Shown here one piece after another: positions 1 through 64,000 of a DNA stretch of 64,000 nucleotides. Made by a program: the position numbers and the translations under genes. How positions within the stretch are numbered: position 1 is the first letter of the stretch; every line of letters begins with the position of its first letter. The stretch is from Isurus oxyrinchus (taxonomy: Eukaryota), in NCBI GenBank assembly GCA_026770705.1, contig JANJGN010000034.1:15128001-15192000 (forward strand), read 5' to 3'. Under the pieces are notes generated by a model. The model was not told the origin of the DNA. It searched no databases and was given only the letters and a program-made list of their open reading frames with translations.

Positions 1-140
1 AGGCGAGTTCAGAGAGGGCATGAGGGGAGATAGCAGAGAAAGTAGAGAAAGATATGAACACAGGCCTAGTGGGCGCTGGGGGTGATAGTGGTGGGGGCAT
101 CAGAGGAGGTTTGGCTTGGTGGGCTTGTGAATGGGAGGGA
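1..140 (-). mobile_element. L2 LINE fragment
   Basis: Homologous to the right end of the L2 at 22735-22865, with the same junction to unique sequence. Confidence 0.5.
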
Positions 141-351
141 ACTGACAGGATTGAAATTGCCCATTCTGTCTTGGTGGATCATCAAACTACATCTAAAGAC
201 ATTTGCATTCAGACTGGAGAGAAGGATGTTTCCAACAGTGAGGGACAATCCTGAAGGAGGATGTAGAAAATTAGACCCAGAGAGAGTAATCTCGGATAGA
301 TCATTGCTCAACTCTGCAAGGTAACATCATTACAAAGAAATTCTAGCAGAT

Positions 352-1411
352 TTTTTTTCTCCATTTAGGGGATGTGGGCGTTGCTGGCTAGGACAGTATT
401 TCTTGCCCATCCTAATTGCCCTTCAGAAGCTGATGATGAGCTGCCTACTTGAACCGCTGCAGTCCCTGTGGTATAGGTGCACCCATTGTGCTGTTAGGAA
501 GGGAGTTCAAGATTTTGACCCAGTGACAGTGAATGAATTGTGATTCCCGGCCAGGATGGTGAGTGGCTTGGAGGGGAACTTCGAGGTGGTGGTCTTCCCA
601 TGTGTCTGCTGCCCTTGCCCTTCTAGATGATAGCAGTCGTGAGTTTGGAAGGTGCTGTCAAAGGAGACATGGTGAGTCCCTGCATTGCTTCTTGTAGATG
701 GTACACACTGTTGCCAATGTTTATCGGTGGTGTTGGGAGTGAATTTTTGTGGATGTGATGCCAATCAAGTGGGCTGCTTTGTCCTGGTCGGTCTCAAGTC
801 TCTTGAGTGTTGTTGGAGCTGCACTCATCCAGGCAAGTGGAGAGTATTCCATCACACTCCTGACTTGTGCTTTGTAAATGGTGGACAGACTTTGGGGAGT
901 CAGGAATTGGATTACTTGCTGCAGGATTCCTAGCCTCTGACCTGCTTTTGTAGCCACAGTATTTAAATGGCTTGTCCAGTTCGGTTTTTCGTAAATGGTA
1001 ACACCCAAGATGTTGATAGTGGGGGATTCAGTGATGGTGATGCAATTGAATGTCAAGGGGTGATGTTAGATACTCTCTTGCTGGAGTTGGTCATTGCCTG
1101 GTATTTGTGTGGCGTGAATGTTACCGGCCACTTGAGCCTAAGCCTGGATATTGTCCAGGTCTTGCTGCATTTGGACATGGACTGCTTCAGTATCTGAAGA
1201 GTCGTGAATAGTGCTGAACATTGTGCAGTCATCAGCAAACATCCCCATTTCATAAATTGTGATGGAAGGAAAGTCATTGAAGAAACAGCTGAAGATAGCT
1301 GGGCTGAGGACTGTACTCTGAGGAACTCCTGCAACGATGTTCTGGAGCTGAGATGATTGACCTCCAACTACCACAACTATCTTCCTTTATGCTAGGAATG
1401 ACTCCAAACAA
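352..1411 (-). mobile_element. 5'-truncated non-LTR retrotransposon (CR1/L2 group), decayed
   Basis: ORFs 1138..1374 (GVPQSTVLSP, FADD) and 721..1056 (IYKAQVRSVMEYSPLAW); same family as 39900-40770. Confidence 0.85.
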
Positions 1412-1539
1412 GAGTTTTAAAATTATTTCTTTTGGGGGTGAGTTCCTGTGCTTTTTAGGAAGGTAAACTTCTAGAAAGTTTCAAATGATTCTTCCGTTCT
1501 GTGTTCTTCCCACACTGCTTTGTCTCACTCTTACTCAGT

Positions 1540-1656
1540 TTATACATTCACATAAACAGGATCATCGGAGAAAACACAGCTTTTGTAAATATCCGAATCT
1601 GTATAAGGATTGACCACGCAGTTAGGTTTCATTTCCAGATACATCTCATCTTTCTT
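1540..1656 (-). CDS. Gene A terminal cytoplasmic exon (KKDEMYLEMKPNCVVNPYTDSDIYKSCVFSDDPVYVNV*)
   Basis: tttctgtttctattacag acceptor; 117 nt to TAA; same length and stop position as the paralog at 47877-47993; ends in Tyr motifs. Confidence 0.82.
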   Translation of the reverse strand, partial: KKDEMYLEMKPNCVVNPYTDSDIYKSCVFSDDPVYVNV

Positions 1657-4600
1657 CTGTAATAGAAACAGAAATGATCAGAGTGACTTTCAGAGTGATC
1701 AGTGTTTAGTATTATTGATCCAAATCGAAAATTCCACCCACATTAGATACATTAGTTATTGATACTGAACGGTGTTTGATTATTGATACTGAACGGGATT
1801 TGATTATTGATACTGAACGTTGTTTGATGATTGATACTGATCGGGGTTTGATTATTGATACTGAACAGTGTTTGATTATTGATACAGAACAGGGTTTGAT
1901 TATTGATACTGAACGGGGTTTGATTATTGATGCTGAATGGCGTTTGATTATTGATGCTGAACGGTGTTTGATTATTGATACTGAATGGGGTTTGATTATC
2001 GATACTGAACAGGGTTTGATTATTGATACTGAACGGGGTTTGATTATTAACACTGAACAGTGTGGGGTTTAATTTTTGATTCTGAATAGGGTTTGATTAT
2101 TGATACTGAACTGGTTTTGATTATTGATACTGGATGGAGTTTGATTATTGATACTGGATGGGGTTTGATTATTGATACTGAACGGGATTTGATTATTGAT
2201 ACTGAATGCGGTTTGATTTTCGATACAGAACAGGATTTGATTGTTGATACTGAACGGGGTTTGATTATTGACACTGAACTGGGTTTGATTATTGATACTG
2301 GATGGGGTTTGCTTATCGATACTGAACACGGTTTGATTATCGATACTGAACAGGGTTTGATTATTGATACTGAACGGGGTTTGATTATTGACACTGAACA
2401 GTGTGGGGTTTAATTTTTGATTTTGAATGGGGTTTGATTATTGATACTGAACTGGGTTTGATTATTGATACTGGATGGGGTTTGATTATTAATACTGAAC
2501 GGTGTTGGATTTGATTATTGATACTGAATGATGTCGAGTTCGATTATTGATACTGAGTGGTGTTGGGTTCAATTATTGGTGAGAGAGTTCCAGATTTGCA
2601 CTCCCCTTTGTGTGAAGAAGTATTTTGACATTATCCATGACCAGTCTCGCTTGAATTCAAAGGTCCTGCCCCCTTTGTTCTGGGCTCCCCACTCACTGGA
2701 AATAGTTTTTATCTTCTCATTGGTCAATTAAGTGAATTCCATTCGTTCCATTACTTACCCAAGACCAGTCCGACTGCTCGCCTGCTGAGTAACTGCCCAC
2801 ACGCTCTGCTTGGACTGAATGACTTCTTCCTGTGCTGCTCCTTCTGTGTATTTAATGAGAAAGGGTTGACATGTCACTCTGAGTCAAATCAGGAATGGAG
2901 GGACACCCCACCTTGAAGGATCTTAGTACTTTGGTATAAGCAAACTATTATCCCTTTGCGTTCTGATGGGCAGTCATGTTTAGAGTGTAAAGCTGGGCAG
3001 TCCTTGATGGAGTTTCTATTCAGTCTCACTTCTGAAGGTGCAGAGGTTCCTCATAACCCTTAGAAAGTGTCAGGGATGGGAGAATGTGTAAGAAGAGAAT
3101 GGAGAGAGTGAATGAAAGGGAGAGCATAAGGGCAGAAAAGAGGGAGTGAATGAGATGGGGAATGAGGAAGAGAAAGAGTGAGGCAGGAGGGGGAGTGTGA
3201 AATCCTAATGCCAGGACCATGGCCATAGTAAATCACATCAAAAACCTTTCTGTGTTCTCACTTGTCAATGCCTTGCTCTTCCATCTGGCAGGAATTATGT
3301 TGGCCATGAGACTGTGTCTACGTGTTATTATATTGTATGGTTATAAGCTTCTTATTTGGTTTGGATAGGAAACAGAGAGTAGGGATAAGAGGGACATTTT
3401 CACGTTGGCAAGCTGTGAATTTTGGAGTGCCACAAGGATCAGTGCTGGGACCTCAGCTATTTACAATCTATATTAATAAATTAGATGAAGAGACAGAGCA
3501 TAATGTATCTAAGTTTTCTGATGATACCGATCTAGGTGGGAATGTAAGCTGTCGGAAGGACACAGAGAGGTTGCAAGGAGATATAGATTGGTTAAATGAG
3601 TGGGCAGTAAGATGGCAGATGGAGTATAATGTGGGCAACTGTATAAGTTGTCACAATGATGTGACTTGTATATCAGTGATAATCATCTCTACTTTCATTG
3701 GCTGATCAAATATATATTGAATGTGCTTTTAAAAAGCAAGCAAAGACACCAATTAAAGATGGCTGCCACAGTCACCTGATGCCTAGTATTACAGGTTGAA
3801 CAGTTTTCTGGAAGGTTCCAATGTGGAATACAATTAAAACATGCCCATAAATTCTGTTATGTAATTCCACACCTACTGAGGTGAAAGACCTCTTTAAAAG
3901 ACTTACTGAAACTGTAATGTACCTGAGATTTGCATTTCTATAAAGCTACCTCTCAAAATATATAGAAAGCCTACTAGGCCAATAACTATGTGGAAAGGTG
4001 TGCTTCCTATCTTATCCAGATGGATATTGGCTTGTTCCGATGTTAATGGCTTAAACATTACAGAATCTAATCACCTCAGCCATGAAACAATAGCCATGGA
4101 CTGTCCAGATATGAGCTAAGCAAATACATTCTGAAATCATTATTGGGAGGAGGTCATTTTACTTGAATAACCATTTTTGAAATTTCTTGTATTAGAACAC
4201 GCAAGCTGCTGAGCACTAGTCTGGAAGAAACTTGCCAATGGGGCAGTAAAACACTCTCTCTCCCCTGCTCTCTCAAGTTCAAGTCCCTATTTCTGTTCTA
4301 GTTTGAAATCCAGTATAGATATAGAGAATTTCCATTGAAAGGAACCTGAGGTGCAAAAATCATTGACTTCAGGAAAAGACAGATTACGTTTTTAAAAAAA
4401 TGACAGAAACAGACTCCAGAAATTGCAGTTTAGATCGGTTTCAACTCCTGAAATCTCAAGAACACCACGGAGAAAAACTTGTCACAGCCACAAATATCAG
4501 CAAAGGATTCATAAACGGGGGACTCTCTACTTTATTTTCCTTTTTGCATTGAACTTTAATTTGATTGGGAAAGTAACTTTCTACCGTTTGACTTGTAATT

Positions 4601-7600
4601 CTGCATGCTGGTGGGTGTGTGTGTGCTATGAAAGTTGAGACACGGGTTTACCTTTTTAAACATTTTTTATATCTTTACCTGCATGGGTTTTTAACTCTTT
4701 GAAAACAAACCCCTTTTTTGTTTCAAGCTCAAGAAAACATGCCAGACTAGTTTCTTTGCAATTAGCACGTAAAAGGTTAAGCACAGACATTGAGTATATA
4801 TCTCGCTAAATTCACAAAAAGAAAATATCCTGTTACTGTCAGGCTTGGAGTGATTGGATAGGGGAGTTAGTCTTACCCTTCCTCCCATGGCCGGAACAAA
4901 GTGAATATTATTTTTAAAGTTTAAAGTGACAATGTTTAAAGAGATTTGGGTGTGCTTGTGCAAGGAACACAGAAAGTTAGCATGCAGGTGCAGCAAGCAA
5001 TTAGGAAGGCAAATGGCATGTTGGCCTTTATTGCAAGGGGATTGGAGTGAGGAATAAAGGAGTCTTACCACAATTGTACAGGACTTTGGCGAGACCACAT
5101 CTGATGTACTGTGTGCAGTTTTGGTCTCCACGTTTAAGACAGGATACACTTGCGTTGGAGGCGGGACAGCAAATATTCACGAAATTAGTCCCTGGCGTGA
5201 GGGGGGTGTCCTATGATGAGAAGCTGAGTAAATTGGGTCTGTCTTCTCTGTAGTTTAGAAGAATGTGAGATGAGCTCTTTGAAACATACACATTTCTGAA
5301 AGGGCTTATTAGGATAGAGGCTGAGAGATTGTTTCTGCTGGTCGGAGAATCTAAAACAGGGGGGCACAGCCTCAGGATAAGGGGCTGATCATTTAGGTCT
5401 GAAATGAGGAGAAATTTCTTCACTCAAAAGATGGTGAATCTTCAGAATTCTCTGTCCCAGAGGGTTGTGGATGCTCCTTCGTTGAATACATTTAAGGCTG
5501 GGATAGGCAGATTTTGGGTCTCTGAGGGAATTAAGGGATACGGGAAGTGGGCGGGACAATGGAGTTGAAGCCCGAGATCAGCCACGATTATAGTGAATGG
5601 CAGAGCAAGCTCGATGGGCTGACTGGTCTACTGCTCTGGTTTCTTGTGTTCTGGCCCTTGCCCTTTGGAAGGTTGGCCCCACCCCCAACCCGTTTTAAGC
5701 ACAAGGATTTTGGAGTGGGGTTGAATCTACTCAGTAAAAGAAGAAAAACTTGCTTTGATATAGCACCTTTCACAACCTCAGGATGTCCCAAAGCACTTTA
5801 CAATCCAGGCTGACACACCCAGTGCCAATACTGAGGGAATACTGAACTGTCGGATGAGACGCTAAAACATGGCCTCCGTCTGCCCTCTCAAAAAGATGTA
5901 AAAGATCTTGTGGATGCTATTAGAAGAAAAGCAAGGGGACTTCTTCCCAGTGTCCTGGGACCAATATTGATCCTTTAAAATCCGGACCTATCCAATGATA
6001 GATTATGTGGCCATTATCATGTTGGTGTTTGTGGGAGCTTGCTGTGCGCAAATTGGCTGCTAGGTTTCCTACATGACAACATTTTAAAAGTTTTTATTCA
6101 TTCATGGAATTGGGGGCATTGCTGGCTAGGCCAGTATTTATTGCCCATCCCTAACTGCCCTTGAGGACTGAGTGTCTTGCTAGGCCATTTTGAAGGATAT
6201 TTAAGAGTCAACCACATTACTGTGGGCCTGGAGTCGCCTGGAGGCCAGGCCGGGTAAGGACAGCAGATTTCCTTCCCTAAGGGACATCAGTGAACCGTAT
6301 GGGTTTTGACGACACTGGTTTCATGCTTACTGTTAGACTTTTAGTTCCAGATTTTTTATTGAATTCAAATTCACCGCCTGCCATGGTGGGATTCAAACCT
6401 GGGTCCCTAGAACTTTACGCTTGGTCTCTGGATTACTAGTCCAGTGTAATTAATTCACTGTAACTTGTGTTGCGACGTTATGAGCTTGTGAAAGGTGCTA
6501 CAGAAATGCCAGTTTTCTTGAAGGCGGGAAGTTTGAGGTAAGAGATGATTGAGATAACTAACCAACCAATTAAACCTTTGCACTTACTTTCTCACACACT
6601 TGAAGATGAAGAATCCACTCAGTCCAACACTCAAACAGATTCCAGCTCCAAGCAATCCTGCTTTCCATTCGTTGGAGGCTGCAGCTGTAAAAATGATCAA
6701 TGAAAGACTCCAGTACAGTTTTAGAATGATTCTCAAGTGTTCATTTTGAACTTGTGAACGACACAATCTGACAGCTAATTGAACAACTTCAGGCTAAGGA
6801 GCAGCTGGATTAATTCAGGTGGCAAGAGAAACTCATGGATGTATCTTTGTGTGTGCGTAGGGATGTGTTTCTGTCTCTGCTTCTTGTGTGTGTGTATGTC
6901 TGTGTGTCTGTGTGCATGTCTGTGTGCGTCTGTGTGTGTGTGTATGTCCGTTTGTGTGGTCTTTGTGCATCTTTGTTTCTGTCTGTCTGTGTAAGTTGTC
7001 ACGACTCACTGGGGATAGTGCGCTGTAATATCGAGTCCCACTGTTCCCCAAGCCGTGACAAATGTGAAAAGTTTGACCAAACCTCCAGATTGCCCCAATT
7101 CTACCTAACTGTTTAATTTAGGATAACAGAATACAAACACCAGGTTTGTAAACTTAATAAGTAAATAACTGTTTATTGAACAAACTGCTATTAACCAGTG
7201 GCACAAGAAAAAAAATATGAACTGCTAAGTTCTAACGCTATAACTTAAACTCTTCCCCTTCTTAAATCCTTATATACGCACATATAAGACACATGGGACA
7301 CACAAAAATATGGATTTTAAGGTTGGGATAAAACAATTCAGGAGTACAGAATTCAATGGGTTGATTTTGATCGATGTCTTCCAAATTCCTTTCAGTTCTT
7401 GTTGGGAACACAAGGTGGTCTCCCAGCACTTTCAGTATTTAGTTCACTGGTTGAGCACTTGTTTTTCAATGTCTCTAACAGTGATTTTCCCCTTTGTCTA
7501 TTCACAAGGGTTTTCAGAGAGAGATCAAGTTATAGAAATATGAGGAAAAAAAGCCAGCTAGCTATTAATGTGAAATTACTGGAATCTCCCACACACAGGA

Positions 7601-10600
7601 GAAATAGGTTTTAGATCTTGTTCCTTTCAGGCTAGGAGCTATTCAGCTGCACTGTCCTCATACAAAACCTGGTCAGGAGCTAATTAAAATGCTGTTGTCA
7701 GGCAGCTCCCTTGATCCAGGACTCCTTTCCAGCACCATCCTGTCTTTCATGGCACACTCTGTTCCAGGACTGCAACATTGTATATATCTCTCACCCTGCC
7801 CCAGTGGACAGGCTTTTCAAACGGCAGCCATTGAAGCTTTAAACCCACAGTCCAACAATAATAAAAAGATATGTTCTTTACAACAGTCCAACGGAATTAA
7901 AAAAAATAACTTACATACAAAGTGCGTATGGCTCTGAGCGTGTGTTTGTGTGCCGGTGTGGGTCAGTACTGAGGGAGTGCTGCACTGTTGGAAAGTCAGT
8001 ATTGTGGCAGCGCTGCACTGTTGGAGGTTCAGTACTGAGGGACTGCTGCACTGTCGGAGGATCAGGACTGAGGGAGTGCTGCACTGTCGGAGGATCAGTA
8101 CTGAGGGAACGATGCATTGTTGGAGGGTCAGGACTGAGGCAGCGCTGCATTGTCGGAGGGTCATACTGAGGGAGCGCTGCATTGTTGGAGCGTCAGTACT
8201 GAGGGAGGGCTGAACTGTCAGAGGGTCAGTACCGAGGGAGTGCTGCACTGTCGGAGGGTCAGTACTGAGGGAGTGGTGCACTCTTCAGAGTGCCGTCTTT
8301 CACATATAACATTAAAATGTGGCACCGACTGCCTTCTGAAGGTAAACAAAAGATCACATGATGCTATTCAAAGCAGAGGTGTTGCTGGTGTCCTGCCCTA
8401 TATTAATTAGTAAATGATATGGCCTGGTCCACACTAGATTGTGCACAGCAAGATGGCAGATAAAGACAACCTAGACTTTTACGGCTAATGTAGAGTGAAG
8501 GACGTATGTACTGAGAAAGAAGAGTGTCTGTACTTACATTGCACAGTTAGTGTGAGGGTCTGCTCCGACGAAACAGATGGATATCTCAATCTGCAGCTGA
8601 GAGTTTGTCCATGGTGTTTGAGTGATGGGATCAGGGTCAGAACAGAAGTATGGATCAGAGTGACACCATGCTGAGTTACAGTGTTTGACACTGATCCAGG
8701 TACGTCAGTGGGAGTGTCCCAGGTTAAGACAGGTGCTGCTGTTCCATTGCACGTTGTGTTGAAGGTGCAGCTTACATCCACACGCTTTCCTGCAATAATT
8801 TCAGCAGGGAATATTGTGGGTTTATCTGTGAAATCTAACAGACAGAGAATGGATCCTTTTAGAGAAATATAACGTGAAGCATCAGTTCAAATAGAAATCA
8901 CAGAGAAAGAACTTTTACAAGGAGGTTCTCAGAAGTGAAAGATTACAACGATCTGGAAAGAATTGCCTATTTTCTGATTAGCGAAATCCTTGAATTGGCC
9001 ATATTGGCATGAAGGTGGAGGGGCAACTCACAACTTGGAGGGAACTCGCTCATTACTGTCTCAGAAATCATTTCCAAATTTAAATTCTATACTGTCTCTG
9101 GCAGGACAGAAAAATTTGAAACAATCACTGAACCATCAGCCAGTCATATATCTCATTGCTTTTTATGAGAGCTTGCTGTGCACCAGTTGGCAGCTGTGTT
9201 TTTCTACATAGCAAGTTATTGCACTTCAACAATTTGTTCATTGACTTTGATTCACTTTGGGATGCCCTCAGGTGGGGAAAGGTGCTACAGAAATGCGAGA
9301 CTTTCTTTATTCAATATGTAAGACTTTTAAACGGGGCTAGAGAGATCTTTGGGATTGATTAGATAATTCTATGTGATTGTGTATCTCTACGTAAGAGAAT
9401 ATATTTTGTTATTTTTATATTTGGTGGCGAGTCTGTCACTGAGCTTAATATACATTCACCCAGAGTCCATTGAATTGACAATAATGGGGTGAGGGTGAAG
9501 GAGCAGCTTACACCTTGGACAGAACTGGCTCATCACTTCCTCAAAAATGAGTTCCAAAGTTCAAATAAACCTATCCCCGTTCAAAACGATCCTTGAACCT
9601 GCACCTAAAACAGATGATCAATTATTTATCTCATTGCTGTTTGTGGGAGCTTGCTGTGCACAAATCAGTTGCTGCATCTCCTACATAAGAACTGTCACTA
9701 CATTTCTAAAGTACTTCATTATCTGTGAAGGGATTTGGATTGTCCGGAGGAGGTGATAGGTGCTATAGAAATGTGAATTTTTCTTTTTCCGATTTGTAAG
9801 ACTTTTAAACAGGGTTAAGGAGATCGATGTGAGTGGATAACCTGATAACATTGATGGACACAGTCAATACATTTAATCACTGATATTAAAGTGACTGTTA
9901 GCGGTTGCTTTAGGACTGAACTGGAAGCTATCACCAGGTTATTGAGAATCAGACAGTGTGTTATAATAAGCTGTGTTTTGTGTTAATATGTAAACGTCAC
10001 AGTTTGTGTTATTTCCCATTGAGTGTTGCATGTGAATTGTTGAGTAATTATAACACAGCACTTACCAGAAACTTTAAGCTGGGTTACAGCAGAGTAGTTG
10101 GAGCTTTTATTGTTGCCAGATCTTATTCTAAAATAATAAGGCCCTGCATCTTCCCGTGTGATGTTGTTTATAATCAGGGAACAGTCACCATCTTTCAGGT
10201 CTCCAGACAGCCGGGTCCGATGGCGGAACCGTGGTAACTCGTGATTGTGATCCTTGGAGTGAAAGGCTACAGATGACCTTCCTCCTTTTTTATTAAACCA
10301 GACTCCATCTCGCGATTGGTTTTTCAAATGTGATGAATAACTGTAATGACATGGAATCTGTACACACGAACCTTCCTGCGCTGTCACCTCTCGTAGAGTG
10401 TTGATTTTCTGCTCACGTGACAGTCCAACTAGGGAGAAAAATATCAATATTTAACACTGGAACTCACCAGGGTTACATCAACAGCATCTCCCTCCCCTTT
10501 GACCTCTCCTAGGGCAGCAATGTGCTGGAATGCCCATCACCTCCTGCTCAGACCCCTTTCTCCCTCAGACATGTACCACCTTTAAAGCATCATCACTGAG

Positions 10601-13600
10601 TCACTAGCTTAGAATTCTCTACCTAAGGATTATGGGATCACATTCATCACACAGAGCGAATCAGTTCAAGCAGATGGTCCACCCTCACCACTTTCGAAAG
10701 GCGACCAGAAATGGTTGAATATTCAAGTATACCACCCCTACTACACAACAATTCCAACGACTATTCCTGCTCTTTCTCCTACCGCTTTGAAGAATTCATT
10801 TATGAGTAATTTATCAAACGGATCTGTTGGGCTGGCTGTGTGACTCACTTACGCATGCTAGAGGCTTCATATGTTGACACACAGGGCCCTGTCCTTTGCA
10901 GACAAAAAGAGCATTCCATGCCTTGCGCCTTTTTCAACTAAACAAAAGCTTTTGGGACAGCCATTCCCTGGTTCATTCCCCAGAGCCACACCTTGATCAG
11001 TCAAGAGTCGACCTGCCTGGTTTGAATTTAAAGAAAAGCTTGGCAGTGAACTGTGCCCTGACGCATTCTGCATGGCAACACCTGCACCAATTAGAGTCCA
11101 GTTGCTAACCAAACAGCACTCTTCTCATGCGGCATAAATTGTTGTGCCCTTTACAACTGGCATTCTTGTGAATTGTCCTGATGGGTGCAAGATGAAAAGC
11201 TTTGACAGCATGTCAGTTTTTTTCAGCAATGCTCAATGTTTAAGATTTTCTGGACTTTCCCCTTGGAAATTACACTGTCTGTTCTCCATTATATTTTCAG
11301 TTTATAAGTATAATTCTGTTGCATATTAAAGTTAAGATTGTCTTTCCTAGACCCCCCCGTCCCCCCTCCCCACTCCCCACAGCATTAACCTGACTGGTCT
11401 ATAATTTGCTTGACTGTTTCAGCCTCCCTTTTTAAATATAAGAATAGCTTGAATTATCTGGCAGTCCTATATGCTATTCCCTTTTCTCATCGATATGTGT
11501 AATAATACCTCTGCTGTCCCTTGATTATTTTAGTTAACCCACTTGTTGGGCAGACTCATCGTCACATTGCCCATCGATCTGGACATCTTTCTGCCTTCAA
11601 ATCTTTTCTCAGTAAATAACATTTCTAAATGTGGTGATAATACGAAGGCAATTCTTCACCTAGTGGAACGCTCCAGTAACCCAATGAATAGAAAGAACTC
11701 CCCAAGGTTTCACAACAGATGGAAGTAAATCCTGGACACAGGAGTGGACAAGTTCATTCTACATTGGCCCATGGTCCTCAGGATCCTCTTTAGTGAAGCC
11801 AGTCTTCCACCCAGCACAGGGTCCACAAGATACACAATTGAGATACATTCAGTGCTGATTTACAAGGCAGGACAATGGAGTAGGAGCCCTCAGAACCCTC
11901 ACCGTTATGACCCAGCAGTTGGTAAAGCTGAGTTATTTAAAAATCCCAGAGGGAAACTTTAAACAAGTGTCGTAACCTATATTTTTCAGTGGTGTGTTTG
12001 AGAGGCAGCTCTAAATTCAGGAATCAGACCACCGGTTCGCCAGAGGTTTATATGAAACTAAATGAAACATTTTATTAAGTTACAAACACAATTAAACACA
12101 TACACATGGCTACAAATTACTACTATAACTTTTAACAAATTCCCAGATTAATCTCCATTAAGGCAACAACAACCTATAGACTTTAAGTAGACATCAGGCA
12201 AAGCATTTTCACCTTAGAAATTCAAAATGAGGTTCCTTTCACTTTCGTTCCTTTGCAGACACAGTGGTAAGTTACAGGCTTTGATATTACATTGCCTCTG
12301 CCCTGCACACTCAAAACTGCTATCAGTTATACCCAGCACATCTCAGTGAATGTAAATTCTCATTTTATCACCAGCCCCTCCACTCCACCTCGTCTAACAA
12401 TAAAGCCCCTTTCTTAGTACCGATTTTATTAGTAATATAAACATTGCTTGGTCTCTGCTAGTTAGCTGCCAGAACTCACTCCCCTTCTTGAATGCTTTAT
12501 TCAACAAAATGCAAATGCACCTTACCTCTCTTAAATCTCAAAACTAGTACACATCAATGCATCCAGACTAGCTAGCTTTAATCCAATTAAGACATACCCA
12601 CAGACTAAACTTCTATTTCTAAACAAAAATTTCCAATAATGTTATATTAATAGTTTCATGACACCCACCATTATCACTGTCATGAATCATTAATTAGCCT
12701 AACCTTCCTGCCTGCTCTTGAGCTGATTGGCTAACCTGAATAAATCTAGTTGGTACAACTTGTGTCTTCATTGTCGAAGGAATCTCTTTGGATCCTCATT
12801 GTCTAAGGAATTATTTCTGATCCAAATCCCATATTGTATTGTTGATTCTGATGCAGTATTGTAGACTGACTTGTCCCCAAGCTCAGCACTGACCCAACTC
12901 CAGCAGGCACTATGAAACGCACTAACAAAGCGCCTCCAGCCTGAGCTGTGCATGTGTCGGAGGTGCCGCTGTATTAGGTTCACAACATTCTCAACACTGC
13001 GCTTTGGTTCAAAATGAACTGGAACCCACATGAAAGGCTGATGAAAATCAGCCCTCATTCTTCTGCAATATTCATGCATTGATGCAGCAAAGAAAGGAAT
13101 TCACTGGCTAGGAAATTATTTCACAGAGCCATAGAGTGAGGCAGTACAGAAAGAGGCCATTCAGTCCATCATGCTTGTGCCAATGCTTTGAAGGAGCAAG
13201 TTCAACAGAAACTTTAGACTGGAAAAAAGAACTTAACAGGCAAGGAGCGGGGGAGAGTTTGATGATTTGGATAAATCTACCAAAGGGCCAACATAGGCAT
13301 GAGGGGCTGAATGGTCTATTTCTTTGCTTTATTATGCTGTGGTTCTATGAATTTTATCTGTAGTAAAGGTAACTACTAATACGAGGGAAGATGATGGCAT
13401 AGTGGTGATGTCACTGAGCTAGTAATCCAGAGATCCAGGCTAATACTCTGGGCACTTGGGTTTGAATCCGACCAAGACAGCTGGTTGAAGCTGAATTCAA
13501 TCTAGAAGTGAAAGCTATGTCTCAGTAATGGTGACCTTGAAACTATTGTTGATTGTGGTAAAAACCCGTCTGGTTCACTGATGTCCTTTAGGAAAGGACA

Positions 13601-14521
13601 TCTGCCGTCTTTATCCAGTTTGGAGTACACGTGACTCCAGACCTACAACAATGTGGTTGACTCTTAACTGCCCCTCTGAAATGGCTGAGCAACCTACAGA
13701 ATGGAAATCAAAACAATGAGAGACAGGAAGTCTGTATTTTCGACACCTTCAGAAACTGACTGCTTTGCTGCCTTTTTAATTTTGTTTGGTTGCTATGATG
13801 ATAGGGCTGATCTATGTGTCTATTCTAAGCTCTGTTGCCTTGCAGTAATGAGACTTCTCAAAAAAATTTTTATGTCTGAGCTCCTCCAATTCTGACCTCT
13901 TGCCCATCCTCAAGGTTTAGGGAGGAAATTCCAGAGCTCAGGGTCCAGGCAGGTGAAGGCACGACTGCCAATGGTGGAGCGATGGAAATCGGAGATGTAC
14001 GTGAGGCTGGGTTAGAGGGACATAGAGGCCACAGAGAGTCATAGAGCCTGGAGGAAGTTACAGAGATAGGGAGGGTTGTAGGGGCTGGAGGAGGTTACAG
14101 AGATAGGGTTGTAAGGGCTGGAGGAGATTACAGGGATAGGGAGGGTTATAGGGTCTGGAGGAGGTTACAGAGATAGGGAATGTTGTAGGGGCTGGATGAG
14201 GTTACAGAGAAAGGGAGGGTTTGAGGGGCTGGAGGAAGTGACAGAGATAGGGAGGGTTGTAGGGCTTGAGAGGGTTACAGATATCATGGAGGGAATTGCA
14301 CACAAAGACCTGAATTTTAATTTTGAGGTATTCTCAGACATGGAGTCAGTGAGTGAATTGGACTTGGTATGAGTTTGTAAACTGGGAATCGATTCAGCAG
14401 TGACCCAATCAGAGCTCAATAAGAATTATCTTTTCCAAAGATTATTAACCATAAACCTGTCCAAGCTGACGATGATATTACCTTGGAGAAGTGACAGGAG
14501 GAAGTAAGATTTCCCGATCAT
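1540..14521 (-). CDS. Siglec-like receptor gene A (whole model): complement(join(14482..14521,10066..10428,8538..8834,6588..6684,2759..2843,1540..1656)), 999 nt, 332 aa
   Basis: All six exons have canonical AG/GT sites and compatible phases (1,1,1,2,0) and join into one open frame: signal peptide, V-set, C2-set, TM, Tyr-containing tail. The V domain has Siglec hallmarks (CVQIPC, DCSL, YYFR with Arg in place of the F-strand Cys). Confidence 0.85.
1757..2572. repeat. 24-bp minisatellite (TTGATTATTGATACTGAACGGGGT)n in the last intron of gene A
   Basis: About 30 visible tandem units; source of the LIIDTE.. repeat ORFs. Confidence 0.95.
2759..2843 (-). CDS. Gene A cytoplasmic exon 1 (KRSSTGRSHSVQAERVGSYSAGEQSDWSW)
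   Basis: ccctttctcattaaatacacag acceptor, GG|gtaagt donor; its 85 nt exactly bridge phase 2 (TM exon) to phase 0 (last exon); paralog at the equivalent position in gene B. Confidence 0.78.
3363..5650 (+). mobile_element. CR1 LINE 3' part, interrupted by a solo LTR
   Basis: GVPQGSVLGPQLF, FSDDT, LYRTLARPHLMYCVQFW motifs; CR1-type 3' UTR. Confidence 0.85.
3649..4898. mobile_element. Solo LTR-like element
   Basis: TGT...ACA termini flanked by AAGT (3645-3648 and 4899-4902); splits a CR1. Confidence 0.6.
5742..6080 (+). mobile_element. Deu-domain SINE (SacSINE1/AmnSINE1-like) remnant
   Basis: tactgagggaatactg..ggatgagac..ctgccctctc..gtaaaagatc..tgtgggagcttgctgtgcgcaaattggctgc; paralogous copy at 49780-50110. 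Confidence 0.6.
6092..6445 (-). mobile_element. tRNA-derived SINE
   Basis: Reverse complement of the SINE family at 13385/32066; LINE-like tail. Confidence 0.65.
6588..6684 (-). CDS. Gene A transmembrane exon ([33 protein letters not shown])
   Basis: ttttacag acceptor, AA|gtaagt donor, 97 nt, hydrophobic segment followed by basic stop-transfer residues; paralog at 50259-50355. Confidence 0.88.
6838..6992. repeat. Degenerate (GT)n microsatellite
   Basis: Visible GT runs; paralog at 50525-50870. Confidence 0.9.
6997..7919. mobile_element. Solo LTR-like element
   Basis: TG...CA termini with AAGT on both sides (6993-6996, 7920-7923); absent from the gene B paralogous intron. Confidence 0.6.
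7960..8290. repeat. 33-bp minisatellite (CAGTACTGAGGGAGTGCTGCACTGTCGGAGGGT)n
   Basis: About 10 tandem units followed by Deu-SINE-like sequence. Confidence 0.92.
8538..8834 (-). CDS. Gene A Ig C2-set exon
   Basis: Overlaps ORF 8485..8781; ctgttag acceptor, T|gtaagt donor, 297 nt; DKPTI...VSC...TC...LTW...[16 protein letters not shown], typical Siglec domain 2 including the extra Cys for the V-C2 disulfide. Confidence 0.92.
10066..10428 (-). CDS. Gene A Siglec-type Ig V-set exon
   Basis: Within ORF 9983..10447; ttttctccctag acceptor, TG|gtaagt donor, 363 nt; GSCVQIPC...W...GDCSLII...DAGPYYFR. Confidence 0.92.
10825..11240 (+). mobile_element. Penelope-like element (family 2) 3' remnant with decayed hammerhead motif (11173-11208)
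   Basis: Translates HLRMLEASYVDTQGPVLCRQKE (GIY-YIG C-terminus); ttgtc-CTGATGG-gtgcaagat-GAAA-agctt-tgaca. Confidence 0.6.
11903..12663. mobile_element. Solo LTR-like insertion in gene A intron 1
   Basis: (c)GTTATGA...TCATGACA inverted termini; empty site in paralog C near 36390. Confidence 0.65.
13385..13700 (+). mobile_element. tRNA-derived SINE
   Basis: A-box TGGCATAGTGG and B-box GGTTTGAATCC followed by a body shared with 32066 and 59635. Confidence 0.7.
14030..14290. repeat. ~34-bp tandem repeat (GTAGGGGCTGGAGGAGGTTACAGAGATAGGGAGG)n
   Basis: Tandem units within an L2-like tail; paralogs at 44020-44390 and 60985-61285. Confidence 0.88.
14482..14521 (-). CDS. Gene A leader exon ([13 protein letters not shown], phase 1)
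   Basis: acaATG start, hydrophobic stretch, CAAG|gtaata donor; near-identical copies at 44604-44643 and 61516-61555; upstream acceptor tttttctttcatag ending at 14562. Confidence 0.8.
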
Positions 14522-15064
14522 TGTCCACTCTCAGATATTTCTTCAGTTTCTCACTCTCAAGCTATGAAAGAAAAAGGAGTTAATGAGACCTCACCTCTTG
14601 TCCAACAGCTCTCGAGAGATCAGAACTGCTTTTAGACAATGTATTCACAGACTAATTTGATTCTCTGTGGGATGATAGGTGCTCTGCAGAGAGTTACAAG
14701 GCTTTAAGAAAGAAAAACAGTGAAGGATTGGCATATCAATAGCGCCTTTCGCCACCTCATGACGTCCCAAAGCTCAGGTCCCTGCACTTTTGTGCGACAG
14801 ATTGAGGCATAGGCCCCAATAACATGTCCCAAAGCACTTCTCGTTGAATAAAGCATTTTTTGATGTGTCATTTCTATTGTAATCTAGGAAATGGTGAGAA
14901 ATGCAGAATTCAATTTGCACACACGCACTGCAATGTGATGCTCAACAGATTATCTGGTTTTCAGCGGTATTGTTTGAGGGATAAACATGGGCCGTAAGAC
15001 CAGGGAGACCGCATTCAAAATTCCATCTACCTGAGACACTGCCTTAGTTTAACATTTCATCTGA

Positions 15065-15335
15065 ATGACTGCACCTCTGACTGCGCAGCACTCCCTCAGT
15101 ACTGACCCTCTGACAGTGCAGCACTCCCTCAATACTGACCCCCTGACAGTGCAGCACTCCCTCAGTACTGACCCCCTGACAGTGCAGCACTCCCTCAGTG
15201 CTGACCCTCTGACAGTGCAGCACTCCCTCAGTGCTGACCCTCTGACAGTGCAGCATTCCCTCAGTACTGACCCTCTGACAGTGCAGCACTCCCTCAGTAC
15301 TGACCCTCTGACAGTGCAGCAATCCCTCAGTACTG
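15065..15335. repeat. 33-bp minisatellite (reverse orientation)
   Basis: About 8 near-identical units. Confidence 0.92.
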
Positions 15336-15568
15336 GGACTAGGACCATAAGCTTGGATTTTGAGATCAAGTTGATGTCTCTAAGCATTCCAGTCCCTGGA
15401 ACTAAAAAGATGTTCTGCACAACAGACCTGAGCCTCATGCCCAGATCTCAATAATCAGTATAAATTTTTCTAAGGGATCAATAATTGGAATCTGTCTTCA
15501 TAAAGTCACAACATCAACAAAGGACGATGTTGGTCGTGAAAGTGAATTCCAATCATTCCATTACTTAC

Positions 15569-15653
15569 CCAGGACCTGTCCGCCTGCTCGCTTGGGGAGT
15601 AACTGCCTACACGCTCTGCTTGGGCCGAATGAGCTCTTCCTGTGCTGCTCCCT
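15569..15653 (-). other. Paralog of cytoplasmic exon 1 upstream of the gene A leader (possible 5'UTR exon)
   Basis: 85 nt, aligns with 2759-2843, intact cag/gtaagt, no ATG; TTAAATA directly upstream and TGACTCA at 15690-15696. Confidence 0.7.
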
Positions 15654-15924
15654 CTGTGTATTTAATGAGAAAGGGTGGATGTGTCACTGTGAGTCAAAAT
15701 GAGGAGGCGGTCGCTAATTGAGGAAGTAGCTCCTGACGTTGTTGGTAAACTGTTTACTGTTAATGTGAAAAGGTTGATGTGTCAACGTGAGTCGTCAGGA
15801 AGAGGGAGTACAGCTCCTTGGCTGCCAATACCTGAAAATGTTTACATCTTTGGGTGCGGACTCTGTGATGTTATTTCTGTTCACACCTGGAGAGCTGTTG
15901 ATGCTGTTCAACTGTCTGATTGTT

Positions 15925-16260
15925 CTCCTTCTGTTCCTGTGTAACAGACTCGAGGGGCTGAATGGGCCTCCTCCTATTCCTGTGTAACAGGCTCGAGGGG
16001 GCTGAATGGACCTCCTCCAGTTCATGTGTAACAGGGGCTCGAGGGCTGAATGGGCTTCATCTTGTTCCTGTGTAACAGGCTTGAGGGGCTGAATGGCCCT
16101 CCTCCTGTTCCTGTGTAACAGTCTTAAGGGGGTGAATAGGCCTCTTCCTGTTTCTGTGTAACAGACTCGAGGGGCTGTATGAACCTCCTCCTGTGTCTGC
16201 GTAACAGACTCGAGGGGGTGAATGAGCTTCTTCCTGTTCCTGTGTCACAGGCTGGAGGGG
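15925..16260. repeat. ~38-bp tandem repeat (TCCTGTGTAACAGGCTCGAGGGGCTGAATGGCCTCC..)n
   Basis: 8-9 units resembling the CR1 3' terminal stem-loop region. Confidence 0.85.
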
Positions 16261-16672
16261 TGGATATTTTATTTGAAGAAGCAGAAGAGGGTGATCATTG
16301 GAAATGTGTGATTGTCATTGATGGTGAGTGTCTTAAATGTCTGACTATCATTAATAATGGTCAACCCCAATGATTGTGGCAATACAGTGCAGAAAAGTGG
16401 ACAGTTTATCAAAGATCGATCATAGGCAAATAGGACTGGACAATACCATTCAACTGCACTTTGGATTTTATAATATGAGCACTTTAATTTTCCAAATATA
16501 ATATGGCCCTTAAAAAAATACCTGGGGTTAGGGAAAGTATTATACACGGGAACGAATCAAAATGGAGAGTTTTACAAAAAAACAAAAAACTGCGGATGCT
16601 GGAAATCCAAAACAAAAACAGAATTACCTGGAAAAACTCAGCAGGTCTGGCAGCATCGGCGGAGAAGAAAAG

Positions 16673-16711
16673 AGTTGACGTTTCGAGTCCTCATGACTCT
16701 TCGACAGAACT
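16673..16711 (-). ncRNA. Minimal type I hammerhead ribozyme-like motif
   Basis: agtt-CUGUCGA-a-GAGUC-augag-GACUC-GAAA-cGUC-aacu. Confidence 0.6.
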
Positions 16712-19035
16712 AGGCGAATCCCAGGAACGGGTGAAATATAAGCTGGTTTAAGCTGGTGGGGGGGTGGGGTTGGGTGGGGGGAGAGAAGTGGAGGGGGGTG
16801 GTGTGATTGTAGGCAAAAGCAGTGATAGAAGCAGATCATCAAAGGATGTCACAGACAGCAGAACAAAAGAACACATAGGTGTCGAAGTTGGTGATATTAT
16901 CTAAACGAACGTGCTAATTAAGAATGGATGGTAGGGCACTCAAGGTATAGCTCTAGTGGGGGTGGGGGGAGCATAAAAGATTTAAAAATATTTTAAATCT
17001 CATCTCCTCTGGGGATCTTCCTCGCACAGCTTCCAACCTGATAGTCGCCCAACCTCGGACAGTCCGCTTCTACCTCCTACCCAAAATCCACAAACAGAAC
17101 TTTCCCGATAGACCGATCGTGTCAGCTTGCTCCTGCCCCACAGAACTCATTTCTCGTTATCTTGACTCCCTTCTCTCTCCCCTTGTCCAGTCCCTCCCCA
17201 CCTACATCTGTGATTCCTCTGACACCTTACGTCACATCAACAATTTTCAGTTCCCTGGCCCCAACCGCTTCCTCTTCACCATGGACGTCCAATCTCTCTA
17301 CACCTCCATCCCCCACCAGGATGGTCTGAGGACCCTTAGCTTCTTCCTCGAACAGAGGCCCGAACAATCACCATCCACCACTACTCTCTTCCATCTGGCT
17401 GAACTTGTTCTCACACTGAACAATTTCTCCTTCAACTCCTCTCATTTCCTCCAAATAAAAGGTGTGGCTATGAGTACCCGCATGGGCCCCAGCTATGCCT
17501 GTCTCTTTATGGGGTATGTGGAACATTCCTTGTTGCAGTCCTACTCCGGCCCCCTTCCACAACTATTTCTCCGGTACATCGATGATTACTTCGGTGCTGC
17601 TTCGTGCTCTCGTCAGGACTTGGAAAAATTTATTAATTTGGCTTCCAATCTCCACCCCTCCATCATTTTCACATGGTCCATCTTTGACACTTCCCTTCCC
17701 TTCCTTGACCTCTCTGTCTCAATCTCTGGTGATTGACTGTCCACCAATATCCATTACAAACCTACCGACTCCCACAGCTACCTCGACTACAGCTCCTCAC
17801 ACCCCGCTTCCTGTAAGGACTCCATCCCATTCTCTCAGTTCCTTCGCCTCCGTTACATCTGTTCCGATGATGCTACCTTCAAAAACAGTTCCTCTGACAT
17901 GTCCTCCTTCTTCCTTAACCGAGGTTTTCCACCCACGGTTGTTGACAGGGCCCTCAACCATGTCCGGCCCATCTCCCGCACATCCGCCCTCACGCCTTCT
18001 CCTCCCTCCCAGAAACATGATAGGGTCCCCCTTGTCCTCACTTATCACCCCACCAGCCTCCGCAATCAAAGGATCATCCTCCGCCATTTCCGCCAACTCC
18101 AGCATGATGCCACCACCGAACACATCTTCCCTTCACCCCCCCTATCGGCATTCCGTAGGGATTGTTCCCTCCAGGACACCCTGGTCCACTCCTCCATCAC
18201 CCCCTACTCCCCAACCCCCACCTATGGCACCACCCCATGCCCACGCAAAAGATGTAACACCTGCCCCTTCACTTCCTGTCTCCTCACCGTCCAAGGGCCC
18301 AAACACTCCTTTCAAGTGAAGCAGCATTTCACTTGCATTTCCCCCAACTTAGTCTACTGCATTCGTTGCTCCCAATGCAGTCTCCGCTACATTGGAGTGA
18401 CCAAACATAAACTGGGCGACCGCTTTGCAGAACACCTGCGGTCTGTCCGCAAGAATGACCCAAACCTCCCTGTTGCTTGCCATTTCAACACTCCACCCTG
18501 CTCTCTTGCCCACATGTCTGTCCTTGGCTTGCTGCATTGTTCCAGTGAAACCCAACGCAAACTGGAGGAACAACACCTCATCTTCCGACTAGGCACTTTA
18601 CAGCCTTCCGGACTGAATATTGAATTCAACAACTTTAGGTCTTGAGCTCCCTCCTCCATCCCCACCCCCCTTCAGTTTCTTCCCCCTTCCTTTTGTTTTT
18701 TTCCAATAAATTATATAGATTTTACTTTTTCCCTCCTATTTCCATTATTTTTAAATATTTTTAAATCTTTTATGCTCCCTCCACCCCCACTAGAGCTATA
18801 CCTTGAGTGCCCTACCATCCATTCTTAATTAGCACATTCGTTTAGATAATATCACCAACTTCGACACCTGTGTTCTTTTGTTCTGCTGTCTGTGACATCT
18901 TTTGATGATCTGCTTCTATCACTGCTTTTGCCTACAACCACACCACCCCCCTCCACTTGTCTCCCGCCACCCAACCCCACCCTCCCCCCACCACCTTAAA
19001 CCAGCTTATATTTCACCCCTTCCTGGGATTCACCT

Positions 19036-19074
19036 AGTTCTGTCGAAGGGTCATGAGAACTCGAAACGTCAACT
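19036..19074 (+). ncRNA. Minimal type I hammerhead ribozyme-like motif
   Basis: Same motif, one mismatch in stem II. Confidence 0.55.
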
Positions 19075-20773
19075 CTTTTCTTCTCCGCCGATGCTGCCAG
19101 ACCTGCTGAGTTTTCCAGGTAATTCTGTTTTTGTTTTGGAGATTTTTACATCCAGCCTGGAGTGTTTCCTTTGGATGGGTTATGTGTGCTGATGTGTACC
19201 AATTAGCAAATGGCTTTTTGCTCATTTTCTTCTCAATTCCTCCTGCTCCTAAGGCATAAGTGAGGATTGTCACTTGTTTTCATTCATTTCCACCTTAATT
19301 TGGATGGCTGCTGTGTGTTAAAAGTTAAAATTTTTCATTCAAAATGTGAGTGTAGAGATTAATTCATTTAGTGTCACCTTAGTGGAGCCATTGGAATGGC
19401 CTTGCTTCTTCTCTGCTTTTCTTCAATCTTCCCTCAGTCCACATCTCAGTGTTACCCGCCCCTCCAAGTTTTTTTCTTCCTCTTCTATTTTTTCCCTCAG
19501 TTTCTCTTTCAATTGTTGTCAGGGCAAGGCTGTGGGGTCTTCATTTCTAATCTCTGCTTGACTATGCTTCTCTGCCTGTCTGTACTGAACAACCCTTTTA
19601 ATTCATGAATTCTTGATTTAAGATTTAAGAGGGATAAATTGGGAAATTATCAACCTGGTAATCTGTCATCTCACTAGAAATGGCCATTAAGGACAGAGTG
19701 ACTGAGTTTATATAAAGCTCCTCTCAGACCCCATCTGGAGTAACCGTGTTCGGTTCTGGGCCATGCACTTCAGGAAGGATATATTTTCCTTGGAGGGGGT
19801 GCAGCGCAGATTCACCAGAACAATCCCGGGGCTGAAAGAGTTAAATTCCGAGGTGTTTCCCCGAAGTCAGCTCTGAACAATATAGTGAGTGTCCGTGTGT
19901 TATCCTTGGAGTGAGCTTTCCAATTTAAAAATAAACCTGCCAGCAAAGCCTTTATACTTAAAAATGAAAAGATTAGTTTATTTCACCCAATCGCTCTGCA
20001 AGTTACCAAAGGAAGGTTTTTTTTTAATTCATTCTCAGGATGTGGGCGCCACTTCGCTAGGCCAGCATTAATTGCCCATCCCTAATTGTCCTTGAGCCAC
20101 CTGGGCTGAGGGTGAGTCCCAGTGGAGTTGGAAGTGTGGAATAGAGATCCATGTTGAAGATTTTTAAAGTGTGGTTATAGCTTTACAGGATTCCAAGATG
20201 GCATCGCCATTCACTGCAGAACAGTGGATTTCCTGCGCTTGCCAGTTTTGCAAAGTGGCGGTGGCCTGTTTCTGAGTGAAGAGTTTCTAACAATGGCTGC
20301 GTGGGTCAGCAGTCTCTCGACTTGACTCATTTCAGCAGTGTAGCACTGCGAGTAGCGAGGCATTTAAATTAACCCCACGCCTCCTGTTTAAAGATTCAGA
20401 CGGTCACGAGATCCCCGAGAGTTGAGTAAGTTGATTTTGTTTTTTTCTTTTTTTCAACTCCGAGGCCACGCATTGAGGCTTGGAGTCGGGGATCGGGATT
20501 AGCGATGGGTTTCGTTCAAGCAGCGCTTCTGACTGGATTAGTGAAAGGGACTTCTCAGGACTAGCTGTAGCCTGGAAATTAAAAAGATTTAGCTCACCCT
20601 TGCCATCTTCTGCTGCATAAAACCTTTAGCTCCCAGTTTGTTTCTCCTGAAGCAATTTCTAGCAAATTTTCTGTGTCTTTAGTTTCAGTGGGAGCTTTTA
20701 TCAGGTCAGAACCCATGGAAGACATTTGATTTCTTAGTTTTTCAGCATTCTTGTGAGGCTGAGCTGACACCAC

Positions 20774-21250
20774 GGGCAGAATTTCATCCTTGTCGGGCGG
20801 GCTTGGTGGGGACGCATCGGGAAGCCGACTGCCACCTGCGGTCGAGGCCGGAAGGCAATTTCACGCTGGCGGGCCAATTAAAGCCCGCCCAGCATGAAAC
20901 ACGAGAGGCGGGGGAGGAGGGCAAGCGCAAACTTCGCGTATGCACACGAGTGCGCGCTTGATAATCTACCTGAGGCAGCTCTGAAGAATTTTTTTAAAAA
21001 GTAACAAAATTAAAAATGTAATGAAACATGCCCCCTCATGTGACTCCGTAAGATTGGGCGGGCAGTGAAAAATTCTATTTAACTGATCCTTTCATGGCCT
21101 TATCAGGCCTTTTAATTGTCAGTGGGTGCGCTGCCGGCTCCGGCGCACGCCCACCGACGAAATATCGCGGGACTACGCATTGACGGGATGAGGAGGGTCA
21201 TTTTACCCTCGAGCAGGTCAGGTGCATGCCCGCCTGCCGAGCTAAAAATG
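20774..21250. mobile_element. PIF/Harbinger-like MITE
   Basis: Starts GGGCAGAATTT, the same terminus as 59159-59534; GC-rich quasi-palindromic body. Confidence 0.55.
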
Positions 21251-21534
21251 GTGTTGAGTGTTGTAATGGTGTTTGTTACAGCACGTGTCTGTTAAGAATG
21301 TCTTTGTAGTCTTCTGTATGTTAACAGCAAGTCTTTATTAACTACTTGTAACCATATAGATATTTACTGTAAAGGGTACAGGTGAGGAGATTTCTCCACT
21401 TTTGGGTTTTAACACGTCTCTGACCAACACCACGTTGACCCTTGGTCTGAGTTATGTGCCTTCTTATCACCGTGTGCTGGTACTTTACTCAGTCCCACCT
21501 CAACCCTCTACATTCTGATCCTTATACTACAGTA

Positions 21535-22865
21535 GGAGCTGGGGAAGGTTACAGAGATAGAGAGAGTTGAGGTCATGAGGAGCTCTTGAAAATAAAGTTG
21601 AGAATTTTAATATCAAGGATTGACCAAGAACCAGTGTGAGTCACCGAGCATAGGGCGTGAAAGGTGAACAGGACTTGGTGCACGCAAGGACGCGGGCAGC
21701 AGACTTTTGGACGGCCTCAAGTTTAGGGAGGGGAGAATGCGAGAGACCAGCTAGGCGTGTGTTGTAATAGTCGAGTCTGGACATATTGAAAGTGTTGATG
21801 AGGGTTTCAGTAGCAGATAAGCTGAGACAGGGTGAAGTCGGGCAATGTTACAGAGGTGGAAATAGGCAGTCTTAGTGATGGCACAAAAATGAGGCCAGAA
21901 GCTCATCTCAGGATCAAATGTGACACCAAAGTTGCAAAAAGACTGGCTAATTCTCAGAGAGCTGCCAGGGAGAGGAATGGAGTTGGTAGCGAGGGAACAG
22001 AGTTTGGAGCGGGGAATGAAGACAATGGCTTCAGTCTTTCCAGTATTTAGTTGGAGGAAATTTCTGCCCATCCAGTACTGGATGTCGGATAAGCAGCCTG
22101 ATAATTTAGCAGCAGTGGAGGAGTCGAGAGAGATGGTGGTGAGGTAGAACTGGGTATCCTCAGTGGACAGGTGAAAACTAACATTGTTCAGATGATGCTA
22201 CAAAGCCATTGCAAGTGATTCTCTAGCTATGATGAGATCGATAAGAATGGAACCAGGTGAAAGCACACTGGATAACAGTGGAGAGGTGTTGGAGGAGGGT
22301 GGTGTGCTTGACCATGTCAAAGGCTGCAGATCGAGAAGGACAAGGAAGGAAAGTTTACCTTCGTCACAGTCACACAGGATGCCATTTGTGACCTTGATAA
22401 GAGTCTTTTTGGTAGTAGCAGGGGCACAAACCTGACTGGAGAGTTTCAACATGGAGTTCCTGGAAAGATGGGAAAGCACGCAGGAGCTGGAAACACATTC
22501 AAGAACTTCTAAAAGAGAGGTTGGAGATGGGATGGGAGTTTACACGGATGGTGGAGTCAAGGATTTTTTTTTTGAGGAAGGGTGATGGCAGCAGTCTTGA
22601 AAGAAAGAGGGAGTGGATGCAAAGGGAGAGACTGGTTAACAATATTGGTTAACATGAGAGCCAGGAGGGGAAGTTGTGTGGTCAGCAGTTTGGTGGGAAC
22701 AGGGTTGAAGGGACAGGAGGTGGCTCTGATGGAGAAGATGAGTTCAGGGCGGCATGGTAGAGATAGGAGAGAAACTAGAGAAAGATGTGAGTTTAGGGCC
22801 GGAGCAGGGGGGAGGGAAGGTGACAGAGTTAGTTTGGCTCGGTGGGCTAATGAAAGGGAGGGAAC
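21535..22865 (-). mobile_element. L2 LINE, decayed
   Basis: ORF fragments MGRNFLQLNTGKTEAIVF, LIKVTNGIL..LVLLDL. Confidence 0.8.
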
Positions 22866-23020
22866 TGACACAGGATTGAATTTGTCCGTTTTGTCCTGGT
22901 GGATCATCAAACAATATCTAAAGACGTTTACAAAAAGAATGGATATAAGGATGTTGCCAACAGTGAGGGGCAATCCTGAAGGAGGATGTACGAATTGAAA
23001 CCCACAGATAATCACCTCAG

Positions 23021-23580
23021 TGTTATGACTTGGTAGATGATGTGTGCCAGGCAAACCAAATCTTCAAGAAAAACTTGGTCCCACCATCACAACACTCTTG
23101 CAATTTGTATTTATTACAAGAAAGTGGTGTGCACTGAATTCAGAAGTAATGAGTCCGCCAAGACCTTTAGAGATTTTAAAAATTAAATTAAAATATTTAC
23201 TAACAAAATAAAAGATTTCAAGCACCTACATAAGATTACAATTACCTAATACGATAGCAAATCCTAAAATTCAAAATTAACCTGACTCCCAGTTACACAC
23301 TCTCTTTAAGGCAATAGTCCAAAACACATTTTAGATTTTTAAAAAAGTAGTAAGTTAACACAGTACCCACTTGACAATGGAATCCTAAATGGCTTTCTCC
23401 AACTTCAGTTACTGCACATAACAGACTTATGCACAAATGGCTAGAGGCTTCTTAAAGTCTATTTCACACAACCTAGTTAGAACTTACATGGTCGTTACCT
23501 CACATAGCCTTTCATTCTCCTTTATATATGTTTCCCTCTCTTTAAGCTTGTTAAGCATAAGATTGATACTGGTGTAAATA
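23021..23580. mobile_element. LTR-like fragment (similar to 11903-12663)
   Basis: Begins TGTTATGAC; shares aattcag..aat.ag.cc.cc and later motifs; right end not seen. Confidence 0.45.
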
Positions 23581-23699
23581 ATTAATTTCAATAAAGTGTA
23601 AAGAGCAGGGTTACTAGAATAATTAATTAATTAATTAATTAAATGAGGTAGCGATGGCAGGATGTCGATGTGTTGCTGCTGAGGAATATGGGAGCTTCT

Positions 23700-25948
23700 G
23701 GTGGTTTTTTAATCATGGGTGACCTTAATCTCCATGTAGATTGAGAAAATCAAATTGGCAGAGGTAACCATGAGCAAGAATTCATAGAGTGTATTCAGGA
23801 TAGTTTCTTGGAACAATATGCTGTGGATCCAACCAGGGAACAGGCTATTTTGGATCTGGTAATGTGTAATGAGGCAGGTTTAATAAATGATCTCAGAGTC
23901 GCAGATCTCCTAGGAAACAGTGACCATAACATGGTGGACTTTAGTATTCCGTTTCAGAGTGAGAAACTTAGTTCGGAAACATCTGTGCTAAACTTAAATA
24001 AGGGTAATTACAAAGGAATGAGGGCAGAATTGGCTGAAATGGCCTGGGAAAGGAGTTCAGCAGAAAAGACGGCTGATGAACAATGGCAGATATTTAAGAA
24101 AATAGTTCATGACTCACAACAAAGATATATCCCAGTGAAGAAGAAGGATTCTAGGAAGGGGATAAACCAACCATGGTTAACCAAGGAAGTTAAGAATAGT
24201 ATATTGAAAGAAAAAACATACAGTGTGGCAAAGATTAGCGGTAAGCCAGAGAATTGGGAAAGTTTTCAAAACCAACAGACGGTGACCAAAAAAAAAAGGG
24301 AGAAAATAAACTTTGAGGGTAAACTGGCAAGTAATATGAAAATGGACAGTCAGAGCTTCTTTAAATATATGAAAAGGAAGAGAGAGGCCAAAGTCAATAT
24401 AGGTCCCTTAGAGAATGAGGCTGGGGAAATAATAATGGGGAGCCAGAAAATAGCAGAGGAGTTGAATAAATACTTTGCATCAGTCTTCACAGTAGAAGAC
24501 ACTAATAGCATTCCAAAAATACTAAATAATCAGAGAAAGAGTACTAAGGAAACTAATGGGGCTAAAGGCCGATAAGTCACCTGGACCTGATGGGTTGCAT
24601 CCTAGGATATTAAAGGAAATAGCTGCAGAGATAGTGGATGCACTGGTTTTAATCTTCCAAGAATCCTTAGATTCTGGAAAAAGTCCCAGAGGATTGGAAA
24701 ACTGTCAGTGTAACACCTTTATTCAAAAAGGAAGGGAGACAACAAAATCAGCCAGTTAGCTTAACATCTGTCATTGGGAAAATGTGGGAGCCTATTATAA
24801 AGGATGTAATAGCAGAGCATTTAGAAATGCAAAATCTAATCAAGCAGAGTCAGAATGGCTTCATGAAGGGGAAATCATGCGTGACAAATTTATTAGAATT
24901 CTTTGAGGAGGTAACAAACAGGATAGATAAAGGGGAACCAGTAGATGTAATATATTTGGATTTCCAAAAGGCATTAAATAAGGTACCACGCATAAGGCTA
25001 CTTAATAAGATAAGAGCCCATGGCCTAGGGGGTAGTATATTAGCATGGATAGAGGATTGGCTAACTGATAGAAAACAGAGATTTGGGTTACGGGGGTGGG
25101 GGGGTGCATTTTCAAGATGGCAGTCTGTAACTAATGGAGTGCCACAAGGATCAGTGCTGGGACCACAATTATTTGCAATATATATTAATAACTTGGATGA
25201 AGGAAATGAATGTGCTATCACCAGGTTTACGGATGACACAAAAATAGGTGGGACGGCAAATGGTGAGGTTGACACAAAGAATCAACAAAGGGATATAGAC
25301 AGGCTAAGTGAGTGGACAAAAACGTGACAGATGGAATATAATGTGAAAAGTGTGAGGTTATGCAATTTGGCAGGAAGAATAGAGGAGCTGAATATTACTT
25401 AAATGGAGAAAGACTGAAGAAAGCTGCAGCACAGAGGGATTAGGGGTCCTCGTGCATGAATCCCAAAAAGCTAGCACACAGGTTCAGCAGGTAATAGGTA
25501 AAGGAAATGGAATGTTGGCCTTTATTTCAAAGGGAATGGAGTATAAAAATAGGAATGTCTTGCTAAAACTATACAAGGCTCTAGTTAGACCACACCTAGA
25601 ATACTGTGGACAGTTTTGCTCCCCTTATCTAAGGAAACATGTACTAGCATAGGAGGCAGTCCAGAGAAGGTTCACTAGGTTGATCCCGGGGATGGAGGGA
25701 TTTTCTTATGAGGAGAGGTTGAGCTGATTGGGCCTGTACTAATTGGGGTTTAGAAGAATGAGAGGTAACCTGATTGAAACATATGAGTTTCTTACGGGGC
25801 TTGGCAGGGTAGATGCTGAGAGACTGTATCCCATTGTGGAAGAGTCTAGGATCAGAAGGCATAATCTCAGAGTAAGGGGGCACCCACTTAAAACAGAGAT
25901 GAGGAGGAATTGCTTCTCTCAGAGGGTTGTCAATCTGTGGAATTCTTA
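23700..25948 (+). mobile_element. CR1 LINE ORF2 (endonuclease end + RT), frameshifted
   Basis: PTREQAILDLV, LGNSDH, KSPGPDGLHPRILKE, YLDFQKA, GVPQGSVLGP, FTDDTK. Confidence 0.92.
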
Positions 25949-25950
25949 TC

Positions 25951-27583
25951 AGAAACAGAATTACCTGGAAAAACTCAGCAGGTCTGGCAGCATCGGCGGA
26001 GAAGAAGAGTTGACGTTTCGAGTCCTCATGACCCTTCGACAGAACTTGAGTGAGTCCAAGAAAGGGGTGAAATATAAGCTGGTTAAAGGTGTGTTGGGGG
26101 GGGTGGGGAGTTGGGTTTGCTGGGGGGAGAGAGAGAGACGTGGAGGGGGTTGGTGTGGTTGTAGGGACAAACAAGCAGTAATAGAAGCAGATCATCAAAA
26201 GATGTCACAAACAACAGAACAAAAGAACACATAGGTGTTAAAGTTGGTGATATTATCTAAACGAATGTGCTAATTAAGAATGGATGGTAGGGTACTCAAG
26301 GTATAGCTCTAGTGGGGGTGGGGGGAGCATAAAAGATTTAAAAATATTTAAAAATAATAGAAATAGGTTGGAAAAGAAAAATCTATATAATTTATTGCAA
26401 AAAACGAAAGGAAGGGGGAAACAGAAAAGGGGTGGGGATGGAGGACGGAGCTCAAGACCTAAAGTTGTTGAATTCAATATTCATTCTGGAAGGCTGTAAA
26501 GTGCCTAGTCAGAAGATGAGGTGTTGTTCCTCCAGTTTGCGCTGGGCTTCACTGGAACAATGCAGCAAGCCAAGGACAGACATGTGGGCAAGAGAGCAGG
26601 GTGGAGTGTTAAAATGGCAAGCGACAGGGAGGTTTGGGTCATTCTTGCGGACAGACTGCAGGTGTTCTGCAAAGCGGTTGCCCAGTTTACGTTTGGTCTC
26701 TCCAATGTAGAGGAGACCGCATTGGGAGCAACGAATGCAGTAGACTAAGTTGGGGGAAATGCAAGTGAAATGCTGCTTCACTTGAAAGGAGTGTTTGCGC
26801 CCTTGGACGGTGAGGAGAGAGGAAGTGAAGGGGCAGGTGTTGCATCTTTTGCGTGGGCATGGGGTGGTGCCATAGGAGGGGGTTGAGGAGTAGGGGTTGA
26901 TGGAGGAGTGGACCAGGGTGTCCTGGAGGGAACAATCCCTACGGAATGCCGATAGGGGGGGTGAAGGGAAGATGTGTTTGGTGGTGGCATCATGCTGGAG
27001 TTGGCGGTAATGGTGGAGGATGATCTTTTGAATGCGGAGGCTGGTGGGGTGATAAGTGAGGACAAGGGGGACCCTATCATGCTTCTGGGAGGGAGGAGAA
27101 GGCGTGAGGGCGGATGCGCGGGAGATGGGTCGGACACGGTTGAGGGCCCTGTCAACGACCGTGGGTGGAAAACCTCGGTTAAGGGAGAAGGAGGACATGT
27201 CAGAGGAACTGTTTTTGAAGGTAGCATCATCGGAACAGATGCAACGGAGGCGAAGGAACTGAGAGAATGGGATGGAGTCCTTACAGGAAGCAGGGTGTGA
27301 GGAGCTGTAGTCGAGGTAGCTGTGGGAGTCGGTAGGTTTGTAATGGATATTGGTGGACAGTCTATCACCAGAGATTGAGACAGAGAGGTCAAGGAAGGGA
27401 AGGGAAGGTAGATGGCGATTGTTCGGGCCTCTGTTCGAGGAAAAAGCTAAGGGCCCTCAGACCATCCTGGGGGGGGATGGAGGTGTAGAGGGATTGGACG
27501 TCCATGGTGAAGAGAAGCGGTTGGGGCCAGGGAACTGGAAATTGTTGATGTGACGTAAGGTGTCAGAGGAATCACGGATGTAG
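25951..27583 (-). mobile_element. Penelope-like element, inverted left arm (3' 1.6 kb, internal deletion near 27410)
   Basis: ORF 26509..27198 is nearly identical to the C-terminus of the 667-aa ORF. Confidence 0.92.
26008..26046 (-). ncRNA. Minimal type I hammerhead ribozyme-like motif
   Basis: agtt-CUGUCGA-a-GGGUC-augag-GACUC-GAAA-cGUC-aacu. Confidence 0.6.
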
Positions 27584-27654
27584 GTGCGGAACTCTTCTTC
27601 CGCCGTCTTCGTCTCCGGGCTCACTTCTTTGGGCAGGAGTCCTCTCCCCGTTCA

Positions 27655-29658
27655 ATGGATTCTTTCACCCACCTCCAATATTCTCCCTCCACCTGGACCC
27701 CACCCTCTGGATTCTTACCTTCTCTTGATCTTTTCATTGAGAACTGTCGGCGCGACATTAGTCGTCTCAATTTCTCTGCTCCTCTCACCCATTCTAATCT
27801 CTCTCTCGCTGAACTTACTGCACTCCATTCTCTCAGGTCCAACCCTGACTTCGTCATCAAACCCGCTGACAAGGGTGGTGCTGTTGTTGTCTGGCACACT
27901 AACCTCTACCTCGCGGAGGCTGAGCGTCAACTCACAGACACTTCCTCCTACCTCTCCCTGGACCATGACCCCAGCACTGAACATCAAGCCATTGTTTCCA
28001 GGACTGTCACTGACCTCATCTCCTCTGGGGATCTTCCTCTCACAGCTTCTAACCTGATAGTTGCCCAACCTCGGACGGCCCGCTTCTACCTCCTACCCAA
28101 AATCCACAAACAGAACTGTCCTGGTAGACCGATAGTGTCAGCTTGCTCCTGCCCCACAGAACTCATCTCTCGTTATCTTGACTCCCTTCTCTCTCCCCTT
28201 GTCCAGTCCCTTCCCACCTACATCCGTGATTCCTCTGACACCTTACGTCACATCAACAATTTCCAGTTCCCTGGCCCCAACTGCTTCCTCTTCACCATGG
28301 ACGTCCAATCCCTCTACACCTCCATCCCCCCCCAGGATGGTCTGAGGGCCCTTAGCTTTTTCCTCGAACAGAGGCCCGAACAATCCCCATCCACCACTAC
28401 TCTCCTCCGTCTGGCTGAACATGTTCTCACACTGAACAATTTCTCCTTCAACTCCTCTCACTTCCTCCAAATAAAAGGTGTGGCTATGGGTACCCGCATG
28501 GGCCCCAGCTATGCCTGTCTCTTTATGGGGTATGTGGAACATTCCTTGTTCCAGTCCTACTCCGGCCCCCTTCCACAGCTCTTTCTCCGGTACATCGATG
28601 ATTACTTTGGTGCTGCTTCATGCTCTCGTCGGGACTTGGAAAAATTTATTAATTTTGCTTCCAATCTCCACCCCTCCATCATTTTCACGTGGTCCATCTC
28701 TGACACTTCCCTGCCCTTCCTTGACCTCGCTGTCTCAATCTCTGGTGATAGACTGTCCACCAATATCCATTACAAGCCTACTGACTCCCACAGCTACCTT
28801 GACTACAGCTCCTCACACCCCGCTTCCTGTAAGGACTCCATCCCATTCTCTCAGTTCCTTCGCCTCTGTCGCATCTGTTCTGATGATGCTACCTTCAAAA
28901 ACAGTTCCTCTGACATGTCCTCCTTCTTCCTTAACCGAGGTTTTCCACCCACGGTCGTTGACAGGGCCCTCAACCGTGTCCGGCCCACCTCCCGCGCATC
29001 CGCCCTCACGCCTTCTCCCTCCCAGAAACATGTTAGGGTCCCTCTTGTCCTCACTTATCACCCCACCAGCCTCCGCATTCAAAGGATCATCCTCCGTCAT
29101 TTCCGCCAACTCCAGCATGATGCCACTACCAAACACATCTTCCCTTCACCCCCACTGTCAGCATTCCGTAGTGATCATTCCCTCCAGGACACCCTGGTCC
29201 ACTCCTCCATCACCCCCTACTGCCCAACCCCCACCTATGGCACCACCCCATGCCCACGCATAAGATGTAACACCTGCCCCTTCACTTCCTGTCTCCTCAC
29301 CGTCCAAGGGCCCAAACACTCCTTTCAAGTGAAGCAACATTTCACTTGCATTTCCCCCAACTTAGTCTGCTGCATTCGTTGCTCCCAATGCGGTCTCCTC
29401 TACATTGGAGAGACCAAACGTAAACTGGGCGACCGCTTTGCAGAACACCTGCGGTCTGTCCACAAGAATGACCCAAACCTTCCTGTCGCTTGCCATTTCA
29501 ACACTCCACCCTGCTCTCTTGCCCACATGTCTGTCCTTGGCTTGCTGCATTGTTCCAGTGAAGCCCAACGCAAACTGAAGGAACAACACCTCATCTTCCG
29601 ACTAGGCACTTTACAGCCTTCCGGACTGAATATTGAATTCAACAACTTTAGGTCTTAA
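27655..29658 (+). CDS. Penelope-like reverse transcriptase + Cys-rich linker + GIY-YIG endonuclease (uninterrupted, N-terminally truncated)
   Basis: IKPADKGGAVVV, FYLLPKIHK..PGRPIVS, MDVQSLYTSI, GVAMGTRMGPSYA, RYIDD, CPRIRCNTC, YIGETKRKLGDRFAEH. Confidence 0.9.
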   Translation: MDSFTHLQYSPSTWTPPSGFLPSLDLFIENCRRDISRLNFSAPLTHSNLSLAELTALHSLRSNPDFVIKPADKGGAVVVWHTNLYLAEAERQLTDTSSYLSLDHDPSTEHQAIVSRTVTDLISSGDLPLTASNLIVAQPRTARFYLLPKIHKQNCPGRPIVSACSCPTELISRYLDSLLSPLVQSLPTYIRDSSDTLRHINNFQFPGPNCFLFTMDVQSLYTSIPPQDGLRALSFFLEQRPEQSPSTTTLLRLAEHVLTLNNFSFNSSHFLQIKGVAMGTRMGPSYACLFMGYVEHSLFQSYSGPLPQLFLRYIDDYFGAASCSRRDLEKFINFASNLHPSIIFTWSISDTSLPFLDLAVSISGDRLSTNIHYKPTDSHSYLDYSSSHPASCKDSIPFSQFLRLCRICSDDATFKNSSSDMSSFFLNRGFPPTVVDRALNRVRPTSRASALTPSPSQKHVRVPLVLTYHPTSLRIQRIILRHFRQLQHDATTKHIFPSPPLSAFRSDHSLQDTLVHSSITPYCPTPTYGTTPCPRIRCNTCPFTSCLLTVQGPKHSFQVKQHFTCISPNLVCCIRCSQCGLLYIGETKRKLGDRFAEHLRSVHKNDPNLPVACHFNTPPCSLAHMSVLGLLHCSSEAQRKLKEQHLIFRLGTLQPSGLNIEFNNFRS

Positions 29659-30053
29659 CCTTCCTCCTCCATCCCCACCCCCCTTCTGTTTCTTTCCCCT
29701 TCCTTTTTTTTCCCCAATAAATTATATAGATTTTTCTTTTTTCCTCCTATTTCCATTATTTTTAAATATTTTTAAATCTTTTAAGCTCCCCCCACCCCCA
29801 CTAGAGCTATACCTTGAGTGCCCTACCATCCATTCTTAATTAGCACATTCGTTTAGATAATATCACCAACTTCGACACCTATGTGTTCTTTTGTTCTGCT
29901 GTCTGTGACATCTTTTGATGATCTGCTTCTATCACTGCTTTTGCCTACAACCACACCACCCCCCTCCACTTCTCTCCCCACACCCAACTGGCAACCCCCC
30001 CACACCCACCACCTTAAACCAGCTTATATTTCAACCCTTCCTGGGATTCACCT

Positions 30054-30092
30054 AGTTCTGTCGAAGGGTCATGAGGACTCGAAACGTCAACT
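30054..30092 (+). ncRNA. Minimal type I hammerhead ribozyme-like motif
   Basis: Same motif as 26008-26046. Confidence 0.6.
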
Positions 30093-31362
30093 CTTTTCTT
30101 CTCCGCCGATGTTGCCAGACCTGCTGAGTTTTTCCAGGTAATTCTGTTTTTGTTTTGGATTTCTGGCATCCGCAGTTTTTTGTTTTTATCCTTGTGGGGA
30201 GGTTTGCTAGTTCTGTTGGGGAGGGTTTAAACTAACTTGGCAGGGGGATGGAATCCTGAGAGGAGGTTCAGCACAGCGAGATGCACAGCCTGAATTAGAA
30301 GAGGGAGCAAGTGAGTCTAGAAGGCATAGAAATCATAAACCAGTTAAGGCACAAGGGAGCTTGGCAAGGTTGGATGGTATTTAATGCAAGGAGTCTGACA
30401 AATAAGGCAGATGAGTTGAGGGCACAAATTAACACATGGAAGTATGATGTAATTGCTGTCACAGAGACATGGTTGAGAGAGGGGCAGGATTGGTAGCTCA
30501 ATATTCCAGGATACAGGGTCTTCAAGTGAGACACAGAAGGAGGTAAAAGAGGAGAGGGTATTGCAATATTGACCAAGGAATCAATTACAGCAATAAGGAG
30601 GGATGACATCTTAGAAGGCTCCTGAAATAAAGCCATATGGGTAGAACCTAAAAACAAAAAAGGAGCAACCACATTGCTGGGGATGTACAATTGGCCCCCA
30701 AACAGTCAAAGAGAGATAGAAGAGCAGATATGTAGGCAAATTTCAGAGAAGTGTAAAAATAATAGGGTAGTAATAGTGGGGGATTTCAACTTCCCCAACA
30801 TTAACTGGGTTAGTCATAGTGTGATAGGTTTAGAGGGAGTGGAATTCTTAAAATGCATCCAGGAGAGCTTTTTAAGCCAATACGTAGAAGGTCCAACAAG
30901 AGAGGGGATGGTCCTGGACTTAATTTTAAGGAATGAAGCTGGGCAAGTGGTAGTGGTATCAGTGGGGGATCATTTTGCAGATAGTGATTATAACTCTGTT
31001 CGATCCAAGGTTGTTATGGAAAAGGACAAGGATGGGCCAGAAATCAGAGTTCTAAATTGGGGGAAGGCCGATTTTAATAAAATCAGATATGATTTGGCCA
31101 GAGTGGACTGGCAGCAACTACTTTTAGGTAAATCTGCGTCAGAGCAGTGGGACTCATTCAAGAAGGAAATAGGCTAGAGTACAGGGCCAACATGTTCCAG
31201 TAAAGGTAAAGGGTGAGACCAACAAATAAAAGGAACCCTGGATGCCGAGGGATATACAGGATTAGATAAAGAGAAAAAGGGAGGCTTATGGCAGATACCC
31301 AGGGCTCAAAACAGCGGAAGCCTGAGAGGAGTACAGAATGTGTAGGGGGTAACTTAAAAAGG

Positions 31363-33253
31363 AATTTAAATGTTCAGGAAGGTAGGCGGACAGCAAAAAT
31401 CAGCTGTCTGCCTGCCGACTTATCATTGGCCAATTGAGGCTATTAACAGGATAATTAACCCAATTAAAGGCCCTACCCATCCAACCTTAAGGCTGGTGGG
31501 CAGGCCAGGAGCCCTAGCGGGCAATAGAAAAAACATGAAACCTCATCCACTGGTGGGATGATGTTTCATGTCCGTTTTAAAAGTCTTTAATAAACTTTAT
31601 GTCATATTTATTAACATGTCCCATCTCGTGTGACACTGTCACATAAGGGGGACATGTTAATAATTTTTTAAATTTTTCTGTTTTTGAGGTTTTTTAAAAT
31701 GTCACCAATCTCCCTGAGACAGCACTTAGTCGCAGGGAGCAGTGCGCTCTATCGCGTACATGCGTGAAAGTGCACACTTTGACAGTTGGGAAATCCCGCC
31801 CCCCCACTCCGCACAGGAAGCGCATAGCACTTCCTGTCGGGCAGCCCGCTGGGTAAGGCCCGCCCACTCAAAATGGCGGCGGGGCCCGTTTCAGCGCTGG
31901 AGTTCAGCTGCCCGCCCACCGCCAAGTCAGTGGGGCCTGCCTGCCCATCAAGGGCTAAATTCTGCCCTTAGAGTACTGCGTACAGCTCTAAAAGGCAGGG
32001 CCACAGGTAAAACGGTGATTAAATCAGCAAACCAAATATGGTGTATTATTTCTGATCATAGCGACAGGAGAGGTGGTGGCGTAATGGTATTCTCACTGGA
32101 CTAGTATTCCAAACACCCACTGTAATTCCCTGGAGACTGGGGTTTGAATCCCACCATGGCAGATGGTGAGATCTGAATTCAGTAAAAAAAACACCTGCAA
32201 CTATATTACACTGCTCCTTCACCCCAAGAATACCTTTACAGATAACCATGAAACTATTGTGGTAAAAACCCATCCAGTTCACAAATGTCCCCTTTAGAGA
32301 AGGAAATCTGCCGTCCCCATCCTTACCTGGTCTGACCTACATGTGACTCCAGACTCCTAAATGCCCTCCGAACAAGGACAATTAGGGATGGCCAACAAAT
32401 GCTGACCGAGGAGGTGCCACCCACATCCAATGAATAAAAAAAAATTGAAAAGTAGGGAAATTATGTTAAACTTGTCTTGAACCTCACACTGAGAGAATTG
32501 TGTGCAGTTCTGGCCACCATATTATAACAGATATAGCGACCCTGGAGAGAGTGCAGAGAAGATTTACTGTGTGGGTTTACATATCAGGAAAGGATTGACA
32601 GGCTGGGCCTCTTCTCTCCTAAAAAGAGAAGGCTGGGGATGGGGGCAACTTGCTAGAAGTCTTAAAACTCTGAATGGTTTTATGAGAGTGGATACAGAGA
32701 AAACGTTTTCTCTTGTGGGGTGAAGCAGAACTAAAGGCCGTCATTATAAGATAGTCACCGAGAGATCCAATAGGGGAATTCAGGAGAAACTTCTCTACCC
32801 AGCAGGGAGTGAGAATGCTGACCAGTGATGGTTACACTGCAAGACAAGGAAAGATGAGGTGAATTATTTTCATGCATTTGGATAAATACTAGAAGTGGAA
32901 AAATTTGAAGGGCTGTGGGGTACAGAGCAGCAAGGAATTGGGACCAATTGAATAGGTTTTTTTAAGGAGATTGCACATGCAGGATGGGCCAAATGGCTTC
33001 CTCCTGTGCTGTATCACTCTAAGATTCTTAGACTTTTGATTGCACAAGAGATCAGAGGCAAATAGGGAAACTCTGTCAGTTTGACAACTTGTTGCACTGA
33101 CCAGTTTGCTTTCGGTTTACCTTTCAGCTAGCTGCTTCCTTCTTGTGGTTATTCTGTTGCTGAGCCTGGGCAGGAAGTGCGAGGGTTGAACTCCGTGTCT
33201 ATTCTAAGTGCTTCAACATTGCGGTCATGACAACTTCTCACTAATATGAGTAA
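31363..33253 (+). repeat. Segmental copy of Siglec-like intron 1 sequence (paralogous to 59261-60821)
   Basis: Collinear high identity including the MITE end, SINE, CR1 fragment and unique intron sequence. Confidence 0.9.
32066..32442 (+). mobile_element. tRNA-derived SINE with LINE-like tail and poly(A)
   Basis: TGGCGTAATGG A-box, GGTTTGAATCC B-box; tail aattagggatggccaacaaatgctg..cacatcc..aataaaaaaa; duplicate at 59635-60010. Confidence 0.75.
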
Positions 33254-35703
33254 AATACTGGCAGGTAAAATAAAGACAAATCCAAAGTTACTTTACAAGA
33301 GTAAGAGGATAACTAGGGAAAGAGTAAGGCTCATTTAGGACCATATTGGTAATTTGTGTGTGAAGCCAGAAGACGTAGGTAGGGTTCTAAATGAATACTT
33401 TAGTGTCGGTGTTCACAAGTGAGGGGGACAATGTGGGTATGGAAATCAGGCAGAAGGACTGTTATATAGCTAAAGGAATTAGCATAGAAAGGGAGGACGC
33501 TCTAAGTGGTCTAGCAGGCTTAAAAGATAAATCGCCACTCCTGGATGAAATGTATCCCAGGCTGTTGAGTGAGGCAAGGGAGAAGATAGCAGGGGCCCTG
33601 GCAATAATTCTCAATACCTGTCTGGCCACAGGAGAGGTGCCAGAGGACTGGAGGACAGCCAATGTGGTACCATTATTCAAGAAGGGAGGAAAGGATAAAC
33701 CAGGGAATGACAGCCAGTCAATCTTAACTTCAATGGTGGGGAAACTATTGGAAGCAATTCTGAGGGACAAAATTAATCTGTGCTTGGAGAGGCAGGGATT
33801 AATCAAGGACCGTCAGCATGGCTTTCTTAAGGGGTGGTCACGTCTGACCAATTTGATTGAATTTTTCAAAGAGGTGACCAGGTGTGTGGATGAGGGCAAT
33901 GCATTTGATGTAGTCTACTTGTTCTTCAGCAAGGCTTTTGATAAGGTCCTGCATTGGAGACTGATAAAGAAGGTAAGAGCCCATGGGATCCAAGGCAGTT
34001 TGGATCCAGAATTGGCTGAGTGGCAGGAAGCGGAGGGTGATGCTCGAGGGGTGGTTTTATGACTGGATGCCTGTGTCCAGTGGGGTTCCACAGGGATCGG
34101 TGTTGGGTCCATTGCTGTTGGTGGTATATATAAACGATTTAAATTTGAATGTAGGAGGGATGATCAATAAGTTCGTGGATGACACGAAAATTGGTGGGGT
34201 GGTAAATAGTGAGGAGGATAGGCTTAGATTACAGGAGGATATAGACAAGCTGGGCAGATAGGCTGATAAGTGGCAAATGGAATTTAATCGGGATAAGTGT
34301 GAGGTGATGCACTTGGGCAGGACAAACAAGGCACGGGGATACACGATGAATGATAGAACCCTGGAAAGTACCGAGGGGATCAGAGGGACCTTGGTGTGCA
34401 TGTCCACCGGTCCCTTAAGATAGCGGGACAGGTAGATAAGGTGGTTAAGAAGGCATATGGGATAATTGCCTTTATTAACCCAGGCAGAGAATATAATAGC
34501 AGGGAGGTTATGCTGAAACTGTATAAAATGCTGGTTAAGCCACAGCTAGAGTATTGCGTGCAGTTCTGGAATCCGCATTGTAGGAAGGATGTGATTGCAC
34601 TAGAGAGAGTGCAGAGGAGATTTACCAGGATGTTGCCTGGGATGGAGAGTTTTAGTTATGAGGAGAGATTGGATAGACTGGGGTTATTTTCCCTGGAGCA
34701 GAGGAGATTGAGGGAGGACATGATTGAAGTGTATAAAATTATGACGGGCATAGATAGGGTAGACAGGAAGGAACTTTTCCCCTTGGTGGAGGGATCAATA
34801 ACCAGGGGCATAGATTTAAGGTAAGGGGCAGGAGGTTTAGAGGGGATGTGAGGAAGAGTTTTCGCACCCAGAGGGTGATGGGAATGCGGAGCTCACTGCC
34901 TGAAAGGGTGGTGGAGGCAGAAACCCTTATAACATGTCAGAAGTATTTGGATGTGCACTTGCGCTGCCTTGGCATACAAGGCCATGGGCCTGGTGCTGGA
35001 AAATGGGATTAGAGTAGTTAGATACTTGTTTGACCAGCACAGACTCGATGGGCCGGAGAGCCTTTTTCTGTACTGTAGACCTCTATGATTATGACTCTAT
35101 GACACATGGGGCACACAGAAATCTCACCAGGGTCACATCGACAGCACCTCTTTCCCCTATTACCTCTGCCACCAAGAAGGACAATATTCAATGACAGTGT
35201 GGAGGAGCAGCTGACACCTCGGGAAGCACTGGCCACTCTCACTGTCTTGGAAATCAGCTCATTATCACTTTGCTGCTTGTGGGAGCTTGCTGTCTGTAAA
35301 TTGACTGATGTGTTTCCTACCTTACAACAGTCACCACACTTGGAAAAAGTCCTTCGTTGGCTGTGAAACACTTAGGGACATTCTGAGATGGGGAACGATG
35401 CTATAGAAACGCGATTCTTTCTTTTGTCGATATGTAAGACTTTTGAACAGGATTAGAGAGATCAGTGGGAGTGGATAACCTGATAATATTGATAGTCACA
35501 GTCAATACATTTAATCATTGATATTAAAGTGAGTGTTAGAGCTTGCTTTCGGACTGAACTGGAAGCTATCACCAGGTTATTGAGAATCAGACAGTGTGTT
35601 ATAATAAGCTGAGTTTTGTGTTAATATGTAAACGTCACAGTTTGTGTTATTTCCCATTGAGTGTTGAATATGAATTGTTAAGTAATTATAACACAGCACT
35701 TAC

Positions 35704-36066
35704 CAGAAACGTGAAGCTGGGTTACAGGGTAATAGTTATGGCTCGAACCATTGTCAAATTTTATTCTGAAAAAATAAGGTCCTGCATCTTCCCGTCTGAT
35801 GTTGTTTATAATCAGGGAACAGTCACCATCTTTCAGGTCTCCAGACAGCCGGGTCTGATGGCGAAACCGTGGTAACTCGTGATTGCGATCCTTGGAGTGA
35901 AAGGCTATAGACGAATGCCGTTCCTTGATATTAAACCAGACTCCACCTCGTGGTTGGTTTGCCAACTCTGATGGATAACTGTAATGACATGGGATCTGTA
36001 CACAGGAACCTTCCTGCACTGTCACCTCTCGTGGAGTGTCACCTTTCCCCTCTTGTGACAGTCCAA
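35704..36066 (-). CDS. Unit C Siglec-type V-set exon
   Basis: Within ORF 35678..36085; 363 nt; CVQIPC, GDCSL, YFFR. Confidence 0.88.
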
Positions 36067-38702
36067 CTGGGGAGAGAAATATCAATATTTAACACAGGAA
36101 GATTTGTAGATCCATTGGACTCGATATCTACTCCTTCTGTCACTGGGGCATAGTGCTGCAGTGTGGACCTTCTACAGGACACACAAGGAACTCCCCAAGT
36201 TTTCACAATGGATGGAAGAGAATCCTGGAAACTGGAATGGACAAGCTCATTCCACATTGGCTCATGGTCCTAAGGACCCTGTTTAGTGAAGCCAGTCTTC
36301 CACCCAACGGTGTCTACAAGACGCACCAATTGAGATACATTTAGTGTTGATTTACAATACAGGACAATGGATTAGGAGCCCTCAGAACTCCCCCCATTAT
36401 AACTGTCATGAATCACTAAGTAGCCTAACATTCCTGTCTGCTCTTCAATACAGCTGATTGGCTAATCTGATTCAATCTAATTGGTGTACTTTGTGCCTTC
36501 GTTGTTTTAGGAATCTCTTTGGATCCTCATTCTCTAAGGAATCTCTTTGGATCCTTATTGTCTAAGGGATTATTTCTGATCCAAACCCCATATTGTTGTT
36601 TGTTGATTCCAGTGCAGCATTGTAGACTGACTTGTCCCCAAGCTCAGCACTGACCCTACTCCAGCAGACACTGTGAAACACACTAACAAAACGCCTCTAG
36701 CCTGAGCTGTGTATGTGTCGGAGATGCCGCTGTGTTAGGTTCACGACCCTCACAGGTGGTCTCACTGCATTTTGGTTAAAGCTGAACTGGAATCTGTACT
36801 AAAAGCTGATGCAAAACAACCCACTGCTCCTCTGCAATATCCATGATTTCAATAGAAGAGATAAAGAGCTAATGATAAGAAAATTAAATCATAGAATCCT
36901 ACTGCATAGAAGGAGGCCATTCGGTCTATCATGCCTGTGCTGTCACTTTGAAAAAGCTATCCAATTGCTCCCATTCCACTGCCCCTACCCCTAGCCCTTC
37001 TCACTTTTCCTTTGGAAGTATATTTCCAAGTTATAGTTGAGAGCGCGGTTAATAAAGCATTTGTGATCCTGGTCTTTATAAATAGGGGCACAAAAGCAAG
37101 CATAAAATACTAATTCGGTCTCAGCTAGGGCATTGGGCGGAATTTTCCCATCCCGTCCATGGCAGGTTTCATGGCGGACATGAGCGGAGAATCCAGTGGC
37201 AGGCACAAAGTCAAAACCCTCCTGGCATAAAAACAGTTTGCAATTCTCCCGATGGTGGGGTTAATGGTGGGCCGGTTAACCTGCCGACTAGTGGCATGAA
37301 CGCCATTTGCGCTCTTTAAAATCTCATAATGGCTGATTAAAGCAGTTGCTCGCCGGAATTTCGTCACACCTTCCAATCTTGCATCATGCCAGCGGGAAAT
37401 TACGTCGGCCTCAAACCCGTTTGAAAAAGAGTGGTGTGCTCATGTCGGATCTCAGTTTGCCCATAGCTTTGAAGTCAGAGCAAAGTCCATAGCCTACCTG
37501 CCATAGCACTGTTCTGGACTTGATGAGATGGACTCCACGCTGCTGGAGCTATAGGGTTGGTCTGCTCCTGCATTTTGCCTACGTTATCCCAAAGGACACC
37601 ACTGTGCTGTGGTACTCATGCAGGCCTCCACTTTCAGGCAGCGACCAGTACTGTGACTGGGTTTGGGAGTGCAGGGGTCTTCTACTCCCAGTGGCTGAGA
37701 CCATTGTCCACATGGACACCACTGTGCAGTGGTACCCAACTAGAATTCCACTTTCAGAAACTAGCACTTTGACCGGGGGTGGGTGTTAGGGGAGGGTGAG
37801 GATGATGATCACAAGGTGTTCAATGGGGAAGGAAGGCTGTGCAAGGGGTGTAAGGGGAAGGAAAGGGTGAAAACGAGTGGGGCAAGGGGGAGGGAAGGCG
37901 GTGGTATGGCTGTGAGGGGGAAGGGCGAACACAAGCGGTCCTTTCTGGGGTCGCCCTCTAACCTTTTGTTGCTTCAAAAGTGAACAAGAGTGTGTTTAGA
38001 GAGAAAGGAGGGAGACCTTCTCGGGATGAAAGCCACTGAAAGCCAATGGCTTCATTAGCACTGTTAAAGAGCCACTCGGAACTCAGTGGCTTCACATCAC
38101 ATTCGCTGCATCTCAAGAGTAACACTTGGGAATGCAGCCAATAGTCAAGGCGGCACAGCTGCATCATATATGGCATTCCATCAAAGAAGGCCTGTCATGT
38201 GTTCACCAGATTTGACATTCCTAACGGGTCAAAGGGTGTCCCCTCATTGACCATACGCAGCTGATTGGTCATTAATATGCCACATCAGAGTTGAAGCACA
38301 GAGCTAGGTTGGGTCACTCATCTCAATTAAACTTACCATCCCATGCAGGGCTCAAGATGTTACATATTTGTGATGCCAGCTTGGTCACCTCGATGTGTGT
38401 GCTAGTGTCTCAAGGACAAAGCGTCATCAGCCACCATGCAAATAGGGCAGGAAAAACTATGTGCCCTTACAGTTTCCATATCTTTCATCTTCTGAGATTC
38501 ACTTTCTTGCCCTTTAAATCATTAATGTCTTCAATGTTTCCTTTCAGAGGAAAGGCAAAAGCACATATGGATCCAGGGCTCAATGCTGCCTTTGTCAGGG
38601 TTTTAGTGCAATGAGAATGCGAAGGAGGGAGAGGCAACACCTCTGGAGCACAGCTCCAGTAGGAGGACCCGCCTGAGGAACATGATCAGCGGGATCTAGA
38701 GC

Positions 38703-39645
38703 ATGAACAGTGGGGGTCAGGAGAAGAGACCCAGACAACGGAGGCAAATCGCCAGACCTAGGGTTTATCATAGAAGAACCTCCTATTTACAAATGAGTGA
38801 GAGGCAGTGCCAGGCACATCTGAGCTTGTCCCGAGCTCTGGCATGTCACACACGCCACATTCATCATGAAAACCTGATGCCATGTGGAATTGAAAGGTAT
38901 CCCCTTTCAGTGGCTTTGAAGGTGACCGCAGCACTCAATTTATTTGCTTCTGGGTCTTTCCAGGGAACAACAGGGGACCTGTGTGCAGCATCTCTCAGTC
39001 CGCGACACATCAATGCATAAAGGAGGTTACAGATCCCTTTTCAGGAAGGCCCATCATTATATCAGGTTTGTTCTGGATGAGGACAGCCAGGCTGCGAGAT
39101 TCACTGCCATCGCTGCCACCTCAGGCTTCCCAAAAGTGCAGGGTGCAATCTACTGCACCCATGTGGCTATACGGGCTCCATGGCAGCAAGCCCTAATGTT
39201 TATAAACCACAAGGGCTATCATTCCATCAATGGACAACTAATGTGTGATCACCAGAAGCACATACTGAACATTTGTGCTTGGCACCCCAGGAGTTGCCAT
39301 GACTCCTACATCCTGAGCCACCCCCAGGTGCCAGAGATTTTCGAGAGGCCTGTACGTCTGCAGGGATGTCTGCCTGGGGATAAGGGGTACCTTACTCCCG
39401 ACAGGGTTTACCGCATTATCGCAGTGTGTCGCACCCTTCACAATCTGGCACTGCAAAGAGGTGAGCCCCAGCCAGAAGATGAACTAGAGGCTGATGAGAG
39501 CTCTTTGGAGGAGGAAAATCCAGATGTCCAGGAACCTCGGGAAGCTGCTGAGGGTCAGCATGAGCGCGATCACGTCATGGAGGAAGGAAGATGTGGGAGA
39601 CATGCTGATGATACTTTAATCGCTGACAGGTTCCAGGAAGAGTAA
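38703..39645 (+). pseudogene. Harbinger DDE transposase (HARBI1-like), frameshifted and internally deleted
   Basis: KVTAALNLFASGSFQ, GFPKVQGAIYCTHVAI, FINHKGYHSIN.Q.MCD, PRSCHDSYIL, GDKGY, TLHNLA. Confidence 0.88.
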
Positions 39646-39899
39646 AGTTAAGTGAGGGCATTTGGCCGCATCTTTCCTAGCCCTCAGTGCCATTCCCTTT
39701 CATCTTAGAGGATGTCCAACCATCGCAGCGAGAACGAGTCCTGCATTCACACTTGCGTGCTCTGGTCTCATGATTCGCCAGACCATGATCTCTGCTTTGG
39801 TCCGTGGTGCCCCGTGAACGTGCTCACTCTGGGAACTTATAGTTCACTGAGGAACAAGAGTGATGCAAGAGAAGACTTGAAGCTTTCGCCACTATCTAA

Positions 39900-40770
39900 T
39901 GATGCAAACACTGCGGCTCCTAAGATACTGAAGCACTCTGTGTCCAAATGCAACAAGACATGGACAATATCCAGGCTTGGGCTGACAAGTGGCAAGTAAC
40001 ATTCACACCACACAAGTGCTGAGCAATGACCATCTCCAACAAGAGAGAATCCAACCATCGCCCCTTGACACTCAATACATCACCATCACTGAATCCCCCA
40101 CTATCAACATCCTGGGGGCTACCATTGACCAGAAACTGAACTGGACTAGCCATATAAATACTGTGGCTACAAGATCAGGTCAGGAGCTGGGAATCCTGTG
40201 ATGAATAACTCACCTCCTGACCGCCCCAAAGCCTACCCACCATCTACAAGTCAGAAGTGTGATGGAATACTCTCCACTTGCCTGGATGAGTGCAGCTCCA
40301 ACAACACTGAAGAAGCTTGACACCATCCAGGACAAAGTAGCCCACTTGATTGACACCACATCCATAAACATTCACTCCCTCCACCACCGACACACAGTAG
40401 CAGCAGTGTGTACCATCTACAAGATGCACTGCAGGAATCCACCAAGGCTCCTTCGACAGCATCTTCCAAACCCACGACCACTGCCATCTATAAGGACAAG
40501 GGCAGCAGACACATGGGAACACCCCAAGCTGGAAATTTCCCTCCAAGTCACTCACCATCCTGACTTGGAAATATATCACCATTCCTTCACTGTCACTGGG
40601 TCAAAATCCTGGAACTCCCTCCCTAACAGCGCTTTGGGTGTACCTACACCACAGGGACTGCAGCGGCTCAAGAAGGCAGCTCACTGCCATCTTCACAAGG
40701 GCAACTAGGGATGGGTAATAAATGCTGACCCAGCCAGCAAAGCCCACATCCCGTGAATGAAGGCAAAAAA
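39900..40770 (+). mobile_element. LINE 3' fragment nested in the Harbinger (same family as 352-1411)
   Basis: MEYSPLAWMSAAPTTLKKLDTIQ...KAAHCHLHKGN and tail. Confidence 0.85.
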
Positions 40771-41699
40771 GACATTCACAGCAGAGGTGGAGGCAGCCTG
40801 CTGACTGCCACGTCCTGATGTCTGTGATTAACTTGGCGGACATCCTCTGGTGGCCCGGCCTGATAAGGGCTTCTTGCTCGGGCAGAAGCACTCTGGGTGG
40901 CCTGAGTAACTGGAGTGGGTGGCAACACAAGCAGGGGGACTATGAGTGGCTGCACACCTTGGAGTGTCCTGAGAGGAGGCACCCGGGGTGTCCGGATGAT
41001 GCCCTGCCCTGACTGCTGCAGGAGATGGTGCGTCTGGAGGGAGGTCAAAGTGACTCGTCCTCAAGTTGCCAGCATGATGCCCACCACATTGTGTGGCCAT
41101 TGGAGTGCAGGGCCGAGCACAAATCCGGCAAGACCTGCTTGACCAAGGTCTCCATGATGGTTACCAACCTTCCCATGTTGACCTCGAGGCACTCGCATGT
41201 TGGAGCCACGACATCACACAGAACTTGGACTCCTCCATCGTTTGCTCTAGTCTACTGGGTGACTGTTGAATCCCTGCCTGATGTTCTGTTGCATCTCCAG
41301 CATTGAATTGGCAGCCGCTTCCAGAGGCTCATCATCAGACTCGGACTAAGCGGGTGGCTGGTCTCCAGCAGCCCTCCGAGTGCCAGATGCCTGGGCTGCC
41401 CCTGCCTCTGACTGCTCTGTTCTCCTAGAAGTGAGCTTGAGCCTAATCTAGAGCTGTGGACCACTGATGTATGTGTCTCTTTACTGGTGGAGGGTACAGG
41501 TGACAGTTCTTCCAGAGCTTCATCTTCGGATGTGGTCTGGGGGCACGTACTGGTGCTTGACTGCCTTGTGGACCTCGATCTGTTGGTGCCCAGAAAATAG
41601 AAAACAGAGTTTCAGTTGACGATGAGCATAAACTGTATAAGACTGCATGTTGCTCACTGTGATTGTCAGGATTTGATGAAGTGTTGGAGCTGTGATGCA

Positions 41700-42370
41700 T
41701 ACTAGGTTGCTTGGAGAGGCCGAACCTCCCTTCCCTACAGGAGCGACCCCTGTCCTCCCAAGCCAGTTCTGCTGCAACCTCCTTGAAGTCGGTGAGGGAA
41801 ATGATGTCGGCTGTCCCTTCACCAGACTGTGATCTTTTGTACCTGTTGTGTGCCAGCTTGCCCTGTGTGAAGAAGAAAGAAAGGCATGTGATGAGAAGGG
41901 ACGGAGTAGAGGTTGGGTAAGATGTGTGTGGTGAGCAGAAGGGCCAGAGGGTCAAGTGGGAGCAACATGATAGATGGGATGGTGGTGATGTGAAAATCTT
42001 GGTGAGAGAATGGCTGTTGATATGTGTCCTCCGCTAATGGTTATGTGAGATCTCTGAAGACCGTAGCTGTTTGAGTGCATGATGCCCTGATGAGAGTTTG
42101 ATAGAGGAGGGAGTTGAAGAATGACTCATCCTGGCGGAGTGGATGAGATCATTCATCCTGTTCCTGCACTGGATGGCGTTTCGGGCGCAGTTGCCAGCTG
42201 TACTGACCTGCTCTGCAACGGCCTCCCAGGCCTGAGACATGAGGCTTCTGTGCTTCCTGGAGCCATCCCTGGGATACAGGGAGTGCACCCACACTCCTCT
42301 GATCAAGGCCCGGAGGGCCAGGTGAGTGAAGCAGGGTGCTGCCTGGGCTTCTTCTTGTGGCTGGAAGACA
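41700..42370 (-). pseudogene. Harbinger Myb/SANT-like DNA-binding protein, spliced, decayed
   Basis: LYPRDG..QAWEAVAEQVS..RNAIQCRNRMNDL, then a second exon GKLAHNR..RSQSGEG..LTDFKE. Confidence 0.75.
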
Positions 42371-42655
42371 TCTCTGCATGTATCCTGAAGACAGGTGGGC
42401 TGGACAGAGTGAGTTGCATGAGTTGGATTGGCGTTTAAATATGGCTCCTAGATCTTAGACCCTGGCCAGCTGATGGCGAATGGATGAATCAGCTCTTGAC
42501 CCACCAGGTGAATCAGTCCAATACTCACCTGTACATAATGAATGACCCTCCAAGCAATGAATCAAGTGTACTTTCCCGCCATTCCAGCCAGCATGGTGGG
42601 CGCTGCTGAAACCAGCAGCCACATCTCTTAGTCTCATAAATAGAAATTTCCGGTC

Positions 42656-43425
42656 ATTGCATCCAGCTCTGGGCACCACACTTGAAGAAGGCATGAAGCC
42701 ATTAGAGAGGGTGCAGAAAAGATTCATGAGAATGGTTCCAGTCATGAAGAACTTGGAGAACAGAAGGTTGAGGGGAGATTTGAGAGAGGTGCGCAGAATC
42801 ATGAGGAGTCTGGACGGAGTAGGTAAGGAGTAGCTTCCCATTGGTAGAAGGATTGAGAACCAAAGGGACTGTGATTTAAGACAATTAGCAATAGAAGCAA
42901 CGGCGACGAGAGGCTTTTTCACGCAGCGAGTGGTTAGGCCCTGGGAGTGTGCAGGGTGCGGATTCAGTTGTTGCTTTCAAAAGGGAATTGGATCATTATC
43001 TGAAGAGGAGAACTGTGCAGGACTACAGGGGAAAGTTGGGGGTGTGGCACCAAGTTAGTTGCTTTTTCAGAGAGACACACAGAGACAAAGAGCTGATTGG
43101 TCCCTTGATGTAACCATTTCATGATTCATTTGCATGAAAATAATTCTCCACATGGCTATGAGTGTCACCATCACTGAGCAGGCAGGCTAAGTTTCATTGT
43201 ACACAGCGAGTTGTTGTGATCTGGAAGGCGCTGCCTGAAAGGGAGGTGGAAGCAGATTCAATAGGAACTTTCAAAAGGAACTTAGATAAATACTTGCAAA
43301 GAAAAGAGTTCGTAAGTCTATGGGGGAAGGAACAGCAGGGAGTGTGGGACAAATGGCACTCTCAAGGAGCTGTCCCGGGCATGATGGGCCGTATGACCTC
43401 CTTCTGCCCTGCATCATTCTGATTC
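42656..43425 (+). mobile_element. CR1 3' fragments
   Basis: LERVQKRF, FTQRVV..W..LP motifs. Confidence 0.7.
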
Positions 43426-44019
43426 TATACATCTATATCATTCTGTATACTCAGTGATCACTAAGTGCTCCAGTGGGTCGGTCTCTCATCTCAGAGTCAG
43501 AGGCTTCTGGGTTCAAGTCACCTCTTTCAACAGGGGAAATCTGTAAAATTCTTGCAAGTAGGAGTATGGGACCAATTGGAAAGGATGGCCAAATATGATG
43601 GGCCAAATGGTCTCCTTCTCCAGCCTATCACTCTGTGATTATCTGAATTTTAAATGCACAGCAAGTGAGAGACAAACACTCAGTTCTATAAATTTGACAC
43701 CTTCATACACTTGCTAGTAAACCTTATCTTTACGATCTTTCAGTTCTTTCACCTTACCTTGGTTGTGAAGATGGCGAGATTGGGCCGGAAGTCCGTAGGC
43801 TGACTCATTGCCTATTCTCAGCATTGCTGCGGTGTGTTCTTGGCGGCTTCTTACTGAACTTCACTCTGCACTCCTCCAATTCTAACCATTTGTTCATCCA
43901 AGGGTTAGGGAAGACACTTCAGAGCTTAGGGCTCCAGGCAACTCGAGGCACAGCCGCCAGTGGTGGCGCGATGAAAATCAGGCGATGCTCAAGAGGCCTG
44001 AATTGGAGAAACGCAGGGA

Positions 44020-44390
44020 TTTCAGAGAGTTACAGGGACTGGAGGAGGTTACACAGATAGGGAAGGATTTTGGGGCTGGAGATTAGAGATAAGGAGGATT
44101 ATAGGAGTTGGAGGAAGTTATAGAGATAGGGAGGGGCAAAGTGCCTGGGGGAGGTTACAGAGATAGGGAGGGTTGTAGGGGCTGAAGGAGATTAAAGAGA
44201 TAAGGAGGATTGTAGGGGCTGGAGACGTTACAGAGATTGGAAGGGTTGTAGAGCCTGAAGGAGGTTACAGAGATAGGGAGGGTGGTAGGACTGGAGGAGG
44301 TTGCAGAGATAGGCAGTGTGGTAGGACTGGAGGAGGTTACAGAGATAGGGAGGATTGTAGGGACTGGAGGAGGTTGCAGAGATAGGGTGA
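44020..44390. repeat. ~34-bp tandem repeat
   Basis: Paralog of 14030-14290. Confidence 0.85.
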
Positions 44391-44603
44391 GGTTTTAACA
44401 CGAGGGACTGAATTTTATGTTTGAGATGTTGCCAGACCAGGAGCCAGTGTCACAGGAGTGATGGGTGAATGGGACATGGTGTGACTGGGACTTGGTCATT
44501 GCTGAATCGGTTCCCAATCAGAGCTCAATAAGAATGATTACAAAGAATTGAATTTTACAAAGACTATTAACCATAAACCTGTCCGAGCTGATGATGATAT
44601 TAC

Positions 44604-44643
44604 CTTGGAGAACTGACAGGAGGAAGTAAGATTTCCCGATCAT
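44604..44643 (-). CDS. Unit C leader exon ([13 protein letters not shown])
   Basis: 40 nt, paralogous to the A and B leaders. Confidence 0.75.
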
Positions 44644-44789
44644 TGTCCACTCCCAGATATTTCATCAGCTTCCCACTCTCAAGCTGTGAAAGAGAAAGGA
44701 GTTAATGAGACCTCACCTCTTGTCCCACAACTCTTAAGAGATCAGAACTGCTTTCAGACAATGTCTTCACAGCACTTCGTTAACCCTCA

Positions 44790-44980
44790 ATACTGGTAGT
44801 GCAGTATTCCCTCAGTACTGATCTTCCAACAGTGCAGCACTCCCTCAGTACTAACCCCCCTGACAGTGTGACACTCCCCCAGTACTGAAACTGACAGTGC
44901 AGTTTTACTTCAGTTCTGCTCCTCCGACAGTGCAGTGCTGCCTGAAAACTGACGCTCCAACAGCGCAGTGCTTCCTCAGT
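44790..44980. repeat. Degenerate 33-bp minisatellite
   Basis: Diverged units upstream of leader C. Confidence 0.75.
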
Positions 44981-45208
44981 AAAGGTGCTGGGATTATGAG
45001 GCTGGAATATCAGCTCAAGTTCATATCTCTGTGCTTCCTTCGTCCCTTGAGCTAGAAAGATGTGTTGCACAAGAGACTTGCGTCTCACACCCAGATCTCA
45101 ATAATCTTTTAAAGGCAACAATCATTGGAATCTGTATTTATAAAGTCACAACATCAACAAAGGACGGTGTTGGTCATGGAGGTGAATTCCAATTGTTCTG
45201 TTACTTAC

Positions 45209-45293
45209 TCAGGACCTGTCCAACTGCTCGCCTGGGGAGGAACTGCCCACACGCTCTGCTTGGGCTGAATGACCTCTTCCTGTGCTGCTTCCT
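45209..45293 (-). other. Paralog of cytoplasmic exon 1 between the end of gene B and the unit C leader; last codon is TGA
   Basis: 85 nt, aligns with 49067-49151 and 15569-15653, splice sites intact. Confidence 0.7.
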
Positions 45294-46914
45294 CTGTGTA
45301 TTTAATTAGAAAGGGTTGATGTGTCACTGTGAGTCCAAATGTAAGGTGATTGGTGTGAAAGCAACTCTTTGCCTTGCACTGTAAGCAAACTATTGCTCAA
45401 TGTGCCTCTCCTCCTGTTGCTGTGTAACAGGCTTCAGAAACTGAACAACCTGTTCCTGTGCAACAGAGTCAAGGAGCTGAATGGCCTCCTGTTTTTTTTT
45501 ATTCGTTCATGAGATGGGGGCATCACTGGCCAGGCCAGCATTTATTGCCCATCCCTATTTACGCTTGAGAGGAAAATGGCTTGCTAGACCATTTAAGAGT
45601 CAACCACATTAGGTCTGGAGTCAGGTGTAGGCCACATAGCAGATTTCCTTACCTAAAGGGCATTCATGAACAATGTGGATTTTTATGACAATCAGACTTT
45701 CAATTTTCAGATGTTTTATTGAATTCAAATTCCACAATCTGCGACAGTGGGATTCGAACCTGGATTTCCGGAGCATTGTCCATCACTCTGAATTACTAGT
45801 CCAGCGGCAACACCGCTACACCAACATCTCCTGTTCCACTGTAACAGTCTCAAGAGGGCTGAATGGCCTCCTCCTGTTCCTATTCAATGGGCAGTCAAGG
45901 ATGCATTTGACGCTTGAGGGGAACACCCTCAAACCCGATGCTGTCCTCACATGATTAACAGAGGCAGTGACCAGTTACAGATTAATGCAGGAGAATTATT
46001 TATTTTTCCAATCTTTGATCCAAGTGCCTGGTTGGGATCTTTCATCAAACATCAAAGTGGAACCAAGATCTAGGGCATTGGTCTCTGTATTCTGTAACAC
46101 ACCACACAGTTCATCCACCCACTCAGCCATCAGGACAGATGCTAAATGTACTTTCAAAGACTGAAAGACTAAAATGGTTGTTTATTGCAGCTTTAGCTCA
46201 TTCTGTAATGAAAGCTTTCTCATCCATCCATGATGTATTGAAAAACGAACAACTGCAACCAATATTTCACATCATAATTCCCTCTGTTCATAATTAGATT
46301 GGCAATATCAATGTAAAAAAGTCACGTTGTAATGATGTCCTCCCACCAGTAGTGGTATTGTAGTCTCTTGTTTCACGCCTGCCAGTTCCTCAGTCTGTTC
46401 AGTAGCGAATCTCCAAATTCTACAACCAATTTTTTCCCCCTGCTTTTCAGGTTGCTGTTAGTTGAGCTACTTAATTATGAATTAATATAAACTATAAATA
46501 TTACATGAAAATAAACTTGACCAGAAAATGTGGAGTAAATTATACCAACATGTCCTGGTCCAAATATGCACTGATCCTGTGTTCTCTGAAGTCTACACTT
46601 TGTAAAGATTATTGTGTAAGCATTCAAAAATAAGGTGAGCAATGGGATGAAAATTGATTCAGATGCTCAGACGCGGATTGAATTTGTCCATTCTGTCCTG
46701 TTGGAACATCTAGCAATGTCTAAAGACATTTACAATCACAACAGAGTGAAGAGTAGCTGCAACAGTAAGGGCCAATCCTGAAAGAGGATGTATAAAATTA
46801 AGCCCAGAGAGAATGTTCACTGTTAAATTATCACGCGACCTTGCAAGATAACATCAGTTTGAAAAATTTCCATCAGATTATATCAGACAGTTGTTTCTTA
46901 GTACAGAACTTGAA

Positions 46915-47440
46915 TATTGCTGAAAAGAGAGATATGTTGCCGAAGGTTTTCATCTTGCACTCATCAGGACAAATGCAAGAATGCCAAATTTCAAATAACC
47001 ACGACAATTTATATAACAGTAGAAAAGGGTGCTGATTGACAAGTCGACTCTGATTGGCCGAGGCATTGCCATGGAGAATGCAACGGAGAACCATCACTCC
47101 CCAAGCTCCCAGATAAGTTAACATAATCCTTTTGTTTGCAGAGAACAGTCCCTGCGTATAAATGTATTGATGCTTCAAGCAAGTATAAATGAGCCATGTT
47201 ATGAGCTCGACTGATTATCTTAAATTGTTTGTTAGTGTAGCTATTAGTGCACTCAAGATTGTTCAGCAAGTGCTGCCCTGTTGTGGAAGCACATCTCACA
47301 GTGGACATTTTGGGTTTTACAAATGCAGACTGGCTGAGTACAGTTTGTATTCTGCCTATTCCGAACAGTGCTGTTTGATTCCATCAGCCAATTGCAGGGA
47401 CATATTGTCTATGTATCTGGCATCATACCAGCGCTGAAAG
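46915..47440 (-). mobile_element. Penelope-like element (family 2) 3' remnant
   Basis: ORF 47009..47308 GQHLLNN.EC...FKIISRA...HL.LLEA.I....VLCKQK. Confidence 0.7.
46937..46972 (-). ncRNA. Minimal hammerhead ribozyme-like motif with canonical core
   Basis: uuguc-CUGAUGA-gugcaagau-GAAA-accuUC-ggcaa; stem I pairs, stems II and III are weak. Confidence 0.55.
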
Positions 47441-47876
47441 ATTATATGAAGAGGTTTCAAACTATTTTTGGGGGTTGTTGTCCTGTGGATTTTACGAGGT
47501 GCTGGAATCGCTCAATGGTTAGCTTCTGAAGCCACAAGGCCCCCAGCTTGTCTCCGATCAAATCCACCTACTTCTGGACTTGCTGACTATGAAAGAACCC
47601 AGCCACTGGTGTAGGCAAGCCAGCATGTATCGGTGGTGATCTGCAGCGCAAACAATCGGGGAGATTAGTGGGAAAAAAGGGCATACAGCTGTAAAGCCAA
47701 CCGCCAAATCCAAAAAAATGTGGGAAGTGATCAACCAGCATTGTGGCAAGGCCATGGAACATGGGAAAAGTTGAAAGAGAGGAACTCCTGTGGTTTTAAA
47801 TGAGGTATGTTGGAGTCTCGAATGATTCTCTTGTTCTGTATTCTCCTCAAGTGTGTGTGTCTCATTCTTGCTGAGT

Positions 47877-47993
47877 TTATACATTCCCATACACAGACTC
47901 CTTCTCAAACTCGCAGGTTTCGTAAAGATCATCATCTGTATCAGGATTGATTCCACGGTTAGATTTCATTTCCAAATCCTTCTCATCTTTCTT
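47877..47993 (-). CDS. Gene B terminal cytoplasmic exon ([38 protein letters not shown])
   Basis: 117 nt, same acceptor and TAA position as in gene A. Confidence 0.82.
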   Translation of the reverse strand, partial: KKDEKDLEMKSNRGINPDTDDDLYETCEFEKESVYGNV

Positions 47994-50552
47994 CTGTAAT
48001 AGAAACAGAAATGATCAGATTGACAATCAAATTATTGATCCAAATCGAAAATTCTAATCACAATAGATGTATGAATTATTGATACTGAACGGATTTTGGT
48101 TATTGATACTGAATGGGGTTTGATTATTGATACAGGACAGGGTTTGATTATTGATACTGAACGGGATTTGATTATTGATACTGAACAGGATTTGATTATT
48201 GATACTGAACAGGATTTGATTATTGATACTGAGCAAGGTTTGATTATTGATACTGAACAGGGTTTGATTATTGCTACTGAACTGGGTTTGATTATTGATA
48301 CTGAACGGGGTTTGATTATTGATACTGAATTGGGTTTGATTATTGATTCTGAACGGGGTTTGAATATTGATACTGAACTTTTTTGGGTTTGATTATTGAT
48401 ACTGAATGGAGTTTGATTATTGATAATGAACTGGGTTTGATTATTGATACTGATCTTATTTGGGTTTGATTATTGATACTGAATGGTGTTGGGTTTGATT
48501 ATTGATACTGAGCAGGGTTTGATTATTGAGACTGAAAAGGGTTTGATTATTGATACTGAACGGTGTTTGATTATTGATACTGAACAGGGTTTGATTATTG
48601 ATACTGAACTGGGTTTGATTATTGATACTGAGCAGGGTTTGATTGTTGATACTGAACTTTGTTGGGTTTGATTATTGATACTGAATGGGATTTGATTATT
48701 GATACTGAACTGGGTTCGATTATTGATACTGAACGGTGTTTGATTGTTGATACTGAACTTTGTTGGGTTTGATTATTGATACTGAACTGGGTTTGATTAT
48801 TGATACTGAACTGGGTTTTATTGTTGATACTGAACTTTGTTGGGTTTGATTATTGATACTGAACTGGGTTTGATTATTGATACTGAACTTTGAGGGTTTT
48901 AATTATTGCTGGAGAAAGTTCCAGATTTCCACTCCCCTTTGTTGGAAGAAGTGCTTCTTGATATCACCCCTGAGAGGCCTGTCTCAAATTATAATGTTCT
49001 GGTCCCTTGTCCTGTCTCCTCACTCCATAGGTCGTGGAAATGAATTCCAATCGTTCCGATACTTACCCCAGTCCTGTCCGACTGCTCGCCTGGGGAGTTA
49101 CTGCCGAAGCGCTCTACTTGGGCTGAATGACCTCTTCCTGTGCTGCTCTCTCTGTATATTTAATTAGAACGCGTTGATGGATCATTGAGAGTCAAATCAG
49201 GATTGGGGGAACAATGAGAAAACACTCCCTTGTTGAATTTAACAACCTTTGTTTTATTTGCTCAATTCTGTTCATTTAACAGTTCATTCTTCATATCCTG
49301 ACATGCTGTTGTGGTTCCAGTATATATCTGGTCAATCGCTGAGGGAGTTTCTACTCGATCTTATTCCCGAGGCTGCAATGGATTTTCTGAGGGAGCAGAA
49401 AATGTCAGTGATCGGATCACGTACAGGAAAGGGTGGAAGAGAGTGGATGAGAGGGAGAGATGAAAGGAAGAAAGGAAGAGTGAATGAGACAGGGAAAAGT
49501 GAAGAGATAGAGTAAGACAGGAGGATAAGCGTGAAATCCTAATGCCAGGATCACAACCGGAATGAATCATGTCAAGTGCCACTGTTGTTCTATTTTGGCA
49601 ATGTCTTGCTTGGTTCTCTGGCAGGAATTGTGTTGACAGTGTGACTGTGTGTCTACATGTTACTGTACTACACATTTATAGGCATCTTATTTGGTTCTGG
49701 CTCACGATCTCTGAGCGATTGGCCCCACGCCCAACCCAGGACTTGGGGTGGGTTTTGAATCTACTCCGGAAAGGAAGAAAAACCTGCATTTATGTAGCGC
49801 TTTTCATAACCTCAGGACATCCCGAAGCATTTCACAATGTGGGTCAATGCACCCAGTGCCAACACTGAGGGAGTACTGCAATGTTGGACGAGACATTAAA
49901 CCAAGGCCCTGTCTGCCTTCTCAGGTAGATGTAAAAGATCCCGTGGACACTATTGGGAGAAGAGCACAGGGAATTCTCCCGAGTTTCTTTTGGTCAACAT
50001 ATATCCCTCAAAATCCCAACATGACCTAGGACAGATTATCTGGCCGTTATCATGTTGCTGTTTGTGGGAGCTTGCTGTGCTCAGATCGGCTACCCCGTTT
50101 CCTACATTACAAGGCCAGAAAAGTATTTCATTCACTTTAAATTGTTTTGGGACATCGTGAGCTTGTGAGAGGTGCTATAGAAATGCAAGGTTCCTCTTGA
50201 AGAAGAGAAGTTTGAGCTGAGGATGTTGAAGAACAACCAATTAAACCTTGGCACTTACTTCCTCACACACTTGAAGATAAAAAATGCATTCAGTCTAGCA
50301 CTCAAAGTGATTCCAGCTCCAAGCAATCCTGCTTTCCATTCATTGGAGGCTGCAGCTGTAGAAAGAGCCAATGAATGACTCCGGTACAGTTTTACAATTG
50401 TTCTCAGATGTGCACGTAATCATTCTGAACTTGTGATGACTCAATCTGACTGACAGTAAAGTCCAATTGATCAACTTCGGTCTTAGGAGTAGCCAGGTTA
50501 ATAGAGGTGGCAAGAGAAACTCATGGGTGTGTGTTCTTGCTGTTTAGGAGAG

Positions 50553-50596
<44 letters not shown>

Positions 50597-50601
50597 TACG
50601 T

Positions 50602-50638
<37 letters not shown>

Positions 50639-53600
50639 TTTGTCTACATCTGTGTTAGCATGTGTGTGAGTTTGTGTGTGAGTGGGTTTGTGTGTGTTTC
50701 CATGTGTGTGTGAATGGGTTTGTGTGTGTCTCCATGTGTGTGTGAGTGGGTTTGTGTGTGTCTCCGTGTGTGTGCTCATGTATCTTCTATGTCTGTCTAT
50801 GTGTGTGCGTATGTGTGTGAAAGATTCTGTGTGTCTCTATGCGCATCTGTATTTCTGTGTATTTGTGTGTGGACATGTAACTGCCAGGGACGCCTCTACC
50901 ACAAAGACCAGCCTGTTACTATCACCAACATAGTTGCAGCAAAAGTGTCTTTGTAAATCCAACTTCCTTGTCGATGCCAATTTGCTCATATCTAAAGAAT
51001 TTTTGAAGTTTTTATACACTCAGATTCAACAGTGATGGTTATGAACCCCTTCACTGCTCCATGTTCATTCTCTGCCACACACTTATAGCCTCCAGTGTCC
51101 CTGGATGTAACGCAAGGAATCACCAACCACAACTCATTTTTGGAACTTGTTCTGTTCATTGGGACATTAAGATGTCGCCATGTCAGGTTAGAAGCTGGGA
51201 AGCTCTCGACAGAGCAGATTATCACTGCAGAATTCCCCTCAACTATATTGATCGATGAAGTGTCAATCATATCAAGAGAAGTAATTGAGAGATTCTGTGA
51301 TGCGTCTAAAAACAAATAAAGATCAGTTAATTTACATTGACTGAAGCACATTGAGACACCCTGAGAATGTGAAAGGTGTGATATCAATGTAGGTTCCTTC
51401 ACCACAAAGCACATAATCCATGCAGACACTTCAGTTCAGTACTGAGGGAGTGCTGCACTGTTGGAGGGTCAGTACTGAGGGAGTGCTGCGCTGTTAGAGG
51501 GTCAGTACTGAGGAAGTGCAGCATTGTTGGAGCGTCAGTACAGAGAGAGCGCTGCACTGTAGGAGGGTCAGTGCACTGGAAGTCCTGCACAGTTCTAAGG
51601 TCAGTACTGAGGTATCGCTGCACTGCTGGAGAATCAGCACTGCGGGAGTGCTGCACTGTCAGAGGGCCAGTACTGAGGGAGTGCTGCTTTGTTAGAGGGT
51701 CAGTCATTCATGTACATGTTGCACAGCAGCGATGCAAGCATGCTTCCCTGAGGCAGACCATTCTTCTGAATATGCCACTTGCTGCACTTCCCACCTAGTT
51801 CAACATAGAACCGGCGATTCTGAAGCATACTCTCTTAAGTGAATATCTTTTGTCATCTCTAGGCTACTGCAGAGGAGATGTCTATGGTTCACTGTATCAT
51901 ATGCTGCTGACAGGTCTACAAAAACAGCACCTGTTACCATTCCTTGCTCAAAACCATCTTCGATATGTTGTGTGAGGTTGAGCAGTTGGCTTGTTGTTGA
52001 TTTGCCGGGGCGGAAACCTGCTTGCTCTGGAATGATCTTCTCATCTACAGTTGGTGCTATCCTTTTGAGTATCAGGCGTTCAAACACCTTATTGGTGTGG
52101 CAAAGCAGTGGGATTGGCCGAAAACTCTTAGGATCTGAGGGATCTTTTCCGGGCTTTAATAGTGTGATTACATATGCCTTCTGCCAAATATTAGGTAGAT
52201 TGTGTGTTGCCAGACAGTGGCTGAACAATTGTAGGAGCCATTTCTTTGCTTGCTGTCCAAAATGCTATATCTGCTCCATTGCTATGTTGTCAAGACCAAT
52301 TGCTTTCCTGTAGTTTAGACTAGATATTCCCGTTTCCAGCTCTTCTATGGAGAATGGTCCAGTGAAGCCAGGGTCAACGGTGTACTTCTTCCTATCCAGT
52401 TGTGCTCTTGGTTGTTTCTTGTTGATTTTTCCATTTAGGAGCAACTAGTGTGCAACTTGGTTTGCAGACACACTTGGATGTTGGGCAGCTTTCTTGGGAT
52501 CGCCTCCAAGTTTGCGTATGAGAGACCATGCCTTCTTGCTGTTTTTTTGTAAGATCTGTTGTCTCTATCAAGGTGTCCCAGGTGTTTTGACACTCTTGAG
52601 AGATACTTAACATCATCCTCTCATCGGTAGATATTGTTTCCTCTGAGAAGGGGTCAGATTCAAACATTGAGACATACTCCCAGTAGAGTTCAGCATTCTC
52701 CTTGGTGAGACCAGAGATGTAGTGTGCTCTACAACCTTGGGGGATCTTCTTTCTGGCTGTTTTCTGGACAGCTTTTGCAAACAGGTTGTAGTGCTCAGGT
52801 AGTGGTTTAATGTTTAACCTTACGGTCAAGTGCTCGTATGAGCCCGTTCCAATTGGCCTTCTTGTAGTTGAAGCACCTTTTGAATGGTACAATGGTTGGT
52901 AACACTGCTGCATTTACCTGGATACCAATAGGACAGTGTTGTGTCTGTCGTATTGGGTCTGTGACAAGCTTCTTGCAGAGGCCAGCGATGTTGTTGCTGA
53001 CAATGGCAAGGTCTGGTTTATAACTACACTTCCAGGGGGCACTGTGGAAGGAGGCTGGCAATTTAGGATCATGGATGAGACTAAGCTGGTTAGCGTCCAT
53101 CTATTCTTCAACTGCTTCTCCATTGCTGTTAGACTCCATGTACCCCCATTGGGTACTGTGGCTATTAAAGTCTCCAATGATGATCTGTAGTTTACTATGC
53201 AGATTGGTTACAGGGTTAGAGAAGTTGAAATCTGTGCCAGGTGGCTTGTACACTGAGGTCACTACTACTTTGCTCAGCTCTACGGTTAGAATTTCGATGT
53301 TGTCCTTCTCTGTTCTAGAAGTGGCTTCTACAACTGAACCAGCTCTAACAAATACAGCACTGCCATATTGTCAATGAGGTCTTTCAATAACCAGGAACAT
53401 TCCTGGTATTTTTGGGCGGTTGTTCTCACTTCCTCTGTGTGTCTCCTGCAGGCAGAGGACATCACACTGCAACTTATTGCATAATGTAGCGAGGAGTTTT
53501 GTTTAGCTACAGAGAACCCTTCAACGTTAGCAGATGTAACAGTCAATGCCGGTCTTGAAAAAGACCTGTGTTTCTGACATCAACGACTTCCGTCTTCAGG

Positions 53601-56600
53601 CATGATGTTGGTACTTGATCAAATGGACACGAATGACCAACCTTTCGATGGTGTCACATGCCATTTTATATATGCTGATGACTTCTGTGTCACTGCCCAA
53701 AGCACTGATTTTAACACCGTGGAGAAAACCCTTTCTGAGGCCTTGGAGGGACTTATATCCTACTATGAAGAAAACCACCTTCGCGCAAACTCATCGAAGA
53801 CGCAAGTTTGTGCATTCCTCCTCAGAAACCGTGAAGCCAAACGCCAGCTTAAAGTAACCTGGTGTGGAGCAACACTGATGCATTGCGAGCACCCTATCTA
53901 CTTAGGAGTCACCCTTGACAGATGCCTCACCTTCAAGAGCCACATCGAAAAGACAAAGGCAAAAGTGAGCGCATGAACCAACATCCTGACTAAGCTCATT
54001 AACACAAAATGGGGAGCAAGCCTGAAAACAATGCGAACCAGTGCACTTGCTCTTTGCTATTCCACTGCCGAATATGCCTGCACTGCATGGGAAAGATCTA
54101 CTCATGCTAAGAAGATGGACGCTGTTCTGAATGCACACTGCCAACTTATCACAGGTTGTTTAAAACCAACAAACACCAACAGCTTATATATCCTGGCGGG
54201 TATCACTCCCCTTGATATAAGAAGAATGGTTGCCAGCCGGAAAGACCGACTCCGTCAAACATCAGGTGAGAGGCACCCTCTACATGGTCATACACCTACA
54301 CCCAGCTGCCTAAAGTCAAGGAAGACCTTCATGAACAGTGTTGTTCCATGACAATCAACCCCATTTGAAGCCCGCATCGCCTTGTGGAAAGACCGGCTCG
54401 CCAGTCTCGAACAACCCCTACAGGATGAAAGCCTTCCCCCAGGAGCTAATTGCAACTGGGCAACCTGGAAGTGCCTTAACAGACTTAGGACTGGTGTAGG
54501 TCTTCAAAGGTGTCACTAAACAAATGGGGATATACAACCAGCCCGACAACTTTTGAAAGTGGAACTGAGTCACAGACTATGCAACATCTCCTGCAATGCC
54601 TATCGCTAGAGTAACCCTGCACTGTTGCAGATCTAGCTGAATTCAACAACAAGGCACATGCTGGGCCATGCATAGACTGTCCGTGGACACGATAAGAAGA
54701 AGAGGGTCAGTACTGAGGGAGTGTTGCGCTTTCGGAGGGACAGTACTGAGGGAGTGCTGTGCTGTCGGAGGGTCAGTACTGAGGGAGCACTGCACTGTCG
54801 GAGGGGCACTATTGAGGGAGTGCTGCTCTGTTGGAAGTGATGTTTCTCATGTAAGCTGTTAAGCCAAGGATCCAACTCATCTCTCAACTGGATGTAAATG
54901 ATCCCATGTTGCTATTCAGTGGAAAGATCTCTCTGGTTAAATATTATGAATAAAAAAACATGACCTGGTTCTCACCGTATTGTTGTTTGTGGAATCTTGC
55001 TGTGCACAAGAATGAAGGATGTCTGTACTTACATTGCACAGTTAGTACGAGGGTCCGCTCCGATGAAACAGATGCATATCTCACTCTGCAGCTGAGAGTG
55101 TGTCCGTGGTGTTTGAGTGATGGGATCAGGGTCAGAACAGAAGTATAGGTCAGAGTGACACCATACTGAGTTACAGTGTTTGAGACTGATCCAGGTATGT
55201 CAGTGGGAGTGTCCCAGGTTAAGACAGGTGCTGCTGTTCCATTGCACGTTGTGTTGAAGGTGCAGCTTACATCCACACGCTTTCCTGCAATAATTTCAGC
55301 AGGGAATATCGTGGGTTTATCTGTGAAATCTAACACACAAAGAATGGATCCTTTTAGAGAAATATAATGTGAAGCATCAGTTCAAATAGAAATCACAGTC
55401 CCACAAGAGAAAGCACTTTTTTAATGATGATGTCAGAACTGAGATTAAATCCAATTCAGAAATACTTTCCTATTTTCTGACTTAGCGGAGGGTCTGTCAC
55501 TCAGCTTAATACACTTTCACTCCGAGACCCTTGATTTGACGAGCGATGTGAGGGCGGAAGAGCAGCTCACAGTTCGGGGAGAACTGGCCCCTCACTTTCT
55601 CAGAAACCTTTTCCAAAGTTAAATTGCAGACTGTCCACAGCAGGCCAGAAAAAGTTTGAAACAACCTTTCAAACAGATGATCAGGTTATTGATCACTTTG
55701 CTGCATGTTGGAGTTTCCTCTGCATAAATTAGCTGTTGTTACTCCTCCATTGCAACTGTCACTACACTTCAAGAATTACTTCACTAACTTTCGAAGCTCT
55801 TTGGGTCGTCCTGAGTTTGTGAAAGGCACTGTCTGTGGGAGCTTGCTGTGCACAAATTGGCTAATGTGTTTCCAACATTACAGCAGTAACCACGATGCAG
55901 AACTTACATCATTGGCTGTAACACAATTTGGGACATCCAGAGGTTTTGAAACGCGCTATAGAAATGCAAGTGTTTTGTCTTTCCTATTTTCAAACTTGGT
56001 GGGGAATCTGTCACTGAGCTGAATACACTTTCACTCCCAGACCCTTGACTTGACAACACTGGGGTGTGGGTGATGGAGCAGCCCACAGCTCATGGAATCC
56101 TGGCTCATCATTCTCTCAGAGATCTGAGTCACTGATCCCATTGCTCTCTGTGGGAGCTTCCTGTGCACAAACTCACTGCCACGTTAGAACAGTGACTACA
56201 AATCAGGAAGTATTTCATTGGCTGTGATGGGATTTGGATTGTCCAGAGTTGGTGAAAGGCGCTTTAGAAATGTGAGTCTTTCTTTTGTTAATACGGAAGA
56301 CTTTTAAGCAGAATTAGAGAGATTGATGGGAATGGATAACATTGATGGACACAGTCAATACATTTAATCATTGATATTAAAGTGAGTAATAGAGGTTGCT
56401 TTAGGACTGAACTGGAAGCTATCACCAGGTTATTGAGAATCAGACAGTGTGTTATAATAAGCTGTGTTTTGTGTTAATACGTAAACGTCACAGTTTGTGT
56501 TATTTCCCATTGAGTGTTGAATGTGAATTATTGAGTAATTGAACCCAAAGGGAAAAGATAAAAAAACTTAAACTTATATTTTGAAAACGGAAATTAGAAC

Positions 56601-59600
56601 AGAAAATGCTGGAAAAACTCAGAAGTTCTGGCAGCATCTGTGGAGAGAGAAACAGAGTTAACATTTCAAGTCCATATGACTCTTCTTCTGCTTCAGAGCA
56701 GAACCCACTGGCTTTCCCAACATTTCCTGTTTTAATTTCAGATTTCCAGCATCTGCAGTATTTTGCTTTTAAAGGCAGAGATTGGGCCTCGGAGTTTGGG
56801 AACTACAGTTCCCATCAGGCCCCGGGGGTGTCTGCACATGCGCCGATCATTGTTTTTCACCATCTCTGGCCTCTGTGCATGTGCTGAAGCCGCAGATTGG
56901 CCTCACGTGCGCAGTTGGCGCGTTGTACCATCTACAGGCCAATAAACGGTCCTGCACATGCGCCCAGTCAGTTTATTTTGTTTTTCCCAGCTGGAAACTG
57001 TTCCTGCATGCCTGCGCAGAAGGGAAAAACCAAGGAAGGAAATGAAACAGCGGGAGTAGAGGGTCAGGCGACCTAGAAGAGGAATGCCATTCCGCAGAAG
57101 AGGCAGAACACGGGAGCCGCAGGGGGGCAGGTCCCAATGAGAAGAAAAAAGTCGAGTGGGACAGAAAGAATCCCCACGAAGACAATCGAGTTAGGGGGTG
57201 AGGACAGGAATCTGAAACAAATCCTGTTAAGTGGAATTGAAAATAAGGAGCGGAAAAGAGTCTCCTAATTAAAGAGACCGAGTTGCGGGGAGCAGACTTG
57301 GAATGAGGTGGGATTAAGAAAAGCCAGAAGACCTGAGGAGGTAGCCGAAGGTCGGTGACTCCTTATTATGGGCTTTCGGAGCAGTGGTGTTCTGTTTGGC
57401 ACAGCCAAATAGGGGTGAGCGTGTGCATGGAAGACGCAGCTTAAGTGCACATAGAGATCCAGGGGAAGGGAACCTTGGAAAGAGAGGTTGAAGCCCTAGA
57501 AGTGTTTCCTTCTTGGAGACGCCTGCGAGAAAGTGTCGTTTGGGAGAGAACGCCAAAGTGAGTTCTTCGAACTTGGAGATTGGAAGCCCTCGTGATAAAG
57601 ACAGGTTTTCAGTGAGACTGGATGGCTCACAGTGTGATGAGGGTCTGGGGGGTTGATGAGAAAGCCAGAGAAATTTGGTTAAATTTTGGTTAAAGGTGGA
57701 CCACAGTTCACCTATTAGTTTACATGGGCTGTATACTTACTGTGAACATTAGAGTATAGGATAGATTTTATAGCTTGTGTTATCTTTCCCAATATGTATA
57801 TATCTGTAAATGTATTCTTGGGGTGAAGGAGTAGTGTAATCTAATTCATCTTTTCTTATTTCATAAGTGTTTTATTCTATTGGTAAAGGTTCATTAGCAG
57901 ACTCCTGTGACTGTTCTATAGCCACTCTCCACATTTCTAAACAAAAAATAAAAGTTAGGGCCTATCAAGCCAGGCTCCACCTTGCGATCTGACTTGTCCA
58001 TCAGTAACATCAGCTGGGATCGTAATACAGCACTTACCAGAAACGTGAAGCTGGGTTGCAGGATAGTAGCTGTAACTATTGCTGCTGTCAAATTCTATTC
58101 TGAAATAATAAGGTCCTACATCTTCCCGTGTGATGTTGTTTATAATCAGGGAACAGTCGCTATCTTTCAGGTCTCCAGACAGCCGGGTTGGATGGCGGAA
58201 CCGTGGTAACTCGTGACTGTGATCCTTGGAGTGAAAGACTATGGGAGCCCAGGGAATCTGTTCCTCTTTATTAAACCAGACTCCAACTCGCGGTTGGTTT
58301 TCCAACTCTGATGGATAACTGTAATGACATGGAATCTGTACACACGAACCTTCCTGCGCTGCCACTTCTCGTGGAATGTCGCATTTCCACTCTTGTGACA
58401 TTCCAACTGGGGAGAGAAAAATCAATATTTAACACTGGACCCTCGACAAATCACTCTGGATCCTCATTGTCTCAGGAATCTCTTTGGATCCTCTTTGGCT
58501 AAGGAATCGCTTTGGGGATTCTGATGCAGCATTGTAGACTGACTTGTCCCCAAGCTCTGCACTGACCCTACTCCAGCAGATACTGTGAAACACACTAACA
58601 AAGCGCCTCTAGCCTGAGCTCTACATATGTCGGAGGTGCGACTATGTTGGGTTCACAAGTTTCACAGATGATCTCACTGTATTTTTATTAGAACTGAACT
58701 GGAACCAACATGGAACCCCTCCTACTCTTCCCCAGTATTCATGATCTCTGCAGCTGGGCTGAAGAGTTGCTGATCACAATGTACACGAACAATTTGAAAT
58801 GAAAAACACAATTTCTAAATTTGAGGAGGACTGCAACAAATTGAAGGAGGATGGTAATAAACTTGTAGAATGGGCAAATGATTGGCAAATATAGTTGAAC
58901 ACAGATAAATGTGAGTTCGTATATTTTGGTAGGAAGCATAAGGAGGCAATTTATTACTTGGAAGATGCAAGACTAGGTCGGGTAGAGAAACGAAAGGATC
59001 TTGGAGTATAAATGTATCAACCACTAAAAGCTGCACCACAGATTAGCAAGGCCAAAAGAGAAGTGAACCAAGCGCTGGATTTTCTTTCTGAAGGAATAGA
59101 ATTGAAAAGTGGGGAAGTTATGTTAAACTTGTCTTGAACCTTGGTTAGACCACACTTAGGCCAGAATTTTTCTGTCGGCGAGTTGGGGATGGGGCCTGCT
59201 CTCTGACACGGAAATGACGTGGGATGACGTCAGGAGGAACCCCCAATGTCATCCCGCCCCATTTAAATATTCAGGAAGGCAGGCAGACAACAAAATCAGC
59301 TGTCTGCCTGCCGACTTGTCAATGGCCAATTGAGGCCATTAACAGGATAATTAACCCAATTAAAGGCCCTGCCCGTCCAATCTTAAGGCTGGTGGGCAGG
59401 CCAGGAGCACTTCCCTCTGGGTAAGGCCCGCCCACTCAAAATGGCGGCGGGGCCCGTTTCAGCGGTGGAGTTCGGCTGCCCGCCCATGCCGAGCAGGTGG
59501 GACCCACCCGCCCATCAAGGGCTAAATTCTGCCCTTAGAGTACTGCGTACAGCTCTAAAAGGCAGGGCCACAGGTAAAAAGGTGATTAAATCAGCAAACC

Positions 59601-61555
59601 AAATATGGTGTATTATTTCTGACCTTATCGATAGGGGAGGTGGCAGCATAATGGTATTGTCTACTGGACTAGTATTGCAAACACCCACTGTAATGCCCTG
59701 GAGACCGGGGTTTGAATCCCACCATGGCAGATGGTGGGATCTGAATTCATTAAAAAAATCTGCAACTATATTACACTGCTCCTTCACCCCAAGAATACCT
59801 CTACAGATAGCCATGACACTATTGTGGTAAAAACCCATCTGGTTCACTAATGTCCCCTTTAGAGAAGGAAATCTGTCATCCCCATCCTTACCTGGTCTGA
59901 CCTACATGTGACTCCAGACTCCTAAATGCCCTCCGAACAAGGGCAATTAGGGATGGCCAACAAATGCTGACCGAGGAGGTGCCACCCACATCCAATGAAT
60001 AAAAAAAAATTGAAAAGTAGGGAAATTATGTTAAACTTGTCTTGAACCTCACACTGAGAGAATTGTGTACAGTTCTGGCCACCATATTATAACAAAGATA
60101 TAGAGACCCTGGAGAGAGTGCAGAGAAGATTTACTGTGTGGGTTTACATATCAGGAAAGGATTGACAGGCTGGGACTCTTCTCTCCTAAAAAGAGAAGGC
60201 TGGGGATGGGGGCAACCTGTTAGAGGTCTTTAAAACTCTGAATGGTTTTATGAGAGTGGATACAGAGAAAACATTTTCTCTTGTGGGGTGAAGCAGAACT
60301 AAAGGCCGTCAATATAAGATAGTTACCGAGAAATCCAATAGGGGAATTCAGGAGAAACTTCTCTACCCAGCAGGGATTGAGAATGCTGACGAGTGATGCT
60401 TACACTCCAAGACAAGGAAAGATGAGGTGAATTATTTTCACGCAGTTGGATAAATACTAGAAGCGGAAAAATTTGAAGGGCTGTGGGGTAAAGAGCAGGA
60501 AGAAATTGGGACCAATTGAATAGGTTTTTTAAGGAGATTGCACATGCAGGATGGGCCAAATGGTTTCCTCCTGTGCTGCATCACAATAAGATTCTTCGAA
60601 TTTTGATTGCACAAGAGATCAGAGGCAAATAGGGAAACTCTGTCAGTTTGACAACTTGTTGCACTGACCAGTTTGTTTTCAGTTTACCTTTCAGCTAGCT
60701 GCTTCCTTCTTGTGGTTATTCTGTTGCTGAGCCTGGGCAGGAAGTGCGAGGGTTGAACTCCGTGTCTATTCTAAGTGCTTCAACATTGCGGTCATGACAA
60801 CTTCTCACTAATATGAGTAAACCTGAGCTCCTCCAATTCTGAGATCTTGTCCACCCCTGAGTTTTATGGAGGAAATTCCAGAGCTTAGGACCCCAAGCAC
60901 CTGAATGCATGGCTGCCAGCGGTGGAACGATGGGAATTGGAGGATGCTCAAGGGACCAGAATTGGAGCACGGCAGATATCTTGGAGGGGTGTAGAGGCTG
61001 GAGGAGGTTACAGAGATAGGGATGGTTGTCGGGACTGGAGGAGGTTACAGAGATTGGGAGGATTGTAGGGACTGCAGGAAGTTACAGAGATAGGGAGTGT
61101 TGTAGGGGCTGGAGGAGGTTACAGAGATAGGAAGGGTTGTAGGACCTGGAGGAGGCTACAGAGATAGGGAGGATTGTGCGGCTGGAGGAGGTTACAGAGA
61201 ATGGGAGGATTGCGGGGCTGGAGGAGGTTGCAGAGATAGGGAGGGTTGTAGGGACTAGAGATGGTTACAGAGATAGGGAAGGTTTGCAAGATTTTGGAGA
61301 GATTTCAGCAGGAGAACCTGAATTTTAATTTTCTGGTGCTGTCAGACAGGGAGTCAGTGTATATCAGTGAGCACAGGGGTGATGGGTGATTGGGACTTGG
61401 TGTGAGTTTGTACACTGGCTCACTGCTGAATCGGTTCCCAATCAGAGCTCAATAGGAATGATCTTTTACAAAGACTATTAACCATAAATCTGTCTTGAGT
61501 TGACGATGATATTACCTTGGAGAACTGATAGGAGGAAGTAAGATTTCCCGATCAT
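47877..61555 (-). CDS. Siglec-like receptor gene B (whole model): leader 61516..61555, V 58038..58406, C2 55033..55329, [Ig3 51024..51305, donor mutated], TM 50259..50355, cyto1 49067..49151, cyto2 47877..47993; 334 aa if Ig3 is skipped
   Basis: Exon-by-exon paralogy with gene A; all exons open and phase-compatible; only the Ig3 donor is non-canonical. Confidence 0.8.
48075..48900. repeat. 24-bp minisatellite in the last intron of gene B
   Basis: Same unit as 1757-2572. Confidence 0.95.
49067..49151 (-). CDS. Gene B cytoplasmic exon 1 ([29 protein letters not shown])
   Basis: 85 nt, cag acceptor and gtaagt donor, open in the phase 2->0 frame. Confidence 0.75.
50259..50355 (-). CDS. Gene B transmembrane exon ([33 protein letters not shown])
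   Basis: 97 nt, AG/GT intact, paralog of 6588-6684; manual translation. Confidence 0.85.
50525..50870. repeat. (GT)n microsatellite region
   Basis: Long perfect and degenerate GT runs. Confidence 0.92.
51024..51305 (-). pseudogene. Gene B third Ig (C2/I-set) exon with inactivated splice donor
   Basis: ORF 50992..51429: [22 protein letters not shown]...[14 protein letters not shown]; good acceptor (ttatttgtttttag), but the expected phase-1 donor reads ctgagt rather than gtgagt (position 51023). Confidence 0.8.
51435..51704. repeat. 33-bp minisatellite (continues at 54701-54835 beyond the LINE insertion)
   Basis: Tandem units on both sides of the insertion. Confidence 0.88.
51705..54700 (+). 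mobile_element. ~3-kb non-LTR retrotransposon (Ingi/Vingi-like; clade from recalled motifs), 5' two-thirds inverted
   Basis: Minus arm 51705-53590: [50 protein letters not shown]. Plus arm 53620-54700: [33 protein letters not shown] tail. AGAGGGTCAGT on both flanks. Confidence 0.85.
55033..55329 (-). CDS. Gene B C2-set exon
   Basis: Within ORF 54944..55336; 297 nt; 9 of 99 residues differ from gene A C2 (manual count). Confidence 0.92.
56540..58025. mobile_element. LTR-like insertion in gene B intron 2, with a nested inverted Penelope-like terminal fragment (~56596-56770)
   Basis: Absent from the A and C introns (empty site tgagtaatta|taacacagcacttac); nested piece resembles the PLE 3' termini in both orientations. 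Confidence 0.55.
58038..58406 (-). CDS. Gene B Siglec-type V-set exon
   Basis: Within ORF 57955..58425; 369 nt, AG/GT intact; CVQIPC, DCSL, YYFR. Confidence 0.92.
58780..59158 (+). mobile_element. CR1 fragment
   Basis: RT C-terminal motifs; continues after the MITE as gagtactgcgtacag. Confidence 0.65.
59159..59534. mobile_element. PIF/Harbinger MITE
   Basis: GGCCAGAATTT...AAATTCTGCCC inverted termini, TTA duplication (59156-59158, 59535-59537). Confidence 0.85.
60985..61285. repeat. ~34-bp tandem repeat
   Basis: Paralog of 14030-14290. Confidence 0.88.
61516..61555 (-). CDS. Gene B leader exon ([13 protein letters not shown])
   Basis: 40 nt, same ATG context and donor as gene A. Confidence 0.8.
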
Positions 61556-62044
61556 TGTCCACTCCCAGATATTTCATCAGCTTCTCACTGTCAACCTCTG
61601 AAAGAGAAAGGAGTTAATGAGACCTCACTTCTTGTCCCACAGCTCTCAAGAGATCAGAACTGCTTTTAGACCATGTCTTCACAGACTAATTTGATTCTCT
61701 GTGGGATGATAGGTGCTCTGCTGAGAGTTACAAGACTTTAAGAAAGAAAAGCAATGAACACCTTGCATTTCTATACCTCCTTTCACCAGCTCAGCACTTT
61801 GCATCCAATGGAGAACTTGTTGAGGTCTTGCCACTGTTGAAATGCAGGAAAAAAACAGCCAGTTTATGCACAGCAAAATCCTATAAACTGCAATGTGATA
61901 ATCACTAGGTCATCTGTTTGTCCTGATGTTGTTTGGCAGATAACATTGAGCCTAAACCAGGTAAAACTGCCATCATCTTCCTGAATTGTTGCTAGTGGGA
62001 ACATCCAGCAGAAAGGTCAGACATCTCATCCACATGACAGCATC

Positions 62045-62690
62045 TCAACAGTGCAGCACCCCCTCAGTACTGACCCTCCGACAGTACAGTGCTCCCTCAT
62101 TACTGATCCTCCAATAGTGCGGTATTCCCTCGGTACTGACTCTCCAAAAGTGCGGCATTCCCTCAGTACTGACCCTCCGACAGCGCAGCGCTCCCTCATT
62201 ACTGATCCTCCACTAGTGCAACATTCCCTCAGTACTGACTCTCCGACAATGCATTGCTCCCTCAATACTGATCCTCCAACACTGCATCACTCCATTAGTA
62301 CTTGACTCTCCGACCATGCAGCGCATCCTCCATACTGATCCTCTAGCAGTGCAGCTCTCCCTTAATACTGATACTCTAAATGCAACACTCCCTCAGTACT
62401 GACACTTTAACAGTGGAGAGATTCCTTGGTACTGACCTTCCGACAGCACAGCGCTCCCTCAGTACTGACCCTCTGACAGTGCAGCACTCCTCAGTACTGA
62501 TCGTCTGGCAGTACAGCACTCCTCGGTACTGACCCTCCGACTGTGCAGCACTCCTTCAGTACTGACCCTCCGACTGTGCAGCACTCCCTCAGTACTGACC
62601 CTCCGACTGTGCAGCACTCCCTCAGTACTGACCCTCTGACAGTGCCGCACTCCCTCAGTACTGACCCTCCGACTGTGCAGCACTACCTGA
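62045..62690. repeat. 33-bp minisatellite
   Basis: About 19 units upstream of leader B. Confidence 0.92.
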
Positions 62691-62714
62691 GTTCTCACTC
62701 TCCAACTTCGTGGC

Positions 62715-62800
62715 TACCTGAACTGAATGACTCTTCTTGTGCTGCTCCTCCTGTGTAGGTAATTAGAAAAGGTTGATGTGTCACTGTGAGTCAAAATGAG
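62715..62800 (-). other. Partial paralog of cytoplasmic exon 1 and its acceptor upstream of the gene B leader
   Basis: ctgaatgactcttcttgtgctgctcctcctgtgt...aattagaaaaggttgatgtgtcactgtgagtcaaaatgag matches 15625-15705; the donor half is replaced by minisatellite. Confidence 0.6.
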
Positions 62801-62862
62801 GAAATGTGCAGCCGGTGAGTAATTTCACTTTGTCGTGCATCATGAGGAATTGTTAAGACTTT

Positions 62863-64000
62863 GGGTGGGATTTTCCGGCCTCAGCAGCAGCGGGCCCAAT
62901 AGCAAGCAGGACAGGAAAATGTGGAGAACAGCCAAAAGCCAATTTCCTGTTGATGTTAAAAACATGTTCAATTTTCCACTCCCAATGTTCATGGAGGGTT
63001 GGGTAGCCCGCCCCGCCATGCTGGGAACGGCATTTGAATACCTTGAACACTCAGTAAAAGGGCGGCTCGCCAGAATCACGCCCACTCTCCAGATCGAATG
63101 GCCATGCCAGCCACAAATTAGACCGGCGTGATTTACGATATGCATGACGTACATCAGGCCAACACCACTTGATGCCTACTTCTTGTCGTGCTGCGTGCGC
63201 AGCCGCCCGAGTTCCGTGCCAAGGCTGCACCCAGCGGGAACTCAAGACGGAGACCGAGCCAAGGGTTACCATGCAAGACCAGTAGGAAGGGGGCGGGTGG
63301 GGTGACATGGGTGGAAGGGGCTGGAGGGCAAAGGCTTGACTTTGGCGGGGGGAGCAGTGTGGTGAGACAAGGCAGAGGCAAGGGAAGGGGCTGGAGGGCA
63401 AAGGCTTGTCCGGATTGGGGAACTGGAGCCGAGAGCACAGAGACATATATCGGGGTGGTGGTTTTGGGGTGGAATTAGTTGGGGCTAGAAAACAATCAGT
63501 CCTGGGCAGTTGCTCAGCAAGGAGTTGGGCCACAAAATATTGCGAAACCTGTGGATCTGCGCCACAATTTAGAGAGCTGTGCCTATTCTAGTCCCAGTCC
63601 AGTGTGGCGGGGAGGGCCTGGCAGTCCTGAGTTGGTCATGCCCAGCATGGTGTGCAGGACGTGGTCAGTCCCTCACACACATCGGTCCTGCGGATTGGTG
63701 TCTTGATACTAGGCCGCAGGTGGCACAATCACAGTCAGGGGAGGCATCTGCAGCCTGTAAATGGGGAGCAGGTAATATAGAGGGTAGGAGTGGGGGTGGA
63801 AATCCAGGGGGGCCGGTAGTCTCTGTAAGTCACAGTACAATTGGCCTCTAGTTGGAGAGAGGTCAGGTCTACATGGGGCATTGGAATGTCAACATCAGAC
63901 AGTCTAGGGAGGAGGACTGGGATGTCAACCCCGAACACAATAAGATCAAGGATTAGAGAGGAAGGGAGGAGACTGATTGGAAGGAGGGGAATGCGCACAT
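62863..64000. mobile_element. Possible Harbinger-family element running off the window
   Basis: Starts GGGTGGGATTTTCC, similar to the terminus at 37135; GC-rich; other end not visible. Confidence 0.35.

Follow-up and report, generated by a model that had tools for sequence, protein, structure and literature searches.

The window (the whole 64,000-nucleotide stretch of Isurus oxyrinchus DNA analyzed here) carries on its minus strand two genes, A and B, that encode Siglec-like receptors, and part of a third, C (Table 1). Gene A has six exons, in the order leader, V-set, C2-set, transmembrane, first cytoplasmic and terminal exon. Exons were modeled by mapping the related protein model P0008 onto the window and then checking the splice sites. 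All introns of A are GT-AG (phases 1-1-1-2-0), and the predicted protein has 332 amino acids without the stop. A contig from run X3 covers positions 1400-1657 and then continues with 30 letters identical to window positions 2760-2789, i.e., across the last splice predicted for A. This run is presumed RNA and comes from a relative (3 differences, 18 gap letters). No recorded RNA run was found among the listed holders of this stretch; run X2 (see below) is likewise presumed RNA. The last splice alone was seen in reads, and the splice joining the transmembrane and cytoplasmic exons is based on GT-AG phases and model P0008. The preliminary description had presupposed that the terminal exon is used in the frame of its motif, and this holds: the exon joins an intact six-exon reading frame at phase 0.

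Gene B encodes 334 amino acids in an intact six-exon frame if a third Ig exon is left out. This exon is probably skipped, as CT stands at the expected GT donor. The Arg and Asn gained in the membrane segment of B may reflect decay or a gained adaptor coupling. Gene C consists of a leader and a V exon, and lacks its own C2, transmembrane and tail exons. Possible explanations are a gene fragment, a secreted V domain or a front end that A uses as an alternative; in model P0012, an A-type tail follows several V domains. No further family exons were identified in the 20 kb to the left or the 30 kb to the right of the window. Nearly all leader exons, irrespective of tail type, have an orphan copy of the first cytoplasmic exon ~0.5-1.2 kb upstream.

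The V exon of B was compared with solved structures in the PDB; the best 18 of 27 matches were Siglecs, with MAG first (E 1.4e-16). The V domains of A, B and C match PF07686 and PF24518. The essential F-strand Arg is present in B when aligned with MAG, and A has Arg at the same position. The order of a V and then a C2-set domain (PF08205), a single transmembrane segment and a cytoplasmic tail, in an open six-exon frame, is that of Siglecs. Given the retained Arg, sialylated glycans are probable V-domain ligands. Database names are mixed, and the best structure match is MAG rather than a CD33-related Siglec. Pfam contains no family for the tail.

Table 1. Features of the window and the related four-gene repeat elsewhere in the genome
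Feature	Position	Strand	Remarks
Gene A terminal coding exon	1540..1656	-	38 aa + stop, 117 nt, phase 0, AG acceptor; carries the two-tyrosine module
Motif A	1587-1540	-	six-frame translation; quoted peptide A spans 1596-1540
Gene A proximal tyrosine site YKSC	1576..1587	-	family consensus Y-A/E-N-C; Asn lost in A
Gene A distal site YVNV-stop	1540..1554	-	YxN, Grb2-type; Pro at Y-2
Gene A extra YLEM (YxxM pattern)	1630..1641	-	A-specific; kept in models P0008 and P0012
24-bp minisatellite, last intron of A	1756-2528		31.6 copies
Gene A first cytoplasmic exon	2759..2843	-	85 nt, phase 2 to 0
Gene A transmembrane exon	6588..6684	-	hydrophobic stretch without charged residue
Gene A C2-set Ig exon	8538..8834	-	PF08205
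Gene A Siglec-type V-set exon	10066..10428	-	F-strand Arg present
Gene A leader exon (coding part)	14482..14521	-	mapped exon
Orphan first-cytoplasmic-exon copies	15661-15554, 45301-45212, 62766-62719	-	also in L077-L091
Near-identical repeat copies between C and A	16578-19140, 25950-30187		92-95%
Gene C V exon	36066-35704	-	
Gene C leader exon	44643-44604	-	
Gene B terminal coding exon	47877..47993	-	117 nt, AG acceptor, phase 0; YETC-x7-YGNV-stop
Motif B	47924-47877	-	six-frame translation; quoted peptide B spans 47933-47877
24-bp minisatellite, last intron of B	~48075-48908		
Gene B first cytoplasmic exon	49067..49151	-	mapped exon
Gene B transmembrane exon	50259..50355	-	Arg and Asn within hydrophobic stretch
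Gene B third Ig exon	51024..51305	-	CT at expected GT donor
Broken LINE-like reverse transcriptase pieces, B intron	51803-53579	-	
Gene B C2-set exon	55033..55329	-	DNA 95% identical to A
Gene B V-set exon	58038..58406	-	F-strand Arg present; Siglecs, including MAG, are the best solved-structure matches
Gene B leader exon (coding part)	61516..61555	-	mapped exon
Four-gene Siglec-like cassette, ~65-80 kb repeat	G000:C52:140001-220000 and 650001-720000 (L077-L091)		

The tail motif in genes A and B

Six-frame translation of the window gave exactly two matches to Y-x-x-C-x(5-9)-Y-x-N, both on the minus strand and each followed by Val and a stop. The stricter pattern Y..C.{6,8}Y.N[VLI] followed by a stop also occurs twice, versus 0 times in 100 mononucleotide shuffles. 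The two-tyrosine tail motif of genes A and B is real, and both tail peptides quoted in the preliminary description are present as written. The D-x-x-Y element ascribed to both tails fails in A, where Ser occupies Y-3, and is not conserved across species. The Asp residues common to A and B are at Y-2 and Y-4; also common are Phe at Y1+5 and Val at Y2-1 (Y1 and Y2 are the proximal and distal tyrosines). Nine of the 19 quoted residues are identical.

The tail coding sequences of A and B share 88 of 117 nucleotides (75%), the five flanking intron stretches are 69-87% identical, and the dN/dS of the tails is 0.53 (38 codons). Because the identity of the tail coding sequence resembles that of the flanking introns, the match between A and B alone does not go beyond what descent explains. 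For the same reason, the divergence between A and B was rejected as proof of selection. Evidence of conservation beyond descent comes from the relatives of these genes.

The tail of A is 37/38 and 34/38 identical to the A-type tails of two other species. A further Tyr of the A-type tail, in N-P-Y, is kept along with YLEM in P0008 and P0012. In A, YVNV and the upstream YLEM may each provide one of the Grb2 and PI3K sites, which are united in CD28-type motifs.

Copies of the family in this genome

At least 138 matches to the tail exon occur in the I. oxyrinchus genome, among 139 candidates scored. Of the 71 that were read, all but A and B are near-identical cluster copies (69; consensus D-L-Y-A-N-C-x-F-x-x-D-S-V-Y-G-N-L-stop). 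A and B, the outliers, lost the first Asn and have a terminal Val. Y2 and its Asn are present in 71/71 copies, Y1 and its Asn in 69/71 and the Cys in 70/71. Variant codons in the 69 cluster copies comprise 23 non-synonymous and 5 synonymous changes, which is near the neutral ratio, and copy number was rejected as proof of selection. Neither of the two cluster genes with this tail that were examined looked intact: one has no detectable leader, V and C2 exons, and the other has a stop in the first cytoplasmic exon. Probably many of the copies are broken, and some may be haplotype duplicates (41 are on one contig). Given the near-neutral variation and the absence of intact genes among the two examined, copy number is little evidence of function.

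A sister tail with canonical ITIM and ITSM motifs has at least 150 matches on the same contigs (150 scored of 408 candidates). On the three largest contigs, the nearest upstream tail, among the sister matches listed, is a same-strand sister tail for 40 of 78 tails. The mean for 2000 label shuffles with strand kept is 29.5 (6 were as high). Two stretches of 70 and 80 kb share a four-gene order: an Arg-anchored short tail, an ITSM-only tail, an ITIM+ITSM tail and then the tandem-YxN tail. The tandem-YxN tail is a third tail class beside the ITIM/ITSM tails and the Arg-anchored short tails. Sister ITIM tails often carry Asn at +2 as well, so this residue is not unique to the tandem-YxN class.

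The ITIM+ITSM gene of the cassette has up to eight extra Ig exons. A variant of the sister tail (P0006, P0013, P0015, P0019; L079, L086) has Pro at the ITIM +3 position (YANP) and retains the ITSM-like site alone; with Pro at this position, it also offers a bare YxN.

Conservation across sharks and rays

Among the best 120 of 152 matches to the C2 exon of A, 119 are named shark or ray proteins and one is unnamed. Twenty models were picked by likeness of their transmembrane and first cytoplasmic exons, ignoring the tail. Fifteen end in the motif and five continue into unrelated sequence; no homolog with a decayed motif was found between 22 and 52 bits. Two profile searches added three and nine tails. 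After removal of isoform duplicates, and of two models in which a longer chain encloses the exon, 27 distinct tails from 18 species remained; they span galeomorph and squalomorph sharks as well as batoids. Four chance hits (P0126-P0129, E 3.5-7.3, two with a GAPDH label) were dropped before all counts. A set of 18 tails was chosen by pattern and does not by itself demonstrate invariance, a bias for which the tail-blind set and the second profile search correct.

The consensus of the 27 tails is Y-x-N-C-x7-Y-x-N-(V/I/L)-stop. Y1 is present in 27/27, and Asn at Y1+2 in 25/27, the exceptions being two A-type tails. Y1+3 is Cys in 24/27 and otherwise Tyr, Phe or Trp (one each). Y2 is present in 26/27 (model P0130 ends before it), always with Asn at +2 (26/26, also in A and B). 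The distance between tyrosines is 11 in 25/26 and 10 in one (spacers of 7 and 6). The best-kept residue across species is the Asn at +2 of both tyrosines. The preliminary description, based on A and B, had specified no Asn after the first tyrosine; the family has one there. It had also treated a terminal NV as defining, which does not hold for the family: the last residue is Leu in 69/71 of the genome copies read and varies in 26 tails from other species (V12, I8, L3, T1, K1, M1). The broader proposition that the motif recurs in paralogs and in other species is borne out, and the tail class is conserved across sharks and rays in the protein models compared. Against this background, A and B are, by comparison with their relatives, derived members of the family that lost the first Asn and kept only the distal YxN.

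An upstream exon duplicate adds a third site, Y-E-N/S-C, in eight protein models of seven species. Among the 29 cluster loci, 13 carry it in the 1.5 kb examined; A and B are without it. The contig from run X2 joins the duplicated exon to the terminal exon, in our reading of the contig's loose end.

Outside elasmobranchs, the first profile search found no tail among the 7992 candidates sharing most words. A profile search over 1.84 billion representatives, of limited reach as the profile took in the transmembrane region, gave 13 matches, of which the nine new ones are all named as shark or ray proteins.

In a tree of C2 domains (46 rows) tail type is unclustered, with 14 label changes versus a mean of 14.8 after shuffling (205 of 500 as low). 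At the level of sequence, tail types are mixed over shared ectodomains, which is the pattern of paired receptors. The proposal that the nearest C2 relative is an ITIM-tailed paralog of the same species was rejected, being true in 3/14 alone; it is therefore at order level, rather than at species level, that ectodomains are seen to be shared. A second ectodomain class with the same tail (P0001, P0002, P0130, P0131, P0138) has Tyr in place of the essential Arg of the V domain.

Assignment of the tail to a signaling motif

The YxN core, as in ITT-like motifs, is present at the distal site of all 26 tails and of A and B, and at the proximal site of 25/27, A and B excepted. ITT proper (DYxN) is not represented: Y1-1 is I12, L11, V3 or T1, and Y2-1 is V, I, L or M. 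Grb2-family SH2 domains bind pYxN, and paired LAT sites are bound cooperatively (PMC6669380). In ITT motifs, the conserved part that carries the function is the YxN core (PMC4263166; PMC10058298). Grb2 binds pYVNV with high affinity, and binding benefits from a hydrophobic +3 residue (PMC9279350). Since Asn+2 is the most tightly held position and the positions that define ITAM, ITIM and ITSM motifs are not kept, we judge with moderate confidence that the tail presents tandem ITT-like YxN sites that dock Grb2-family adaptors. The possible Grb2 binding suggested in the preliminary description is consistent with the distal YxN, which fits the Grb2-family motif, and the module is better described as tandem YxN, with Asn+2 at both tyrosines. 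The third site added by the duplicated exon, the canonical ITIM+ITSM tails that the sister genes already supply and the lack of sorting of C2 domains by tail type also favor the Grb2 assignment.

Under tandem Grb2-family docking, binding of probably sialylated glycans by the V domain, in which the Arg is kept, would cluster the receptors. Src- or Syk-family kinases would then phosphorylate the tail tyrosines; acidic residues and Ile, Leu or Val at -1 suit Src-family kinases. Grb2, Grap or Gads could bind pY-x-N, with two or three sites providing avidity, and the Cys would most likely serve as the hydrophobic +3 residue. In the manner of ITT-like motifs, the receptor might then amplify or tune signaling by activating receptors engaged together with it, and not be a conventional on or off switch.

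Several observations run against Grb2 docking. A and B lack the first Asn yet keep Tyr and Cys, and the A form occurs in two other species; Y1 may therefore have a reader other than Grb2. The fixed spacing of 11 would not be needed by independent Grb2 sites, and Cys is kept more strictly than a merely hydrophobic +3 would require. In B and in 70/71 genome copies, the ITIM consensus is matched at the distal site as well, a fit that the preliminary description does not mention.

The spacing raises an ITAM variant, with Cys in place of Leu/Ile at the first +3 and both phosphotyrosines binding the tandem SH2 domains of Syk/ZAP-70. The ITAM consensus is D/ExxYxxL/Ix6-8YxxL/I (PMC5112662). Its spacer of 6-8 occurs in 26/26 tails, D/E is at Y1-3 in 16/27, and +3 is always hydrophobic at Y1 and V, I, L or M in 24/26 at Y2. 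YxN motifs also occur in the ITAM-like tails of Xenopus Ceacam proteins (PMC5112662). However, 0/18 tails fit the consensus, Leu/Ile is at Y1+3 in 0/27, and the motif lies within one exon, unlike the intron-split ITAMs of Ceacam. By our estimate there are too few indels for the fixed spacing to be significant, and Arg-anchored short-tailed members could couple to ITAM adaptors. We consider this reading unlikely. Of the earlier phrase that the module is ITAM-spaced and chemically different, both the spacing and the non-ITAM chemistry stand; its definition by NV and DxxY is not supported.

A degenerate ITIM at the distal tyrosine that recruits SHP-1/SHP-2 would make the receptor inhibitory, with the proximal site a decayed copy of the sister ITIM; we think this unlikely. 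The ITIM consensus is [IVLS]xYxx[LV] (PMC7226832; PMC10906256), and S-V-Y-G-N-L/V fits it in B and the 70/71 genome copies noted above. Across species the strict fit falls to 7/26 (11 with Ile allowed), as Y2-2 is S11, A9, P4, V1 or L1, and the distal site of A is not an ITIM because it has Pro there. The proximal site resembles the sister ITIM (D-L-Y-A-N-C-x-F versus L-L-Y-A-N-I-N-F), but Y1-2 is D18, N7, A1 or C1, with S/I/V/L in 0/27. DNA homology between the tail exon and the sister ITIM/ITSM exon was rejected, as similarity was not above shuffles (39-59 of 300 as high), so a common origin with the sister ITIM has motif likeness alone behind it. The ITSM pattern TxYxx[VI] is found in 0/26 at the distal site, and Thr at Y1-2 in 0/27.

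The YxxC pattern, present in A, B and 24/27 tails, could instead be a STAT3 docking site, leaving YxN as a separate Grb2 site. YxxC recruits STAT3 in G-CSFR signaling and was proposed to do so for TLT2 (PMC7516513). A and B keep Tyr and Cys despite losing Asn, and the Cys is kept in the duplicated exon. We regard STAT3 docking as very unlikely: where Tyr, Phe or Trp replaces Cys the Asn is kept in all three tails, and the YxxQ variant occurs in 0/27.

Least likely of all is a regulatory role for the Cys, whose thiol would gate the tyrosines through palmitoylation or redox changes, or a tail that is mainly a YxxPhi endocytosis signal. The frequency of the Cys, including in the duplicated exon, fits the former, and the C-terminal tyrosines of FcuR, including an ITT-like one, drive endocytosis (PMC10058298). 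The Cys replacements are all aromatic, and the regulatory Cys of the preliminary description is not upheld. Endocytosis motifs need no Asn at +2, and neither reading explains both conserved Asn residues.

It is conceivable, though we doubt it, that the tail is a bivalent, ITAM-spaced module, with two YxN and Cys at the first +3, read as one unit. The tandem SH2 domains of Syk/ZAP-70 and a Grb2-family dimer would be its candidate readers, alone or one after the other. Such a module would form a third Siglec signaling class, retained since sharks and rays shared an ancestor, mixed onto at least two ectodomain classes, and amplified more than 100 times with inhibitory and activating partners as a four-gene cassette.

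Comparison with known systems

No description of the tail or of the expansion was found within the literature searched, a scope that most subscription papers and genome-paper supplements lie outside. The accessible text of the whale shark genome paper contains a single mention of Siglecs (PMC8455134), and that of the CEA paper contains nothing on a tandem-YxN tail (PMC4079198). The tail class is apparently undescribed, and its building block is a motif of a known type. The usual division of Siglecs is between inhibitory receptors with ITIMs and activating receptors coupled to adaptors; a conserved tandem-YxN tail would give the family a third output, and this in the oldest lineage still living that has adaptive immunity. 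A teleost study reports four Siglecs as the regular number in fish, against which the scale of the shark family stands out (PMC7226832). The natural variants, i.e., no first Asn (A, B), Tyr, Phe or Trp for Cys, and a third site, form a ready-made mutational series.

ITT and ITT-like motifs (mIgG/mIgE tails, FcuR DYINV, CD28, DAP10) resemble the shark tail in that acidic residues precede a YxN core close to the C-terminus (PMC4263166, PMC10058298), and predicted Grb2 docking and signal amplification would be common to both. The shark tail differs in its two or three tandem sites at fixed spacing with Cys at the first +3, in its hydrophobic residue instead of Asp at -1, and in its position on a Siglec-like lectin. 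LAT also carries several YxN on one tail (PMC6669380), and the YVNV of A is a motif listed for LAT, SHC and BCR (PMC9279350). However, LAT is an adaptor without an ectodomain and its sites are ~20-35 residues apart, whereas the shark sites are 11 apart on a ligand-binding receptor.

CD22 (Siglec-2) is a Siglec with a Grb2-recruiting tail, in its case by way of a single tyrosine (mouse Y828; PMC3342095). Its Grb2 site lies among three ITIMs, unlike the shark tail, which has no conserved ITIM or ITSM. Xenopus Ceacam genes form a paired-receptor cluster with non-inhibitory, ITAM-like tails and conserved YxN, as in the shark (PMC5112662), but their motifs are of the YxxL type and split by phase 0 introns, whereas the shark tail is one exon with Cys at +3. 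Siglec-5/14 and -11/16 place similar ectodomains on ITIM tails or on a charged membrane residue, a pairing that is seen here as well (PMC6288428). Two signaling classes are described for mammalian paired Siglecs in that review, to which the shark family would add a third, the tandem-YxN tail, at far higher copy number.

Follow-up and report, generated by a model that had tools for sequence, protein, structure and literature searches.

Two duplicate Siglec-type receptor genes and a partial copy in Isurus oxyrinchus, probably part of a tandem cluster specific to sharks and rays

Introduction

Mammalian CD33-related Siglecs, such as CD33 and the receptors of the Siglec-5/-14 pair type, carry a V-set domain with an essential arginine and the Siglec cysteine pattern. 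They are short receptors of two or three Ig domains that lie in tandem clusters and have fast-changing V domains. The tail of this subfamily combines an ITIM with an ITIM-like/ITSM motif farther from the membrane. MAG (Siglec-4) has five Ig domains, and CD22 (Siglec-2) has seven together with three ITIMs. Outside the Siglecs, in an unrelated Ig family, KIR2DL4 combines a transmembrane (TM) arginine with a long tail. The phosphotyrosine motif pY-x-N is of the Grb2 type. The tail of CD22 is described as carrying several tyrosines, one of which recruits Grb2 and not SHP-1 (PMC3342095). According to a survey of Siglecs in fish, CD33-related Siglecs are missing from fish genomes, and the authors speculate that their inhibitory role has passed to CD22 and MAG; sharks are not mentioned (PMC7226832). 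Listings from literature searches showed no publication on Siglec families of sharks or rays; supplementary files may name shark Siglecs.

Here, we describe a group of Siglec-type genes in the shark Isurus oxyrinchus, contained in a stretch of 64,000 nucleotides that was analyzed as a whole (the window). We think it likely that the window covers part of a tandem cluster whose genes belong to a Siglec family restricted to sharks and rays, and that in it two genes, A and B, are duplicates of one receptor type and of one signaling class.

Results

The window holds two complete genes (A and B) and one partial copy (unit C), with three leader exons and three V exons among them, all on the minus strand (Table 1). 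The borders of the leader and V exons are AG/GT in all three units, and A and B are colinear duplicates. In gene A, an acceptor precedes position 14561, the donor of the leader exon reads CAAG/gtaata, and the N-termini of related proteins align there. All splice sites of gene A are canonical, and its coding exons sum to 999 nt, or 332 codons, which is the length of a 332-residue Carcharodon carcharias model annotated as “myeloid cell surface antigen CD33-like” (P0028). By exon structure and sequence identity, P0028 is the gene A orthologue: the two have six matching coding exons and equal length, with identities of 90-97% across the exons, among them 93.4% in the V domain, 94.9% in the C2 domain, 93.9% in the TM segment, and 97.4% in the tail exon. 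P0028 comes from another species or assembly and is an automatic model for which we found no published study.

Gene B has open frames in all seven exons, and its splice sites are canonical except for the donor of the second C2 exon (C2b). No remnant of C2b was found in gene A by tblastn or sensitive blastn. At the exceptional donor, the sole in-frame GT is weak (GAGT/gtataa), and six bases upstream of it, where paralogue transcripts splice (joints 51024/51025), gene B has CT at 51023-51022. By exon lengths, the frame would survive either a skip of C2b or splicing at the GT that lies six bases farther along, and a Cetorhinus isoform model (P0015) does without C2b. The last exon of gene B is 69% identical to Cetorhinus P0014 and, by hand count, ∼76% identical to the tail of Carcharodon P0282; no clear one-to-one orthologue of gene B appeared among the database matches.

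Table 1. Coordinates of the receptor genes and their exons in the window
Feature	Coordinates	Strand	Remarks
Gene A, whole	14521-1540	-	V-C2-TM and two cytoplasmic exons
Gene A leader exon	14482..14561	-	ATG at 14521; coding from 14521 to 14482, end in phase 1
Gene A V-set exon	10066..10428	-	363 nt, phase 1-1; Siglec Cys pattern, Y-Y-F-R
Gene A first C2-set exon	8538..8834	-	297 nt; Pfam C2-set_2 4.4e-07
Gene A transmembrane exon	6588..6684	-	97 nt
Gene A cytoplasmic exon	2759..2843	-	85 nt; junctions agree with protein P0028
Gene A last coding exon including stop	1540..1656	-	Tail end P-V-Y-V-N-V
Unit C leader, coding part	44604..44643	-	ATG at 44643
Unit C V-set exon	35704..36066	-	Open frame, both splice sites intact; Pfam V-set 1.8e-12
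Gene B, whole	61555-47877	-	V-C2-C2-TM-tail, one C2 exon more than A
Gene B leader, coding part	61516..61555	-	ATG at 61555
Gene B V-set exon	58038..58406	-	369 nt; Pfam V-set 7.5e-11
Gene B first C2-set exon	55033..55329	-	Pfam C2-set_2 1.2e-07
Gene B second C2 exon (C2b)	51018..51305	-	Ig_3/I-set type; Pfam Ig_3 5.8e-11; absent from A
Gene B transmembrane exon	50259..50355	-	Arg (AGA, 50296-50294) and Asn in helix
Gene B cytoplasmic exon	49067..49151	-	85 nt; open in the frame used by A
Gene B last coding exon including stop	47877..47993	-	Tail end S-V-Y-G-N-V

The V exons of A, B, and C all score above the cut-offs for Pfam V-set and Ig_CD22 (E values of 1.2e-14 and 4.3e-11, respectively, for gene A), and the top 17 PDB matches of the V domain are all Siglecs. 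Each of the three carries the cysteines of G-S-C-V-Q-I-P-C and D-C-S-L and a Y-[YF]-F-R motif that aligns with Y-Y-F-R of MAG and Y-F-F-R of Siglec-5. The arginine of this motif lies in the F strand, where the conserved Siglec residue contacts the sialic acid carboxylate; we take it to be the counterpart of MAG R118, which fits the chain numbering of the PDB match. In a 97-row alignment, at least 90% of rows retain it. The Siglec cysteines (in the B and E strands, with the pair predicted to link V and C2) align in position with those of MAG and of CD33 domain 2; in the same alignment, two of them never vary, and at least 90% of rows retain the third. By V-set domain, arginine, and cysteine pattern, A, B, and C are of Siglec type as far as their sequences tell. 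The initial annotation had described three tandem minus-strand units with a Siglec V-set signature, and this description is confirmed by the leader and V cassettes, the Pfam matches, the cysteine pattern, and the F-strand arginine.

The known Siglecs resemble these genes to different degrees. MAG is the best solved match for the V exon of gene B (E 5e-18, with Y-Y-F-R aligned), and several relatives are labeled MAG-like by NCBI. Orthology with MAG was ruled out by the number of Ig domains (two in A and three in B vs. five) and by the tree, where shark MAG-like proteins of ∼629 residues (P0198) are separate and fall outside the elasmobranch clade. The V match of CD22 to the window is weak (E 0.002), and shark CD22-like proteins stand elsewhere in the tree. 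The first C2 domain is most like CD33 domain 2, which is the top PDB match for that of gene B (6e-06, with all three cysteines aligned). CD33-related Siglecs also share with the shark family its short architecture, tandem clusters, and fast-changing V domains. In the wider shark and ray family, ITIM+ITSM tails are colinear with the tail of primate Siglec-8, and members with an arginine in the TM segment and a short tail exist as well. A and B differ from CD33-related Siglecs in V domains that belong to the shark and ray clade and in a tail that ends in Y-x-N-V and contains no TxYxx[IV] motif.

A fast V-domain tree of 199 rows, comprising 196 proteins (each by its best-scoring V domain) and the three V exons of the window, served to guide the choice of rows only; 29 of the 225 matching proteins, those with a match span of at most 95 model positions, were left out. 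From these rows, 79 were picked by hand for a careful tree, in which sharks and rays form an elasmobranch clade with support of 99/99. This clade is not nested in the MAG, CD22-like, or amniote CD33-related groups, and the backbone around it is poorly supported. Group labels came from 22 named proteins; 16 of these appear in the tree as non-members of the elasmobranch family. Because the labels were set after the fast tree was known, the AU tests are post hoc; they gave p-AU 0.27, which does not reject the grouping, when the family was constrained with the amniote CD33-related rows and 0.53 when it was constrained with the shark MAG/SMP-like rows. The proposal that sharks and rays hold an independently expanded Siglec-type family is borne out by this clade and its position, and the V-domain phylogeny called for at the outset did not place the window V domains within any of the three known groups.

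Among 93 relatives, classed by motif counts and including 37 models without a TM segment that are probably partial, 15 have ITIM+ITSM tails, 7 have an arginine-bearing TM segment with a short tail, and 13 have a tail of the Y-x-N-V type. An activating and an inhibitory catshark model (P0002 and P0013) are sisters in their V domains, with support of 100/98 and 84.6% identity. The true members of the arginine-TM/short-tail and ITIM+ITSM classes lie elsewhere, in relatives in other sharks and rays. Within the window, tblastn found no copy of the relatives' activating TM exon (E<1). Cetorhinus P0014, Stegostoma P0037, and Mustelus P0022 have an additional cytoplasmic exon, for which the window held no match at E<=50; the tail exon alone was matched.

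Unit C had been described as leader and V only, and we found it so: from 35.7 kb to 14.6 kb, up to the start of gene A, only repeats matched, and C2, TM, and tail exons are absent, as are remnants of them. Unit C is probably a spare leader and V cassette. Alternatively, it could be neither a separate gene nor a relic but an additional 5′ cassette belonging to gene A, which could yield a protein with two V heads (V-V-C2) or supply a different first V domain. The leader and V exon of unit C are intact with good splice sites, no other exon intervenes before gene A, and the phase 1-1 borders of the V exons would keep V-to-V splicing in frame. Predicted proteins of relatives (P0007, P0010, and P0286) fuse V to V exactly at such borders, and at least five models have two to four V domains (P0098-P0102). 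These multi-V proteins are, however, automatic models; ∼21 kb of retroelement-rich DNA separates the V exon of C from the leader of A, and gene A is equipped with a separate start codon and upstream exon. The nearest V domains to that of unit C (85% identity) belong to Carcharodon arginine-TM models, which is equally compatible with the remains of an activating gene. We regard a role as a cassette of gene A as rather improbable.

Genes A and B have diverged unevenly. Their first C2 exons are 94.9% identical in DNA over 390 bp and ∼90% identical in protein, so that the near-identity of C2 domains claimed initially holds as strong similarity, short of near-identity, and does not extend to the second C2 domain of B, which A lacks. 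Three other differences noted between the genes are real. The V domains are only 66.7% identical, with the changes clustered in loops; the TM helix has arginine and asparagine in B vs. glycine and serine in A; and the last exon has two tyrosines in B vs. four in A, which has one more in its 85-nt exon. Values of dS between A and B are 0.054 for the first C2 exon, 0.159 for V, 0.20 for TM, and 0.51 for the tail exon, and dN/dS for V is 1.08. The V loops would have changed rapidly after duplication. Similarity in the first C2 exon was retained or restored, probably by gene conversion, as suggested by a single dS contrast over 77 synonymous sites.

Some features of gene B point to a decaying or already nonfunctional copy, which would leave A as the sole working receptor. 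These are the CT at the position of the paralogue donor, the drop in TM hydropathy (top 19-mer, 1.97 in A, whose helix has no charge, vs. 1.44 in B), an extra and possibly unpaired cysteine in the V domain, the V dN/dS of about 1, the smaller number of tyrosines, and the lack of a clear one-to-one orthologue in the searches. Reads from 4 of 20 runs, none of which is recorded as RNA and whose RNA nature is a guess, were compared with 47850-53849 only (the 3′ half of B). They yielded no transcript of B itself over this interval: every contig on its coding exons differed from B, and the spliced contigs, which use the TM and 85-nt exon borders, came from a close paralogue only. Against decay stand the seven open exon frames, with all splice sites canonical but one; the two in-frame ways around the weak donor together with P0015; and the intact last tyrosine motif, which fits the ITIM consensus. 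On balance, we doubt that gene B is a dead or dying copy and treat A and B as duplicate receptors.

We next consider whether A and B are an activating/inhibitory pair, as the initial annotation proposed. They are not an on/off pair, because both belong to one signaling class. The two genes have a common type of TM exon encoding a glycine-rich helix, a common 85-nt cytoplasmic exon, and a long tyrosine-bearing tail. In contrast, the family's classical activating module uses a different TM exon with an arginine and a short tail. Paired receptors would be expected to have near-equal ligand-binding domains; between A and B, only the first C2 domain comes near to this. The activating partner would be expected to combine a short, motif-free tail with a conserved charged TM segment, and B keeps the full two-tyrosine tail. 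Among 23 related TM segments, none has the arginine of B, and both contigs covering its codon read GGA. The membrane arginine of B is probably a recent single-base change.

A functional paired system of another kind would be a hybrid like KIR2DL4, in which the arginine of B recruits an ITAM adaptor (of the DAP12 or FcR-gamma type) and A signals by its tyrosines. The charged TM residue and long tyrosine tail of B do resemble KIR2DL4-type hybrids. Arginine and asparagine replace glycine and serine in mid-helix through four nonsynonymous changes in five codons, the two tails differ in tyrosine number, other family members use an arginine-bearing TM segment, and one Mustelus relative has glutamate at the equivalent position. 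However, B retains the whole long tail, unlike the short-tail activating design; glycine occupies this site in the closest B-like V clade (Cetorhinus P0014/15), as in the GGA contigs; V identity is low for a pair; and the arginine codon is known from the assembly alone. As the arginine is also not conserved, the likeness to KIR2DL4 may be an accident. We consider an adaptor-coupled pair very improbable. A single signaling class for A and B remains our reading.

The tails of A and B run for ∼75 residues from the TM segment to the stop, and the last exon reads Y-x-x-C, seven residues, Y-x-N-V, stop. By the ITIM signature used for scoring (quoted in PMC7226832), the last motif of B, S-V-Y-G-N-V, fits, and that of A, with proline at −2, does not. 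The Y-x-N-V-type motif is kept in seven shark and five batoid species, and in most other species the first tyrosine motif has an asparagine that A and B lack. The suggestion of a signaling code of its own is upheld to the extent that this tail is unlike described Siglec tails and is conserved across these species. As in CD22, there are several tail tyrosines; the last motif of A and B has the Grb2-type Y-x-N form. The V domain is predicted to bind a sialylated ligand. The tail tyrosines would then be phosphorylated and recruit SH2 proteins, presumably of the Grb2 type via pY-x-N and, in B, possibly also of the SHP type via S-x-Y-x-x-V.

Discussion

The shark and ray family is large; its short receptors lie in tandem clusters and have inhibitory, activating, and third-type endings. 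In the window, gene A forms a clear orthologous pair with the Carcharodon model, and rapid change of V loops is seen next to a stalk exon that was probably homogenized. The membrane arginine of B looks like a fresh mutation and not a design feature, which advises caution against calling a “paired receptor” from one charged residue.

Tentatively, the tail exon of A and B (acidic-x-[IL]-Y-x-x-C, six to seven residues, [IV]-Y-x-N-[VI], stop) might be a third Siglec signaling module beside ITIM/ITSM and arginine-TM, although we hold this to be less likely than its absence. The two tyrosines of this exon have ITAM-like spacing, and the last reads as an ITIM and a Grb2 site at once; such a module would have been kept since before the split of sharks and rays. 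If this were true, shark Siglecs would have a three-way signaling code, and B, with this tail and a new membrane arginine, would be a receptor caught changing class.

The presence of several ending types in the shark and ray family implies either that Siglec-style self-recognition with multiple outputs long predates mammals or that it evolved on two occasions. Both possibilities bear on the evolution of innate immune checkpoints.

Three Siglec-Type Units on the Minus Strand

The window, whose sequence is free of N, holds a well-formed part of a shark/ray-specific Siglec cluster. Exons were located from an ORF listing and by searching the window with translated exons (tblastn); all searches used single exons rather than a joined gene model. 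The three minus-strand Siglec-like units of the initial annotation were recovered, with three leaders and three V exons: gene A (V-C2-TM and two cytoplasmic exons; 999 nt of coding exons), its duplicate gene B, which has an extra C2 exon, and between them unit C, a leader-plus-V cassette. AG/GT was found at all exon borders, the sole exception being the donor of B's second C2 exon (C2b).

Coordinates of exons, units, repeats, and mobile-element ORFs in the window
Feature	Position	Strand	Basis or remark
Leader exons (3)	ATG at 14521, 44643, 61555	minus	ORF listing and tblastn
V exons (3)		minus	ORF listing and tblastn
First C2 (2), second C2 (1), TM (2), 85-nt cytoplasmic (2), last (2) exons			ORF listing and tblastn
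Gene A	14521-1540	minus	exon borders corrected
Gene B	61555-47877	minus	exon borders corrected
Unit C (leader and V exon)	V 36066-35704	minus	exon borders corrected
Extra Cys of B's V exon	58384-58386 region
85-nt exon copies upstream of leaders	15569-15653, about 45209-45293, part of 62719-62802
24-bp array, last intron of A and B	1756-2528, 48075-48889
33-bp array, after first C2 exon and upstream of leaders	7960-8282, 15074-15335, 51436-51704, 62048-62703
37-bp array, directly behind each leader	14048-14293, 44034-44387, 60983-61284
Reverse-transcriptase ORFs	51800-54350	minus	RVT_1 3.7e-14 for 51800-52228
1.4-kb repeat	59413-60821 (B leader-to-V intron), 31845-33254 (downstream of C's V)		94.8% identity
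Unbroken 667-aa ORF	27655-29658	plus	weak reverse-transcriptase match, 27 bits (Pfam cut-off 29.6)
Broken copy of 667-aa ORF	about 17119-18645	plus
Broken copy of 667-aa ORF	26509-27392	minus
Harbinger-type transposase ORF, C leader-to-V intron	38944-39645	plus	DDE_Tnp_4, E 8.6e-11

The family is Siglec-type. In Pfam, the V exons of A, B, and C passed both V-set and Ig_CD22; C2-set_2 was passed by the first C2 (C2a) and Ig_3/I-set by the second. Against solved structures, the B V exon matched MAG (5e-18) and Siglec-5 (4e-15), followed by sialoadhesin, CD33, and Siglec-8, -7, and -10 (1e-11 to 4e-13), with weaker matches to Siglec-15 (6e-07) and CD22 (0.002). In the structure-database match, Y-Y-F-R lines up with Y-Y-F-R of MAG. 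Across a 97-row V alignment, two cysteines are invariant, while at least 90% of rows have the third cysteine and at least 90% have the Arg. The best structural match of the first C2 is domain 2 of CD33, and all three cysteines line up between the two.

Unit C does consist of leader and V only, as originally read: no C2, TM, or tail-like sequence lies between its V and the region upstream of A, an interval of 21 kb that contains reverse-transcriptase ORFs. The V domains closest to that of C belong to Carcharodon models with an Arg in the TM (85%), and V-to-V joins at identical borders occur in relatives' predicted models. Judged from these features, C may be either a relic or an additional head for A. 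The 667-aa ORF in this gap may come from a Penelope-type element, and its C-terminal portion recurs three times there.

Three minisatellite families occupy equivalent relative places in each unit. The reverse-transcriptase ORFs within B make up most of its extra 3 kb between the two C2 exons relative to A, and the 1.4-kb repeat is probably a young transposon copy. Of the 85-nt exon copies, the two preceding A and C have full length and an open coding frame, and the A copy is bordered by AG/GT; the copy before B is truncated. Two protein models, Cetorhinus P0015 and Carcharodon P0287, continue from the cytoplasmic exon into the leader exon of the following gene, in a different frame, pointing to read-through or to a shared first exon that is non-coding.

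An Independently Expanded Shark/Ray Family

A word search with the B V exon yielded 7 candidates, of which 6 proteins, each from Carcharodon or Scyliorhinus, were matches. Searching with the catshark model P0002 gave 96 proteins from 512 candidates (92 named shark, ray, skate, or sawfish models, 2 unnamed, and 2 primate), the names of these relatives all being automatic (Siglec-5 to -15, CD33-like, MAG-like). Carcharodon carcharias P0028 shares the length and exon junctions of gene A and matches it throughout (V 93%, C2 95%, TM 94%, 85-nt exon 90%, last exon 97%); gene A is therefore a conserved gene, and the species that the window derives from is closely related to the white shark. An exhaustive search with the B V exon found 1209 proteins at E<=0.001. 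Among the 20 whose names were looked up were shark MAG-like, SMP-like, and CD22-like proteins, bony-vertebrate MAG, ray-finned-fish short Siglec-like proteins, and reptile Siglecs; one lemur Siglec-8 was also named.

A careful tree was built from 79 chosen V domains; its 29 rows from the shark/ray family formed a single clade (support 99/99), apart from the amniote CD33-related (100/97) and bony MAG (100/96) clades. The family has thus expanded independently, as first proposed. The backbone of this tree has no resolution, and grouping the family with either the amniote CD33-related rows (p-AU 0.27) or the shark MAG/SMP-like rows (p-AU 0.53) was not rejected, so V alone cannot tell its nearest kin.

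The cluster is known from automatic annotation. We found no description of a shark/ray Siglec family, and no descriptive paper, in the literature searched on Siglecs of sharks, cartilaginous fish, elasmobranchs, elephant shark, and teleosts. Siglecs are named once, as a list item, in the accessible portion of the whale shark genome paper, and an excerpt of PMC7226832 gives CD33-related Siglecs as absent from fish genomes. For CD22, an extract of PMC3342095 documents a Tyr that recruits Grb2.

The Carcharodon MAG-like models P0282 and P0283 have a C2b, TM, and tail of B's kind. They begin with another V domain that, read by eye, carries Tyr at the Arg position (Y-Y-F-Y). A protein of this type could be a member that does not bind sialic acid.

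Signaling Endings

Three kinds of ending were found among 93 models of relatives. Type 1, that of A and B, has a glycine-rich TM followed by K-C-V-R-K, the 85-nt exon, and a final exon that ends in Y-x-x-C, 6-7 residues, and Y-x-N-[VIM]; 13 models, representing 7 shark and 5 batoid species, show it. Type 2 (15 models) has an ITIM-like plus T-x-Y-[AS]-x-I tail, colinear with the tail of a primate Siglec-8, and type 3 (7 models) uses another TM exon, which contains Arg, and has a short tail. The V domains of catshark P0002 (type 3) and P0013 (type 2) are sisters in the tree (100/98) and 84.6% identical, so true pairs are present in the family.

A and B had been taken for one such activating/inhibitory pair, a reading that fails for this window. 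Both carry type 1, and no type 3 TM exon lies within the window. The TM codon is AGA (Arg) in B and GGA in A, and at this position 23 related TM segments have Gly (19), Phe (2), Glu (1), or Val (1), and never Arg. The B V groups with Cetorhinus P0014/15/P0007 in a fast tree (support 93), a grouping without resolution in the careful tree; P0014/15 have Gly in the TM.

Logan contigs of four sequencing runs (X1-X4), no listed run being recorded as RNA, were aligned to 47850-53849. The joints 50347/51025 (X2, X4) and 49148/50262 (X4) show C2b-to-TM and TM-to-85-nt-exon splicing. The letters across them encode peptides of Carcharodon P0282, P0283, and P0287 that are absent from B, the spliced contigs replace B's Thr, Ala, and Arg with Cys, Val, and Gly, and all contigs covering C2b share five differences from B. 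One unspliced X2 contig also has GGA and resembles B at the remaining listed TM positions. A close paralogue thus uses these exon borders; expression of B itself was not seen among these contigs. Further joints end C2b-type exons after 51024, where B has CT followed by gagt, with an in-frame GT six bases beyond.

Divergence of the Duplicates

A and B are colinear duplicates, and gene A lacks any trace of a second C2 exon. In the N-terminal strand of its V exon, B carries one additional Cys (Q-E-W-K-C-D), which is absent from A, C, and most relatives. DNA identity between A and B reaches 94.9% over the first C2 exon and flanks (390 bp), compared with 84.9% in V, 78.4% in TM, and 79.9% at the 3' end; dS is 0.054 in C2a, 0.159 in V, 0.20 in TM, and 0.51 in the last exon. 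The V differences (dN/dS 1.08 between A and B) map to the N-terminal strand, two loop regions, and a stretch ahead of the G strand. This pattern fits quick change of the binding face beside a homogenized stalk exon.
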